A stretch of DNA of 64,000 bases from an uncultured delta proteobacterium. GTDB lineage: Bacteria; Myxococcota; Myxococcia; Myxococcales; Myxococcaceae. Each line of letters opens with the position of its first letter. The stretch's first letter is position 1. This document shows positions 1 to 64,000 of this stretch, piece after piece. The notes beneath the pieces are model-generated. The model saw only the letters and a list, made by a program, of their open reading frames with translations, had not been told where the DNA came from and searched no databases. The position numbers and the translations under genes were made by a program. The stretch lies in assembly GCA_963771175.1 (NCBI GenBank), contig CAVYSY010000044.1:128001-192000 (forward strand), in the 5' to 3' direction.

Positions 1-125
1 CCGGTCCAGGCCCTGGGGAGGCTCGGCGGCTCCAGGGGGGAACTCGCGCTCGGCGGCCCGGGTGGCTTCCGGCTCCCCTCGCCACTCCTCCAGGCTGCGC
101 CAGGCGCGCGGGCGCTCGGCGTCAC
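1..125 (-). CDS. N-terminus of ActB-like molybdopterin oxidoreductase/Fe-S subunit (runs off window)
   Basis: GTG start at 125 reads VTAERPRAWRSLEEW...EREFP, a typical ActB leader; lies directly downstream of the pentaheme cytochrome. Confidence 0.55.
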   Translation of the reverse strand, partial: MTPSARAPGAAWRSGEGSRKPPGPPSASSPLEPPSLPRAWT

Positions 126-188
126 CCGCTCCACCGGCGGCTCCGGCCCGGGGCGAGTCCTGCAGGACGGGCAGCGGGTAGCGGTCGG

Positions 189-836
189 TCAGCGGTGGCA
201 TGTGGTGCAGTTCGTCCGGGGCTGGACGTCGTAGAGGCGGGCCAGTTGCTCGGGCGAGGGGTCGCCCTCGCGGTGCCGCCAGCGCAGGGAGGTGATGGCT
301 TCCAGCGGGCGCAGGTGGGGCGTCGGCTCCCGGTGGCAGTCGAGGCACCAGCGCATGGTGAGCGGCTGCGCCTGCGGAATGGACGGCATCAGGTCCACCC
401 GCCCATGGCAGGTGACGCACCCCACGCCCTTGCTCACGTGGATGGAGTGGTTGAAGTAGACGAAGTCCGGCAGGTCGTGGACGCGGTTCCAGGGAATCGG
501 CTGGTTGGCGAAGTAGAAGGCGCGCACCGGCTCGAGCAGCGGGCTCGCGTTCCAGATTTGAGCGTGGCAGCCGAGGCAGGTGGAGACCGAGGGGTAGCCC
601 GCGCTGGAGGAGACCTCGACGGTGTCGTGGCAGTAGCGGCAGTCGATGGCCTCGTCGCCCGCGTGGTGCCGGTGGTCGAACTGCACCGGCTGCGCGACGG
701 GCTGGCGCATGTTCACCATCAGCGGGCTGCGCGAGTAGAGCAGCAGGAAGCCCACGCCGAGCACCGGGGTGGCCAGCAGGCCCGCGGCGGCGACCCTCGC
801 GACAGTGTTCGCGCGACGTGTGAAGACCCAGGCCAT
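189..836 (-). CDS. Pentaheme cytochrome c3 family protein (ActA-like, alternative complex III type)
   Basis: N-terminal TM helix and five CxxCH motifs (CRYCH, CLGCH, CVTCH, CLDCH, CTTCH); WNRVHDLPDFVYFNHS motif. Confidence 0.9.
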   Translation of the reverse strand: MAWVFTRRANTVARVAAAGLLATPVLGVGFLLLYSRSPLMVNMRQPVAQPVQFDHRHHAGDEAIDCRYCHDTVEVSSSAGYPSVSTCLGCHAQIWNASPLLEPVRAFYFANQPIPWNRVHDLPDFVYFNHSIHVSKGVGCVTCHGRVDLMPSIPQAQPLTMRWCLDCHREPTPHLRPLEAITSLRWRHREGDPSPEQLARLYDVQPRTNCTTCHR

Positions 837-1007
837 AGAGAGCGCCTCGGGTCACCGCGCGCGAGGACGCGTGGCTCCGAGGGCTCTCGACCCTAGGGAG
901 GGCCGCCGGGTGCGACAACGCGCGCGTCGCGGGTGCTTCCAGTTGTGAACCGAGACCCCACCCGCGATGTCCGGAATCGCGCGTCTACCGCGGCGAGGGG
1001 GGCACTT

Positions 1008-2071
1008 CTACGAGGCGCGGTCCTCCAGCACGTCCGAGAGGGTGGTGGCGTTCAGGGACCGGTCGAACCAGCGGTCGAGGACGGCCAGGTCCGTGCAGGT
1101 GAGGATGCGCTGGCGGGCCGCCTCATCGACGTGCACGCCCCGGACGTTGAGGATCCGCAGGATGTCCTCGGCACGCCCTTGAATCCGCCCCTGCTGTTGC
1201 CCCTCCTTCCGCCCCTCCTCACGGCCCCTCACGAGGCCCTTTGGAGTCCCTGCTCGAGTCCCTTTTGGAGTCCCTGCTCGATGAGTTGCTCGCCATAGCT
1301 CCGCATCAGCTCCTCCGCTCGTTGCGCACCCAGCACCGAATGTAACACCCGCCCGGCCGTTTCACGGACGGCCTCGTCCCCCACCCACAGCAGGTAGCGG
1401 ATGACCACCACCAGGTGCTCGGCCCCCTCGGGGCCTGCCTGCACCTGCGCGAAGAACGCCACCCAGTCCGGCAGTCGCCGGGCCAACTCCCCGGTGCGCC
1501 CGTAGCGCAGGACCAACCAGGCCAGCCGGACCAGCGGCGGGCCCGGGCGTGCGCTCAGCGCCTCCTCCCGCTCGGCCGTCAGGTCATCGAGCAGGTATTC
1601 GAAATGCGGCACCAGCGCTCGCCAGCGCGCCCGCTGCTCCTCTCCTTCCGGCAAGTCGAAGAGGTCCTCCACCCGACGCGGTGCCGTCCAGGCCCCCCCG
1701 GGCCCGTGGTACATGACGAGTGGGATGATGAGCGGGAGCACCGTGCTCTCCGGGTGCTCCTGGCGCCAGCGCTCCACCTGGCGCACCACGTAGCGCAGCA
1801 TGCGCCACGCCATCCACCGGTCCACCGAGGACTGGTGTTCGAGCAACACGTACAGCAGCAGCGGGCGGCCCGTGCGCAGTCGCGCAGTGAAGAGCAGGTC
1901 GCTCTCGGTCTCCCGCAGCTCCGGGTCCACCACGCTGCCGGGCTCTCGCCGCAGGGACGCCCAGTCCACCTCCGAGACGACATGCGGGGGCAGCACGGCG
2001 CGCAGCTCGGCCGCCGCCCGCTCGGGGTGGCCGAAGGTGTAGCGGGCGAAGAGGTCATGCGGTCCAGACAT
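1008..2071 (-). CDS. Rpn family recombination-promoting nuclease/putative transposase (PD-(D/E)XK); one frameshift near 1240
   Basis: MSGPHDLFARYTF start, ESDLLF, LLEHQSSVD, PLVMYHG motifs; EQG/EEG repeats; C-terminus continues in ORF 1008-1232. Confidence 0.85.
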
Positions 2072-2253
2072 GGCGAGCCGCGCCCAAGCACGCGGCGGGC
2101 CAAGGGCTCCGCGACGAGTCCTCCGCAACGAATCCTCTGACACCTTCCTGGGGGGCATCCCGTGCATCCCGTTTGGCGGGGAGCACTGGTTTCACGTATC
2201 GTTCGCGTGAAATTGTCCATCGCCGCTAGACAGCCGGGCCGAGGGGGACTTCC

Positions 2254-3417
2254 TTGCGAAACGCCTACAACGACTTCCTGAGCGCCCGTTTCTTCCCAGG
2301 GCTGGATGGCCTGCGCTGCCTGAGCATCGTGGCCGTGGTGGCCTACCACGTGGCCGCCAGCCACGGAGGCCTCATCGGCCGCGGCTACCTGGGCGTGGCC
2401 CTCTTCTTCGCCATCAGCGGCTTCCTCATCACCACGCTGCTGCTGCGCGAGCGCGACAAGGTGGGCCACATCTCGCTGCGCGGCTTCATGGCCCGGCGCG
2501 CCCTGCGCATCTTCCCCCTGTACTACGCGGTGCTCGGCCTCTACGTCGCCGTGGTGTTCTTCGCCGAGAAGGACGCCATCGTGCGCGCCGACTTCTTCTC
2601 CAACCTGCCCGCCTTCCTCACCTACACGTCCAACTGGTTCGTCCCCCAGTACCCGGACAAGCGCGTCATCTTCTACTTCGCCTGGTCCCTGGCCACCGAG
2701 GAGCAGTTCTACCTGATGTGGCCCCTCGTCCTCCGCCTGTCCCGGCGCGCCTGGGTGCCCGTGCTCTTCATGGGCGGACTGCTCGCCGTGTCCCTCGGCA
2801 CGCCGGTGCTGGTGTCCGCCGGGCTGCTGGATGGCGACGTGCTCGGCGTGCGCATGCTCACCAGCATCTCCGCCTCCATCTGCATGGGGTGCCTGGCCGC
2901 GTACGCGGTGCACTCGCCCAGGGGCTTCGCCCGCGTGTACCCGGTGCTCGGCCAGGCCTGGAGCGTGCCTGTCATGGCGATGCTGATGCTCGGCGCCGTG
3001 GCATGGCACGAGGCGCCCGCCTGGCTCACCTCGCTCACCATGGTGGCGCTCGTGGTGGCCACCTGCATCCGCGCCAGACAGCCGCTCTCCGCCCCCATGA
3101 GCCACCCCTGGGTGCGCTACGTGGGCACCGTCAGCTACGGCGTCTACCTGCTGCACATGCTCGTGCTGAACGCGGTGCGCCGCGCGGTGCCGGACCAGGG
3201 CACCGTCGTCCAGTTCGTGCTGACGCTCGCCCTCAGCGTGCTCGTGGCCGGGTTGAGCCACCGCTACTTCGAGAGCTGGTTCCTCAAGCTCAAGGGCCGC
3301 TTCGACTGGCGCGGGCACGCCGCCCCCGAGGCGCCCCGCCCCGCTCCGGCCGAGACTCCCGCCCCCCTGCCGGGCCTGGCGCCCGGGCTCGCCGCTCCCG
3401 CCGAGCCCCGGGCGTAG
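2254..3417 (+). CDS. Acyltransferase family 3 (OafA-like) membrane protein
   Basis: LDGLR, GVALFFAISGFLIT, RRALRIFPLYY, WSLATEEQFY, SYGVYLLH motifs. Confidence 0.92.
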   Translation: MRNAYNDFLSARFFPGLDGLRCLSIVAVVAYHVAASHGGLIGRGYLGVALFFAISGFLITTLLLRERDKVGHISLRGFMARRALRIFPLYYAVLGLYVAVVFFAEKDAIVRADFFSNLPAFLTYTSNWFVPQYPDKRVIFYFAWSLATEEQFYLMWPLVLRLSRRAWVPVLFMGGLLAVSLGTPVLVSAGLLDGDVLGVRMLTSISASICMGCLAAYAVHSPRGFARVYPVLGQAWSVPVMAMLMLGAVAWHEAPAWLTSLTMVALVVATCIRARQPLSAPMSHPWVRYVGTVSYGVYLLHMLVLNAVRRAVPDQGTVVQFVLTLALSVLVAGLSHRYFESWFLKLKGRFDWRGHAAPEAPRPAPAETPAPLPGLAPGLAAPAEPRA

Positions 3418-3442
3418 TCCCCCCTCCGGCCGCGTTTCTCGG

Positions 3443-3469
3443 AAACCTGTCCGACTGTCGGACAGGTTT
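3443..3469. repeat. 27-bp palindrome AAACCTGTCCGACWGTCGGACAGGTTT (REP-like), copy 1
   Basis: 13-bp perfect arms; further copies near 9675, 9863 and 22024. Confidence 0.9.
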
Positions 3470-3572
3470 TTTGAAACCGGGCCCGACCCCCGGCCCCGGC
3501 AATGCCTCCCCAGTAATGTCAGACACCTCGCGTAGGGTTTTCTCCAGATGATGATGGAGCGCGAGGTGAGCC

Positions 3573-3983
3573 ATGAGCTGGATTGTCTATTTGATGGGCG
3601 CGGCGGGCTTCGACTCGGTGCGGGACTTCCCCGAGGGCTGGTCTCCTCCGCCGCTCGGCCCCCGCGAGGCCGTCATCCGCCGGCTGCGCGAGGCGCTCCC
3701 CTCCGTCTTCTTCCCCACCCCCGCCGAGGGATGCTTCCACGGTGACGGCTTCTCCATCACCTTCGAGCTCGGCCCCTGGGAGCAGACGCCCCGCGTGAAG
3801 CTGCTCGTGCACGGCGCGGGCGATGAGGTGCTGGACGTGATTGGCCGCGTGTCCGAGGCGCTCGAGGTGCGCGCGCTCGACACGGGCCTGGGGGACTTCA
3901 TGCGCTTCCGCAGGGACCCGGACACCGGCCGCCACGTCTGGCGCGATGCGCCCACCCCGGGCCAGTGGATGGCTCCGGCCTGA
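3573..3983 (+). CDS. Hypothetical protein
   Basis: GAGG SD before ATG; GC3-biased codons. Confidence 0.65.
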   Translation: MSWIVYLMGAAGFDSVRDFPEGWSPPPLGPREAVIRRLREALPSVFFPTPAEGCFHGDGFSITFELGPWEQTPRVKLLVHGAGDEVLDVIGRVSEALEVRALDTGLGDFMRFRRDPDTGRHVWRDAPTPGQWMAPA

Positions 3984-4218
3984 GCTGCCGCTGGGGCGGG
4001 GGTGCACCCCCAGCCCTCGTCCAGCACACCCGGCTCGACTCCCGCCAGGCCGAGAACGCCCTCCTCTCCACCCTCGCCTTTCCCATTCCGGGCGAGCCCC
4101 GGCCACTCCGCCTGCTCTCCGGCGTGACGGCTCCGGCCCGCGTTGCCCCCCGCCGGAAGCCTCCCCACGGTTCTCCAGAGCGGGTGCCCGGCCCCCGAGG
4201 CACCCAAAAGGAGCGGCC

Positions 4219-4653
4219 ATGGCCAAGATGATTCGTGAAGTGATGACGCGCGACGTGGAGGTCATCAACCCCAACGACACCCTCCGCGACGCCGCCGAGA
4301 AGATGCGCAGCCTCAATGTCGGCGCCATTCCCGTCTGCGACGGCCAGCGCGTGCTCGGCATGCTCACCGACCGGGACATCGTCGTGCGCGCCATCGCCCT
4401 CGGGCGGGACGCCAACTCCACCCAGGTGGCCGACGCGATGAGCTCCGGCATCGCGTACTGCTTCGACGACGAGGACGCCGACAGCGTGCTCGACAAGATG
4501 CGGGACAAGCAGATTCGCCGCTTCATCGTGGTGGACCACAACAAGAAGCTGGTGGGCATCGTCGCCATCGGCGACTTCACCGGCGCCGTCAGCGAGCGCA
4601 AGGTGGGCGAGGCCCTCGAGGGCATCTCCGAGCCCTCCACCCCCAACCTCTGA
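4219..4653 (+). CDS. CBS domain protein
   Basis: AAGGAG SD; tandem CBS pair (IREVMTRDV...GMLTDRDIV...LVGIVAIGD). Confidence 0.92.
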   Translation: MAKMIREVMTRDVEVINPNDTLRDAAEKMRSLNVGAIPVCDGQRVLGMLTDRDIVVRAIALGRDANSTQVADAMSSGIAYCFDDEDADSVLDKMRDKQIRRFIVVDHNKKLVGIVAIGDFTGAVSERKVGEALEGISEPSTPNL

Positions 4654-4764
4654 CGCGGCGGACCCGGCCCGCCCCCTCGGGCTCCGGCCGGGCCTCGTCC
4701 CGTCGCCCTCCCCGGGCCGTCCTCCGCCCCTCCCGGTCGCTACCCTTCCCAGAGAGGTGACACC

Positions 4765-5919
4765 GTGAGCGGAGCCATCCGAATCGCCACCCTGCGGGGC
4801 ATCCCCATCCGGCTGCACTACTCCTTCCTCCTGGTGCTGCCCCTGCTCGCCTGGCTCTTCAGTCAGGCCTTCCGCAACGCCGCGGCCGCCGCCGACGTTC
4901 CTCCCGAGCGCCTCCTCGGCCACCCGCTCGCCTGGGGCCTGGGGCTCGTCCTGGCCCTCTTCCTCTCCGTGCTCGTCCACGAGCTGGCCCACTCCTTCTA
5001 CGCCCTGCGCAAGGGCGGCCAGGTCTCCGACATCACCCTGCTGATGATTGGCGGCGTCTCGCGCATCACCCGCATGCCCGAGGGCCCCCGCCAGGAGGCC
5101 GTCATGGCCTTCGTGGGGCCCCTCACCAGCCTCGTGCTGGGCGGCGCCTTCCTCGCCGCGTACACGCTGCTCGTCGGCGCGCGCTCCTTCAACCTCCAGT
5201 TCGCCGTCTTCTACCTGGGCGTCCTCAACCTCTTCCTCGGCTTCTTCAACCTGCTGCCCGCCTTCCCCATGGATGGGGGCCGCGTCCTGCGCGCGCTGCT
5301 GACCCCGCGGCTGGGCCGGGTGCGCGCCACCCAGGTGGCCGGCATGTTCGGCAAGGGCTTCGCCCTGCTCTTCGGCCTCCTGGGCCTGATGGGCGGCAAC
5401 TTCATCCTCCTCATCATCGCCTTCTTCGTCTTCATGGGCGCCGAGGCCGAGTCGCGCGAGGTGCTGGTGCAGTCGCTGCTGGCGCGGGTGCGGGTGCGAG
5501 AGCTGATGATGCCGCGCACGGCCTCGGTGGAGGCGGGCGACTCGTTGGAGGAGGTGGCCACGCGCATGCGGACGGAGCGGCGGCGCGCGCTGCCGGTGGT
5601 GGAGAACGGGCGCGTGGGCGGGCTGGTGACGCTGGCGGCCGTGCGGCAGGTGCCCGCGGCGCGGCGCTCGCACGTACGGGTGCGCGAGGTGGCCGAGCCC
5701 GTGCCCGCGCTCACCCCCGAGTCCACCGCGTGGGACGCGCTGCGCGAGATGGGCCAGCGCCGGCTGCCCCAACTCCCCGTGGTGCGGGAGGACGGCACCC
5801 TGGTGGGCACCGTCACCCAGGACGACGTCATGCGCGGCATGGAGCTGCGCGAGCTGGAGGACACCAACATCTCCGGCCCGTGGGGGCTCGGCCCGCGCGA
5901 GCGGGAGTCGCCCACCTAG
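4765..5919 (+). CDS. Site-2 protease (M50) with C-terminal CBS domains
   Basis: HELAH zinc motif, NLLPAFPMDGGR motif, TM helices, CBS pair. Confidence 0.93.
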   Translation: MSGAIRIATLRGIPIRLHYSFLLVLPLLAWLFSQAFRNAAAAADVPPERLLGHPLAWGLGLVLALFLSVLVHELAHSFYALRKGGQVSDITLLMIGGVSRITRMPEGPRQEAVMAFVGPLTSLVLGGAFLAAYTLLVGARSFNLQFAVFYLGVLNLFLGFFNLLPAFPMDGGRVLRALLTPRLGRVRATQVAGMFGKGFALLFGLLGLMGGNFILLIIAFFVFMGAEAESREVLVQSLLARVRVRELMMPRTASVEAGDSLEEVATRMRTERRRALPVVENGRVGGLVTLAAVRQVPAARRSHVRVREVAEPVPALTPESTAWDALREMGQRRLPQLPVVREDGTLVGTVTQDDVMRGMELRELEDTNISGPWGLGPRERESPT

Positions 5920-6845
5920 CTCCCGGGAAGCTCCGGCCCTCCGCCCGGCGGGCCGAGCGCCGCCGCGAGCACCCCGAGGGCGCGTCGCTCCTCCCGGCGC
6001 ACCCCACCGAGCAGCCCGCGCACGCCGCTGTTGGCCTGGGCCACGCGCCAGCCCACGTCCAGCAGGCAGCGCTGGAGACGGTGGGCCTCGCCCAGGCCCA
6101 GCCGGTGCGCCACCCGCGCGCACAGCGAGCCCAGCGGCGCCACGTCCGGCGGCGCCTCCACGGGGCCCTCGCGCCCGGCCACGCCGTGGAGCCCGTCCAG
6201 GCGGAGGGCCTCGCCGCAGACGCGACCCACCAGCGGGCTGCGCGAGTCGAGGTGCCGCGAGAGCTCGCGCCGGAAGGCCTCGCGCGCCCGGGGGCGCACC
6301 GGGCCGCTCGCGGTGGCCACGCACAGGAAGGCGCGGCGGGGCGCGTCGTGGAAGACCCGCCACTCCTCCTCGGAGAAGCCGCAGCGGGAGAAGGCGGCCG
6401 GCACCGGGGTGAAACGCGTGGTGGCGGGCGAGTCCCACACTTCCGGCCTTCCCAGCCGCTCCAGGAGGCTCACCCCGGCGCGCCTCACGTAGCGCTGCAC
6501 CAGGACGAGCCCTCCTCCCTGGCCGCGCTCGCCCGCCTCGACGCGCACCCCGTCCGTGCGCCGGCCGCCCACCTCCAGCTCGCAGTCGAGCGCGATGGCG
6601 TAGGCCTCCACGCCCCGCCGCGGGTCGTTGATGATGTCGTCCGCGAGCGCCAGCGCCCCCTCGGTGTCCTCGGCGCCGAGGCCGAAGTGGAGCCACCGGC
6701 CCCCCGCGTCCAGCACCTTGAGGACCGGGGTGAAGGCGAGCGCCACCGTCCGCGCCACCTCCAGGCCATCCTCCAACGCGTGGAAGGCCAGGTCCCTCAG
6801 TCTGTCACTGGCAGGTAAGAGCGCTTGATGCATGCATCCCCCCAT
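5916..6845 (-). CDS. Hypothetical protein
   Basis: ORF of up to 309 aa with GC3 bias, convergent with the M50 gene; start uncertain. Confidence 0.6.
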   Translation of the reverse strand: MGGCMHQALLPASDRLRDLAFHALEDGLEVARTVALAFTPVLKVLDAGGRWLHFGLGAEDTEGALALADDIINDPRRGVEAYAIALDCELEVGGRRTDGVRVEAGERGQGGGLVLVQRYVRRAGVSLLERLGRPEVWDSPATTRFTPVPAAFSRCGFSEEEWRVFHDAPRRAFLCVATASGPVRPRAREAFRRELSRHLDSRSPLVGRVCGEALRLDGLHGVAGREGPVEAPPDVAPLGSLCARVAHRLGLGEAHRLQRCLLDVGWRVAQANSGVRGLLGGVRREERRALGVLAAALGPPGGGPELPGS

Positions 6846-7201
6846 CGATGTCTGGGATTCCCGCCCGGCACGTCAGCGCCCAGGAGCCACCCTCCCGACA
6901 TCGCCGTAAGTGCGCTCATGGTACGCACGCCCCTCGGGCGCGACGAGTCGGCGCCGGCGCTTCTCCCGGAAAACCAACACCCGGGGGCCAACTCGTGTGC
7001 GGTGCAAGGCATTGGGCCGCGAGGGAGCGCCGCGGGGTGGAAATCCTCTCATCCGCCAAGGAGCTGCGAGCGCCCGGAAATGGACAGGGCACGGCCGTCG
7101 ACGCCGTGGCCGCCCGGGAGTGTAGTGTCACACGCGGGGCTCGCGCGTCGGGGCGGGGAGGCTCCCCCGACCGCGGTCCTCTTCCTAGCTTGGGAGCCAC
7201 G

Positions 7202-8536
7202 ATGCGAAGCACCAGTGAGGCCCGACGGGACACGGGCCGGCAGGAGCCATGCCCCTGGAAGGCCCGGGCGCTCGCGGAGCTCTCCGCGGCGCGCGCGCGC
7301 CTGCTGCGGATGCTCGAGGGCCTCCCCGAGGACGCCCTCGTGCGCCAGCACTCGCCCCTCATGTCCCCCCTCGTCTGGGACGTGGCCCACGTGGCCAACT
7401 ACGAGGAGCAGTGGCTGCTGCGCCGGCTCGGCGCGCCCGCCCTCACCGACGCCGCCTTCGACGCGCTCTACGACGCCTTCCGCCACCCGCGCGCCACGCG
7501 CTCGGGGCTGCCGCTGCTCTCACCCGAGCGGGCCTTCGCCTACGCCGCCCGCGTGCGCGAGGCCACCCTCTCCTGGCTGGACGCGGTGCCCGAGGACTCG
7601 GACGAGCCGCTCCTGCGCGGCGGCTTCGTCTTCGGCATGGTGGCCCAGCACGAGCAGCAGCACCTGGAGACGCTCGCCGCCACGCTGCAGCTCATGACGA
7701 GCCACGCGTACCGGCCCGCCGAGCGCCCGCGCCCGCGTCCCGGCCGCGCCGCCCCCTACGAGGTCTTCATCCCCGGCGGCCCGGTGCGCCTGGGCAGCGA
7801 CGAGGCGTGGGCCTACGACAACGAGCGCCCGGCGCACGCCGTGGACGTGGAGCCCTTCCTGCTGGACTCGCACCCCGTCACCAATGGGGACTACCTCGTC
7901 TTCGTCGAGTCCGGCGGCTACGCGGACGCGCGCTGGTGGGCGCCGAAGGGCTTCGAGTGGAGTCGCGCCGAGGGCCTGCGCCACCCGCTCTTCTGGCTGC
8001 CGCAGGAGGGAGGCGCCTGGCTGCGGCGGCGCTTCGGCCACGTGGAGCCGCTCCCCCGGGACGAGCCGGTGCAGCACGTGAGCTGGTACGAGGCGGACGC
8101 CTACGCGCGCTGGGCCGGCAAGCGCCTGCCCACGGAGGCCGAGTGGGAGAAGGCCGCGACGGGCTCGGACGGGCAGGCGCGCACCTGGCCCTGGGGCGAG
8201 GCGCCGCCCACGGCCGCGCACGCCAACCTCGGCGGGGACACCTGGGGGCCCTCGCCCGTGGGCGCCTACCCCGCGGGCCAGTCCGCCGACGGCGCGTGGG
8301 GGCTGCTCGGAGATGTCTGGGAGTGGACCTCCAGCACCTTCGCCGGGTACTTTGGATTCAAATCATTTCCGTACCGGGAATACTCGGAGGTGTTCTTCGG
8401 GCCGGAGTACCGGGTCCTCCGGGGCGGAGCCTGGGCGAGTGCCCCCGTGGCCGTGCGCAACAGCTTCCGCAACTGGGACTACCCCATCCGCCGGCAGATT
8501 TTCGCCGGCTTCCGCTGCGCGCGCGACGCGAGGTGA
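7202..8536 (+). CDS. egtB: Ergothioneine biosynthesis sulfoxide synthase EgtB
   Basis: DinB-like N-terminus (HSPLMSPLVWDVAH, QHEQQHLE) plus FGE-sulfatase domain (RLPTEAEWEKAA, GFRCA); adjacent to egtD. Confidence 0.9.
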   Translation: MRSTSEARRDTGRQEPCPWKARALAELSAARARLLRMLEGLPEDALVRQHSPLMSPLVWDVAHVANYEEQWLLRRLGAPALTDAAFDALYDAFRHPRATRSGLPLLSPERAFAYAARVREATLSWLDAVPEDSDEPLLRGGFVFGMVAQHEQQHLETLAATLQLMTSHAYRPAERPRPRPGRAAPYEVFIPGGPVRLGSDEAWAYDNERPAHAVDVEPFLLDSHPVTNGDYLVFVESGGYADARWWAPKGFEWSRAEGLRHPLFWLPQEGGAWLRRRFGHVEPLPRDEPVQHVSWYEADAYARWAGKRLPTEAEWEKAATGSDGQARTWPWGEAPPTAAHANLGGDTWGPSPVGAYPAGQSADGAWGLLGDVWEWTSSTFAGYFGFKSFPYREYSEVFFGPEYRVLRGGAWASAPVAVRNSFRNWDYPIRRQIFAGFRCARDAR

Positions 8537-8542
8537 GGGCAC

Positions 8543-9563
8543 ATGACGGAGCTGAGGAACGGGGCGGGGACGGGGCTGGAGCGGGAGGCCCCGGTGACGG
8601 TGGAGGTGCACGTGCGGCCGGGGGACGCTGCAGCGCGCGCTGCGGGCCGAGGTGCTCGCCGGGCTGTGCGGGGACTGCTGTCCGAAGGAGCTGTCGCCGA
8701 AGTGGCTCTATGACGAGCGCGGCAGCGAGCTCTTCGACGAGATTACCCGGCTGCCGGAGTACTACCCGACGCGGCGCGAGCGGGAAATCCTCGAGGCGCG
8801 CGCGGGCGAGGTGGCGCGGGCGAGCGGGGCGGACACGCTGATTGAATTGGGGAGCGGGAGCAGCGAGAAGACGCGGCTGCTGCTGGACGCGATGACGCGG
8901 GCGGGGACGCTGAGGCGCTTCGTGCCCTTCGACGTGAGCGAGAGCTTCCTGAGGCAGTCGGCCGAGGCGGTGGCGCTCGAGTACCCGGGGCTGCGGGTGC
9001 ACGCGGTGGTGGGGGACTTCGGGCTGCACCTGGGGAAGCTGCCGAGGCAGGGCCGGAGGCTGGTGGCGTTCCTCGGGGGCACCATCGGCAACCTGAAGCC
9101 GGCGGAGCGGGCGCGCTTCTACGCCGCGCTGGCCGGGGGGCTGGAGCCGGGCGAGGGGCTGCTGTTGGGGACGGACCTCCTCAAGAGCCGGGAGCGCCTG
9201 TTCGCGGCGTACAACGACAGCGCCGGGGTGACGGCGGCCTTCAACCGCAACGTGCTGAGCATCCTCAACCGCGAGCTGCGAGCGGACTTCGCGCCCGAGT
9301 CCTTCGAGCACCTGGCGCCCTTCGACGAGGAGAACGGCTGGGTGGAGATGAGGCTCATCTCGACGAGGCCGCAGGTGGTGCGGCTGCCGGCGCTCGAGCG
9401 CCTCGTGAACTTCGCCGAGGGCGAGGTGCTGCGCACGGAGGTGAGCTGCAAGTTCCGCTCGGAGCAGGTGGAGGCGGAGCTGGCGGCGGCGGGGCTGCAC
9501 CTCACCGAGCGCTGGACGGACGCGGCCGGGGACTTCGCCCTCTCGCTGGCCCTCAAGCGCTGA
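8543..9563 (+). CDS. egtD: L-histidine N-alpha-methyltransferase EgtD (apparent frameshift near 8630)
   Basis: KWLYDERGSELFDEITRLPEYYPTRRE, IELGSGSSEKT, FLGGTIGN, AYNDSAGVTAAFNRN. Confidence 0.92.
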
Positions 9564-9673
9564 CCGCCCGCGGCGCGACCCGGAGGCTGGCACCACTCCT
9601 CCTGGCGCGGATTCCACACGAGGACCCCGACGTGATGGGCGCGAGAGGGGGGACCCTCCGGGCGCGCTTTTCA

Positions 9674-9889
9674 AAAACCTGTCCGACAGTCGGACAGGTT
9701 TTCACGGAACGAACCCGGCAGGGCCCCTTGGCTCCGGAGCCCGGGGAGCCGGTTGCGCCCCCTGGCGCCGCGCTCGGTGCTGGACAGGTATCCACCAAGA
9801 GCAACAGACGCGACTGCCTCCCCTATTGGGCAAGAGGGGGGCCTGCCGGGCGCGCTTTTCAAAAACCTGTCCGACAGTCGGACAGGTTT
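9674..9889. repeat. Two copies of the 27-bp palindrome (9675-9701, 9863-9889), each preceded by GGCGCGCTTTTCAA
   Basis: Read directly in the egtD-gntR intergenic region. Confidence 0.9.
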
Positions 9890-10079
9890 CTGGGCATGCG
9901 CCCGACAGGGTCCCCGGCTTCGGGTCCCCGGTCTCGGGTCACTCCATTCCGGGTGCCCCCTATCTCGGGGTTGGACGGGCATCCACCGAGGGCGACCCTG
10001 AAGAGGCTCCCGAGTCCTCTCGCGCTCCTGCCCTCCTGTCTGGCCCACCTGCTGCAATGTCGGCGAGCAGGAGAAGGAG

Positions 10080-10802
10080 ATGGAACACCAGGAACAGACG
10101 AGGCTCGTCGCGCGCATCGAGGAGGAACTCGAGCGCATGATTTCGCGTGAAGCAGTCCATCCGAGTGGGAGTCTGCCCTCGGAGGAGAAACTGGCGCGGA
10201 GCTATGGCGTGGCGAGGGGGACCATTCGAGAGGCAATGCTGCGTCTGTCCGCGCGCGGGCTTCTCGTCCAGCACCCGGGACGCAGGGCACGTGCGGTCGC
10301 CCTCGAGAGAGTCGTAACGCTCGAGAGTCTGGGCGTGGCACTCCACGACCTGGGAAGCGCGCGTCCTGAGAGGCGGCGCCTGCTGGAGGGGTACTTCGAG
10401 CTCAAGCGGGAGACGACGCTCGAGCTGCTGGCGCGCTGCTGCGAGCACGCGTCCCAGCAGGAGCTGGAGCGACTCGCGGATGCCTGCTTCGCGCTGCGTG
10501 ACGGCGCGCGCTGGGACGACGGCACCAGACGCTGGGTGGAGCAGGAGTTCGAGCTGCTGCGGCTGGCGGCCAGTGCGGCGAACCGCCCCGGGCACTACCT
10601 CCTCGTCCAGTCGCTGGAGCGGGCCTTCCGGGGGATGACCGGAGTCGTGCGGCCCCTGCTCGCCGCGGACGCGGTCCGCCAGTGGGCGGAGCGAGCGATT
10701 CCCTGGCTGACGGAGCGGGACGTGGAGGCACTGCGGCGCGAGCTGCCCCCGCTGCTGCTCGCCTGTGAGGAGCACGTCCTCGGGAGCCTCGGGTCGCGGT
10801 GA
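10080..10802 (+). CDS. GntR/FadR family transcriptional regulator
   Basis: LPSEEKLARSYGVARGTIREAM winged HTH; AGGAG SD. Confidence 0.88.
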   Translation: MEHQEQTRLVARIEEELERMISREAVHPSGSLPSEEKLARSYGVARGTIREAMLRLSARGLLVQHPGRRARAVALERVVTLESLGVALHDLGSARPERRRLLEGYFELKRETTLELLARCCEHASQQELERLADACFALRDGARWDDGTRRWVEQEFELLRLAASAANRPGHYLLVQSLERAFRGMTGVVRPLLAADAVRQWAERAIPWLTERDVEALRRELPPLLLACEEHVLGSLGSR

Positions 10803-10876
10803 GACGGGCCGGGAGGGTGCGAGGCGACCGCGCCACCACCCTCCCCGGCACGCGGGCCTCTGGTAGAGGGTGTCCC

Positions 10877-12178
10877 ATGAACAACTACGAGCCCTTCCTC
10901 TCGCTCGGCCTGGCGCTGGCGGCCGGCTTCCTCATCGGCCAGGAGCGGGAGTACTCGGCGCCGGACCCGCGCGAGGGCAAGGAGTCCTTCATCGGCGGCT
11001 CGCGCACCTACCCGCTGGTGTCGCTGGCGGGAGCGGCGTCGGCGCTGCTGGCGCGAGAGCTCGGCCCGTGGCTGATGCTGGTGTCGTTCGCCGCGGTGGT
11101 GGCACTGCTGGTGGTGTCCTATGCGGGCGACGTGAGGCAGGGGCGCTCGCACGGGCTCACCTCGGAGGCGGCGCTGCTGCTCAGCTTCCTGCTGGGCGCG
11201 CTCGCGCTGACGAAGGGGGTGCTGGAGCCTGCGCGGGTGAAGGTGCTGACGGTGGCGAGCCTCACGGTGGTGGCCACCACGCTGCTGTCCATGAAGCCGG
11301 CGCTGCATGACTTCATCGGCAAGCTGCAGCGGCGGGACGTGTCGGCCGGGGTGCGGCTCCTCTTCGTGGCGGTGGTGGTGGTGCCCCTGCTGCCGGAGGA
11401 GGCGTACGGGCCGTTCGGCGTGCTCAACCCGAGGCAGCTCGGCTGGCTGACGCTGCTCATCGCCGGCATCAGCTTCGCGGGCTACGTGGCCATCCAGGCG
11501 CTGGGCTCCCGGCGCGGGCTGGTGGTGACGGGGCTCATCGGCGGGCTGGTGTCCTCCACGGCGGTGACGCTGTCCTTCTCGGGACGCGCCAGGGGGGCTC
11601 CGCGCGAGCTGCGCCTGGGGTGCGCGCTGGCGGTGATGCTGGCCTCCTCGCTCATGTTCGCGCGGGTGATGGTGGAGGTGGCGGTGGTGCACCCGCCCCT
11701 GCTGCGGCTCGTGGCGGTGCCCATGGGAGCCATGGCGCTCACGCTGCTCCTGGCCAGCGCCCTCCTCTACCGCCAGACGCGCGAGGTGCGCGGCGAGGGC
11801 GCGCAGGTGGAGTTCTCCAACCCCTTCGCGCTCGGCTCGGCGCTCAAGTTCACCCTGCTCTTCGCGGGGGTGCTGCTGGGCTCGCGCGCGGCCACCGAGT
11901 ACCTCGGCAGCCGGGGCGCGTACCTCGCGGGCCTGCTGGCGGGGCTCACCGACGTGGACGCCATCACCCTCTCCATGGCGAAGCTGGCGCAGGGGGGCTC
12001 CGTGTCCGAGCAGGTGGCCGTCACCACCCTCTTCCTCGGCACGGCGGCCAACACCCTCACCAAGGGGGTGATGGCGGCGGTGGTGGGCGGGTGGAGCTTC
12101 GGCCGCCAGGTGCTGCTCACCTTCGGCGCCACGCTGGCCGTGGGCGCGGGGGCGCTCGCCGTGACGTACTGGTGGTGA
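10877..12178 (+). CDS. MgtC/SapB family, DUF4010-containing membrane protein
   Basis: GFLIGQERE, GSRTYPL, GLTSEAA, GGLVSSTAVT, GLTDVDAIT motifs. Confidence 0.88.
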   Translation: MNNYEPFLSLGLALAAGFLIGQEREYSAPDPREGKESFIGGSRTYPLVSLAGAASALLARELGPWLMLVSFAAVVALLVVSYAGDVRQGRSHGLTSEAALLLSFLLGALALTKGVLEPARVKVLTVASLTVVATTLLSMKPALHDFIGKLQRRDVSAGVRLLFVAVVVVPLLPEEAYGPFGVLNPRQLGWLTLLIAGISFAGYVAIQALGSRRGLVVTGLIGGLVSSTAVTLSFSGRARGAPRELRLGCALAVMLASSLMFARVMVEVAVVHPPLLRLVAVPMGAMALTLLLASALLYRQTREVRGEGAQVEFSNPFALGSALKFTLLFAGVLLGSRAATEYLGSRGAYLAGLLAGLTDVDAITLSMAKLAQGGSVSEQVAVTTLFLGTAANTLTKGVMAAVVGGWSFGRQVLLTFGATLAVGAGALAVTYWW

Positions 12179-12494
12179 GCCCGTCACGCACGCCCCTCCG
12201 AATACGAGCGGACAGTTGGCGTCGCGGAATCGAAAGCCACCCGACACTCAACCCGGACTTTCGACGGAGACCGCGTCCCCCCGCGACGGACGCGACATAA
12301 ACTTCCGGAAGCACTGAAGCCGCACCATCGGACGTACCCATTCGGCCCGAGAGGTTTCAACACGTCCACCAGCGAGCCGGCCGTCCGGGGGGAAGGGTCG
12401 ACGCACTGGTGCCAAGGGGGGATTCACCGGGCGCGCATCCGGGGGACATGGGGCCCCGGGTTGCCGCGCCCGGTGTCTTTGCGGGCTCCGGCGC

Positions 12495-13069
12495 TCAGCG
12501 AGGCGCCTGGTACTCGAGACCGCGGCAGGCCTCGGTGGCCAGGGACACCTCCTCCGGGGTGACGCCGGGGAAGGTGGCGCACAGGAAGAGGTCCTTCCCC
12601 AGGCGCCGGGCGCCGAAGAGCGCCGGGTACTGCGCCCCACGCCCCCATCCGCCAGCTTCGGCGCGAGCGTCACCCGGACGAGCGTGAAGTCCTCGCCTCC
12701 CTCCTCCAGCTCCAACGAGCGCTCGAAGCCCTCGAAGGTCTGCCCAGGGACTCGGCGAGGGCCTCGGCGGAGGGCAACTGCGCGCCCTGGCCGCTGCGCA
12801 GGTCCACCCGGAGCACCGGGTGCCCCGGAGGGCCGAACTGGAAGCTGCCATCCGGTGCCACCTGCGCCGTCCAGCCCGGAGGGCATGGGCACCTTCACGC
12901 CCATCCGCCGCGGGGGAGCCGGCCGCCCTTCCGGAACTTCCGCCTCCGGAGTGACGGTCGACTCCTCCTCGCTCGGCCGCGAGCGCTCCCCGCAACCGTC
13001 GCAGCCGGACGCCAGCATGGCGAGCGCCACCAGGGCGGCGCGGACATGCGGGCGCCCGGCGGCGCGCAC
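12495..13069 (-). CDS. Putative lipoprotein downstream of bacM (apparent frameshifts)
   Basis: Lipobox LASGC; continuation pieced across frames (GSFQFGPPGHPVLRVDLR...FLCATFPG); start overlaps the bacM stop. Confidence 0.6.
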
Positions 13070-13515
13070 TACTTCTTGCCCTCGCCACCCGGCGGCGGCG
13101 GGTTCTTCCCGAGGTTCTCCATCTTGCTGGTGCCCTCGAAGATGACGCCGCGGTCCATGGTGAGCGCGGGCGACTCGAGGTTGCCCTTCACGCGCGCCGG
13201 CGCATGCAGCTCGATGAGCTGCGTGGCCCGCACGTTGCCCTCCACGGTGCCGTTGATGATGACGGTGCCGGCGTTGATTTCCGCCTGCACGCGGGCCCCA
13301 TCACCGACGACGAGCACGTCCTTGGTGAAAATCTGGCCGTTGAACTTCCCGTCGATGCGAACCTGCCCCTCGAAGGTGAGCTTCCCCTCGAACTCGCTGC
13401 CCTTGCCCAGCAGCGTGTGAACCTCACCCGGACGCGTTGCCACCGATTCATCCTCCCGTCTGCCGCCTAGTAGCGGTACGTTGATTTTTTCGTCTTTCTT
13501 GCCGAGGAGCGCCAC
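13069..13515 (-). CDS. bacM: Bactofilin (polymer-forming cytoskeletal protein), BacM-like
   Basis: TLLGKGSEFEGKLTFEGQVRIDG beta-helix domain; position right after parB, as in Myxococcus xanthus. Confidence 0.88.
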   Translation of the reverse strand: MALLGKKDEKINVPLLGGRREDESVATRPGEVHTLLGKGSEFEGKLTFEGQVRIDGKFNGQIFTKDVLVVGDGARVQAEINAGTVIINGTVEGNVRATQLIELHAPARVKGNLESPALTMDRGVIFEGTSKMENLGKNPPPPGGEGKK

Positions 13516-13518
13516 GCG

Positions 13519-14430
13519 CTACTCCTTCCTGAGTACCTTCAGGATTCGATCGAGGTCATCGTACGAGAAGTAGTCGACCTCGATGGTGCCTTTTCCACTG
13601 CCCTTCTCCACCAGACGCACTTTGGTGCCCAGGGTGCGCTGCATCTCCTCCACCAGGGACTTCACCTGGGGGCTCTGCTTCTGCGGCCTGGCCGACTCCT
13701 TGGCCTTGGTGCCCTTGGCCTGCTGCACCAGCTTCTCGGTGTCGCGCACGCTGAGCTTGCGGGCCGCCACCTGCTGGGCCAGCTCCGTCATCTCGGGCAG
13801 GCGGGGCACGCCGAGCAGCGCGCGGGCGTGACCGGCGCTCAGCGCGCCCTCGCCCACCATGCGCTTCACGTCCTCGGGCAGGCCGAGCAGGCGCAGCGCA
13901 TTGGCCACCGTGGAGCGCTCCTTGCCGACGCGCTGGGCCACCTGCTCCTGGGTGAGGCCGAACTCCTCGACGAGGCGGTGATAGCCCTCGGCCTCTTCCA
14001 TGGGGTTGAGGTCCGCGCGCTGGAGGTTCTCCACCAGGGCGAGCTCGAAGGCCTCGACCTCCGTCACCTCGCGGATGATGGCCGGAATCTCGTGGAGGCC
14101 GGCGAGCTGCGAGGCGCGCCAGCGCCGCTCACCGGCGATGATTTTGTAGCCGTCCCCATCCTTGCGCACGAGCACCGGCATCAGGACGCCCTGCGCCTTG
14201 ATGGACTCGGTGAGCTCGCGCAGCTTCTCCTCGTCGAAGTGGCGGCGAGGCTGGAGGGTGTCGCGGTGGATGGCCTCGATGGGGAGCTTCGTCACGCCGT
14301 TCTTCGGCGGGGCGACGGGCTCGGGAGGAGCCACCACCGCCACCGCGGCTGCGGGAGGCGGAGCGGCCTGGGGGATGAGGGCGGAGAGGCCACGGCCCAA
14401 CGCCCGCTTCTGCTTGTCACCATTCACCAC
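13519..14430 (-). CDS. parB: Chromosome partitioning protein ParB
   Basis: RALGRGLSALIP, QPRRHF, IIAGERRWRA, ENLQRADLNPMEEA, HTH. Confidence 0.97.
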   Translation of the reverse strand: MVNGDKQKRALGRGLSALIPQAAPPPAAAVAVVAPPEPVAPPKNGVTKLPIEAIHRDTLQPRRHFDEEKLRELTESIKAQGVLMPVLVRKDGDGYKIIAGERRWRASQLAGLHEIPAIIREVTEVEAFELALVENLQRADLNPMEEAEGYHRLVEEFGLTQEQVAQRVGKERSTVANALRLLGLPEDVKRMVGEGALSAGHARALLGVPRLPEMTELAQQVAARKLSVRDTEKLVQQAKGTKAKESARPQKQSPQVKSLVEEMQRTLGTKVRLVEKGSGKGTIEVDYFSYDDLDRILKVLRKE

Positions 14431-14708
14431 TGCGTCGTCTCCGCCGGGGTACGCCCCCGGCCCGCTGCACCGTGACGAGAGGGCTCGTCCGGTCGGGTCC
14501 GGTGCTTCGCCGCCGCCGGGTGGACCCGCTGAACCGGCGTGCGGGCTCGAAGAGAGGAACTGCTCCGAGCCGTGTCCTACGGTTGCCGCCGGGTGGACTC
14601 CCCGGAGCCGGGTGCTTCGTCCGCGCCCACCTCCCTTGAGGATGCGGGCGGGGGAGGGCCTGCTCGGAGCCCGCCTATATAAGGATGCGGGCGGAGCGGG
14701 CTCGCGAG

Positions 14709-15509
14709 CTAGGCGACCTTGCGAGCGGGAGGCGGCTGGGACTCGCGCTGCATGATTTCGCGGCCGAGCGCCAGGTAGCTCTCACAGCCCTTGGACTTGA
14801 TGTCGTAGAGGATGATGGGCTTGCCGAAGGAGGGGCACTCGGACAGGCGCACGTTGCGCGGGACGACGGCCGTGAAGACCTGCTCCTTGAAGAAGCCGCG
14901 CACGTCGTCCACCACCTGGTGGGCGATGTTGGCCCGCGCGTCGAACATGGTGAGGAGAATCCCCTCCATCTTCAGCCCCGGGTTGAAGGCCTGCCGCACC
15001 AGGTCGATGGTGTGGTTGAGCTGGGAGAGGCCCTCGAGCGCGTAGTACTCGCACTGCAGCGGGATGAGCACCGAGTCCGCGGCGATCAGCGAGTTGAGCG
15101 TGAGCAGCCCGAGCGAGGGCGGGCAGTCGATGAGGATGTAGTCGTACTGCTCGGCCACGGGGCGGAGCGCGTCGCGGAGGCGGAACTCGCGGCGCTCCTG
15201 GCTGACGAGCTCGACCTCGGCGCCGGTGAGGTCCGGGGTGGCGGGGACGACCTGGAGGTAGCGCAGCTCGGTGGGGTGGATGAGCTCGCTGATGGGGCGA
15301 CCGCCGAGGAGCGCGTCATAGACGGTGCCCTGGAGCGACTCCCGCTTGAGCCCGAGCCCGCTGCCGGCATTCCCCTGGGGGTCCATGTCGACGAGGAGCA
15401 CCTTGCGCTCAGCGGAGGCGAGGCTCGCGGCGAGGTTGATGGCGGTGGTCGTCTTACCGACGCCGCCCTTCTGGTTGGAGATGCAGATGATTCGACCCAC
15501 GTGGCCCAT
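14709..15509 (-). CDS. parA: Chromosome partitioning ATPase ParA/Soj
   Basis: [11 protein letters not shown] deviant Walker [24 protein letters not shown]; start ATG 15509 or GTG 15500. Confidence 0.97.
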
Positions 15510-15913
15510 CCTTGCGACGCCCCGGGAGTACCGGGGGCTCTGCGGGGGAGGCATGTACCGGACCCGCATTGATCCACCAAATCGGCGTCTGATCCAGTCC
15601 ACGACCGGATCAGACTTCTAGCTCGCCTGCCTGACATGCCTCCGGCGTGAGAACCCCGTCCGCCCGCGGGAGGATTCCCCCACTCCGGCCGGAAAAGAGA
15701 CGGAGAGAGGGGCACGGCGGGCCCGGAGGAGCGCCGGGAGCCGCATCCGTGCATCAAAGACTCGCACACGCACCAGACCCAGAGAGGACCAGCGACTGGA
15801 GGCGAGCACTGGCGGAAACACGCGCATCGGAGAACACGCCCCGAAAGACAGCCCCCGGCGAGGGGCTGGCCCGACCCCACCTGGATGACCGATCCACCGC
15901 CCCGCCCGATGGG

Positions 15914-18125
15914 CGTTCCACGTGGAACACGCACCGAGGGCCCGTCACCCGGCGGAGCGTCCGCCCCTGGCCGGTGCGGGCGGCCCTGGCGCGACTCATG
16001 AGGAACCCACGCGCCACCTGGGGGACACACCACGCTCCTGTTGGGCCCGCCCACGCGCCAGGAATGGGCCGGCACGTTCCACGTGGAACACGGCCGCTTC
16101 GACCAGGTCGTCTCCCTTCGCCCAGCGTGTTCCCGGAACCGACGACCGAGGCCAGCGGCCAGAACTCGCGAATACACCCTCCACCAGGACCCCCGCCTTC
16201 CGCCCCGATGGACTCTCCCCATGTGCCAGTGAGTGGGGACACGTTCCACGTGGAACACGGCCGCGCCGACCGCCTCCGCTCAGCCTCCCCCGACGCGCTC
16301 CCGGAACCGATGGCCGAGGCCAGGACAGAACTGGTGGGCCTCTCGTTCCGCCTGGGGCCCGCCTCCCGTCCTGAGGGATTCGCCCGTGAGCCGGGAAGCG
16401 GGGACGTGTTCCACGTGGAACAAGAACCGCCCGCCCTTCACCTCCGCTCCGAACATGCTCCGGAGCTGGCGGCCCGTGCCTCAACGCAGAACTGGCTGAA
16501 ACACGTTCCACGTGGAACACGCCCCCTGGCGCAGCCCCTGGTGAGGGGAATCGGGCGGCACGTTCCACGTGGAACAGGGATGCGAGGCTTCCACCACCGC
16601 CAGCACCCGCCCCCAGCCGACCGGGTTGGCTGCCCCATCGCCCTGGCGAGGACTGTTCCACGTGGAACACGCACGGTCAGACATGGCTCCACCACTCGCC
16701 GCTGTCCGCCGGTCCCCGACCGAGGCGCCCGCCCTGATGACAGGGATTGGGCGGCTCCTTCCCCCGCCGCTGACTGGCTCGAAGCCGACTCCCCCGCGCA
16801 CGTTCCACGTGGAACATCGCCCGCCGCACGCGCGACCCTCATTCCCTGCCAGGGACGAGCAGCCCCTCCTGTCTTGAATGACCGGGGAGGACAATCCCCA
16901 GGCACGTTCCACGTGGAACACATTCCGGTGGAAGGGGTCCCCCACCCCTCGCCTCGCAACGCACGCCTCCCAACCAGAAACCAAGCGGCCCTCCCCCTCC
17001 CCGCGAAGGGTCGAGGCACGAACCTCCCAGGTTTGTTCCACGTGGAACACAGGCCGGAGGGACGAGGTGCCAGTTCCACCCGCGTGGCCCTCTGCCAGGG
17101 ATGGAGTCGCCCTCCCCCTCCCACGAGAGGTCGAGGTGAAACACCTCCCAGGCACGTTTCACGTGGAACACGTTCCGGCGGGGCGAGTCGCCCGCCCCAC
17201 CGCCACTCCCACTTTCCGTTGCCAGGGATTGAGCCGCCCTCCCCTGCGCCGGGTTGCAGCGCGGACCACTCAGGCACGTTCCACGTGGAACACGCTCCGG
17301 CCGGAGGGCTCCCTTCATCGCGCCATGACTCCCCTCCTGGCGGGAAACGCGCCTCGCCTTCTGTTGCGGACGCAGGGGTCGAGGCGAAGAACCTCCCGGT
17401 CACGTTCCACGTGGAACACACGGGGTCGGACCCCGGCTCCGTTCCGCCCCGGAGCTCCGTCTCCCGCCCCCAGGCATCCGCCCACGCCACGCGGGGGGCG
17501 CGGAACGTTCCTCGGGTCAACGCCTCCCGGGCGTTCCGGGCGCTCCCAGCAGCACCGCCCCCAGGGCGCGGATGACCCGTTCAATTATCTCCGCGTAGTT
17601 CGCCAGATGCGGCCGCAGGTGCTTCATCAACTCCGTCTGGCTGTTGGAGAGCAATCTCTCGAAGTCCATGCCGCTATCGAGCTGGGTCTTGTATTGCCCC
17701 AGCAGCTCCGTGCGCATCCGCGCATCCAGGTCGCTCCCCGCCTTCAACGCCCCCAGGAAATTCAGCGCCGCATCGACAGCGCGGCCCGCTTCCTCTCCGA
17801 AGTACAAGCGGGCGAGCAGCGGCTGCATGAAGCCAGTTCCGGTGGGCCAGCCACGCCGTCAGCACGGAGCCGACGATGGCGAAACACGCGGTGATGTAGG
17901 GGGCGAGCGACTGCACGACCTGAAGCGCGTCCGTCCGCATCCCCCCGCCTCCTCACCGCCCGTGTCGCCCCCACGCTCCTTCCAGAACCGGGCGCTCGCA
18001 CCGCCTGTCTCGAAGAGAACCTCCGCTCCGCCCCGCACACCACTCGGGCGAAAACCCCAAGCTACTCAGCGGTCTCCACTCCCACCACGAGACCCTCGGG
18101 CCCTCTCGCTGTTCCACGTGGAACA
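15914..18125. promoter_or_regulatory. parS: parS centromere array: 14 sites (C/T)GTTCCACGTGGAACA
   Basis: Sites start at 15914, 16075, 16242, 16407, 16504, 16561, 16654, 16801, 16905, 17034, 17155 (GTTTC variant), 17277, 17403 and 18110; match the known parS consensus; directly upstream of parAB. Confidence 0.95.
17517..17940 (-). CDS. Hypothetical membrane-anchored protein inside the parS array (one apparent frameshift near 17830)
   Basis: GAGG SD, N-terminal TM segment in ORF 17674-17940 that continues into ORF 17517-17828. Confidence 0.55.
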
Positions 18126-18501
18126 CGACAGCCCGGACACGGTCTCACTCCCTCGGGGAAGTCACCGAGGAGGCTGGAGGGATTCCTCTACCGGTCGGAG
18201 CTCAACGAGCGGCTGGACATCGGATTCAACCGCTTCGTCTGGGGGCGCGAGGGCCGAACGTGGTGTTCGCTCCGCTCCGCGCTCGCCGCATGACTCGGAT
18301 GCGGGCGCGGGCCGCGCAAGGGCGAGGAGCTCCTTCTCGGGCTCAGGGTCCGCGAGCAGCCTGGAGCCAGACGCCTGGAGCGCTGGCCTTCCGCCTCGAG
18401 GACACCCCGCGCAACACCGGAGACCTGATTCGCTCGTACCGGGCGGGCGGGCAGCCTCATGTGCCCGTCCCGCTCTCGGGGAGAGGGGGCCTCGCTCGGG
18501 T

Positions 18502-18942
18502 TCAACCCGGGGTGTGCATCACCATCGGCCGGAAACCGAGCACGAGCTGATCTCCATCCTCCTCGATGAATCCCACCAGCACGGGCAACGCCGCGTAGAG
18601 GTCCTTGTACTCCTCGAAGAGGAGGAACCGTCCACCGACCTCGGGCGCCAGGGAGACCACCGTGCGCGACTCGCGCGGAACCAGCCGCACCTTGCCCGAG
18701 AGCTCGCCGCCCGCGGTGAAGAGCCGCAGTCCGAGGTCCATGAAGTCGGCGACTCCGTACTGGTAGCCCACCGAGGCCTCGGGTCCGACCTCGTCGGTGC
18801 CGTGGAGCTGCACGGTCCCTCGGATGTTCCAGCGGCTGTTGCCCGCGCCCAGGGTGTCGGCCGTCTGCAGCGCTCCCGCGGTGACGCAGCCCCACGATGA
18901 GAGACAGGAGCAGAGCAGGAGCAGGACTCGGAGTGGATGCAT
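18502..18942 (-). CDS. Hypothetical lipoprotein (3' end uncertain)
   Basis: [19 protein letters not shown] signal/lipobox followed by a beta-rich sequence. Confidence 0.55.
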
Positions 18943-19149
18943 GAGAGTGAGAGGAGCCTCGAGTGCGGGTTGGAGGTGCATCGACGCGAAGCCTACGTGC
19001 CCCCAGCGCCTCTTCCGGAAAGAGGGTTGCCAGATGGAAGTGCTTCGCTGGCACCCTGCCCAGAAATAGAAAGAGGCGCCCGCCACGAAGCGAGCGCCTC
19101 TCTTGATGTCCGGGAGGAGTTCGGGGTCCTCCCCTCCCCTGCTCCCGCG

Positions 19150-19814
19150 TTACTCCGCCTTCGCGAACACGGCCACCTGCCGCTCCGCGCCCGAGAACGG
19201 CAGCCGGTAGGCGCGCGCGGACACGACGCTGCAGGCCCCGCTCCCCGGCCGCGCGCTCGCAGCTCGTCCTCGCCGGCGCCTTGCCCAGCATCGCCACCAC
19301 CCGGCCTCCCGGCGCCACGTAGGCCGGCGCCAGGTCCAGCCAGTCCGGCAGGTCCATGAAGGCGCGCGCAATCAGCACCGGTCCGCGCGCGGCAGACCCT
19401 CGGCCTCGGGCTTGCCCTCGGCGCGCGCGTGCACCGCCTCGCACCCCGTGAGCCCCAGCCGCCACGGCCACCGCCGCCTTGAGGAAGCCCACCTTCTTGC
19501 CCACCGCGTCCACCAGCGTCACCGCCAGCGACGGCTGCGCCATCTTCAGCGGCAGTCCCGGGAAGCCCGCTCCGGCGCCCAGGTCCAGCACGCGTCGCCG
19601 CGCCCTCCACCTCCGGCAGCACCGCCAGCGAGTCCAGGAAGTGCTTCTCCAGCACCTCCTCCGGCGCGGTAATCGCCGTCAGGTTCACCTTCGCGTTCCA
19701 CTTGAGCAGCTCGCCCATCAGCCGGAACAGCCGCGGCGGCACGTCCTCCGCCACCGTCACCCCCAGCGCCCGGCATCCCTGCTGAAGCTGATCGGCGAAG
19801 CGCGCGTTATCCAC
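19150..19814 (-). CDS. rsmG: 16S rRNA m7G527 methyltransferase RsmG (GidB), apparent frameshifts
   Basis: [55 protein letters not shown] spread over three frames. Confidence 0.9.
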
Positions 19815-19899
19815 AGCCGACCTCCTCTACCCGGGGTCTCAACCCCTCGGAATCACTCGCACCCAGGGGTGCCCCAGAGTTCTCCACACCTTGTCCACA
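19807..19899 (+). promoter_or_regulatory. Cluster of DnaA-box-like 9-mers
   Basis: TTATCCACA (19807-19815, perfect), TTCTCCACA (19880-19888), TTGTCCACA (19891-19899), all co-oriented. Confidence 0.55.
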
Positions 19900-21778
19900 G
19901 CCCCCTGTGCGATCAGACGTCGCACTCCCGAGGGCCACCCGTCCCGCCCAACCCGCTCCCGCTTCAGCGCCACCAGCAGCAGCGAGAAGCGCCGCCGGGG
20001 TCAGCCCCGGGATCCGCCGCGCCTGCCCCACCGTCGCCGGCCGGTGCTGCGCGCAGCTTCTCCACCGCCTCCGCCGCACAGCCCTCGCACCGTCCCGTAG
20101 CGCGAAGTCCCCCGGGATCCGCCACGCGTCCCACGCCTCCGCCTCCCGCGCCGCCGCCCGCTCCGCCTGCACGATGTAGCCCTCGTACTTCACCTCCACC
20201 TCCACCTCCTCCGCCACGTCCGCGGACAGGGCCGGCCAGCCCTCCGGCCTCTCCGCCGCCAGCGCCGCGTACGTCACCTCGGGCCGCTTCAGCCGCGCCG
20301 CCAGCCCCGTGCGCTTGAGCCGCGCCACCTCCTCCGCCACCGCCCGGCCTCGCGCCTCCACCCGCTCCAGCACCTCGCGCGGACACCAGCCCCACCCGGT
20401 GCCCGTGCTTCGCCAGCCGCAGGTCCGCGTTGCCCTCGCGCAGCTTCAGCCGGTGCTCCGAGCGGCTGGTGAACATGCGGAAGGGCTCGTCCACCCCCTT
20501 CGTCACCAGCTCGTCCACCAGCACCGCGCCGTGCGCCTCGTCCCGGCCCGAGCACCAGCGCCGGCTCGCCCGCGCACCTGCAGCCCCGCCTGAATCCCCG
20601 CGTACAGCCCCTGGAACGCCGCCTCCTCGTAGCCCGAGGTGCCGTTGAGCTGCCCGGCGAAGTAGAGGCCCTCCACCGCCTTCGTCTCCAGCGTCGCGCT
20701 TCAGCTGCGTGGGCGGCGCGTAGTCGTACTCCACCGCGTAGCCGTAGCGCACCACCTCCACCTGCTCGAGCCCCGGGATGGTGCGCAGGAAGTCGAGCTG
20801 CACGTCCGCCGGCATGCTGGTGGAGAGCCCCGCCGGGTACACCAGCGGCGAGTCGGGGCCCTCCGGCTCGAGGAACACCTGGTGCCGCTCGCGCGCGGCG
20901 AAGCGCACCACCTTGTCCTCCAGCGACGGGCAGTAGCGCGGGCCCCGGCCGACAATCTCCCCCTGGAACAGCGGCGAGCGGTGCAGGTTCTCGCGCAGCA
21001 GCCGGTGCGTCTCCGGCGGTGGTGTACGTGAGCGCGCAGGTGACGGCGGGCTGGCGCGGGAAGGTCCCCTCCCCCGCAGCCCAGCGCGTGCGCGAGGAGA
21101 GCGGGCGCGGCGGCCAGTCCCCCGGCTGGGGCTGCACGCGCGTCCCAGTCGATGCTGTCGCGCACGAGGCGCGCCGGAGTGCCCGTCTTGAAGCGGCCCA
21201 GGGTGAAGCCGAGCGAGCGCAGCGAGTCGCGACAGGCCGCGCGCCGCCTCGTCGCCCGAGCCGCCCGCCCACCTCCTTCTTCTCGCCCACGTGCATCAGC
21301 GCCTGGAGGAAGGTGCCGGTGGTGAGCAGCACCGCGCGCGCCGCCACCTGCGTGCCGTCGCCGAGCACCACGCCCGCCACGCGCCCGCCCTCGGCCGACC
21401 ACGGCGGACACCTCGCCCTCGTGCACGGTGAGGTCCGGGTTGGGCCCACAGCACCGACTGCATGGTGCGCGCGTAGGCCTCCCGGTCGCACAGCACGCGC
21501 GTGGCCTGCACCGCCGGGCCCTTGGAGGCGTTCAGCGTCTTGAAGTGCGTGCCCGCGAGGTCCGCCACGCGGCCCATCTCGCCGCCGAGCGCGTCCAGCT
21601 CGCGCACCAGGTGGCCCTTGGCCGTGCCGCCCACCGCCGGGTTGCAGCTCATGACGGCGGCGCGCTCGCGCTTGAGGGTGAGGCCGAGGGTGTCCAGGCC
21701 CATGCGCGCGCAGGCGAGCGCGGCCTCGCAGCCCGCATGGCCCAGGCCCACCACGATGACGTCGTACCGCTGCTTCAT
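19840..21778 (-). CDS. mnmG: tRNA uridine 5-carboxymethylaminomethyl modification enzyme MnmG (GidA), many apparent frameshifts; 3' end approximate
   Basis: [74 protein letters not shown]. Confidence 0.93.
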
Positions 21779-22023
21779 TCGCCAGGGGGGAGGGCGGGCA
21801 GGCGACTCGCGCTCGCCCGGGTGGAGCCTCACTTCTCACGCGATGGACGGGGGAAGGCAAGTCAGCTGAGCAACGTCACCGCCATGGAGGACCGTTCCTC
21901 CCGCCGCCCCACCGGGCCGGCAGGCAGTCCGAGCCGCGAGAGTCCGTGGGACGGATACTGCAGGTCCTGAGTCCTCTGAAGAAGGTCCGTGCAGAAGGGG
22001 GGGCCGCCGGGCGCGTTCTTGAA

Positions 22024-22050
22024 AAACCTGTCCGACAGTCGGACAGGTTT
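22024..22050. repeat. 27-bp palindrome, copy 4
   Basis: AAACCTGTCCGACAGTCGGACAGGTTT with GGCGCG..TTGAA and GAAAAGCGCGCC flanks. Confidence 0.9.
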
Positions 22051-22124
22051 CTGAAAAGCGCGCCGGGAGCCAGACCCGTCGGTTCCGCTACCGACCGCTG
22101 GGCCCGAGCCTCTACCGTCGCCGA

Positions 22125-22907
22125 ATGACCTTTTCGACACAGACGATACAAGGGCCCGCGGGGCGGCTCGCCGTCACCACCGCAGGTGAGGGAGGGGTGC
22201 CTGTCCTCTTCGTGCACGGCAACAGCGGCAACCGGACGCAGTGGGCGGCGCAGCAGGCGCACCTGAAGCAGCGCAGTGTGTCCTTCGACCTGCGGGGCAT
22301 GGGCGAGTCGGAGCCGGACGCGGCGGGCCGCTACCACTACCGGGAGCTGGCCGAGGACGTGGGGGCGGTGGCGGACGCGCTGGGGCTCGAGCGCTTCGTG
22401 CTGGTGGGGCACAGCCTCGGCTGCGCGGTGGTGGCCGAGTACGCGGGGCGCCATCCCGAGCGCGTGGTGGGACTGGTGCTCGGAGACCCCGGGGACAGCG
22501 TGAAGGACCTGCCGCCGCAGGTGGTGGAGGCCTTCCGAGCGATGTTCCACCCGGAGCGCTACGAGGCCGGGCGCCTGAGGTGGTTCGAGCCGTTCCTGCG
22601 CGACGCGAAGCCGGAGACGCGCACGGCGGTGCTCGACTCGCTGTGCGCCACGCCGCGCGAGGTGGTGTACGGGGCCATCTGGAGCATGTTGGAGCTGGAC
22701 CCGGCGGAGCAGCTCGCGCGCTACCCGGGCCCGAGGCTCGTCATCGCCGCGGCCCATACGCTGGAGACGTTCGGAGACAGGGCGCTGCACCGAGTAGTGC
22801 CCGGAATCGAGCTGAAGGCACTCTCGGGGGTGAGCCACTGGCTGATGATGGATGACCCGGAGGGCTTCAACGCCGCGCTGGACGCATTCCTCCTCCGAGT
22901 GGCTTGA
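22125..22907 (+). CDS. Alpha/beta fold hydrolase
   Basis: FVHG, DLRGMGES, GHSLG nucleophile elbow, C-terminal His (VSHW). Confidence 0.9.
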   Translation: MTFSTQTIQGPAGRLAVTTAGEGGVPVLFVHGNSGNRTQWAAQQAHLKQRSVSFDLRGMGESEPDAAGRYHYRELAEDVGAVADALGLERFVLVGHSLGCAVVAEYAGRHPERVVGLVLGDPGDSVKDLPPQVVEAFRAMFHPERYEAGRLRWFEPFLRDAKPETRTAVLDSLCATPREVVYGAIWSMLELDPAEQLARYPGPRLVIAAAHTLETFGDRALHRVVPGIELKALSGVSHWLMMDDPEGFNAALDAFLLRVA

Positions 22908-22963
22908 CGGTGCGGGATGCTCCGAGGGGAAGTCGGACCTCCACTCGAACCGGAAGGACTCCC

Positions 22964-23269
22964 ATGCGGAAGACATTCACGCTGCTGCTGTGCCTGCTGT
23001 CGGCGGGCTGCGTCACGGCGCAGGCCACGACGGGCTCGGTGCCGAAGGAGCGCGCCACCGAGTGCGTGGCGCACTGCGCGGCGTTGGACATGAAGCTGGC
23101 GGCGGTGGTCATCATCCGCAGCTCGGCCGGGTGCGTGTGCGAGCCGAAGGACGCGCAGGGGGGTGTGTCGAGCGGCACGGCGGCGGCCGCGGGGGGAGCG
23201 CTCATCGAGGAGGAGGCGTCCCAGCAGCAGGCGGCGCAGCAGCGGGCCAGCTACGCGAGCGGCCATTAG
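22964..23269 (+). CDS. Small Cys-rich lipoprotein
   Basis: AAGGA SD; lipobox LSAGC; CxxxC and CVC motifs. Confidence 0.7.
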   Translation: MRKTFTLLLCLLSAGCVTAQATTGSVPKERATECVAHCAALDMKLAAVVIIRSSAGCVCEPKDAQGGVSSGTAAAAGGALIEEEASQQQAAQQRASYASGH

Positions 23270-23494
23270 GCCCACCGACGGGAACACGCCCGAGCATGGG
23301 CCTGAAACCATCCGAGGAGACAGTCGCCCGTGAGTGCACCCGGGCCACGACACCGGGACGGAGGTAACCTTTCCCGTTGTCCAGGGCTACACAACATCCC
23401 AAGTAGGGCGTAATCTGTCCGTATGAACCCTGGAGCCAGCGAGACTCCCTGGAGCCCACTTGAAGAGGCACGCCCGGCTGCTCATGCTCGGAAC

Positions 23495-24052
<558 letters not shown>

Positions 24053-24061
24053 GCCCGGGAC

Positions 24062-24646
<585 letters not shown>

Positions 24647-24721
24647 CCCGTGAGGCCGGTCGAACCTTCGTGGTACACCGCCCGCGTCTGACGCCGAGGT
24701 GGGCACCCTTCAAGGAACGAC

Positions 24722-26113
24722 ATGGCCACGAAAGCTCGGGGAAAAGCACAGCAGGCGAAGCGGGTGACGAGTCCGGCGCGCACAAGCAGCCCGCCGTCTC
24801 CGCCCGTGTACTTCCTCTCATTGACCCTTGAGAACGTGCGCTGCTTCGGGCCCAAGCAGACCCTGCAGCTCTCCGATGGTGAGGGACGCCCGGCGAGATG
24901 GACGGTGATTCTCGGCAACAACGGCATGGGCAAGACGACCCTGCTGCAGGCCCTCACCACCTTTGAACCTGTTGTGCTTGGACGAGCAGTCTGACGGGAC
25001 CCCCCACTACGTGCCCAAGGGGTCATCCAGCACACTCGCTTGTCCTGGTCTCCGATTCGTCATCTAAGCGGATGACGCCCGCACTTTCCGTCGTGCTCAC
25101 GGCTGGGACAGGCCGATGGCCGAGGGAGCCGAACAGGCATCGCAGAGCACCATCGTTATTCATTGACGGCCAACGAAAAGGGTCCACTGCCAGAGGGATT
25201 CAAGAGCCCTTCATCAATTTGGTGTGTTACGGCTATGGAGCAACTCGCCGGATGGGGGCTGGCTCATTGTCCGCCCCGAAAGAGTCCCAGCCCAGCGACA
25301 GCCTCTTCTTCGAAGATGTACCGCTGAGGAACGCGGAAGAGTGGCTCCTGCAAGCCGACTACGCGGCCAGCAAGGAGTCTCCCGAACAGGTCAAGCAGCC
25401 ACGGAGAGGCGCGACCGTATCAAGCAACTCCTGATCGACCTGCTCCCGGAGGTGAGCGACCTTCGCTTCGCGCCTCCCGATGCGAGCGAATCCCTGCGGC
25501 CCGGGTGGAGGTACAGACCCCCTACGGCTGGGTCGCGATGCGGAGCTTGAGCCTGGGATACCGAACACTCATCGCCTGGATGGTGGACCTCGCGAGCCGT
25601 CTGTTCGAGCGCTACCCCGACAGTCCCAACCCGCTGGCCGAGCCGGCGGTCGTGCTCGTCGATGAAATCGACCTCCACCTGCATCCGAAGTGGCAGCGCC
25701 AGCTCATCGGCTATCTGACCGAGCGTTTCCCCAATACCCAGTTCATCGTGACCGCGCACAGTCCGCTCGTCGTGCAGAGCGCCACGGATGCGAACATCGT
25801 GGTCCTGCGGCGCGAGGGTGACCACGTCGTCATCGACAACGACGTGGAATCCATCCGAGGCTGGCGGGTGGATCAAATCCTCACGAGCGACCTGTTCGGA
25901 TTGGAGACGGCTCGGCCGCCCCAGATCGAGGAACTCCTCAAGGAGCGAACCGCGCTCCTTTCCAAGCCCCGCCTGACCACCAAGGACAAGGCCAGACTGC
26001 GCGAACTGGAATCCGCTATCGGGCCTCTGCCCACGGGTGAGACGAAGACCGAACGAGAGGCGCTCGAACTCATCCAGCGCGCCGCCGCGCGCCTGAAGGA
26101 CGAACGAAAGTGA
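24722..26113 (+). CDS. ABC/AAA_21-type ATPase (PtuA-like), apparent frameshifts
   Basis: LENVRCF, GNNGMGKTT Walker A, YGATRR, LSLGYR signature, VLVDEIDLHLHPKWQ Walker B, TAHSP. Confidence 0.85.
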
Positions 26114-26852
26114 TTCGCGTCCGCAAGCCGGCCGAGCCGCCCGAGGTCCTTCGCACGAAAGGAGCCCGCTCCCGGCGTGCCCTGAGCGCGGCGTACTCGC
26201 GTGCCTCTCGGGGCTACGAGACCGGCGAAGAAGTCCTTCGAGTTCGACTCGGCCATCTACGCCCATGCGGACGTCAAGCAGTCGCTCCGGGAGGCCCAGC
26301 ACGACAAGTGCGCCTTCTGCGAATCGAAGTTCGCCCACATCTCCTACGGAGACGTCGAGCACTTCCGTCCCAAGGCGGGGTGGCGCCAGGAGGAAGGAGA
26401 GCCACTCAGTCGGCCCGGCTATTACTGGCTCACCTACGAGTGGTCGAATCTGTTCCTGTCCTGCACGCTCTGCAATCAGCAGTTCAAGAGGAACCTCTTC
26501 CCGCTACAGACGCCCGCTCGTCGGGCTCGGAGCCATAAGGACGATGTGATGGCGGAAGACCCGCTGCTGCTCGATCCAGCAGTGGACGTCCCCGAAGCCT
26601 TCATTTCGTTCCGGGAAGAAGTGCCATACGCGGTGGATGGCAACGCACGCGGAGAGGCGACGATTCGCATCCTGGGGCTCCGGCGCCCGGAGACTGGCCG
26701 AGCAACGGAGGGAGCGCCTGGGCTATGTGAAGGCGCTCCAGAATCTCGTCCGACTCAATGGCCCAGAGGCCGCGGAGGCCCAGGAACTGCTCCAGCACAT
26801 GCAGCGGGATTCAGCGGCGTATGCCGCGATGAGTCGCGCCTTCCTGCGCTGA
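26110..26852 (+). CDS. HNH endonuclease (PtuB-like), apparent frameshifts
   Basis: GTGA overlap with the ATPase; KCAFCES, VEHFRPK, WSNLFLSCTLCNQ, LLLDP. Confidence 0.85.
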
Positions 26853-26861
26853 GGACCTCCT

Positions 26862-26926
26862 GAAACACGAAAGGTGAGAACCGCCGCGACCCGAGAGGCC
26901 GCGCGACCCTCACCCCGTGCCTCTCC
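26862..26926. repeat. ~65-bp direct repeat, copy 1 (GGTGAG...CTCACC hairpin)
   Basis: Similar to 28424-28489. Confidence 0.75.
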
Positions 26927-26931
26927 ACGGC

Positions 26932-27417
26932 TCACCGGAATGAATCGACCACGAAGATGGAGGCGTTGGAGTACTCGATGATGGCCGTCCCGGGCTTCGA
27001 CTCGGGGCGCTTCTTGAAATGCTCCCCGAACCGGGCGACCGCGCAAATGGGCACGGTGTCTCCGTCCGGGGGCTTCGCTTCGTAGTACCGGACGACCACC
27101 AGCGGTCCACTCGTCCACACCCGCCCGTAAAGCCGTGTGGCGGGTTCGAGCGTGCCCAGCGAGCCGTCGAGGAAGCTCTCGACGGGCCCGTCATAGAGCG
27201 TGATGGGGCTCATGTCGATCTGGTTGGCGTCGAGCTCCACGTCGGAGGCATCACTGACGTGCATCCGAAGAATCCGCATCGTCTTCAGGGCTTCTTCCGA
27301 GCACTTCTCCGGTCCGGGGCTGCCATCCGCCCTCAGGGACACGCCCGCCGAAGGGCAGCCCAGGGTCGCAAGAGGCAGGACGAGGAAGGGGAGTAGACGT
27401 GCTCTAGTCGATGGCAT
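26932..27417 (-). CDS. Myxobacterial lipoprotein resembling the C-terminal domain of Ser/Thr kinases
   Basis: Lipobox TLGC; PEKCSEEAL, RLYGRVWT, VVRYYEA, VPICAVAR motifs. Confidence 0.65.
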   Translation of the reverse strand: MPSTRARLLPFLVLPLATLGCPSAGVSLRADGSPGPEKCSEEALKTMRILRMHVSDASDVELDANQIDMSPITLYDGPVESFLDGSLGTLEPATRLYGRVWTSGPLVVVRYYEAKPPDGDTVPICAVARFGEHFKKRPESKPGTAIIEYSNASIFVVDSFR

Positions 27418-27428
27418 GATGGGGGCTC

Positions 27429-28377
27429 CTACTCGCGCACGAGGCGTTCATCGAGAAGAACGTAGGCCTGCCTCCAGCCGTCCTCGCGGTAGATTTCCAA
27501 GAGCAGCCTAGCGCTCCCGATCTCCGTCTTGAAGGCGCTTCCGTCCACCACGACGGCCACATGCCCGGTCTCGCCAGGGGCGATCTCGTCCCGGTCCGCG
27601 CGCAAGGCGAACTGCTGCTTGTCACCGAACACATAGGGCTCGCGGCTCCTCTCCCGGGCGAATCGTCACCAGGCGAGCCTCCCGCAGGCTCCACGGCTTC
27701 GAGGGGTTATCGTTCGTCACCGTGAACAGGACCGCGGCCTTCGCCTTGCCCGCGTAGACCTGGACCACCGTTGTCACGCCCTCTTCATCCTTCATCACGC
27801 GCTTCCCGCGTAGCTTGAACGGGGTCTGCGTGATGGCACCGGAAGCCAGGAGCTTCGCGAGCGCATGGTCTGGCGTGTCCTGCCGATAGAACCGGCGCAC
27901 ATCCTCCCGGAGAGCGTCTTCCCGCGCGCGGGCGTTCTTGAGCTGGTCCTGGAGCGCCTCGCGGGTATCCGGCTCGAGGAAGACGTTCACCTGTTGGTCT
28001 GGCCACTGCCCTTCCTCCCGCGTGGCCCCCACGAGGGTGAAGGGCACCTCGGTCCCATCCGCGAGCATCACCACCAGGATGAATCGGTCCTCGGGCTCGA
28101 GGGGCTGCAGCGGCTCGACGAGCACCCTCTTGCCGGCACACGCCACCGGCTCGAAGCGGCCTTCCCAGCCCAGCATCCGGGTTCCCGCCGCGACACAGGG
28201 TTGCTGAAACCGGAGCACGGTGGCCGCTTCGGGAGTCACGTACAACCGCTCGACCCGCTCATCCTGGCGACCGAAAACGTAGGCGCTCCGCACGTTGACC
28301 TCGCGTCCACGAGCGACGGCCACGGACGCCATGAGGACGACCAGCAGGGCAGACCGGAGAGGTAAGGAGTCCCACAT
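27429..28377 (-). CDS. DUF2381 family protein (one apparent frameshift near 27630)
   Basis: TVLRF..C, LGWEGRFEP, LADGTEVPF, DHALAKLLA, PWSLREARL, IAPGETGHVAVV. Confidence 0.75.
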
Positions 28378-28423
28378 ACGCGGGCCAACCTATCCGATGG
28401 TGCGAACAAACCTCCAGCCCCCG

Positions 28424-28489
28424 GAAACACGAAGGGTGAGGGCCCTCGCGACCCGAGTGGCCGCGCGACCCTCACCCCGATGCCTCTCC
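28424..28489. repeat. ~65-bp direct repeat, copy 2
   Basis: Similar to 26862-26926; runs into a CCTCTCCCGAGAGGAGAGG hairpin. Confidence 0.75.
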
Positions 28490-28509
28490 CGAGAGGAGAG
28501 GGAAAGCGC

Positions 28510-31341
<2,832 letters not shown>

Positions 31342-31507
31342 GCGGGAGACCTGCTTGCGCGAAGGGTTCCGGGACTGCGAGCAGAAGCTACCAACCGGGC
31401 ATGCCCGGGTCGTGTTCCCGACGAGCGGAAGTGACGGCGAAAAAGCCCGGGGCTGAACGAAGCGGGGGGAGGACGTCGGGCAGGAGACCGCTCGGGCGGG
31501 GCGGTGC

Positions 31508-32072
31508 ATGCTCCCTGGGCATAAGAGACGCCTTCTGTTGCTGCGCATGACCCTGGCGCTGTGCTTCGTGGTGCCCACCTCGTGCGCCACGTCTCGGGCC
31601 GTCGCCCCTGATGGCGAGCGAGCCCGCGCGGAGCCCAAGCGGGTGAGGGTCGACGAGCTGTCGGGAGACCGGCTGCGGCTCTCCTTCGAGCCGGTGGCAC
31701 CCGACCCATCTCTGGAGGTGCTGTGCCTGGAGGAATCAAAGGAGGTGCTCGTGCTCCTGCACGAGTCCCTGCCCCAGTGGGAACTGCACTTGCGAGAGGA
31801 GTACCTCTTCCGTTTCGGCGATGCTGTTCACCAAGGCCTTCGTGGTGGCGCTCACGGTGCGACTGTCATTGTTGGTGGGCGCACTGGAGCTCACCCAACT
31901 GGCCCGAGCATGCCTGCGCCTGTACCAGGAGGCCGAGGCCGCGCGGACGGTGCAGGAATTGGAAGCAGCGACGGAACACTTCGGCAAGGCACTGGGAGGC
32001 GCGGCGCGCATGGAAGACGATGGCTCCATCAACCAGCCGGTCCAAATCTCCATCAACAAGCGTGCGCGGTAA
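31508..32072 (+). pseudogene. Truncated, internally deleted 5' copy of the AHH lipoprotein toxin gene at 54465
   Basis: LLRM(T/A)LALCFVVPTSCATSRAVAPDGERARAEPK and LFTKAFVVALTVRLSLLVGALEL are shared; nuclease domain absent. Confidence 0.8.
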
Positions 32073-32300
32073 CACTCAAGCGTACTCCGCGACCTTTGGG
32101 ACATGCCTCAACGCGCCAGGCCCTGCGGGAGTTGCGCGAGCAGTACCGTGCTTTCGTCTCGACATTCCGAGAAGCCGCAGCGCGCTGGCGGCAGGGGGAC
32201 TTCTCGGCCCGCCTCCCCCTCTACGCCTTCCCGCCGCGCACCTTGCCCGGTCACGTTGCTCGAGTTCTTTGACACCATTCCCGACACCATTCCCGAGACC
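32073..32300 (+). mobile_element. 3' fragment and right end of the RAYT-like element
   Basis: LKRTPRPLGHASTRQ...VARVL* nearly identical to 48565-48762, then GACACCATTCCC twice. Confidence 0.9.
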
Positions 32301-32489
32301 GCCGCCCATCCAACTCCTCCTCGCCCCGCCGGAAGGTGCGCTCGGCCCCACCCCATACGCAACTCCTTGAAAACGCGCGCACGCATTCCCGGCCCGATTG
32401 AACGCCATACATTTCCGGTGCCAGCCATCGCATATCTGGATTCGCACAGCCGGAGGCGATGGCGGCGTAGCTTCACCGGGCACACCCAC

Positions 32490-32620
32490 CATGGAGGTAG
32501 CGACCCTCCACCAGGAGCGCCGCGGCACCGATGGCAGCCCCCCCGCGTCCATGCGAAGCTGCGCGCACGGGGCCGTCGCATCTCCGAGAAGCGCGTCGCT
32601 CGCCTGATGCGGCAGGGGGC
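32490..32620 (+). mobile_element. IS3-family transposase (OrfB HTH) remnant
   Basis: EVATLHQERRGTDGSP / RVHAKLRARGRRISEKRVARLMRQ resembles the YGSPRV..L...G..VS.KRVARLMR motif. Confidence 0.65.
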
Positions 32621-32752
32621 CGGCAGCACGCGGAAGGCGCCCGGAATAAATACGTTATGCCGGATTAAAGGCACCTCCAATGGGCTAGATAAACCAGTTT
32701 ACCGGATTAAAAAGCGCTGCTGGCGCGATTTAAATCCGTTATAAAGGATTAT

Positions 32753-34039
32753 ATGGAGCTCCATCTCCAGGCGCTGATCGACGGGTCGTGGCAGCGGGCA
32801 GCGCTGCTTGAGTTCCCTACGGTCAGGGAGGATCGACGCGGAGGATGCACCTTCGAGTACGAGCACGAGTACCTGCTTCGGTGGATCGCCGACCCGCCGC
32901 CGCTTGCGGCGGTAAGTCTCAATCTACCGGTCGAGTTCGGCCCCAAGGTCTGGCGCCGTTGGCCGGCGTTCCTCGATGACCTGCGACCGATGGGGAGTGC
33001 CCGTGGCTGGTGGCTGCGGCGACTGGACCTCGCGGATGAGGCGGCGAGTGACTTCGAAATCCTGCGGAGTGGCACGATTGCGCCGGTCGGCAATCTTCGA
33101 ATCGAGGAGTCGGTTCCCGCGAAGAAGGAACCTCCCAAGCGGTTCCCTCGCCAGGTCGTCATCGACCGCGAGAACGCCTTCATCGAGTACGCCGCCAAGG
33201 CCGGCGCGCAGGTCGGAGGCGCGACAGGTGCCGGCGGCGATTCGCCGAAGCTCCTGCTCCGCTGCGACGCCGCGGAGCAGGTGTGGATCGACGTCTGGCA
33301 GGATGACCCCGCCTGTCCAGATCGGCATTACCTCGTCAAGTTCGCGCGCAGCCGCAGCGAACGCGACCGAAACATCCTTCGGTCGGAGTACGTGTATTAC
33401 AAAGCGCTCGCAGAGCTCGGAGTCGAAACCATTGCGCAAGAAGGGCTCGCGCTTCACGAAGGCCCCTCGGGCCCGAGCCTCTGGCTTCCCCGCTTTGACG
33501 TCGCGCGCCGAGACGGCCGCGAAATCCGGTACGGACTCGAGTCCCTCTACTCGCTGCTCAAGGCTGAGCCAGGCTCTTTCCAGAAGCATCAAGCGGCATT
33601 GAGTGCACTGAAAGACGTCGTTCCCGCGACGGTTTGGCCGACGGTGCGCCTCGAGTACCTGAAGCGCGACCTGCTGAATCTGGTGTTCGGCAACTCGGAC
33701 AACCACTGCAGGAACATCGCCGTGCTCAAGACGGACAGTACCGTCCGCCTCGCGCCCATCTTCGACTTCGCGCCGATGAGGATGGACCTCGAAGGAATCA
33801 CCCGCACCACGACGTGGGAAGGGTACGAAGCCGGCGGAGATGTCGACTGGGATGGGCTCCTTCGAAGCTTCGGCCCAGATGAGACGTCGTTGCGCGAGGG
33901 CCTCCACGACCTCGCTTTGCGCCTTCGCAATCTCCGCGAGCTCCTCGCGAACCTCAGGCTGCCGGATGAAACGCTGAATTTCGCGGGGCTGGACTTCCGC
34001 AGCATCGAGAAGCGCCTCCGCACGTGGAGTCTCCTATGA
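32753..34039 (+). CDS. HipA family kinase toxin
   Basis: HipA N-terminal VSLNLP, GATGAGGDSPKLL, YLVKF, LWLPRFD, GNSDNHCRN, LAPIFDFAP. Confidence 0.88.
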   Translation: MELHLQALIDGSWQRAALLEFPTVREDRRGGCTFEYEHEYLLRWIADPPPLAAVSLNLPVEFGPKVWRRWPAFLDDLRPMGSARGWWLRRLDLADEAASDFEILRSGTIAPVGNLRIEESVPAKKEPPKRFPRQVVIDRENAFIEYAAKAGAQVGGATGAGGDSPKLLLRCDAAEQVWIDVWQDDPACPDRHYLVKFARSRSERDRNILRSEYVYYKALAELGVETIAQEGLALHEGPSGPSLWLPRFDVARRDGREIRYGLESLYSLLKAEPGSFQKHQAALSALKDVVPATVWPTVRLEYLKRDLLNLVFGNSDNHCRNIAVLKTDSTVRLAPIFDFAPMRMDLEGITRTTTWEGYEAGGDVDWDGLLRSFGPDETSLREGLHDLALRLRNLRELLANLRLPDETLNFAGLDFRSIEKRLRTWSLL

Positions 34040-34428
34040 AGCGCGCCGACGTCGCCCGATTGACTGCGCTCGAACGCAAGGCGCTGCTGGAAGAGCTCGC
34101 TGCTATGGTCGCCACCGGAGAGTTCGGCCTCGGAGACGCCTCGCGCATCCTCCGCAGCACGATGCTGGGGATGGACCGGAAGACCTTCGCACAAGCCGTG
34201 AGGCTCTCCACCAGCGTCGTAGCGACGCTCGAGGACGATCCGAACGCGAACCCGACGCTCGAAACGCTCAACAAGGTCTTCGCGCCGTTCGGCGGAAAGG
34301 TCGCGTTGTCGTTTCCCCGCCTCGAAGAGCCACCGCCGCCCGACGATGCAGAGAGGCAGCGGCGAGAGATGCTCCGCGCCGCGCTCGCGAAGAGCAGGCG
34401 GCAGCGGCGGCGCTCGACAGAGTCGTAA
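34036..34428 (+). CDS. XRE-type HTH protein, putative antitoxin
   Basis: ATGA overlap with hipA; LGMDRKTFAQAVRLS...LE...ANPTLETLNKV. Confidence 0.8.
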   Translation: MKRADVARLTALERKALLEELAAMVATGEFGLGDASRILRSTMLGMDRKTFAQAVRLSTSVVATLEDDPNANPTLETLNKVFAPFGGKVALSFPRLEEPPPPDDAERQRREMLRAALAKSRRQRRRSTES

Positions 34429-34458
34429 GACCAGTCACGGCTCCGCTCATCACGGCCC

Positions 34459-34518
34459 GGGAAGGGAAGGGTGTCAAGGGAAGGGTGTCAAGGGAAGGGT
34501 GTCAGACACTTTGTACGG
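34459..34518 (+). repeat. RAYT-associated REP-like repeat (3 tandem GGGAAGGGTGTC, then AGACACTTTGTACGG)
   Basis: Read directly; same motif as the 45020 and 47300 arrays. Confidence 0.9.
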
Positions 34519-34802
34519 CGCGTCGTCATCCAGGGCTTCAGCGGAGAGTTCCTCGGGGAGTACGAAGTGGACCCCGTGTTCCAGGAGGACATCCGCATCC
34601 TCCCGTCACCGTGAGGGCTCCGCGAAGGGACATGTAACCGCGCACCGTCCTCATCACCGACGACCACGCCCTGGTGGCCCCGTCAACGTTCCCGTCCATA
34701 GGAAGCACGCGGCGGGTGCCAATGAGCTTCGGAATGCTCGACCAAATTCGGGAACCTTTGGCTCCTCCCGGTGTCTCTGCGGCGACACTCGAGAGGGGGA
34801 GC

Positions 34803-37076
34803 ATGGCCATCACACCGGTTCGCCATCCGTCAGGACCCATTTTTCTAGTCGCACTCATCATGGGACTCGCCGCACGTGCGGCTCCCACGGCCGAGGGCAC
34901 GCCGGAGCGCGTGGAGGCCACTCCCGATGCGCGGCTCGCGGCGCTCTGTCGCGTCTGGGGCGCGGTGGAGCACTTCCATCCGGCCTTGCCCTCTCGGGAC
35001 ATCGACTGGGACGCGGCGCTGGTGGAGACGGCGCCCCGGGTGATGGAGGCCCGAAACCCCGAAGCCCTCTCCGATACCCTCCAGGGGATGCTCGGCAGGC
35101 TCGGGGACCCTGTGACGCGGGTCGCCCGGCAGGCACCGGCCGCCCCCGCTCCGAGCGCGCAGAGCACGCCCCTCTCTCGGCAGGTGGGGGAGGTGCTCGC
35201 GGTGGACCTCGACCGCCGCTTCGGGAACTTCCAGGAGCTCTACATGGCGGTGTCCTCGCTGGGCCCCGAGCTCGCGAAGGCCCGCCGCGTCGTCGTGGAC
35301 CTCCGAGCCAGTGGCGCCGACGAGGCCATCTGGATGGACCAGGCCCTGGGTTTCCTCGCGGGCGCGCTGCCCTCTGAACCGGTGACCGGCCCGGGTGAGC
35401 GGTACCTCCAGCACTCAGGCTACCGGATACAATTCGGCGCCACCTCGGGTGGCTACGGCACCACGATGGACCTGAAGCTCGCCGAGGGCTTCGCCTCCGC
35501 GCCCGGTGCCCCCCAGCGCTCCGTGGCCTTCCTCGTCAACGCGCGCACTCCGCTCGTCCCCCTGCTGCTGGCCATGGTGGGCTCCTCCTCCCGCACCTTC
35601 CTCGTCGCGCAGGGCGCGCTCGACGAGAGCTCCGCCGTCAAGACGATGGAGTTGCCCCTCGCCGGTGGCCACCGCGCCGTCGTGCGCACCTCCGAGCTCG
35701 TCTTCCCCGAGGGCTCGCAAGGCCTGCGCGCGGATGTCACCGTGCCCGCGAGTGCCGACGAGGGAGAGCTGGGCCCCGCCTTCCAGGCCGCGCTGAAGCT
35801 CGTCCGCACGGGCAAGGCGAAGACCCCCGCGCGCCATGCCGCACAGCGGGCCGGATTGCCCACGTGGCACGCGGAGGAGACCTACGCGGAGCAGGAGTAC
35901 CCCTCCCCCGGCCTCAGGACCCTGGCCGTCTGCCGCTTCTGGAACGTCATGCACTACTTCCACCCGGACCCGAAGGCGCTCGGCGACTGGGACGCGGTGC
36001 TGCCCGAGTTCCTCCGCAAGGCTCGCGAGGCCGCGGATGCCCGCGCATACGCGCTCACGCTCTATGAGCTGTCCGCCCGCGTCCATGACGGCCACATCTT
36101 CCTGGCCGAGCGCGGCACCGTCTTCCGCACGCTGGGCGAGGCGACCGCCCCCATCCTCCCGCGCTACGTGGAGGGCCGCCCCCTGATGACGGAGCTCCTC
36201 GATGTCAACGTGACCCGTGAGGCCGGGCTCGTTGTCGGGGACGAATTGCTCACCGTGGATGGACAGCCCGTGGAGGAGCGGGCCGCTTTCCTCCGGCGCC
36301 ACCTCGCGGCCTCGACGCCCGCCGCCCTCTCGTTGAAGGTGGCGGAGATGCTGCTCGCCGGGCCGGATGGCTCGCAGGTCTCGTTGCGCGTCAGGTCCGT
36401 GGATGGCGGGCAGAAGGAGGTGAAGCTGCTCCGCTCCCGCGCCTTCCTCGCGCCCTTCCGGCAGCCCTCCGCCGAGGGCGAGCCCTACCGGACGCTCAAG
36501 GGCAACCTCGGCTATGTCGATCTGCGGCTGCTCCGGGTGGAGCAGATCGACTCGATGCTGGAGGCCCTGCAGGGGACTCGCGGCATCATCTTCGACATGC
36601 GCGGCCAGCCCCAGAGCACGGCGTGGGAGCTGGCGCGCCGCCTCAACGTGAAGGGCACCGAGCACGCGGCGGTGGTTGCCCGGCCCCTGGTGTCCTCCGG
36701 CCAGCGCCGGGAACTGCGGTTCTCCGACACGGAGCTCTCCCGAGCCCAATCCCCTCGCTACACCGGCCGTACCGTGATGCTCGTGGACGAGCGTGCCTCC
36801 AGCCAGGCCGAGTACACCGCCATGATGCTCCAGGCCGCCGCGGGCACCCGGCTCGTGGGAGCGCCCACCGCGGGTGCCGTGGGAGACACCACCAACGTGT
36901 GCCTGCCTGGGGCCGTCTGCGTCCTCTTCACGGGCCAGCTCCTGCTCTACCCGGATGGCCGTCCGGTGCAGGGCGTGGGCGTCACTCCAGACGTGGAGGT
37001 ACGGCCCACCGTGCAGGGAATCCTCGCGGGACGAGACGAGGTCCTCGAGCGGGCGATCTCAACGCTTCGCGAGTGA
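34803..37076 (+). CDS. S41 family peptidase with PDZ domain, secreted
   Basis: Signal peptide; WGAVEHFHP, LGYVDL, IIFDMRG, ASSQAEY, GVTPDVEV. Confidence 0.88.
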   Translation: MAITPVRHPSGPIFLVALIMGLAARAAPTAEGTPERVEATPDARLAALCRVWGAVEHFHPALPSRDIDWDAALVETAPRVMEARNPEALSDTLQGMLGRLGDPVTRVARQAPAAPAPSAQSTPLSRQVGEVLAVDLDRRFGNFQELYMAVSSLGPELAKARRVVVDLRASGADEAIWMDQALGFLAGALPSEPVTGPGERYLQHSGYRIQFGATSGGYGTTMDLKLAEGFASAPGAPQRSVAFLVNARTPLVPLLLAMVGSSSRTFLVAQGALDESSAVKTMELPLAGGHRAVVRTSELVFPEGSQGLRADVTVPASADEGELGPAFQAALKLVRTGKAKTPARHAAQRAGLPTWHAEETYAEQEYPSPGLRTLAVCRFWNVMHYFHPDPKALGDWDAVLPEFLRKAREAADARAYALTLYELSARVHDGHIFLAERGTVFRTLGEATAPILPRYVEGRPLMTELLDVNVTREAGLVVGDELLTVDGQPVEERAAFLRRHLAASTPAALSLKVAEMLLAGPDGSQVSLRVRSVDGGQKEVKLLRSRAFLAPFRQPSAEGEPYRTLKGNLGYVDLRLLRVEQIDSMLEALQGTRGIIFDMRGQPQSTAWELARRLNVKGTEHAAVVARPLVSSGQRRELRFSDTELSRAQSPRYTGRTVMLVDERASSQAEYTAMMLQAAAGTRLVGAPTAGAVGDTTNVCLPGAVCVLFTGQLLLYPDGRPVQGVGVTPDVEVRPTVQGILAGRDEVLERAISTLRE

Positions 37077-37204
37077 GACGCGATGTACCGGGGCCCTGGA
37101 CGTGGTGACAGCGACGTGCCCGCGGTGCGGGATTTCAGGAAGGCTTTGGGCCCACGAATCGCGCGCTGACCGGCTCTGGCGGTCGAGCAGGTGTTCCGGC
37201 ACCC

Positions 37205-37282
37205 CGAAAAGGTGTCCCGAAAAGGTGTCAGACACTTCGTCTCGGCCCCCCTCAACAGGGCTCCCATTCGTCTTATGCTTCG
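37205..37282 (+). mobile_element. Variant REP pair (GAAAAGGTGTC x2, AGACACTT) fused to a putative IS91-like element end
   Basis: 37245-37282 matches 53385-53422 at 37 of 38 nt. Confidence 0.7.
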
Positions 37283-37287
37283 CGCGC

Positions 37288-38205
37288 ATGAGACTCGTGC
37301 TCCTGGCGTCGCTCGGTTTGCTCCTCGGCTGTGCCGTTCCCCACAAGAACGCGCGGTACTCGAACTCCGCACAGGAGCAGGGAGACGCGCGGGTCGGTCA
37401 AATCCTCTCGTCCGAGTGGTCGTTCGAGACGTCCTCCTTCTGGCTCGAGGGGCCCGAGGGGCTCATCTTGATCGACACGCAGTTCCTTCCGTCCGCGTTG
37501 CGGAAAGGGATTGCCTACGCCGAGGGGGCCACGGGCAAGAAGGTCAAGCTGGCCATCGTCCTGCACCCGAACCCCGACCGTTTCAACGGAACGGCCTGGC
37601 TCGAGAAGCGCGGAGTCCCGGTCGTCACCTCCGAGCAGGTCCGCGAGCGCATTCCCGAGGTCCACGACAGATGGGCTCCCGCCCTCTTCGAGAAGTACCA
37701 GGCGGGCGGGTACCCCTGGAGCGTCGTGCTCCCCGACAGCTTCGGAAGCAGCACGACGGAGCTGAGCGCGGGGGGCCTCACCGTGAAGGCGCACGTGCTT
37801 GGCGGCGGGTGCAGCCCGGCCCATGTGGTCGTCGAGTGGGAAGGGCATCTCTTCGTCGGGGACCTGGTGGCGAATGGCACGCACAGCTGGTTCGAGAATG
37901 GCCGGACCGACGCGTGGCTCGAGCGCCTGGACGAGCTGCGCGCGTTGCACCCGAAGTGGATCCACCCGGGGCGCGGCTTCACGGACGGGCCCGAGCTGCT
38001 CGACCGGCAGACGGACTACGTCCACACCGTGGTCGAAGCGGTCGCGGCGGAGCACCCACGGGGCCGGCCCACTCCGGAAGCGTTCGCACGCATCACGGAG
38101 CGGGTGAACCAGCGCTACCCCGACCACCACTACCCCGCCTTTCTGCCGATGGTCCTGCGCGCGGAGTGGGCGCGCCAGGCCGCCCTCCTCGCCGATTCAC
38201 GGTAG
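37288..38205 (+). CDS. MBL-fold metallo-hydrolase lipoprotein
   Basis: Lipobox LLGC; LIDTQF, HPNPDRFNG (degenerate HxHxDH), FVGDL, HPGRG. Confidence 0.85.
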   Translation: MRLVLLASLGLLLGCAVPHKNARYSNSAQEQGDARVGQILSSEWSFETSSFWLEGPEGLILIDTQFLPSALRKGIAYAEGATGKKVKLAIVLHPNPDRFNGTAWLEKRGVPVVTSEQVRERIPEVHDRWAPALFEKYQAGGYPWSVVLPDSFGSSTTELSAGGLTVKAHVLGGGCSPAHVVVEWEGHLFVGDLVANGTHSWFENGRTDAWLERLDELRALHPKWIHPGRGFTDGPELLDRQTDYVHTVVEAVAAEHPRGRPTPEAFARITERVNQRYPDHHYPAFLPMVLRAEWARQAALLADSR

Positions 38206-38230
38206 GCACCGGCGGGCTGCCATGAGCCCG

Positions 38231-38252
38231 AGGGAAGGTGTCAAAGAACTCG
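38231..38252 (+). repeat. Isolated left-end/REP copy GGGAAGGTGTCAAAGAACTCG
   Basis: Matches the RAYT element left end at 47687. Confidence 0.8.
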
Positions 38253-38314
38253 TTCAGCGGCCGATGACGTGACGCACACGCTCGACCCCTCACACAGGCG
38301 TGCGCGTCCGCTTC

Positions 38315-39127
38315 CTACTCCCCGAGCGATTGGGGCGGCGGTTTGGCGCTGAAGACGGGCGCGTAGCACTTGCCCTGGTGCTCGAAGAGCCCATCCGGGC
38401 ACGGGGCCTTGAGGGCGTGCTCCATCCAGCAGCCGCCCACGAGTTCCACGTCGACGTATTTCCTGCAAGGGGGGCGCTTTTGTCCCTTGAAGGCCTCGCG
38501 CGGCAGAGAACGGGCGAGTGCGGGCACTCCCGCGTCCGGGGTATCCATGGCGCTGGAGAATGAGTACGGATTCGCGTCCGCCGTGAGCACCTCGTCGCTC
38601 GTGAGCACCTCATCGCTCATGAGCGCGGGCGGTGTGATTGCCAGGGACTCCGGGCCGCTCGGCGGTGGAGCCTCGAAGGCCAGATGCACCAGCGCGATGA
38701 GCAGGACGCCCACTGTGGCGGCGCTCACCACGCCCAACCCCAGGTGCCACCGGAGGCGGGGCGCGTGGGAGTCGGATACGGCGCGGACCATGCGCCGCAC
38801 CTCCTCGAGCACACCGTCCAACGTGAGCAGCAGCGACTCCGCCGACTGCCTGTCCTGGGCCCTGGCCCAGTCGGTGTGCTCCACCTCCATGGCGGAGTAG
38901 CCTCGAGAGGCCCAGGAGCCGAGGAACACCCGCCAGTGCTTCCCTGGTGCCTTTGCCTCTTGGGCGGCGTGCTTGCGCACCAGGGCCGTGGCCCCGCTCG
39001 TCTCGTGCGTGGCCAGATAGAGTTCCTCCTGGAGGTCAGTGGACTGCTGTACCTGCTCCTGAATCAGGTACGGCCCCAAGCGTTCCGGTTCCTCCCCGCT
39101 CGTTTCGAGCTTCTTCTCCTCGTCCAT
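38315..39127 (-). CDS. Myxobacterial hypothetical membrane protein with a kinase-associated Cys-rich C-terminus
   Basis: GAGGAG SD; TM segment; FKGQKRPPC...GGCW...APCPDGLFEHQGKCYAP. Confidence 0.75.
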   Translation of the reverse strand: MDEEKKLETSGEEPERLGPYLIQEQVQQSTDLQEELYLATHETSGATALVRKHAAQEAKAPGKHWRVFLGSWASRGYSAMEVEHTDWARAQDRQSAESLLLTLDGVLEEVRRMVRAVSDSHAPRLRWHLGLGVVSAATVGVLLIALVHLAFEAPPPSGPESLAITPPALMSDEVLTSDEVLTADANPYSFSSAMDTPDAGVPALARSLPREAFKGQKRPPCRKYVDVELVGGCWMEHALKAPCPDGLFEHQGKCYAPVFSAKPPPQSLGE

Positions 39128-39305
39128 GCGTGCTCCTCACGAGCCTCCGCGCCTGCTGGAGGCCAGAGGCGGGTGTTCGCATGAACCACGCCCGACATCC
39201 AGGAGGTACTCGGTTCGTCAGGTGGGGGCCTACTCACAGGTGCCCTGGCGCGTTCACCTCCGCGCTGGGACACAGTTGGGCGCCCCACCTCGCGGCCTCC
39301 TTCGG

Positions 39306-39832
39306 CGGGAAGGGTGTCCAGCAAGGGGGGCCGGGAAGGGTGTCAGACACTTTGTACGGCCTTTGCAATGGCCGGTTCTCGATACCCATCGGTGAGAAAC
39401 CTACCCGCCGTTGGGCCCTCCCGGGCCGTGTGGCTCGCCACTGCTGGGGCCGTCCTGAACGTGCAGTCGTTCCCGCTGCGGTTCCTGTCCGGGGCTGCAG
39501 AAAGGGTCGGAAGAGGAGAGACACGGCGGTGCGAGCACTCTGGGGAGGTGGAGGCAGGCGCGCAGGGGAAGCCTGTCATGGGAGCGCGAGCGGTGCAGAG
39601 CAGCCCAGCACGGCCCGAGCGTCTCAAGCGTACTCCGCGGACCTTTGGGACATGCCTCAACGCGCCAGGCCCTGCGGGAGTTGCGCGAGCAGTACCGTGC
39701 TTTCGTCTCGACATTCCGAGAAGCCGCAGCGCGCTGGCGGCGGGGGACTTCTCGGCCCGCTTCCCCCTCTACTCCTTCCCGCCGCGCACCTTGCCCGGTC
39801 ACGTTGCTCGCGTTCTTTGACACCATTCCCGG
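39306..39832 (+). mobile_element. Degenerate RAYT derivative: REP pair (39306-39359), ~150 bp unrelated DNA, deleted 3' transposase fragment and right end
   Basis: 39510-39820 aligns to 48437-48762 with deletions; ends TTTGACACCATTCCCGG. Confidence 0.85.
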
Positions 39833-40078
39833 CGGTCACACGTGCGCCCCCTGACGTGTCAGTGACGTGTCAGCGACACGTCAGGAGGCACCCCTGAGTC
39901 GCCCGCTCTCCTCGTGCCCAAGGGGAAGCGCACGCGTTCCGCTTGGAACCGGTTTCAGTCGGATCCTCGGGCAGACCTTCGCACGAGGAGAGAGCTGCCG
40001 GATCCCTACCGAGATCGGCCCTGGCTGGCCGCGTTTGCACCAGGCCCCGCGCAACTCGCTACCCGAGGAGATGGAGAG

Positions 40079-41100
40079 ATGAACGACGTGGGCGGTATCT
40101 CGAAGCGGCATCGCTCTGTATGGGATTGATGGTGTTGATGGCCACCCCGGCCTGGGCTCAGAGAGGACAGCCAGCTCTGGCTCGACTCCCAGAGCGGCGC
40201 CCCCATCAGCAGCACCGTGGTGCTCAAGAAGGACCGGCCGTATTTCCTCACGATGAAGGGGACGCTATAGCGCGTGGGGTGGCCTCTCCTCCCCCGGCGC
40301 GAGGTCGGGCAAGCCGGATCCCGCGCCCCTGTTCCCGAGCCCGAAGGGAGCGAACAAGCTGGTCGGCATCGACCCCGAGTTCGTCTACGCGTGGCCCAAG
40401 GGCTCCGGCCTGGAGAAGGGCACGGAGCCTTCTCCCCGGAGGAACACCGCCATCGAGGTCAGCCTGGACGGCGGGAAGACCTGGAAGCACCCGGCCAGCA
40501 CGGCGTCCTTCAACGCGGCCGAGCACGAGTACAACTACGAGCTGGACGGGAGGCGACAACGCGGTGCAGGTGCGCCTCGTCGACAAGCCCTACGGCGACA
40601 ACTACTGGGCGCGTGCAGCTCTCCGTGCAGCCCGCGGAGGAGCTGTGGCTCGACTCCCGGAGCGGCGCGCCCCGGAGTGCCACAGCGAGAGGGTGCTCAA
40701 GAAGGGCAAGCCGTACCGCTTCGAGCGATGCAGGGGACCTTCAGCACGTGGGGCAGCATCGCCACCCCTGGCGCGAGGTCGGGCAAGCCGGATCTCGCGC
40801 CCATGTTCCGAGCGCGCAGGGAGTGAATCAGCAGGTCGGCATCGACCCCGAGTTCGTCTACGCATGGCCCCAGGGCTCCAGCCTGGAGAAGGGCACGGAG
40901 CCTTCTCCCCGGAGGAACACCGGCACCCTCGAGATCAGCCTGGACGGGGGGAAGACCTGGAAGCACCCGGCCAGCACGGCGACCTTCAACGCGACCGACC
41001 ACAAGTACACCTATGAGGTAACGGGGGACGACAACGCGCTGCAGGTGCGCTTCGTGGATCAGCCCTACGGCGACAACTCCGGGCGCGTGCGAGCTCTTCC
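40079..41100 (+). pseudogene. Secreted protein with two ~155-aa tandem repeats containing Asp-box-like SLDGGKTW; many frameshifts
   Basis: Signal ...LMATPAWAQ; DNA repeat GGCATCGACCCCGAGTTCGTCTACG...TGGAAGCACCCGGCCAGCACGGCG at ~40365 and ~40838. Confidence 0.65.
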
Positions 41101-41437
41101 TGCTGCCCGCGGCCTGAGCAGACCGCCAGGGGACCGGCCCCGGGGCTCCAGGTTCTTCGGAACCTGGGGCCTTTTGGTTCCCTCCGGACCGGGCTGCACA
41201 CCCTGGGGTGCATCAGGAGCACCCCATATGACCACCGTGAAAGTCGGTTCCTCCAAGCAGTGGTAGACGACCTACGCCGGTATGAGCTCGGAATAGGGGA
41301 CAACGACCCTCTCCCACCTCCAGAGCATCCGTATCCGGAGTACGTGGCGGAGCTCGAGAGGGCGAAGATGCACCTCGCAAACAATCCCAGGCTGGCGCCC
41401 GCGGTCGAGCTTCTCAAGCGATTCGTCAGTTTGGGAG

Positions 41438-41787
41438 CCCGAGATGGTGTCAAAGGACTCGAACCGCAGGACTCGAGCCAGAACGAGACTCGGCGTGGAC
41501 GGGTGAACCTACCGGCCCCCAGGTCATTCTGAGGACTTGGGGTTGGCCCACAGGGAGCATCCGGCCTGGCGGCGCGTACGCAGGGGATGGGCTGGCCGTT
41601 GGGGCATGCCTCCGCGCGCCAGTCGCTGAGGGAGTTGCGCGAGCAGTACCGTGCCTTCGTCGCGGCGTTCCAAGAGGCGGCGGCTCGGTGGAGGCGGGGG
41701 GACTTCTCGGCGAGCTTTCCTCTCTACTCCTTCCCGCCGCGTGTCGTGCCGGGTCGTGTCGCGCGAGTCCTTTGACACCCTCTCGGG
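41438..41787 (+). mobile_element. Non-autonomous miniature element of a second RAYT subfamily
   Basis: 24-bp inverted ends (23/24 match); internal mini-ORF 41587-41775 joins the transposase start MGWPL to its C-terminus. Confidence 0.85.
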
Positions 41788-41829
41788 GGTGGGGAGGGCG
41801 ACGCGCCACACCGCCTGAGCTCGTCAATC

Positions 41830-42426
41830 CTAGATGGGCACGCTCTCGGGGCGACTGATGAAAAGGGCATCGAAGAGGGTGGTGTGGGGCGGTTCCTTGG
41901 GCTCGACGATGAGCGGGACGGGAGTGCGGGCGAGCTCGCGAGGAAGGGCGGTCACCCCGAACGTGGCCTCGAGCTTCCTGGCGACGACCTCGGCGGGAGC
42001 CTGCATCTCGGGTGGAAGCGACTCCAGGAAGACCCGCTCTTCAACGCGCTGCCTGCCGCTGTAGTGGAGGTGCAAGCCATAGATGGCGTAGACAGGCGCC
42101 AGGATGCTGACACAGCCGACGACGCACCAGACAACTGGCTGCGGTGGTTTCTCCACTTTCGGGTACACGGCACAACGAAAAGACGCATTACACGTGGACG
42201 TGAAGTTCCCGACATTCAGTCCTGGCAGCGCTGCCTGGAGGTCATCCACGAACGCGTCCCACTGGTCCATCTTCTTGCGCTCTTGCACCCACAGCGAGAG
42301 GAAGCGCTCGGCCTCGGGGCTGTTCTCGCGCCTGAGATCGAAGTCCTTGTCCGCACGGTAGTAGTTGTGGACGAGGGCAAGCAAGGACTCCGCCGAGAGG
42401 GGAATAGGGCTAGAATTCAATGACAT
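41830..42426 (-). CDS. Hypothetical protein
   Basis: 198-aa ORF overlapping the end of the upstream lipoprotein gene. Confidence 0.7.
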   Translation of the reverse strand: MSLNSSPIPLSAESLLALVHNYYRADKDFDLRRENSPEAERFLSLWVQERKKMDQWDAFVDDLQAALPGLNVGNFTSTCNASFRCAVYPKVEKPPQPVVWCVVGCVSILAPVYAIYGLHLHYSGRQRVEERVFLESLPPEMQAPAEVVARKLEATFGVTALPRELARTPVPLIVEPKEPPHTTLFDALFISRPESVPI

Positions 42427-42889
42427 GGGGCGTTGTTTCCTTGTCGCACAGGGTCGTGACTTGGGAGCCGAGTACGGCACGATTCAGAATCGTGTGAAAC
42501 GTACTCTTGAAGTCCTGACACACGAGGCCGGGGCTCGGAGAATTGGGGAAGCCAAGCACGATTCTTCCGGCCTCGTTGGCGCAATCAGCGGCGATGCGCT
42601 GCGCAAGTGCTGTGGAGATGGACCCATCCGTTTGGGTCGCCAGGGGCATCTCGACTCCAAACTTGCAGAAGAAGGTGTTCCAGGTGGCGGTGTTGACGAT
42701 GGGGACGTGCAGGCATGCGGCACGCCATCCGCCCGAGCCTGATTTGGGTTTCTTGACGACCGTGACGAACTGAAAATGGTGGGGCTGGTAGTGGTTGATG
42801 CTGCACCCCGCGAGGAGTGGAAGCATGACGACGAACAGGTTCCGGAGCGGGAATGCACGTCTTCGCGCGGGTTGCCCTGAAATGCTCAC
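42410..42889 (-). CDS. Hypothetical Cys-rich lipoprotein
   Basis: Lipobox LLAGC; lower GC than the backbone; start uncertain. Confidence 0.65.
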   Translation of the reverse strand: MSISGQPARRRAFPLRNLFVVMLPLLAGCSINHYQPHHFQFVTVVKKPKSGSGGWRAACLHVPIVNTATWNTFFCKFGVEMPLATQTDGSISTALAQRIAADCANEAGRIVLGFPNSPSPGLVCQDFKSTFHTILNRAVLGSQVTTLCDKETTPHVIEF

Positions 42890-43037
42890 GGTGTCACCTC
42901 GGCCCAGCGGGGATGGTTGCCCGCGAGGGTAGCAACGTTCATGCGACCCGCGCCCCCGTCTTCCGCCGACTGCGGGCGCGCGTTCTGGAGCGGACGGTCA
43001 CGGTATGGCCCAACGGGGATGTGGAGGTGGACTCGAA

Positions 43038-43158
43038 CCCGAGACGGTGTCAAAGGACTCGAACCGCAGGACTCGAGCCAGAACGAGACTCCTCGCGCCA
43101 GGCACTGCGGGAGTTGCGCGAGCAGTACCGTGACTTCGTCGCGGCGTTCCAAGAGGCG
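43038..43158 (+). mobile_element. Truncated subfamily-B RAYT derivative (left end fused to RQALRELREQY fragment)
   Basis: 43046-43091 identical to 41446-41491. Confidence 0.85.
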
Positions 43159-43224
43159 CGACGAGCTTTCCTCAACCTCGCGTCTCCGGTGAAGAATCGG
43201 GCGTCCGCTCACATCGGAGACGAC

Positions 43225-44973
43225 ATGCTGATGTTCTCGTTGGTGGCCGTGGTGCTCGCGGCCGAGCCGCCCCCCACCTCCACGCCGCTCTACCCGCCGG
43301 CGGAGGCCATCGCCGACGCGCTCTCCGGGCCGCTGGTCCCGATGGTCGGGGATACTGGCTTCGGTCCCAACGAGCGGCTCCCGGACTGCTTCTACCGAAA
43401 CGACCGTGTCATCGTCATCAACCGCTACTGCGGCAAGCGGGAGATCAACACCACCGGCATCCAGATCATGCACCCCGAGCGGGGCGTCCTCTACTTCTAC
43501 GCGGAGGCGAGCGCGCCGATCAGCTCGCTCACCCGCGAGGACTACGAGCAGTGGCGCATCGAGGTGCGCGACCCGCTGCCCGGACTCCGCGTCGACCAGT
43601 CGCTGGCGGAAGTGCTGCAGTGGATGCACCGGAGAACGCGCGAGGCGCAGCAGGTGTGTTGGACCGGCTTCGGCTCGCCCGGCGGCGTCCCCACCGGGTG
43701 CCACTACAAGACGCCCGAGCTCAAGCAGGCCTGGATGGACGCTCATGACGCCCTGCTCAAGAGCCCGCCCCCTGGCTGGTACGAGCTCGTCCGGGAGATG
43801 CGCGGACTGATCGGCAAGAAGCCGCCGCCGGTGAAGGCCCCGCCCGCCGCCGACACCGCCGGACCCGGGCCCGCGCGCATCGTCGTCCGGGTGTTCGAGT
43901 ACTTCACGCACCAGCCGGTGGTGGGCGCCCGCGTCCTCTTCCGCGAGCTGGACGGCGCCGGGGAGCGCGTGGGAGTGACCGACGCCAGCGGCAAGGTGGC
44001 GGTGCGGACGCCGAGCACCCGCTTCGAGCCCGTGAAGGTCGAGCTCGAGGGGCTGCTCCCGCCCGAGGAGCTGCGGCCCATCTGGAGCGCGTTCAAGACG
44101 CTCGACCCGACGCGCCACGCGCAGGGGAAGGACGAGGTCCGCTGGGAGCTTCCGGTCGTCCGCCGGGCGTGGCTGGAAGCGAACATGAAGGTCCGGACCC
44201 GGGAGCAGGCCGACGCCGTGGCCGCCGACTGGGGGAGCGAGTGCGGGCCGGGCGGTCCCAGCGCGGTCGAGTTCCGCGAGGGCGCCTGGCACTACACCTT
44301 CTCGTGCCTGGAGATGTACGTCGACCCGTGGAAGGGGAAGGGCGGCGGGCGCAAGCTCCAGCCGGCTCCTCCCAGCGCGGCCCCGCTCTACCCGCCGGCG
44401 GAGGCGCTGGCGGACGCGGTGTCCGGTCCGCTGCGGCATGTGGGGACCACCCTCTGGTACGGCCGCTACGGGATTCCTTCGTGCATCTACCGGAACGAGA
44501 AGGTCTTCGTCATCAACTCGTACTGCACGCTGAAGGAGCTCAACCGCACCGGGGTCATCGTCATCCACCCCGAGCGCGGCGTGGTGCAGCTCAAGGCGCG
44601 CGGCGTCCAGGACAAGCCGGTCAGCACGCTGAGGCGCGCGCAGTACGCCGAGTGGGGGTTCTCGTCGACGGATGGCCAGCGCGGCCTCACCCTCGATGCG
44701 AGCGCGGACGCGCTGGTCGCCTGGGAGGAGCGGCGCCACCGCTACTACCGAAATCCCGGCTGCGGGGCGGGGCAGGCCGGCGCGTCCTCCAAGATGCGCG
44801 GCAAGTGCGAGGAGAAGACGCCAGGGTTCGAGGCCTGGTGGCGGGGCGTGTATCCCCCCATTCTCGAGGCGCCGCCCGAGAGCTGGTACGCGCTCGTGAA
44901 GGACCTGCGCCAGCGCGCGCGCAAGGACGGGAAGCCGGACCCGCGGCTGGCGAAGGGCGCCCCGGAGGAGTGA
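43225..44973 (+). CDS. Secreted hypothetical protein with duplicated ~190-aa domain around a central beta domain
   Basis: GGAG SD; signal peptide; PLYPPAEA(I/L)ADA(L/V)SGPL...C.YRN..V.VIN.YC...E.N.TG...HPERGV occurs twice. Confidence 0.75.
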   Translation: MLMFSLVAVVLAAEPPPTSTPLYPPAEAIADALSGPLVPMVGDTGFGPNERLPDCFYRNDRVIVINRYCGKREINTTGIQIMHPERGVLYFYAEASAPISSLTREDYEQWRIEVRDPLPGLRVDQSLAEVLQWMHRRTREAQQVCWTGFGSPGGVPTGCHYKTPELKQAWMDAHDALLKSPPPGWYELVREMRGLIGKKPPPVKAPPAADTAGPGPARIVVRVFEYFTHQPVVGARVLFRELDGAGERVGVTDASGKVAVRTPSTRFEPVKVELEGLLPPEELRPIWSAFKTLDPTRHAQGKDEVRWELPVVRRAWLEANMKVRTREQADAVAADWGSECGPGGPSAVEFREGAWHYTFSCLEMYVDPWKGKGGGRKLQPAPPSAAPLYPPAEALADAVSGPLRHVGTTLWYGRYGIPSCIYRNEKVFVINSYCTLKELNRTGVIVIHPERGVVQLKARGVQDKPVSTLRRAQYAEWGFSSTDGQRGLTLDASADALVAWEERRHRYYRNPGCGAGQAGASSKMRGKCEEKTPGFEAWWRGVYPPILEAPPESWYALVKDLRQRARKDGKPDPRLAKGAPEE

Positions 44974-45019
44974 CCGGGGCTTTCTTTGCTGGCATCGCAC
45001 CGTGCGCGGCGAGGTCGCC

Positions 45020-45350
45020 CGGGAAGGGTGTCAGACACTTTGTACCCTCCGGGAAGGGTGTCGCGGGAAGGGTGTCAGACACTTTGTACGGCCTCCACGC
45101 CGGGAAGGGTGTCCGCGGGAAGGGTGTCGGGAAGGGTGTCAGACACTTTGTACGGGCCACCCTCTCGGCGACGTGTCCGACTTGATGCCCTTGCCCCGGA
45201 AGTGGTGTCAAAGAACTCGACGCGAGGCTGGAACGCGAACGGTCCACGGCCTGGACGGGTGAAACTCCCAGGAAGGGTGTCAGACACTTTGTACGGGCCA
45301 CCCTCTCGGCCCGGGAAGGGTGTCGGGAAGGGTGTCAGACACTTTGCACG
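45020..45350 (+). repeat. Nested REP-like array (9 GGAAGGGTGTC units) including an orphan element left end
   Basis: Counted by eye; 45130-45265 nearly identical to 47615-47747. Confidence 0.92.
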
Positions 45351-45636
45351 GGCGTGTACCTCGAGGGGCCGCGCGGCCTCTCCACCGACCGGGCGCCCTG
45401 CTCGGGCGGCCCCTGTCAGCGGCCCTCCTCGGCCCCTCCGCTCCAGCCCTCACCCTCAACACGGCCTCTATTCCGCCTATGCGCTCTGTGACCCCTGCCC
45501 GGGCGACAGTGCGCGCATCGAACGTGGAGGGGCTGTTCTCATGGGTTGGCATGCCCGAGCGAGACTCGCCTACCGCTGGTGTTCCTTTGCCGGCGCGTTG
45601 CCGGGTGGGAAGCGTGCATGGGATGCTCATTCGAGA

Positions 45637-47274
45637 ATGAGCGCCCACCGTCTCCTCACCTGCCTGCTGCTGGCCTTGCCGCTGCTCGCCTGCCAGGCGC
45701 ATCAGGCTCCACTCGCTCCGGGCGACTCCCTGCCAGTCGAAAGGTTCAATCAGCTCATCAACGAGAGGCCCCGTTGTGCCTCGGTGGTGGAGTGCACCTC
45801 CATTGCCAGCCGCGAGCCGGCGCTGTTCTCGTTCATCCTGGACCTGACGCTACCCGAGCTGCCGCTCCCCAGACTGCTGGATGGGTTCGAGTACCAGCAT
45901 GAACGCCCGGCGGTGACGCGCATCGTCCATGCGCAAGTGTGGACGCTCCTGGAGTCCTCCCTGAAGGAGGCCGCCGCGCATCCCTCCCGGCAGGTCGTGC
46001 CGTCCGAGCTGATGGAGCGCATGTTCGTGCTCGCTGAGCAGGAGCTGCGATCTCCGGGACCGGAGCGGTTCCCGGTGATGAAGTTGCTGAAGGCGCTGGC
46101 GGAGTTCCCCCAAGGTCGCGCGTGGCTCGTGCAGTGGTGCTTCTCGGGGGAGGATGCGGTGGCGGTCGCCGCCAGTCTCGTCCTCGTGGAGCTCGAGCCC
46201 GAGCCCACCACGGCGAAGGACTCCGCGGTCTCCTCCCGAGCCATCGAGGTCATCTGGCGGTGCTTCCTCGTGCAGCGGCCCCAGGGCTCCTGTCTGCCGG
46301 AGCTGGCACCGCCCCATCCGTTCTCGGAGCGCATCACCCAGGCCGTCCTGGCCCTGCCCGTGTTCCACTCCCGGCTCATCGCACTCATCGAGACGGACGC
46401 CGAGCAGGGCTCCCTGTACCCGGGGGACCTCGACCTTTACGAGGTGCTCGTGCGCGCCCCGCTGCTCGAGGAGAAGCTCCTGGCCTGGTCCGAGCACCCC
46501 TCTCCCACGGTCGCCGGTCTCGCGAGTGACAGGGTCGTCCGGCGGCGTCGGGACCCCGGCGGGAGCGAGTGGCCGCGCGTCCGGCGTTTCTTGCTGCGGT
46601 ACGCGGCGAGCGGTAGGGCTTTCGTCTCCCTGGCCACGGCCAGGCTGCTCGGTCACGAGGGCGAGTTGTCCGCGGAGGAGGTGGCGCAGGTGATCGCCCT
46701 TTCCCGCTCTTCTTCGAAGGACGTCCGTCTGGCGAGCATTCATCTCCTGGTGCGGCTGACGCGGGAGCATGGCTCGGCCCGCCTGGCTGTTCTCGAGGTG
46801 CTCCAGCGCGATGAGGTGGGGCTGGTGACGGAGGCGATTCGGCGCCTCGTCGAGCTGTCCTCGTCTCGCGAGACGCACGCCCCGGACTGGTACTCGCGTA
46901 CCGTGGCCGAGTGGTTCCTGAAGGTCCCGGCCCATCGGTTCCGCGAAGAGGCCTGGCGGGTCCCCCTCTGGTGGGCACTCGAGCAAGTCGAGGTCGTGTT
47001 CCGGCGGCGCTTCAGGCCCTTTGTGAAGACGGAGCCGGTTCTCGCTATCTGCGGCGGCGATCTCGGCGTGAATGAGCTGGAGGAACAGGCACGGAAGAAT
47101 CTGCTCGCATTCGGGGTCGAACAGACGCCGTCCCCCTCCGCGTGGGAACTGGCGGAGCGCCGTAGGAGCGACGAGCGGGCCGAGGCGCGGGAAGTCGACA
47201 CGCTGCTGCGCGCGCGCGAGCGGTTCTCGCGGTTCCATGATTGGCGAGAGGGGCGAGGCTCCGGCTGGCCGTGA
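45637..47274 (+). CDS. Helical-repeat (HEAT-like) lipoprotein
   Basis: Lipobox LLAC; Leu-rich amphipathic repeats (SKDVRLASIHLL). Confidence 0.65.
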   Translation: MSAHRLLTCLLLALPLLACQAHQAPLAPGDSLPVERFNQLINERPRCASVVECTSIASREPALFSFILDLTLPELPLPRLLDGFEYQHERPAVTRIVHAQVWTLLESSLKEAAAHPSRQVVPSELMERMFVLAEQELRSPGPERFPVMKLLKALAEFPQGRAWLVQWCFSGEDAVAVAASLVLVELEPEPTTAKDSAVSSRAIEVIWRCFLVQRPQGSCLPELAPPHPFSERITQAVLALPVFHSRLIALIETDAEQGSLYPGDLDLYEVLVRAPLLEEKLLAWSEHPSPTVAGLASDRVVRRRRDPGGSEWPRVRRFLLRYAASGRAFVSLATARLLGHEGELSAEEVAQVIALSRSSSKDVRLASIHLLVRLTREHGSARLAVLEVLQRDEVGLVTEAIRRLVELSSSRETHAPDWYSRTVAEWFLKVPAHRFREEAWRVPLWWALEQVEVVFRRRFRPFVKTEPVLAICGGDLGVNELEEQARKNLLAFGVEQTPSPSAWELAERRRSDERAEAREVDTLLRARERFSRFHDWREGRGSGWP

Positions 47275-47298
47275 CGAGTGGCACTCCGCGGGCGGGTC

Positions 47299-47685
47299 CG
47301 GGAAGGGTGCCGGGAAGGGTGCCCGGGAAGGGTGCCAGACACTTTGTACGGGGACACTTTGTACGGGCCACCCTCTCGGCGACGTGTCCTCGGCGACGTG
47401 TCCGACTTGATGCCCTTGCCCCCCGGGAAGGGTGTCCGGGAAGGGTGTCAGACACTTTGTACTCCGGGAAGGGTGTCCGGGAAGGGTGTCTCCGGGAAGG
47501 GTGTCAGACACTTTGTACGGGGAAGGGTGTCGGGGAAGGGTGTCAGACACTTTGTACGGGGATACTTTGTACGGGCCACCCTCTCGGCGACGTGTCCTCG
47601 GCGACGTGTCCCCGGGAAGGGTGTCAGACACTTTGTACGGGCCACCCTCTCGGCGACGTGTCCGACTTGATGCCCTTGCCGGAAG
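47299..47685 (+). repeat. Nested REP-like array (11 GGAAGGGTG(T/C)C units) upstream of the transposase
   Basis: Counted by eye. Confidence 0.92.
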
Positions 47686-48767
47686 TGGTGTCAAAGAACT
47701 CGACGCGAGGCTGGAGCGCGAACGGTCCACGGCCTGGACGGGTGAAACACCCTGTCTGCTCGTCTTTCCAAGCACTTGAGGGCTGGCCCACGGGGTGCAT
47801 TCGGCCTCGCACCGTACGAGGGGGAGGGGATGGGCTGGCCGTTGAGGATGTTCCAGGAGGAGGGCTACTACTTCGTCACGTCCAGGTGCTTCCAGGGACG
47901 GCTGCTGCTGCGTCCCAGCGCAGAGGTGAACGAGGTGGTGGGAGGCGTGCTGGCGCGAGCCGTCCAGCAGAGCGCCGGCACCGTGCGACTGCACGCCTTC
48001 ACCTTCGCCTCCAACCATTTCCACCTGCTGGTGTGGGCTCGGGGAGCAGCTCTCGCCTCCTTCATGCAGTACCTGCGCGCCAACCTCTCCAAGAAGGTAG
48101 GGAGGCTGGTGGACTGGAGGGGTGGTTTCTGGGAGCGGCGCTACTCAGCGGAGCCGGTGTTGGACGACACGGCGTTGGTGGGGCGACTGCGCTACATCCT
48201 CGCCCATGGAGTGAAAGAGGGCCTGGTGGAGAGAAGCACCGAGTGGCCGGGCCTCACGAGCCTGCCGCAGTTGCTGGGACCGGCGCGGCGGCTGTTCCGA
48301 TGGTTCAACTGGACGAAGCGCTGGGGCGAACGGAGGCGCCAGGACATGGCCGCGGCGCAGGGGCGTTTCGCGCAGGAGTGGGCCGAGCCGGTGGAGTTGG
48401 AGGTGGCGCCGCTGCCTTGCTGGAAGAGCTCGAGCGAAGAGGAGAGACAGCGCGCGGTGCGAGCACTGCTGCGGGAGGTGGAGGCCGAGGCCCGTGCGCA
48501 GGGGAAGCCTGTCATGGGAGCGCGAGCGGTGCAGGAGCAGCACCCGCATACCCGGCCCGAGCGTCTCAAGCGTACTCCGCGACCTTTGGGACATGCATCC
48601 ACGCGCCAGGCCCTGCGGGAGTTGCGCGAGCAGTACCGTGCTTTCGTCTCGACATTCCGAGAAGCCGCAGCGCGCTGGCGGCAGGGGGACTTCTCGGCCC
48701 GCTTCCCCCTCTACTCCTTCCCGCCGCGCACCTTGCCCGGTCACGTTGCTCGAGTTCTTTGACACCA
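47686..48767 (+). mobile_element. RAYT-like element bounded by 18-bp perfect inverted repeats TGGTGTCAAAGAACTCGA
   Basis: Left 47686-47703, right 48750-48767; followed by two further GACACCATTCCCGG copies up to ~48803. Confidence 0.85.
47830..48762 (+). CDS. REP-associated tyrosine transposase-like Y1 HUH protein (intact, 310 aa)
   Basis: YYFVTSRC, SNHFHLLV (HUH), FWERRYSAEPV, LRYILAHGVKEGLV (catalytic Tyr); GGAGG SD. Confidence 0.9.
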   Translation: MGWPLRMFQEEGYYFVTSRCFQGRLLLRPSAEVNEVVGGVLARAVQQSAGTVRLHAFTFASNHFHLLVWARGAALASFMQYLRANLSKKVGRLVDWRGGFWERRYSAEPVLDDTALVGRLRYILAHGVKEGLVERSTEWPGLTSLPQLLGPARRLFRWFNWTKRWGERRRQDMAAAQGRFAQEWAEPVELEVAPLPCWKSSSEEERQRAVRALLREVEAEARAQGKPVMGARAVQEQHPHTRPERLKRTPRPLGHASTRQALRELREQYRAFVSTFREAAARWRQGDFSARFPLYSFPPRTLPGHVARVL

Positions 48768-48891
48768 TTCCCGGGACACCATTCCCGGCGACACCATTCC
48801 CGGGCCAACGCCAGTCATTCGTGAGCCGGTCACGGAGTATTTTGTCAGACATCGAGGCAGCGCGGCTCACTCGGGAGTGAGCCGTGCCACG

Positions 48892-49836
48892 TCATTCCTC
48901 CACGCCCCAGAGCCCCACGGTCCCATCGCCCTGGCCCCAGGCGATGAGGCGCCCGTCTGGGGAGAAGACCGCGTGACTCGACTGCATGTCATTGTCGTCC
49001 GAGTGTTCGTACAGGATGGAGCCGCTGTGGAAGTCCAACACGGAGAAGCCCGTGCCCCCTGCCGCCAGCAGCGCGCCGTCCGGGCTGAAGCTCACGTTGT
49101 TCGTCCCGATGGATTCCATCTTCCGAATCACCTCCCATCGCGTGAGGTCCAACGTGGAGAGGCCGTGGGAAGGAGTTCCCGCGACAAGCAGTGGCTCGGA
49201 GGGATGGAATGCCACGCTCCATACCCAATAGGCCTCCAGGGGGACTTCCTTCGTGAGCGTCCCCGTGGCCACATCCCAGATGAGGACACTGCCGGGGGCG
49301 CTCTGTCCCTGATGGCCCGCGCCGGCGGCTGCCAGCCGGCCATCTGGCGAGAGCGCGCACCCATAGAGCAGACGCGTGCGCTTCTCCAGCTCCCCCACCC
49401 GCTGCCACCGCTCTACATCCCACAACCATGCGTCCCCGTTACCGCCCGTGATGAGCAACGTTCGTCCATCGGCGGCCAGGGTGAGACCGCTCACGCCCGC
49501 GCCCAGGTCGTGCTCGCGCCGGAGCGCTCCGTCGACGGCCGACCACTCCTGCAGCACGCCTCCAAGTGTCGCCGAGAGCACCCGGTCAACCCCGGCGAGC
49601 ACCACCGCAGCCGCCCCGTTCTTCAGGGATAGGGACACCGCAGGGGACTCGGTCCGCTCGGAGAGCTTCCACCAGCGCATCCGGTCCTGGCCCCGCTGCT
49701 CCGTGGAGCTCAACCACCGGCCGTCGCCGCTGAAGCCCAGGTGCTGCCCTGAAGGCCAGGGCGGCCCGCCGGGTCCCAGTCGTCGCAGCGGGGCCAGGCG
49801 CCCGGCATTGGTTGTATTCAGAAGTTGCTGGCTCAT
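48892..49836 (-). CDS. WD40 repeat protein
   Basis: Repeated (F/L)SPDG..LA and LWD motifs. Confidence 0.88.
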   Translation of the reverse strand: MSQQLLNTTNAGRLAPLRRLGPGGPPWPSGQHLGFSGDGRWLSSTEQRGQDRMRWWKLSERTESPAVSLSLKNGAAAVVLAGVDRVLSATLGGVLQEWSAVDGALRREHDLGAGVSGLTLAADGRTLLITGGNGDAWLWDVERWQRVGELEKRTRLLYGCALSPDGRLAAAGAGHQGQSAPGSVLIWDVATGTLTKEVPLEAYWVWSVAFHPSEPLLVAGTPSHGLSTLDLTRWEVIRKMESIGTNNVSFSPDGALLAAGGTGFSVLDFHSGSILYEHSDDNDMQSSHAVFSPDGRLIAWGQGDGTVGLWGVEE

Positions 49837-49984
49837 GTGGCTCTCCGTGGCCAGGCCGAGACACGAGGGCAGCCGGACCTCGCCGCTGCCCCCGTGTCCG
49901 CCCTTGTCGTGGTTCACAACAGCGGGATGTGGGTCTCGTCTCCCCAATACAGCATGAGCTGCTTCAGCTCTGCGGCCATTGTGC

Positions 49985-50092
49985 GCTCGGCGTTGCAAGT
50001 GACGCCGCACTTCCACTCGCTGGTACCGGACGGCGTCTTCGTGCCGGGGGAGGGCGGCGTGCGCTTCGAGGCGTTGCTTCCGCCCACGCAAG
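49985..50092 (+). mobile_element. IS91-like (Y2 HUH) transposase fragment, HUH region
   Basis: SALQVTPHFHSLVPDGVFVP. Confidence 0.7.
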
Positions 50093-50130
50093 CCCGGGAA
50101 GTCAGAGGACTCGTTCCCGGGAAGGGCGCG

Positions 50131-52908
50131 CTACCTGGCCGCGACACCTTGCTCGATGACCTTGGCCGTCTGGCCGGCCGCCTCGAGCGCGGCGTTGACC
50201 GCGTCGCGTGGGCCGCTGATGACCACGACCATCCGCTCCTCGGCGAGATCAGCGGCGGCCGCCGCGGCGACCGCATCCGGCGTCGTCGCCGAGATCGCCG
50301 CGACCTGTGCGTCGGAGAAGGACAGCGGCAGCGACATCACCGCGGCCGTCTCGAGCTCGTCGGCGCGGACGGTCGCCCCGGCGGAATCGGCGAGCGCCCG
50401 GCCGAGCGCCCGACGTCGGGCGCGAACGAAGTCCTCGGCGAGCGTGCCGACCCGCGTCCGAACGGTCGCCAGCTCACCGACGAGCGCGACCAGTGCCTTG
50501 CCAGAGCGATCCAGCTCGAGCTCGCCGGTGACGAGCAGTGCGCCGCCGCCGATGCCTCCGAGGTAGTCAACCGAGACACCGTAGCTGGCTCCGAGCCCCT
50601 CGCGGACGACGCGCATGCGATCCTCCAGCATCGCGCGGAGCACCTGGCGCGCGGCGACGTCACGAATCGGATCCGAGGCCGTGGAGAATGCAATCGTGAC
50701 GCCCACCTGGGTCGCGTCCTCGTCGACGACGGCGACCCAGCTCGGCCCCTTCGCCGGATTACTCGGCGGTACCCTCGCGGGAGGAGGCGGCGCCTCGCCG
50801 TCCCACCCGCCGAAGAGCTCTTCGATCGTCCTTCTCATCACGGCGACGTCGAAGCCACCCGAGACGATCAGCGTCGCGCCGTTGGCACGGTAGTAGCGCT
50901 CACGGAACTCCTCGAGCTCGCTGACGGAAATCTTCAGGATGTCGGCGGGGCGGGGGCGACGTCTCGCGTACGGGTGATCGGCGCCGAAGAGGCGAACCCT
51001 GAGCACGTGGCCACTGCGCGCCTCCGCGTCGTCATCGTGGTCGTGGGCTGCGCGGGCTCGGCTCTGGAGCTCGGCGACATCGTCGTCCGGGAAGATGCCG
51101 GCGTCGAGGAGCCAGAACAGGCGCCAGAGGTGCCAGTCCGCGAACGTCGCGATGCCGCGCGCCGAGAACACCGTCGCCCGTTCCCCGACGCTGACGTCGA
51201 GCCGCGTGCCGAGCTCGCTCGCGAAGGTGATCCGCTCGACGTCGATGCTCCGGTAGAGGCGGTTGGTATCGTTCGCGAGCAGTCGCGCGGTCAGCTCCGC
51301 GAGCCCTGGCGAGTCGACAGGATTCTCCGCCGAGCCGTAGGGGAACACCAGCCGCGCGTCGACGAGCGGGGTGTTGGGGTCCGGCGCGAGCAGCACGCGC
51401 ATCCCATTCCACAGCGTCATCTCCTCCACCTTGCTGGCGACACGCGACGCACGCGTATCGAGCGGGCGGCTCGCCTCGGAGGGGTCGACCGGTGTGCGCC
51501 AGGGTTGGAGGTCGTGCTCGCGGTGGCGCGTCGGGACCTCGGCGCGGGTCGAGAGCGCCTTCTTTCCGCTCGGCCGGACCAGCGCGACGTGACTGTGCGT
51601 GCGGCCCAGCGTCGCGTTCGCGTACATGGCGATGTCGATGATCGTCGTGCGGTCGAGCTTCTCGAGCTCCTCGAGGAAGAACCCATTGTGGTCGGTGTAC
51701 TGGGGGAAGTCAGCGAGCCAGGAGCCGGCCCCGTCGAACGCGTCATAGGTGCCGACAAGGCTCGTGCGGAGCTGGGCTCGGGAGGCTTCGATCATGCGCT
51801 TGCGCTCGTTGACGAGCATCGACGCGGCGGCGAACACCTTGTCGACCGCCTCCTCGAGCCGCGCCGGCTCCGACACCGAGACGACCGCGGTCAGCAGCGG
51901 CGCGCGCACTCCGCCGAACAGCGTGACACCGGCGTTGGTGATCCACTTCTCGCGTTCATCCAGGGTGCGCAGCTCGGTGCCGAGCATCGTCGCGACGACC
52001 GCGTGCAGCGTGGACTCGCTCGCCCCCCACGAGGGTGCGCGGAAGAAGATGAACGCGGTCGCCTCGTCGATGTCGGCGGTGTGCGTCGACGTTCCGCCGG
52101 TGAGCTCCGCCGGCTCGAGCGGAGTGCGCGCGACGGTGGACTTCCGCTTGAGCCCGCCGAACGCCGCGCGCACCGCGTGGATTGCCTTGTCGGTGCGGAA
52201 GTTGCCGGTGACGACGAGGATCGCACGATCGGGCGCGTAGTGCGCGGCGATGAAGGCACACACCTCCTCGCGCGTCACCTGGGCAATCTCCCGCGAGCTC
52301 ACCCGGCGCCCGTAGGGGTGCTGCTTGCCCCACAGCGTCGCCACGAGCTCGTCGTGCAGGGTCTCGTGGCGCGAGTGGCGCCATGAGTCCTCCGCGAGGA
52401 CGACGTCACGCTCGCGCTCGAACATCGCATCGTCGATCCGGTCGCACGTCACCTGCATCCGGCGCGCCTCGATCGCGACGAGCTTCGCGAGTTGCTCAGC
52501 GAGCGCCATCGCCGTGTAGTGCGTCTCGTCGGAATTGGTCCACGCGTTGTAATAGAGCGCGGTGTCGGAGAGCTCGTCCGCGATCGTCGGGCCACCGGCC
52601 TCGGCTCTCGCGGTGAACAAGAGGTGCTCGACGAGGTGGGCCATCCCGGCGCGCCCCGGCGGATCCTCGGCGGCACCGACGAGATATCGGACGTCGACGC
52701 CGACGAGGTTCGTGCGCGCGTCCTGCATCAGGGCGATCGTCAGCCCGTTCTGCGCGCGCATCATCACGATGCCGTGGTCGATGCGGAAGTCACGCTTCCC
52801 GCTCTGCAGACTTCCGAAGCGGGGCGGCCGCGCGGCCCGGAGGCCGGTACAGGCGGAGAGACAGATGAACGCGACCACCCAGACACAGCGAAAGGACGGG
52901 ACCCTCAT
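50131..52908 (-). CDS. M16 family (insulinase-like) peptidase, probable lipoprotein
   Basis: LSAC lipobox; GMAHLVEHLLF; NAWT..DET.Y; second half VREGLGASYGV. Confidence 0.88.
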   Translation of the reverse strand: MRVPSFRCVWVVAFICLSACTGLRAARPPRFGSLQSGKRDFRIDHGIVMMRAQNGLTIALMQDARTNLVGVDVRYLVGAAEDPPGRAGMAHLVEHLLFTARAEAGGPTIADELSDTALYYNAWTNSDETHYTAMALAEQLAKLVAIEARRMQVTCDRIDDAMFERERDVVLAEDSWRHSRHETLHDELVATLWGKQHPYGRRVSSREIAQVTREEVCAFIAAHYAPDRAILVVTGNFRTDKAIHAVRAAFGGLKRKSTVARTPLEPAELTGGTSTHTADIDEATAFIFFRAPSWGASESTLHAVVATMLGTELRTLDEREKWITNAGVTLFGGVRAPLLTAVVSVSEPARLEEAVDKVFAAASMLVNERKRMIEASRAQLRTSLVGTYDAFDGAGSWLADFPQYTDHNGFFLEELEKLDRTTIIDIAMYANATLGRTHSHVALVRPSGKKALSTRAEVPTRHREHDLQPWRTPVDPSEASRPLDTRASRVASKVEEMTLWNGMRVLLAPDPNTPLVDARLVFPYGSAENPVDSPGLAELTARLLANDTNRLYRSIDVERITFASELGTRLDVSVGERATVFSARGIATFADWHLWRLFWLLDAGIFPDDDVAELQSRARAAHDHDDDAEARSGHVLRVRLFGADHPYARRRPRPADILKISVSELEEFRERYYRANGATLIVSGGFDVAVMRRTIEELFGGWDGEAPPPPARVPPSNPAKGPSWVAVVDEDATQVGVTIAFSTASDPIRDVAARQVLRAMLEDRMRVVREGLGASYGVSVDYLGGIGGGALLVTGELELDRSGKALVALVGELATVRTRVGTLAEDFVRARRRALGRALADSAGATVRADELETAAVMSLPLSFSDAQVAAISATTPDAVAAAAAADLAEERMVVVISGPRDAVNAALEAAGQTAKVIEQGVAAR

Positions 52909-53174
52909 CAATGCGACTGTACGGGAGTGAGAGTCGGGTCCGCAGGGAGGCCCTCGCTGCCACTGCTCGAAGCTCAACATCCCGCCTGTCACTCCTTCAG
53001 GTTCGGGAGTGGCCCCGTGCAGTCATCGCCACCACGGAGAGGCATGACCTCGTGAGTTCTCCACCCGGACGGTACTTCCGCCGTGGTATGGAGCGACCGC
53101 ATCGGGCTTCCAGTCACGCCACTCGGGCGTGGTAGGGAAGAGCGACGAGGAGCAGCGCATGACGGCCACGAAGA

Positions 53175-53422
53175 AGCTCCCCCAAGCAGGTGCGGAGGAG
53201 GCGAGCGTGGCGTCCCAGGCAGCGGTCAGCAAGGAGCCGATGACGGAGAGGACGTCGGGAGTGGACCAGGCAGAACTGCGGAGGAGGACGTTCGACTTCG
53301 ACGTATTCGCCAGCGTGAGGTGTGGAGGCAGGCGGCGGGTCATAGCCCGTACGGCCCCCGTCAACAGCCCTCCTCGGCCCTTCTGCCCCCCTCAACAGGG
53401 CCCCCATTCGTCTTATGCTTCG
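53175..53422 (+). mobile_element. IS91-like transposase C-terminal remnant plus putative element end
   Basis: VDQAELRRRTFDFDVFASVRCGGRRRVIA (cf. WA.LL.RTF..DV..C..CGGR) followed by the conserved CCCTCAACAGGG...TCTTATGC motif. Confidence 0.7.
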
Positions 53423-53522
53423 AAGCGGGCGCATGGACTCGGAAGCACTTCGTCGCGCCGGTCGGCTACAACCCGGAGAAGGACGTGTTCATCGTGATGG
53501 AACCGTCCGAAAGGCCCCTGTC

Positions 53523-54176
53523 ATGACCCTGAAGCTCTATGCCCACCCGTTCTCGTCGTATTGCCAGAAGGTGCTCATCGCGCTGTACGAGAACGGGACG
53601 CCGTTCGAATACCGCATGCTGGAGCAGGACGGCGCGATGCGCGAGCTGGAAGCGCTCTGGCCCCTGAAGCGCTTCCCCGTGCTGGTGGACGGGGGCCGCA
53701 CCATCGTCGAGGCGAGCTGCGTCATCGAGCACCTCCAACTCTACCACCCGGGGCCGGTGCGGCTGCTCCCCGAGGATGCCAAGGCGGCGCTGGAGGTGCG
53801 GATGCTGGACCGATTCTTCGACAACTACGTCTCCACGCCGCAGCAGAAGGTGGTGTTCGACCGTCTGCGACCGGAAGCGGACCGCGACGCCTACGGGGTG
53901 GCCGAGGCTCGCAAGCTGCTCGAAACGGCCTATGCGTGGCTCGACAAGACGCTGGTCGGAAGGACGTGGGCGGCGGGCGAGGACTTCACCCTGGCCGACT
54001 GCGCCGCCGCGCCATTCCTGTTCTACGCGGACTGGACGCACTCCATCTCCGAGGACTTCTCCCGCGTGCGGGCCTACCGGAAGCGGCTGCTGGCGAGGCC
54101 CTCATTCGCGCGCGCGGTGGATGAGGCGCGGCCATTCCGCCGGTACTTCCCCCTCGGAGCGCCGAACCGGGACTGA
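53523..54176 (+). CDS. Glutathione S-transferase family protein
   Basis: HPFSSYCQKVLIALYE, FPVLVD, EASCVIEHL, FTLADCAAAP. Confidence 0.93.
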   Translation: MTLKLYAHPFSSYCQKVLIALYENGTPFEYRMLEQDGAMRELEALWPLKRFPVLVDGGRTIVEASCVIEHLQLYHPGPVRLLPEDAKAALEVRMLDRFFDNYVSTPQQKVVFDRLRPEADRDAYGVAEARKLLETAYAWLDKTLVGRTWAAGEDFTLADCAAAPFLFYADWTHSISEDFSRVRAYRKRLLARPSFARAVDEARPFRRYFPLGAPNRD

Positions 54177-54464
54177 CCGCGGGGCTCCCCAAGCGGGACA
54201 GCGGGATGGTGCGACCCATCATGCGACTCCTGAAGCGGTCACGCAGCTGATCGACAACCACTATGCGGCGATGATGAACGCGGTCGGGAACGTCCAGTCG
54301 CAACGAAACACTTGGAAAAACGAATTCTGGCGAGTGCCCGTAGCCCAACCGCCACCGGTGAGTGCCACTTCATTCGACTTCCAATGGGAAACCATAGCGC
54401 CAAACCGGTTTCGCGTGTCTGTGTATCACATCGAATTTCAGCAACAACACTACATGAACGAAGC

Positions 54465-55776
54465 ATGAAGGGATGCCTCATGCTGCTGCGCATGGCCCTG
54501 GCGCTGTGCTTCGTGGTGCCCACCTCGTGTGCCACGTCTCGGGCCGTCGCCCCTGATGGCGAGCGAGCCCGCGCGGAGCCCAAGATGGTGAGGGTCGAGG
54601 CGCTGTCCGGAGACCGACTGCAGCTCTCCTTCGCGCCGGTGGCACCCGACCCGTCCCTGGAGGTGCTGCGCCTGGAGGAAGCCAGGGACGACGCTCGCAC
54701 TGCTGCACGAGTCCCTGCCCCCGAGGCAGAAGCCCCGGCTCCGGCTCGTCCTGGCTTCCACGGGGCAGGGTGAAGGCACGCCCGCGCCGTGGGAGCTGCG
54801 CTTGCGCGAGGAGTACCTCTCCCGCTTCGGCGAGTCGCTGCTGCCCCTGCCGCAATCACTGGAGTCGAGCCGCCTCTTCCTCGCCCTCAAGCTGTCCCCC
54901 CGCTACATGGGTGCGGGGGTGCGCGAGGCGGCGCAAGAGCTCTTCTCCTCCCCCGTCTTCCTCTCAAGCGTGGCGCTCTCGGTGCTCGTGTACTTTGCCG
55001 CCTGGCTGGCGCCCGAGCCGCTGTTCACCAAGGCCTTCGTGGTGGCACTCACCGTCCGCCTGTCGCTGCTGGTGGGCGCCCTGGAGCTCACCCACCTGGC
55101 CCGGGCCTGTCTGCGCCTGTACCAGGAGGCCGAGGCCGCCAGGACGGTGCAGGAGTTGGAGGCCGCGGCGGAGCACTTCGGCAAGGCGATGGGGGGCACG
55201 GCGCTCCGGGCGCTGATGATGGTGGCCAGCATGGGCATCTCCAAGGGCCTGCCCCAGGTGCCGCAGGGCGGCCTCGGCTCCCTGCTGAGCGCCCCCCGGT
55301 ATGCCCTGGCCGAGGGCATGACGCTGCAGGGCGCGACGACGGTACAGATGGTGGCCGACGGCACCGTCCTCGTGACGGGCGTGGCGGCGGGCACGGCGGC
55401 CGCCGCGGTGGGCAGCGCCTGCGCCGATGGCTCCGAAGAGAAGGACGGCCACCACTGGCACCACCTCGCCACCAACAAGAACGAAGTCTCGACGGCATCC
55501 GGCGGTCCCTGGACCCCACTGTTCGAGGAAATCTTCGAGGCGGCGGGGATGAGCCTGGACGCAGCGGAGAACCTCGTCTACCTCAAGGGTCACAAGGGTC
55601 CGCACCCGGAGGAGTACCACCGCAGGGTGTACGAGGAGCTCAGCACGGCGGTCACAGGCTGCGGAACCGTCTCTCACTGCAAGCGCAAGCTGGTGGAGGC
55701 GCTCAGGAAGCTCGCGGATGAGGTATGCACCCCCGGGTCACGACTCCACCGGCTGGTGACGAAGTCCCAGGACTGA
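54465..55776 (+). CDS. AHH-domain (HNH/EndoVII-fold) nuclease lipoprotein toxin; apparent frameshift(s) near 54690-54790
   Basis: Lipobox-like PTSC; HWHHLATNKN, NLVYLKGHKGPHPEEYH. Confidence 0.82.
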
Positions 55777-55792
55777 GGCCGGAGCGAGAAAC

Positions 55793-56359
55793 ATGCCCAA
55801 GTACTACGACTTGAAGGACGACAGGTACCATCCCGGCCGCTGGCACTTGAGAAGTCCCGTCGATGAACACGGGCAGAAAATCAATCCCTGGCAGTTCGAC
55901 AAAGGCCGACGGCTCGACCCCCAGGGACATCATCCGTTTCCCCGTGAGAGCCCGACGGAGTGGAGCTGGACTTCAGCTGGGCCGCCTTCAGCATCCCCGT
56001 GGTCAACAGTCGTTTCGTCCAACTCTTCGAGCGCCTGGGCATCCAGGAGGTGCAGTTCCTCCCCGTCCAGGTGGAGGACCACGCCGGGCCCTATTTCATC
56101 CTCAACACCCTGCGCATCCTCCGCTGCATCGACGAGGCCCGGTGCGAGGAGGTGCGGCACTGGAAGCCCGAGGATGGCCAACCCGAGAAGGTGGGCCAGT
56201 ACCGGTACATCGCGGGAATGCGCATCGACCCGACGAAAGTGGAAGGAGCGCGCATCTTCCGCCCCTGGGGCTGGCCGCTGGCCCTCATCATCTCCGAGGA
56301 CCTCAAGGAGGCCCTGGAGCGCGAGGGCCTCACCGGCACGAAGCTTCACCGAGGCCTGA
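55793..56359 (+). CDS. Imm11/DUF1629-like immunity protein (apparent frameshifts)
   Basis: LDFSWAAFSIPVV, VQFLPVQV, YFILN...CIDE, IFRPWGW..ALIISE..KEALE..G.TG..F; directly follows the toxin. Confidence 0.78.
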   Translation: MPKYYDLKDDRYHPGRWHLRSPVDEHGQKINPWQFDKGRRLDPQGHHPFPRESPTEWSWTSAGPPSASPWSTVVSSNSSSAWASRRCSSSPSRWRTTPGPISSSTPCASSAASTRPGARRCGTGSPRMANPRRWASTGTSRECASTRRKWKERASSAPGAGRWPSSSPRTSRRPWSARASPARSFTEA

Positions 56360-56390
56360 AGCCCCTCCACCCGTGTCCCGCGAGCCCCCG

Positions 56391-57392
56391 CTACCAGCAC
56401 CGAGCGGCGAACGCCGCGAGCTCGCGGTTGAACCGTCTCGAGTCCTCCCAGAAGGGCGAGTGGCCAACGCCGGGGTAGAGGGAGAGCTGGGCGTCGGGGA
56501 TGACGGAGGCGATGTGGCGGCTGGAGTCGGTCCGCATGACGCGGTCCTCCAGGCCATGGGAGACGAGCACGGGGAGGGTGAGGCGGTGCAGCACGTCGTC
56601 GTTGTCCACGGAGCGCGAGCAGAGCGCCTCGCGCACGTGCGGCGGCACGAGCTGGTTGTAGCCGAGCACCGCGCCACGGGTCTCCGGCGACACGGGCCGG
56701 TGGTAGAGCAGCGAGACGAAGGAGTCCAGGGAGGCGCGGCAGGTGGCCTCGTCCTGGGCGAAGAGGCCGGGGATGAGCCCGAGCATCTCGGGGGCGAGCA
56801 TCCCGAAGGCCTCCTCGGAGCCGCACTTCACCATGGCGGAGACGAAGTGGATGCCGGACACCTGCTCCTGGCCGTAGTGGCGCAGGTAGTCGGAGATGAC
56901 GAGGCCGCCGTAGCTCCACCCCACGAGCAGGGGGCGCTCGAGCTCGAGCCCGGAGATGACGGCCTGCAGGTCCTCGGCCCACAGGTGGCCCTCGGCATAC
57001 GCGCCGCGGGGCTTGTCCGAGTACCCATGGCCCCGCAAGTCGAGGGCCACCAGGCGGAAGCCCAGGGCCAGGGCGCTCTGGAACTGGCGCCACCACGCCA
57101 GGTGGCACTGGGAGAAGCCGTGGACGAAGAGAAGCGTGGGCCCGTAGAGGTCGCCCGCGTCGTAGGCGGCCAGTCGGAGGCCACCTCCCCCCTGGAGGGA
57201 GTGGACGCGGATGGGCACGGACTCGGAGAAGGGGGACTCCCGTCCGGGGTCGCGCATCAGCGAGGGGGACTCCAGGAGGGTGCCCCTCGAAGCCCGCTCC
57301 GAGGAAGAAGACGGCTGCACTGAAGGAGAGTGGGTGTCGTGCATGGAAGGCCCTGGCCCGGGAACGCGCGTCGTCCAGATAGGAGTACGCAC
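56391..57392 (-). CDS. Alpha/beta hydrolase (non-heme haloperoxidase-like); start uncertain
   Basis: FVHGFSQ, DLRGHGYS, GWSYGG, GVGHSPF. Confidence 0.88.
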   Translation of the reverse strand: MRTPIWTTRVPGPGPSMHDTHSPSVQPSSSSERASRGTLLESPSLMRDPGRESPFSESVPIRVHSLQGGGGLRLAAYDAGDLYGPTLLFVHGFSQCHLAWWRQFQSALALGFRLVALDLRGHGYSDKPRGAYAEGHLWAEDLQAVISGLELERPLLVGWSYGGLVISDYLRHYGQEQVSGIHFVSAMVKCGSEEAFGMLAPEMLGLIPGLFAQDEATCRASLDSFVSLLYHRPVSPETRGAVLGYNQLVPPHVREALCSRSVDNDDVLHRLTLPVLVSHGLEDRVMRTDSSRHIASVIPDAQLSLYPGVGHSPFWEDSRRFNRELAAFAARCW

Positions 57393-57633
57393 TGGGACAA
57401 TCGGAGGAGAGCCCTCGCTTCATTCCGGCCCTCCAGAAGTTCCTGGGAAGACGGGTTTCACGCCCTTCGCCGTCCGCTCGTGAACAGGGGGGCCGTCCGG
57501 GGACGAGGAGCCAGCGCCCGCCTGCACGGCGTGGACCCGGACCGCCCCGGGAGGCGAGGAGCGCGGACATCGTGCCGGGAGGCGGTTAATAGTAAGCCCT
57601 CGGAATACACCGCAGGTCTCAGGAGCCTCGCGC

Positions 57634-59427
57634 ATGAAACGCTTCTTCATCGGTTCGCTCGCGGTCGTGGGCGGGCTGACCCTCCTCTTCGTGGGAGCCA
57701 TTTTCGGACTGGCCATGCTGGGAGCGGCGAGCAAGCCGAGCGTCCCCGGCAACGTGGTGCTCGAGCTGGAGGTGGACGAGCCGCTGGCGGAGTACGCGGC
57801 GGACGACTCGCTGACGAGCGCCTTCGGCAAGGAGCCGACGACGGTGCGGGACGTGGTGGACGCGCTGGAGAAGGCGGGGGAGGACGAGCGGGTGAAGGGG
57901 CTGGTGGTGCGGCTCAACGGCACGCCGGGGAGCTCGGCGGTGGTGCAGGAGGTGCGCGACGCGGTGAAGGCCTTCCGGGCCAAGGGCAAGAAGGCGGTGG
58001 CGTACGCGGACACCTTCGGCGAGGGCGGGGGGGCGACGGGCTCGTACTACCTGGCCTCGGCGTTCGACGAGGTCTACATCCAGCCGTCGGGGGACTTGTC
58101 CATCCTGGGGCCGGCGGTGGAGACGCCGTTCGGGCGGGACGCGCTGGAGAAGCTCGGGGTGAAGCCGAGGATTGGCAAGCGCTACGAGTACAAGAACGCG
58201 GTGAACACGTACACGGAGCAGACGTACACGCCGGAGCACCGCGAGGCGACGGAGCGCTTCCTGACGAGCCTCTTCGGGCAGATGGTGAAGGGGGTGGCCG
58301 AGGGCCGGAAGCTGAGCGAGGAGCAGGTGAAGGCGGCGGTGGACGCGGCGCCGCTGCTGGGCTCGCAGGCGGTGGAGGCGAAGCTGGTGGACGGGCTGCT
58401 GTACCGCGACGAGGTGTACGAGAAGGTGAAGAAGGACGCGGGCGAGGGGGCTCGGCTGCTCTACCTGCACAAGTACCTGGAGCGAGCGGGGCGGCCGAAC
58501 GTGAGCGGCGCGTCGACGGTGGCGCTCATCTACGGGGCGGGAGGGATTGCGCGGGGCGAGAGCCAGACGAACCCGATGTCGGGTGAAGTGACGATGGGCA
58601 GCGAGACGGTGGCGGCGGCGTTCCGCAAGGCGGTGGAGGACGAGCGGGTGAAGGCGATTGTCTTCCGGGTGGACAGCCCTGGGGGCAGCTACGTGGCGAG
58701 CGACACGGTGAGGCGCGAGGTGAAGCGGGCGAGGGAGAAGGGCAAGCCGGTCATCGTGTCGATGGGGACGTACGCGGCGAGCGGCGGCTATTTCGTGGCG
58801 ATGGACGCGGACAAGATTGTCGCGCAGCCGGGGACGCTGACGGGGAGCATCGGGGTGTTCGGCGGGAAGCTGGTGACGGCGGACCTGTGGGAGAAGCTGG
58901 GGGTGAACTGGGAGCCGCTGGGGGTGGGGAAGAACGCGACCATGTACAGCACGGACCTGGACTTCACGCCGGAGCAGCTGGCGAAGAACGAGGCCTTCCT
59001 GGACCGGGTGTACGAGGACTTCACGGCGAAGGCGGCGGAGGGGCGCAAGCTGCCGGTGGAGAAGCTGCGCGAGGTGGCGAAGGGGCGGGTGTGGACGGGG
59101 GAGGACGCGAAGGAGCGGGGGCTGGTGGACGAGCTGGGCGGCTTCCCGGTGGCGCTGAAGCTGGCGAAGGAGGCGGCGAAGCTGGAGGGCCCGGTGCGGG
59201 TGGAGCTGTTCCCGAAGAAGAAGGGAGCGGCGGAGGTGCTGGCGGCGCTGCTGGGTGACAAGAAGGAGGACAGCAGCGACCAGGAGGGCGCGGGCGTGCG
59301 CGTGGTGATGCCGTGGACGGCGGTGTTCCAGCAGACGCGAGCGCTGTACCAGCTCGGCGTGAAGCTGGGCGTGGTGAGCGAGCGCCAGCAGGTGCTGTCG
59401 GCCCCGGTGCCCGACACCACCTGGTAG
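57634..59427 (+). CDS. sppA: Signal peptide peptidase SppA (67K type)
   Basis: YYLASAFDEVY, YKNAV, RVDSPGGS, SMGTYAASGGY, TGSIGV, GRVWTG. Confidence 0.95.
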   Translation: MKRFFIGSLAVVGGLTLLFVGAIFGLAMLGAASKPSVPGNVVLELEVDEPLAEYAADDSLTSAFGKEPTTVRDVVDALEKAGEDERVKGLVVRLNGTPGSSAVVQEVRDAVKAFRAKGKKAVAYADTFGEGGGATGSYYLASAFDEVYIQPSGDLSILGPAVETPFGRDALEKLGVKPRIGKRYEYKNAVNTYTEQTYTPEHREATERFLTSLFGQMVKGVAEGRKLSEEQVKAAVDAAPLLGSQAVEAKLVDGLLYRDEVYEKVKKDAGEGARLLYLHKYLERAGRPNVSGASTVALIYGAGGIARGESQTNPMSGEVTMGSETVAAAFRKAVEDERVKAIVFRVDSPGGSYVASDTVRREVKRAREKGKPVIVSMGTYAASGGYFVAMDADKIVAQPGTLTGSIGVFGGKLVTADLWEKLGVNWEPLGVGKNATMYSTDLDFTPEQLAKNEAFLDRVYEDFTAKAAEGRKLPVEKLREVAKGRVWTGEDAKERGLVDELGGFPVALKLAKEAAKLEGPVRVELFPKKKGAAEVLAALLGDKKEDSSDQEGAGVRVVMPWTAVFQQTRALYQLGVKLGVVSERQQVLSAPVPDTTW

Positions 59428-59725
59428 CCAGACACCCCGAGCTGTAACCAGACGCCTGGAGGTAGCGGAGAAGCCACTCCGCGGCCTCCAGGCGTTTTGC
59501 CGTGGTTCAGAGGAGCTCGGTGCCTCCGAGCGTCCAGCAGCCAACACGAAGCGCGTCCGATACCCGGACCAACCCGAAGTCCCGTGAAGACAGACAGCTC
59601 CTGGCGCCCACCAGGAAGCACATGGCGCGAACGGAGAAGACAGACAGCGGCAGATGCCCTACAGAGGCGCGCGCCAGACCGGGCCCGGGGGGACCGGGGA
59701 GTCACGGCACGCGAGGGGGCAGTCG

Positions 59726-60721
59726 ATGCAGACGAAGAAGCGCCTGGGCGAAATCCTGGTGGAGCTGGGGGCGGTGGACGAGCTGCAGCTCCAGTCCGCG
59801 CTGGCGTACCAGCGCAAGTGGGGCGTGCCGCTGGGGCAGGTGGTGGTGGACCTGCGCTTCTGCTCGGGGGAGCAGGTGCTGGGAGCGCTGGCGCGGCAGA
59901 CGGGCGTGTCGGCGGTGGCGCTGGACGCGGAGCTGCTGGACCCGAAGCTGGCGAAGCTGATGCCGAGGCGGCTGGCGGAGCAGCACCGGGTGGTGCCGCT
60001 GCGAGTCGAGGGCCCGCGGGACATGGTGCTGGTGGTGGCGATCGCCGCGCCGGCGAGCATGCACTCGCTGGACGCGGTGCGGAGCGTGACGGGCAAGCTG
60101 CGCGTGGTGCCGAGGCTGGCGACGGACGCGGCCATCTCGCGGGCCCTCGAGCGGCTCTACCTCGGAGGAGGGGAGGCACCGAGGCGGCCGGAGGTGGCGG
60201 CCATCACGCTGCCCGAGGCGGACGTGGACCTGCTGGTGCAGGTGGACTGGCCGGCGCGTCCCATCCTCATTCCGACCCTGGACCTGGAGCAGGAGCCGCT
60301 GGAGCTGCCGCTGCTGGAGCCGCTGGACGTGGCGGAGCTGGCGGGGCTGGTGGAGCTGGACGGGCCCGAGCCGGGCAGGGTGCTCCTCTACGGCTGGGGA
60401 GCGGCGGCGTCGGAGGGGCTGGTGCGCGTGGTGGGCGAGGCGGGCTTCCGGGTGAGCGTGGCGAGCACGGCCGAAGTACTGGCCGCGGACGAGCGCGCGG
60501 TGGTGCTGGCGCCGCTGCCCTCGCTGGAGGCGATGGAGCAGCGGCCTCGGGCGCAGCTCCTGGCGGCGGGCAAGGTGCCCGAGCAGGACGTGGAGCGGGC
60601 GCGGGCGCTCGGAGCGCGAGGCTTCCTGGCGGCGCCGCTGGACACGGACCTGATGCTGCGCGCGGTGCGTCGGCTGCTGCGCGCGGCGGGCCAGGCGCCC
60701 CGGCTCCGAGCGGTGGGCTGA
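59726..60721 (+). CDS. MshEN/GspE N-terminal domain protein without ATPase
   Basis: KKRLGEILVELG...QLQSALAYQ...PLGQVVV; C-terminal degenerate receiver-like segment (ARALGARGFLAAP). Confidence 0.8.
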   Translation: MQTKKRLGEILVELGAVDELQLQSALAYQRKWGVPLGQVVVDLRFCSGEQVLGALARQTGVSAVALDAELLDPKLAKLMPRRLAEQHRVVPLRVEGPRDMVLVVAIAAPASMHSLDAVRSVTGKLRVVPRLATDAAISRALERLYLGGGEAPRRPEVAAITLPEADVDLLVQVDWPARPILIPTLDLEQEPLELPLLEPLDVAELAGLVELDGPEPGRVLLYGWGAAASEGLVRVVGEAGFRVSVASTAEVLAADERAVVLAPLPSLEAMEQRPRAQLLAAGKVPEQDVERARALGARGFLAAPLDTDLMLRAVRRLLRAAGQAPRLRAVG

Positions 60722-60742
60722 GGCGCCTCGGGCTTCACGCGC

Positions 60743-61336
60743 TCAGCGCACCACCTCCAGGTGGGGCTCGGTGGGCAGCCACAGCGAGGCGAGCTCCAGC
60801 GCGAGCGAGGCGAAGGGCTCGGCGCGGACCATGGCCTCGCCCTCGTAGGTGTCGACGAGGAGCCAGCCGCGCTTGACGCGCTGGAACACCTCGAGCGTGT
60901 GGGCCGAGGGGTCCACGAGCCACACGTGGGACACGCCGGCGCGCGCGTAGGCGGGCAGCTTGCGAGTCCTATCCAGCGCCGCGGTGGACGGCGCGAGCAC
61001 CTCGCACACCCAATCCGGCGCGAGCGTGAGGAACGGCTCCTCGGGAGTGGGGGCCTCGGAGAGCCGGTCCCGACGCCAGCCGGCGAGGTCCGGCACGAGC
61101 ACATCCCGGCCGAGCCGCAGCTCGGGGGCACGCAGGAAGCACCAGCGCCCGGAGCCCCCGCGCCGAGGGTCCAACCGCTCTCCGAGCTCTACTCCCAACA
61201 TGAAGGCGGCACGGGCCTGACCTGGCGCCGGCCGGGGCGAAGCCACCAGCTCCTCGTCGACAATCTCTCCCACCCATCCCATCGGCAGCGCCTCGAGAAC
61301 CGAGTACGCAGCCTGGCTGTTGCACATCGGAATCAC
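60743..61336 (-). CDS. Uma2 family endonuclease
   Basis: PDLAGWRR, APDWVCEVL, HVWLVDP. Confidence 0.9.
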   Translation of the reverse strand: MIPMCNSQAAYSVLEALPMGWVGEIVDEELVASPRPAPGQARAAFMLGVELGERLDPRRGGSGRWCFLRAPELRLGRDVLVPDLAGWRRDRLSEAPTPEEPFLTLAPDWVCEVLAPSTAALDRTRKLPAYARAGVSHVWLVDPSAHTLEVFQRVKRGWLLVDTYEGEAMVRAEPFASLALELASLWLPTEPHLEVVR

Positions 61337-61421
61337 CCTGTCCTCCTACGGCCCTCGTGGGCCGGGCAGGGGAGGCATTCTAGGGAGGGGTCTGACATCT
61401 CCCGGGCGACCGGGAGGGTGT

Positions 61422-62753
61422 CTACTTTCCGATGCAGAAGCGCTGGAAGATGGCGTCGAGCAGGGCGTCGGAGGCGGAGGTTCCCGACACCTCCCCCAGG
61501 GCCTCGAGCGCGAGTCCCACCTCGCCGGAGAGGACCTCCAGCGTGGCCACGCGGCAGGCGCTCTCGGCGCGAGCCAGGGCCTCGGAGGCGCGGCGGAGCG
61601 CATCGGCATGGCGCTCGGAGACGAGCGCGACGGCGGAGGGAGCACCGCCGCCCCACAACCGCGCGAGCAGCAGGGAGCGGAGCTGCTCCACGCCCTCTCC
61701 GGTGAGCCCGCTGACGCGCACGTCCGCCCCCAAGTTCTCCACAACCCGGACGTCACACTTCCCGGAGACGCGCAGCACGGGAGTGGCCCCGGCCTCGCGA
61801 AGCCAGGCCTCCGCCTCGTCCCCGCCCGCCTCGGGAGGAAGCACGAGCACGGCGAGGTCCACGGCGGCCAACACGTCCCGGGTGCGAGCGATGCCCAGGG
61901 CCTCGATGCGGCCAGGAGCCGCGCGCAGCCCGGCGGTATCGAGCAGGGTGACGCCGAGCCCCTCCCACTCGACGCGGGACTCCAGCACGTCGCGCGTGGT
62001 GCCCGGCTCCTCGTCGACGAGCGCCCGCTCCTCGCCCACGAGCCGGTTGAACAGGGTGGACTTGCCCGCGTTCACCGGCCCGTAGAGGGCCACCCGAGCC
62101 CCACGGCGCACGAGCCGTCCCCGCCCCACCTCGGCCAGCAGGCCCTCGGCGACGGCGCGCAGCTCGGAGACCCGGTGCTCCGCGCCCTCATCCGCGCCCT
62201 CGGCCTCCTCGGGGAAGTTGAGCACGCCCTCCAGGTCGGCATGGAGCGAGCGGAGAGGCTCCTCCAGCGCCCGGACCCGGGCCGACAGCGCTCCGGCGAG
62301 CCCGGCGGCGGCGGCCCGGACGGCGGCCTCGGAGTCGGCGGCGACGAGGTCCGCGACGGCCTCGGCGCGGGTCAAATCCATCCGGCCGTTGAGGAAGGCG
62401 CGCCGGGTGAACTCGCCGGGCCCGGCGGGGCGCACGGCGGGGTGCTCCAGCGCGCGCGCCAGCAACATGCGCAGGAGCCGGGGGCTGCCATGGGCCTGCA
62501 GTTCGACGACGTCCTCGCCGGTGAAGGACTGGGGCGCGCGGAAGTAGAGGAACAGCCCCTCGTCGAGCACGGCGCCGGCGGCATCGACGAAGGAGGCCAG
62601 GTACGCATGCCGGGGCGTGGGAGAAGCAGGCACGCCGGGAGCGAGCATCCGGCCGACCTCGAGGGAAGCGGGCCCGGAGAGGCGGAGGATGCCCACGGCG
62701 CCAGCGGTGGGGGAGGTGGCGAGCGCGGCGAGCGTGGCGGGAGAGGAGCTCAT
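61422..62753 (-). CDS. mnmE: tRNA modification GTPase MnmE (TrmE)
   Basis: SFTGEDVVELQAHG, GEFTRRAFLNGRMDL, GPVNAGKS, PGTTRD, DTAG, terminal FCIGK. Confidence 0.97.
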   Translation of the reverse strand: MSSSPATLAALATSPTAGAVGILRLSGPASLEVGRMLAPGVPASPTPRHAYLASFVDAAGAVLDEGLFLYFRAPQSFTGEDVVELQAHGSPRLLRMLLARALEHPAVRPAGPGEFTRRAFLNGRMDLTRAEAVADLVAADSEAAVRAAAAGLAGALSARVRALEEPLRSLHADLEGVLNFPEEAEGADEGAEHRVSELRAVAEGLLAEVGRGRLVRRGARVALYGPVNAGKSTLFNRLVGEERALVDEEPGTTRDVLESRVEWEGLGVTLLDTAGLRAAPGRIEALGIARTRDVLAAVDLAVLVLPPEAGGDEAEAWLREAGATPVLRVSGKCDVRVVENLGADVRVSGLTGEGVEQLRSLLLARLWGGGAPSAVALVSERHADALRRASEALARAESACRVATLEVLSGEVGLALEALGEVSGTSASDALLDAIFQRFCIGK

Positions 62754-62796
62754 GCGGGGGACGTCATCAGGCCCCCGCGCCCCCGGGAGGACGGAG

Positions 62797-63969
62797 CTAC
62801 GGACAGGCGGGAGCGGCGGGGGATTGGAGATTCTCGTTGAAGGAACCGTTGCAGGACACGCTGCCATTGCCCTCGACCTGCCCCCCGCCCCGGAACTGGG
62901 AGCTGGCGATGCGGACGACGAGGCCCGGGGCGCTGCGCACGGACCAGGTGGTGCCGACGAGGGTGGAGCGCAGCACGTCCACGGTATAGGAGCCGCCGTC
63001 GGAGCGGGAGACCTCCAGTGCGAGCGCCTGCCGCCCCCCTGTACCCGAGCCCGAGAGGGTGCCGTCCCGGACGGTGGCCTGGCACGAGCTCAGCCGCAGC
63101 CCGATGGAGACCCCGCCCTCGGAGCCGGAGACCTCGGCCCGCACGAGCTCCACGGTGGAGCCCGCGGCCTCCACGCCCACACTCTCGGACGCACCGCCCA
63201 GGCTGGTGGCGAACGAGTCCCACAGCCCCAGGGTGCCGCGCTGCACGGAGACGCCGAGCGCCCGCGTCCCTCCCCGCGCCACGGCGGAGGAGCCCGAGAG
63301 CGTCACGGTGCAGCCCTCGCACGAGAACCCCACGGTATCGCCCTGCGCGGAGGAGGCCACGGCCTGGACGCGCTCGAAACCACCGGGGCCGGGGCCGGCG
63401 GAGGAGCGGATGGCGACGGTGCGCCGCTGTCCGTCCCGGGCGAGGGCCACCACGTCCCGAGCGCGGAACAGGGGCGTCTCGGTGGAGAGCGCCAGGGCCT
63501 CCTCGCCTCCGCCCACGTGCTCCACGGTGAGCGCGCTCAACTCGGTGCGCTCCTCGGCCACGAGGGTGGCGCCCGGGGCGCTGGAGCGCACGGTGGTGAG
63601 CGCATGCCCCGAGCCCTGGATGTGGATGAATGAGCGCATCCGCAACCCCTGGGCGCCGAGGTCGTACACGCCGGGCTCCAGGAAGAGCAGCCAGGGCTCC
63701 TCCGCGGAGACCTTCGCGATGGACTGGAGCGCGTTGCGGAGGTTCTCGCCGCCGATGAGCGGGTTGTCGCCCGGGGGGACGACGCGGATGCGGGCGAAGT
63801 TGCCCGGAGGCCCCGCGGGTCCAGGGTCTCCCTTGGGACCCGGCTCGCCTCTCGGTCCGACAGTGCCCTCTCCAGCAGCGGGAGGGGGGTCTTCCTTCGT
63901 CCCGGGCTCGGGCTCGTCTCCGCAGGCCGAGACGAGCGTGGTGAGGATGCACACGGTGGAGAAGGACAC
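62797..63969 (-). CDS. Lipoprotein with short collagen-like segment and probable beta-helix
   Basis: LVSAC lipobox; GPRGEPGPKGDPGPAGPPG; LEPGVYDLG...IQGSG. Confidence 0.7.
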   Translation of the reverse strand: MSFSTVCILTTLVSACGDEPEPGTKEDPPPAAGEGTVGPRGEPGPKGDPGPAGPPGNFARIRVVPPGDNPLIGGENLRNALQSIAKVSAEEPWLLFLEPGVYDLGAQGLRMRSFIHIQGSGHALTTVRSSAPGATLVAEERTELSALTVEHVGGGEEALALSTETPLFRARDVVALARDGQRRTVAIRSSAGPGPGGFERVQAVASSAQGDTVGFSCEGCTVTLSGSSAVARGGTRALGVSVQRGTLGLWDSFATSLGGASESVGVEAAGSTVELVRAEVSGSEGGVSIGLRLSSCQATVRDGTLSGSGTGGRQALALEVSRSDGGSYTVDVLRSTLVGTTWSVRSAPGLVVRIASSQFRGGGQVEGNGSVSCNGSFNENLQSPAAPACP

Positions 63970-64000
63970 GGCGCCGCATGGTGAGACCCTCCCTATGCCC

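Follow-up and report, generated by a model that had tools for sequence, protein, structure and literature searches.

The window, the whole 64,000-nucleotide stretch analysed here, contains near the replication origin of a soil myxobacterium an array of about 17 kb (32075–48805) in which nearly every gap between unrelated accessory genes is filled by copies or stumps of one small single-strand-DNA transposon. Its content is one intact gene for a 310-aa Y1/HUH enzyme, at least four copies that have decayed or lost internal parts, and 12 left-end units that stand alone (solo units), each with tandem GGGAAGGGTGTC 12-mers and then AGACACTTTGTAC. The array makes up the left portion of a lineage-specific insertion of ~23 kb (~31.5–54.8 kb), which lies ~20–36 kb away from dnaA and is missing in two complete relatives; the right 6 kb of the insertion carries WD40, M16 peptidase and GST genes. 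Debris of other mobile elements is also present within the island. Searches of 28–56 kb returned no Rfam match and no tRNA or tmRNA. The 9.83-Mb genome is a draft assembly, 81.7% complete, and has frame breaks, mnmG included.

Read from the left, the array begins with a 3′ stump of the Y1 element (32075..32295, + strand) that keeps the last ~65 codons, the right inverted-repeat end and two 12-mers. It matches residues 246–310 of the intact enzyme at 96.9% (tblastn) and is 97.3% identical over 223 bp to 48565–48787, a pair of direct repeats (97% identity) that brackets the island. On the same strand follow a solo left-end unit at 34459..34525 (three GGGAAGGGTGTC, then AGACACTTTGTAC), a diverged unit at 37202..37253 (CCCGAAAAGGTGTC twice, then AGACACTTCGTC) and, at 39299..39833, a non-autonomous derivative composed of a left-end unit (39299–39362), the 3′ 340 bp of the Y1 gene and a right end; its gene fragment (39510–39832) is 93.5% identical to 48436–48774. 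A second subfamily is represented by an internally deleted copy of 350 bp (41435..41787, +; 73.6% and 82% to the intact copy), made up of left end, leader, first codons, last ~60 codons and right end, and by a truncated copy (43035..43158, +) in which a 57-bp left end is fused to a 70-bp 3′ piece (96% to 41435–41491 and 93% to 41610–41679, respectively). Five left-end units cluster at 45007..45352 (+) around a left-end stump (45128–45269) that is 97% identical to 47613–47752, with 68 bp identical, and five more at 47299..47680 (+), immediately upstream of the intact element (47677..48805, +; ORF 47830–48762, 310 aa). This element carries three GACACCATTCCC units and 25-nt inverted repeats of 92% identity (left 47679–47703, right 48750–48774), and 45192–45220 forms a 29-nt inverted repeat (90%) with 48750–48778. 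The island stumps are 93–97% identical to this local copy, whereas copies elsewhere in the genome stand at ~83%. A reading of 38232 as the left end of a further Y1 copy was rejected; it is the right-end-type repeat of a gene unit described below.

The genes between these ends have little in common. A block with fixed ends (32670..34456, +) pairs hipA (32753–34039; HipA_C, Couple_hipA) with an HTH antitoxin-like gene (34024–34428). It is followed by an S41 peptidase gene with a PDZ domain (34674..37076, +; Pfam), by a metallo-beta-lactamase-fold gene (37288..38205, +) with a promoter-like motif ahead of it at 37249–37277, and by a − strand multicopy unit (38226..39254) that encodes a 270-aa protein (38315–39127) and bears a right-end-type inverted repeat at 38226–38259. 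The 270-aa unit has at least eight copies in the genome; its matches across the genus number more than 100, and its left boundary does not vary. Beyond it lie a secreted tandem-repeat protein gene (40100..41116, +), two small genes (41830..42889, −; 90% in G001, 88% in G014, 85% in G012), a gene for an internally duplicated protein of no known family (43222..44973, +; 96.6% over 528 bp to G010) and a lipoprotein gene, family unknown (45682..47274, +). Several gene calls of the earlier note needed adjustment: the metallo-beta-lactamase holds in the frame 37288–38205 only (Lactamase_B, 43.7 bits); the tandem-domain protein has an intact 340-aa homologue (L009) that matches the pieces in three frames, but the gene is split over these three frames in our assembly; the supposed lipoprotein pair has a lipobox only in its second member; and the ‘HEAT-like’ lipoprotein does have a lipobox (LLAC) but matches nothing in Pfam or NCBIfam.

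Gene direction in the array is mixed, with two of eight units on the − strand, and a promoter-like motif precedes at least two of the block genes. Several blocks are 90–97% identical between species whose core genes are 78–87% identical. The S41 gene has homologues in G001 (94%), G003 (90%) and G015 (86%), at unlinked loci without the repeats. Its capture from a native locus was considered, as it has conserved neighbours in both G003 and G015, at a site that is vacant in this genome, and rejected; G001 presents a third context, so the direction of movement is not decidable. A native site for the metallo-beta-lactamase gene is likewise not definable, because a close homologue is found in G015 only.

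The enzyme matches NCBIfam REP_Tyr_transpos over profile positions 4–144 of 146 (E 3e-14), although it misses the curated cut-offs of this profile (53 against 80) and of Pfam Y1_Tnp (21.3 bits against 23). Its sequence has no match in the PDB; a Foldseek search with the structural model (pLDDT 83) places the E. coli RAYT 4ER8 first among PDB structures (E 1e-5, TM 0.62 on target), ahead of the ISDra2, IS200 and IS608 transposases. In the HUH motif, N62-H63-F64-H65, both histidines are invariant in 27 aligned homologues. So is Y122, which is placed by the model in helix 113–124, after the core sheet, and is the probable catalytic tyrosine. Matches to the enzyme are found on 15 contigs by tblastn, with two copies uninterrupted and three full length but frame-split, and all 17 other genomes of the genus likewise have it in multiple copies, at 78–83%. 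The enzyme is multicopy and decaying, not a single resident copy; an intact Y1 transposase does sit at the end of the array, as had been claimed, but it is not the sole enzyme.

The repeats are strongly local. With up to one mismatch allowed, the window contains GGGAAGGGTGTC 31 times, where 0.47 occurrences would be expected; none of 100 shuffles reaches this count, and all 31 matches fall within 32271–48801 (25 on +, left ends; 6 on −, right ends). The island accounts for all 12 matches to the 20-nt core (up to two mismatches) in the whole 9.83-Mb genome and for 21 of its 23 exact 12-mers; the 17 other genomes of the genus have 0–5 core matches each, and the exact core has none in JGI metagenome contigs. 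Three stretches, ~80 kb together, hold 93 of 149 end-motif matches, and tandem clusters reach five or six units. The earlier note had described repeats at ten positions, several of them shortly after stop codons, and had asked whether the motif is clustered or evenly spread. All ten are present, the distances to the stop codons are 31, 21–27, ~45 and 25 bp, and the motif is clustered. Its identification of the units as REP repeats fails, and we rejected a hairpin reading, because they fold no better than shuffled sequence (z −0.28 to +0.29). For the common MITE of the genome, which contains the word GTAG and is present in 4–55 copies per genome, the folding z is −1.4.

Direction is nearly, though not entirely, uniform as the note had it: about 10 of 11 elements in the window are alike, the exception being the end at 38232 of the − strand 270-aa unit. 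On contig C49, where an array spans 35 kb with a Y1 copy at its end, 14 of 16 left-end loci are on + and 13 of those 14 are upstream of that copy; arrays of the relative G001 have 17 of 18 and 8 of 8 repeats in one direction. Comparable arrays exist in complete single-contig genomes, and some have no intact enzyme nearby. Replication-strand bias was rejected as the cause of the common direction, since local GC skew agrees with it at 14 and opposes it at 22 of 44 left-end loci (8, with skew ≤0.01, excluded), as was the direction of neighbouring genes, which is mixed in the G001 array with 17 of 18 repeats aligned. No target duplication was seen; the variable 6–7 nt of the tandem units, once a candidate, are subfamily variants of one 13-mer.

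On contigs of a close relative (run X3), these gene blocks follow one another in a different sequence, and the breakpoints coincide with element ends, which is where the earlier note had expected the boundaries of cargo changes. One joint leads from a right end (..41786) through 11 nt to the hipA block (32670–34456) and through 18 nt to a left end (43039..); another places the small-gene pair between a right end and the left end of 41439, a third connects 44974 to 47423, skipping the lipoprotein block, and a fourth connects a Y1 5′ piece to 37274, the position at which contig pieces from all four runs start. Each joint is a single contig matched with a likeness of 90%, and two of them have short sides, of only 30–36 nt. 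The hipA block directly adjoins a right end of a different subfamily in X3, whereas in the window 377 nt intervene. Within the window, direct repeats of 142 bp, 74 nt of which are internal leader, stand on either side of the lipoprotein block (45682–47274), and repeats of 57 and 70 bp flank the small-gene pair. Contig depth in X1–X4 is low over 35.0–37.0, 39.7–41.0, 45.7–47.0 and 49.0–49.7 kb, which hints that the S41, tandem-domain, lipoprotein and WD40 genes are absent from these runs; a hole in contigs is no proof, and we do not use it as evidence.

Assemblers err at repeats, and frame breaks even in mnmG might raise the suspicion that pieces with no linkage in the genome have been chimerically joined into this array in a draft assembly. 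We regard this as highly improbable: independent contigs confirm the passage from the small-gene pair to its left end (X2, X3), from the duplicated-domain gene to the repeat cluster (X2) and from the metallo-beta-lactamase gene through the end to the 270-aa gene (X3, X4), and arrays of the same kind are found in complete single-contig genomes.

The repeats could also be passive decoration of a tolerant, horizontally acquired and fast-changing island, whose gaps a local transposon has saturated without any role in gene movement, intergenic gaps being the sole places where copies survive. The repeat flavour is young and private to the lineage, and so might be younger than the genes; G015, G016 and G008 have ~0.4 kb, 2.4 kb and 34 kb, respectively, of other DNA without these repeats at the same site; and the mobile-element debris in the island and the repeat-free cargo homologues elsewhere agree with such a history. 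We nonetheless think it unlikely, as the X3 breakpoints fall at element ends rather than at random intergenic points, single blocks are bracketed by direct repeats of element segments, and neither neighbouring genes nor GC skew explains the uniform direction.

The explanation that we favour, with modest confidence, is that one Y1 (HUH) TIRtron-type transposon/MITE family has nested here and that its direct repeats serve gene blocks as points of crossover; they probably help to shuffle genes. The layout suggests self-targeted insertion, in which new copies would land beside existing family ends in a fixed direction, and this would produce the local pile-up, the shared direction and the filled intergenic gaps. 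Shuffling would then be crossover between same-direction repeats, mostly by host homologous recombination: a circle with one repeat and its cargo would loop out and re-enter at another repeat, perhaps assisted by the enzyme's own cutting and joining. The clearest gain or loss is that of the lipoprotein block, whose 142-bp flanking duplication holds internal element sequence and fits homologous recombination better than site-specific cutting; the direct repeats round the small-gene pair and round the whole island also speak for recombination. On this reading, the array of transposons and MITEs is prone to recombination, and it is no site dedicated to integron-like capture. Several observations weigh against it. 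Strict repeat copies occur at only 1 of 12 cargo homologue loci in other species, so the genes also move, or sit, without repeats; the right 6 kb of the insertion is just as mosaic, with other repeats as punctuation; and the precise new hipA/right-end joint in X3 is not easily made by homologous recombination alone.

Another explanation, to which we give a rather low probability, is that the TIRYT-type Y1/HUH enzyme itself excises and inserts blocks between tandem same-direction ends, so that the blocks would behave like integron cassettes. The enzyme would cut at the outer edges of one right end and the next left end, and strand exchange would free the intervening DNA as a single-strand circle and leave a right-end/left-end joint, at which a circle could be inserted in the reverse reaction; by analogy with the IS200/IS605 mechanism, the chemistry would be symmetric in principle. 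In X3, one and the same right-end position (...GACACCCTCTCG) is immediately followed by two different blocks, once by hipA, from 32670 on, and once by the small-gene pair, with a 28-nt deletion at 41787; and the hipA block is bounded identically in four contexts (G000; X3, between other element ends; G009, 95.3%; G013, 96.8%). Many blocks, however, are separated from the repeats by spacers of 30–380 nt, and the 142-bp duplication round the lipoprotein block contains internal element sequence. Also in favour is the 270-aa unit, whose left boundary is sharp and the same in over 40 copies; 4 of its 8 copies in the genome have a right-end-type repeat 70–140 nt downstream, and in at least four other genomes the match continues into the adjacent MITE. 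The high identity of blocks between species is a further point in favour, but their homologues elsewhere are mostly without repeats, some arrays have no intact enzyme nearby, the island units have no hairpin beyond shuffles, and no circle or joint has been observed. What survives of the integron-like HUH platform proposed in the earlier note is local repeats, an enzyme at one end, block reordering and the fixed ends of hipA; hairpin-free units, a multicopy enzyme, mixed gene orientation, own promoter-like motifs, enzyme-less arrays and a duplication that favours homologous recombination speak against it.

Myxobacterial genomes are very large and plastic, and the movement of single accessory genes in them is poorly understood. 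This locus is a testable handle: the Y1 transposon ends mark the breakpoints at which gene blocks differ in order between close relatives, and the units are gene-sized, have fixed ends and are far more alike between species than core genes. If it is the enzyme that moves the blocks, single-strand HUH chemistry would underlie a new cassette system, a second and mechanistically unrelated route to integron-like arrays in large Archangium/Cystobacter-type genomes, by which promoter-bearing genes would be moved within a genome and between species. Should host recombination do so, the locus would still be a clear natural example of MITE arrays as a shuffling scaffold. We found no description of such myxobacterial arrays in our searches of the non-subscription literature.

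Integron cassettes share one direction, are mostly promoterless and are moved by the tyrosine recombinase IntI with attI. The array resembles them in its gene-sized units with fixed ends, its varying order between close relatives and its one enzyme gene at one end, but the scanned island ORFs include no IntI-type recombinase, there is no structured attC (no folding signal, no Rfam match), gene direction is mixed, at least two genes have their own promoter-like motifs and some arrays are enzyme-less. IS26 arrays and translocatable units rely on a DDE enzyme and whole IS copies. As there, cargo lies between same-direction copies, a layout that a circle of one copy plus cargo would give on entering beside another copy; here, however, the enzyme is Y1 and most copies are end fragments. 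ISCR/IS91 elements, whose HUH enzymes are proposed to pick up adjacent genes, rely on enzymes of the Y2 type, which work by rolling circle from a single end, whereas the fold here is Y1. IS200/IS605 elements (IS608, ISDra2) have subterminal hairpins and no inverted-repeat ends, and their direction follows the replication fork. With them and their MITEs the family shares the Y1 HUH fold, the lack of a visible target duplication and non-autonomous deletion derivatives; it differs in its inverted-repeat ends, and the fork-direction rule is not seen.

A classical REPtron (PMC8266576) combines a domesticated, single-copy RAYT gene with imperfectly palindromic REPs, which form hairpins and are dispersed in their hundreds. 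Shared with these systems (RAYT/TnpA-REP with REP, BIME or REPIN) are the nearest solved fold, 4ER8, the short non-autonomous repeats tied to a Y1 enzyme and the GTAG word of the common MITE. Our enzyme is multicopy, however, and the repeats, 12 local copies of one flavour and 4–55 per genome of the common one, have no significant hairpin.

The element, a RAYT-like gene flanked by 25–29-nt inverted repeats whose outer 12–13 nt are often in tandem, is closest to the TIRtron/TIRYT class, in which a RAYT-like Y1 gene has flanking inverted repeats and not REP hairpins (Di Nocera et al. 2013, PMC3733652), and the repeats also occur elsewhere in the genome as singles, dimers and groups (PMC3733652; subclass 2.1, Quentin et al. 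2018, PMC6006769). The sections of these two papers on which we draw name no myxobacterium. Several features set our family apart: an insertion-sequence-like gene that is multicopy and decaying, ends with the outer 12–13 nt in tandem, same-direction arrays tens of kb long between accessory genes, and a tyrosine motif YILAHG in place of Y[IV]HLNP. For comparison with GGGGWSAS, the motif in the inverted repeat of TIRtrons, the right-end units of the C49, C28 and C44 copies carry GGGGACAC, and the window copy reads CGGGACAC. As in TIRtrons, the Y1 gene lies between inverted repeats that recur in this genome as singles, dimers and groups, and the enzyme has the NH[YF]H and W[EQ] motifs and a long C-terminal extension. 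The locus extends this little-studied class to the Myxococcota.

From left to right, the 17-kb island (32075–48805) consists of a 223-bp 3′ stump, 97.3% identical to the intact copy; a hipA gene with an HTH gene; a solo left-end unit; an S41 peptidase gene; a diverged unit; an MBL-fold gene; a minus-strand gene unit for a 270-amino-acid protein, with a right-end-type repeat; a 534-bp non-autonomous derivative (3′ part 93.5%); a frame-broken tandem-repeat gene; an internally deleted 350-bp copy of a second subfamily; two small minus-strand genes; a truncated copy, again of the second subfamily; a gene with an internal duplication; a five-unit cluster around a left-end stump; a lipoprotein gene; a second cluster of units; and, as its last and rightmost item, the intact element (47677–48805), where an intact Y1 transposase had been expected. 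At least two subfamilies are nested here. Direct repeats of element segments bracket the lipoprotein block at 45682–47274 (45128–45269 and 47613–47752; 142 bp, 97%, 68 bp identical) and the small-gene pair (41435–41491 and 43035–43091), and the whole island lies between the 223-bp stump and the 3′ end of the intact copy. Stump and hipA block are separated by 377 nt (32296–32671), part of which translates to …ISEKRVARLMRQ…, a stretch that may be of the kind typical of IS3-family transposases.

The earlier note had described co-oriented REP-type repeats between the genes, and repeats are present at every position it claimed. They are of two kinds: element ends, the left being GGAAGTGGTGTCAAAGAACTCGA and the right its reverse complement with one to three GACACCATTCCC units behind it; and left-end units, in which AGACACTTTGTACGG comes after one, two or three GGGAAGGGTGTC 12-mers in tandem. 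With at most one mismatch allowed, the window contains 31 copies of the 12-mer where 0.47 would be expected, and 0 of 100 shuffles give as many; all 31 lie within 32271–48801, 25 on the plus strand and 6, at right ends, on the minus strand. Across the whole genome, 21 of 23 exact 12-mers and all 12 matches to the 20-nt core (at most two mismatches) fall inside the 17 kb. This flavour is private to the island, with 12 copies here and 0–5 in each of 17 other genomes. Co-orientation holds for about 10 of 11 elements, not for all. The REP-hairpin identity fails, as island units show no folding advantage over shuffled sequence (z −0.28 to +0.29). Directly 3′ of a right end, 39830–39905 forms an inverted repeat from words like GACGTGTCAG, its 37-nt arms (73%) being separated by 2 nt, and related GACGTGTCC words occur inside repeat clusters at 45170 and 47380–47610.

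Mapped genome-wide, the repeats are clustered rather than even, as the gene-capture proposal anticipated: 93 of 149 matches to two end motifs lie in three stretches totalling about 80 kb (contig C49, C44:28–39 kb and the island). The C49 array (C49:1–38000; loci L013 and L014) spans 35 kb and ends at a frame-split Y1 copy (36775–37703); 14 of its 16 left-end loci point in the plus direction, 13 of those upstream of the Y1 copy. Between them lie unrelated genes, including a methyltransferase, a kinase, ApbE, BBE oxidases and PP2C. The methyltransferase gene (1702–2565) is 88–95% identical at unlinked sites in many species. Arrays also occur in the complete genome G001 (L018–L024): 17 of 18 MITEs share one direction over 83 kb (C1:1497000–1580200), amid genes of mixed direction, and 8 of 8 do so over 15 kb (12737000–12752700), where a Y1 gene is absent from the 32 kb examined. 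Gene direction is rejected as the source of this common orientation, since G001 genes are mixed while 17 of 18 repeats agree, as is local GC skew, with which 14 loci agree and 22 disagree.

The window corresponds to C44:128001–192000. The source genome is 9.83 Mb in 58 contigs, with about 69% G+C, and homologues of window proteins are labelled Archangium or Cystobacter by their sources. With parB and parA at 13.5–15.6 kb and dnaA about 5 kb past the right end of the window, the locus is close to the origin; mnmG lies at 20.6–21.8 kb and mnmE at 61.4–63.1 kb. Matches to mnmG (20566–21763, minus strand) are broken over several frames, with one TGA within a match, reflecting either assembly indel errors or a genuinely broken gene; 'pseudogene' calls in this genome, including those for frame-split Y1 copies and the tandem-repeat gene, are therefore weaker. 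Flanks at 23414–26113 and 54592–55776 encode a Uma2 endonuclease-like gene, an AbiEii-like AAA gene and an AHH nuclease-domain gene, which with hipA suggest that the region leans towards conflict or defence.

In two complete genomes, the homologue of window 54.8/55.5 kb comes soon after the M16 peptidase gene (28.4–31.5 kb), within 0.4 kb in G015 and within 2.4 kb in G016, and in G008 the island's site is occupied by about 34 kb of different DNA; the repeats and Y1 gene are absent from these three corresponding loci. By this sequence comparison, 31.5–54.8 kb is therefore taken as a lineage-specific insertion of about that extent at a variable spot, the array being its left 17 kb. The parAB–dnaA interval as a whole is a set of variable spots: beside the roughly 34 kb in G008, G015 has a 45-kb insertion (C1:13161031–13206418) at another origin-proximal point, corresponding to window 59430–59720.

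Cargo homologues in other species are single and at unlinked places, with strict repeat copies at only 1 of 12 such loci. The hipA block is 96.8% and 95.3% identical (G013 and G009), the duplicated-domain gene 96.6% (G010, 528 bp), the S41 gene 94% and the small-gene pair 90% (both G001), against 78–87% for a core segment and 71–87% for syntenic flanks in the same species, an excess that points to recent between-species exchange of single gene blocks. Gene blocks seem to bring their own promoters: a motif, CCCTCAACAGGGC.CCCAT.CGTC.TATG, precedes the MBL, lipoprotein and GST genes (37249–37277, 45453–45481 and 53389–53417), has 32 genome matches at up to 7 mismatches and resembles a promoter of the sigma-70 type (TCAACA, about 17 nt, TATG/TATA).

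The unit for the 270-amino-acid protein, which is of no known family, is about 900 bp long. It lies in the window at 38226–39254 (minus strand) and elsewhere in the genome at C49:7342–8372, C49:51253–52166, C44:34676–35557, C30:24388–25344, C54:102675–103590, C28:46364–47260 and C9:45765–46581, at least 8 copies in all, with more than 100 matches across 18 genomes. The N-terminal stretch of the protein is, by eye, kinase-like; there is a single membrane helix, and the C terminus is rich in Cys. The unit's left boundary is sharp, about 118 nt upstream of the ATG; a right-end-type repeat lies 70–140 nt downstream in 4 of the 8 copies, and in at least four other genomes the match extends into an adjoining MITE. 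The unit has the appearance of a mobile passenger carried by the same transposon family.

In the right 6 kb of the insertion the mosaic is just as marked as in the array, yet the repeats are different ones, which warns against attributing all shuffling to the Y1 family. Segments 49985–50093 and 53026–53340 recur, with 5 and 18 BLAST matches in the source genome and dozens in relatives; for the first there is a weak Y2_Tnp (IS91-type) match below the cut-off (E 0.079), and a degenerate Y1-family end (GGGAAGTCAGAGGACTCGTTCC) lies at about 50090–50125. The Y1 repeats might be a purely passive decoration of a variable island, a reading we hold to be improbable.

Close relatives bear on this directly. 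Public sequencing runs contain 21–49% of the 31-mers from 41.3–48.9 kb, and four (X1–X4) were aligned to 31–51 kb at 90% likeness, below 95; X1 contigs carry shared blocks at 99.4–99.9%. In X3, a run labelled as a single organism (depth 30–44), each joint lies on a single contig, the joints being read from contigs rather than reads and two having sides of 30–36 nt. There, the right end of the 41.4–41.8-kb element is followed by 11 nt, the hipA block (32670–34456), 18 nt and the left end at 43039; the small-gene pair lies between a right end and the left end of 41439; after the duplicated-domain gene comes a joint from 44974 to 47423 that skips the lipoprotein gene (two sides read, the letters between not); and a Y1 5′ piece is joined at 37274, immediately upstream of the MBL gene. 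Shared blocks thus stand in a different order with breakpoints at element ends, as had been predicted for cargo changes among related strains. The hipA block has like limits (32670/32672 and 34445–34456) in X3, G009 and G013. An assembly artefact is very improbable, as several junctions of the source assembly are confirmed by X2, X3 and X4 contigs.

The Y1 element family is multicopy, has amplified and decayed locally, and forms same-direction arrays, with block-level differences whose breakpoints lie at its ends. We consider it somewhat probable that the island is a transposon/MITE array that nests within itself and serves as a scaffold for recombination. New copies would insert next to family ends already in place, always in one orientation, which would account for tandem clusters of up to 5–6 units, for two subfamilies being nested and, with no need of a replication rule, for the shared direction; the resulting direct repeats would serve as crossover points. 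At the lipoprotein block homologous recombination is favoured, because the 142-bp duplication takes in 74 nt of internal leader that a cut at the element's edge would not yield; a circle with one repeat and its cargo would loop out and re-enter. IS26 units loop out and re-enter as such circles. That the Y1 enzyme itself moves gene blocks, by cassette exchange, is in our view unlikely, as the internal leader in that duplication is not expected from such cuts, although in X3 two different blocks begin right after the same right-end position. The strand-exchange chemistry of IS200/IS605 elements is symmetric; by analogy, an enzyme that cleaved one element at its right end and the following one at its left could free the intervening DNA as a circle, and may contribute in this way to the recombination scaffold. 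For the integron-like HUH platform put forward in the earlier note, the breakpoints at element ends speak in favour, and the probable homologous recombination at the lipoprotein block speaks against.

The enzyme (ORF 47830–48762, 310 residues) matches NCBIfam REP_Tyr_transpos over profile positions 4–144 of 146 (E 3e-14; 53 bits, below the cut-off of 80) and Pfam Y1_Tnp at 21.3 bits (below 23). Hundreds of homologues, many exactly 310 residues long, are named transposase or RayT by their sources, and in 27 aligned homologues neither the histidines of NHFH (H63, H65) nor the tyrosine (Y122) varies. The best solved match to its AlphaFold model (pLDDT 83) is the E. coli RAYT–REP complex 4ER8 (E 1e-5), then the ISDra2, IS200 and IS608 transposases. 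Structural and profile matches cover only the first 150 or so residues; the last 160 or so form a confidently predicted extension without a match.

Classical RAYTs are single copy, flanked by hairpin REPs scattered in hundreds of copies; for TnpA-REP, in vitro cleavage of single-stranded substrates has been reported (PMC8266576). By contrast, the Y1 gene here is multicopy, with tblastn matches on 15 contigs (2 copies uninterrupted, 3 full length but frame-split) and several copies at 78–83% in 17 of 17 other genomes of the genus, and the island units lack a fold signal. The gene is bounded by 25–29-nt inverted repeats, and each copy has its own variant of the terminal 12–13-mer. Its repeats comprise left ends, right ends, the AGACACTTTGTAC unit and a MITE of about 65 nt, (CSGSMAGGGTGTC)n-AGACGAYTCGTAGGGGGCGA-GGTGTC-GGAACGAGTCCTTTGACACC-(TTCCCGG GACACC)n, the common non-autonomous form genome-wide, with 4–55 copies per genome across the genus. 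With inverted repeats at its flanks and no hairpin signal, the element matches the TIRtron/TIRYT class of Di Nocera et al. (PMC3733652). Quentin et al. (PMC6006769) assign that class mostly to subclass 2.1 (NH[YF]H, W[EQ], C-terminal extensions, no REP). Neither main text names a myxobacterium, and the supplements may list more taxa. In literature outside subscription journals we found nothing on such a family, such arrays or a link to reshuffling. The enzyme class and its inverted-repeat families are already published; what look new are a myxobacterial family with tandem terminal 12–13-mers, long same-direction arrays of its copies in accessory DNA, and the tie of these arrays to block-level reshuffling.
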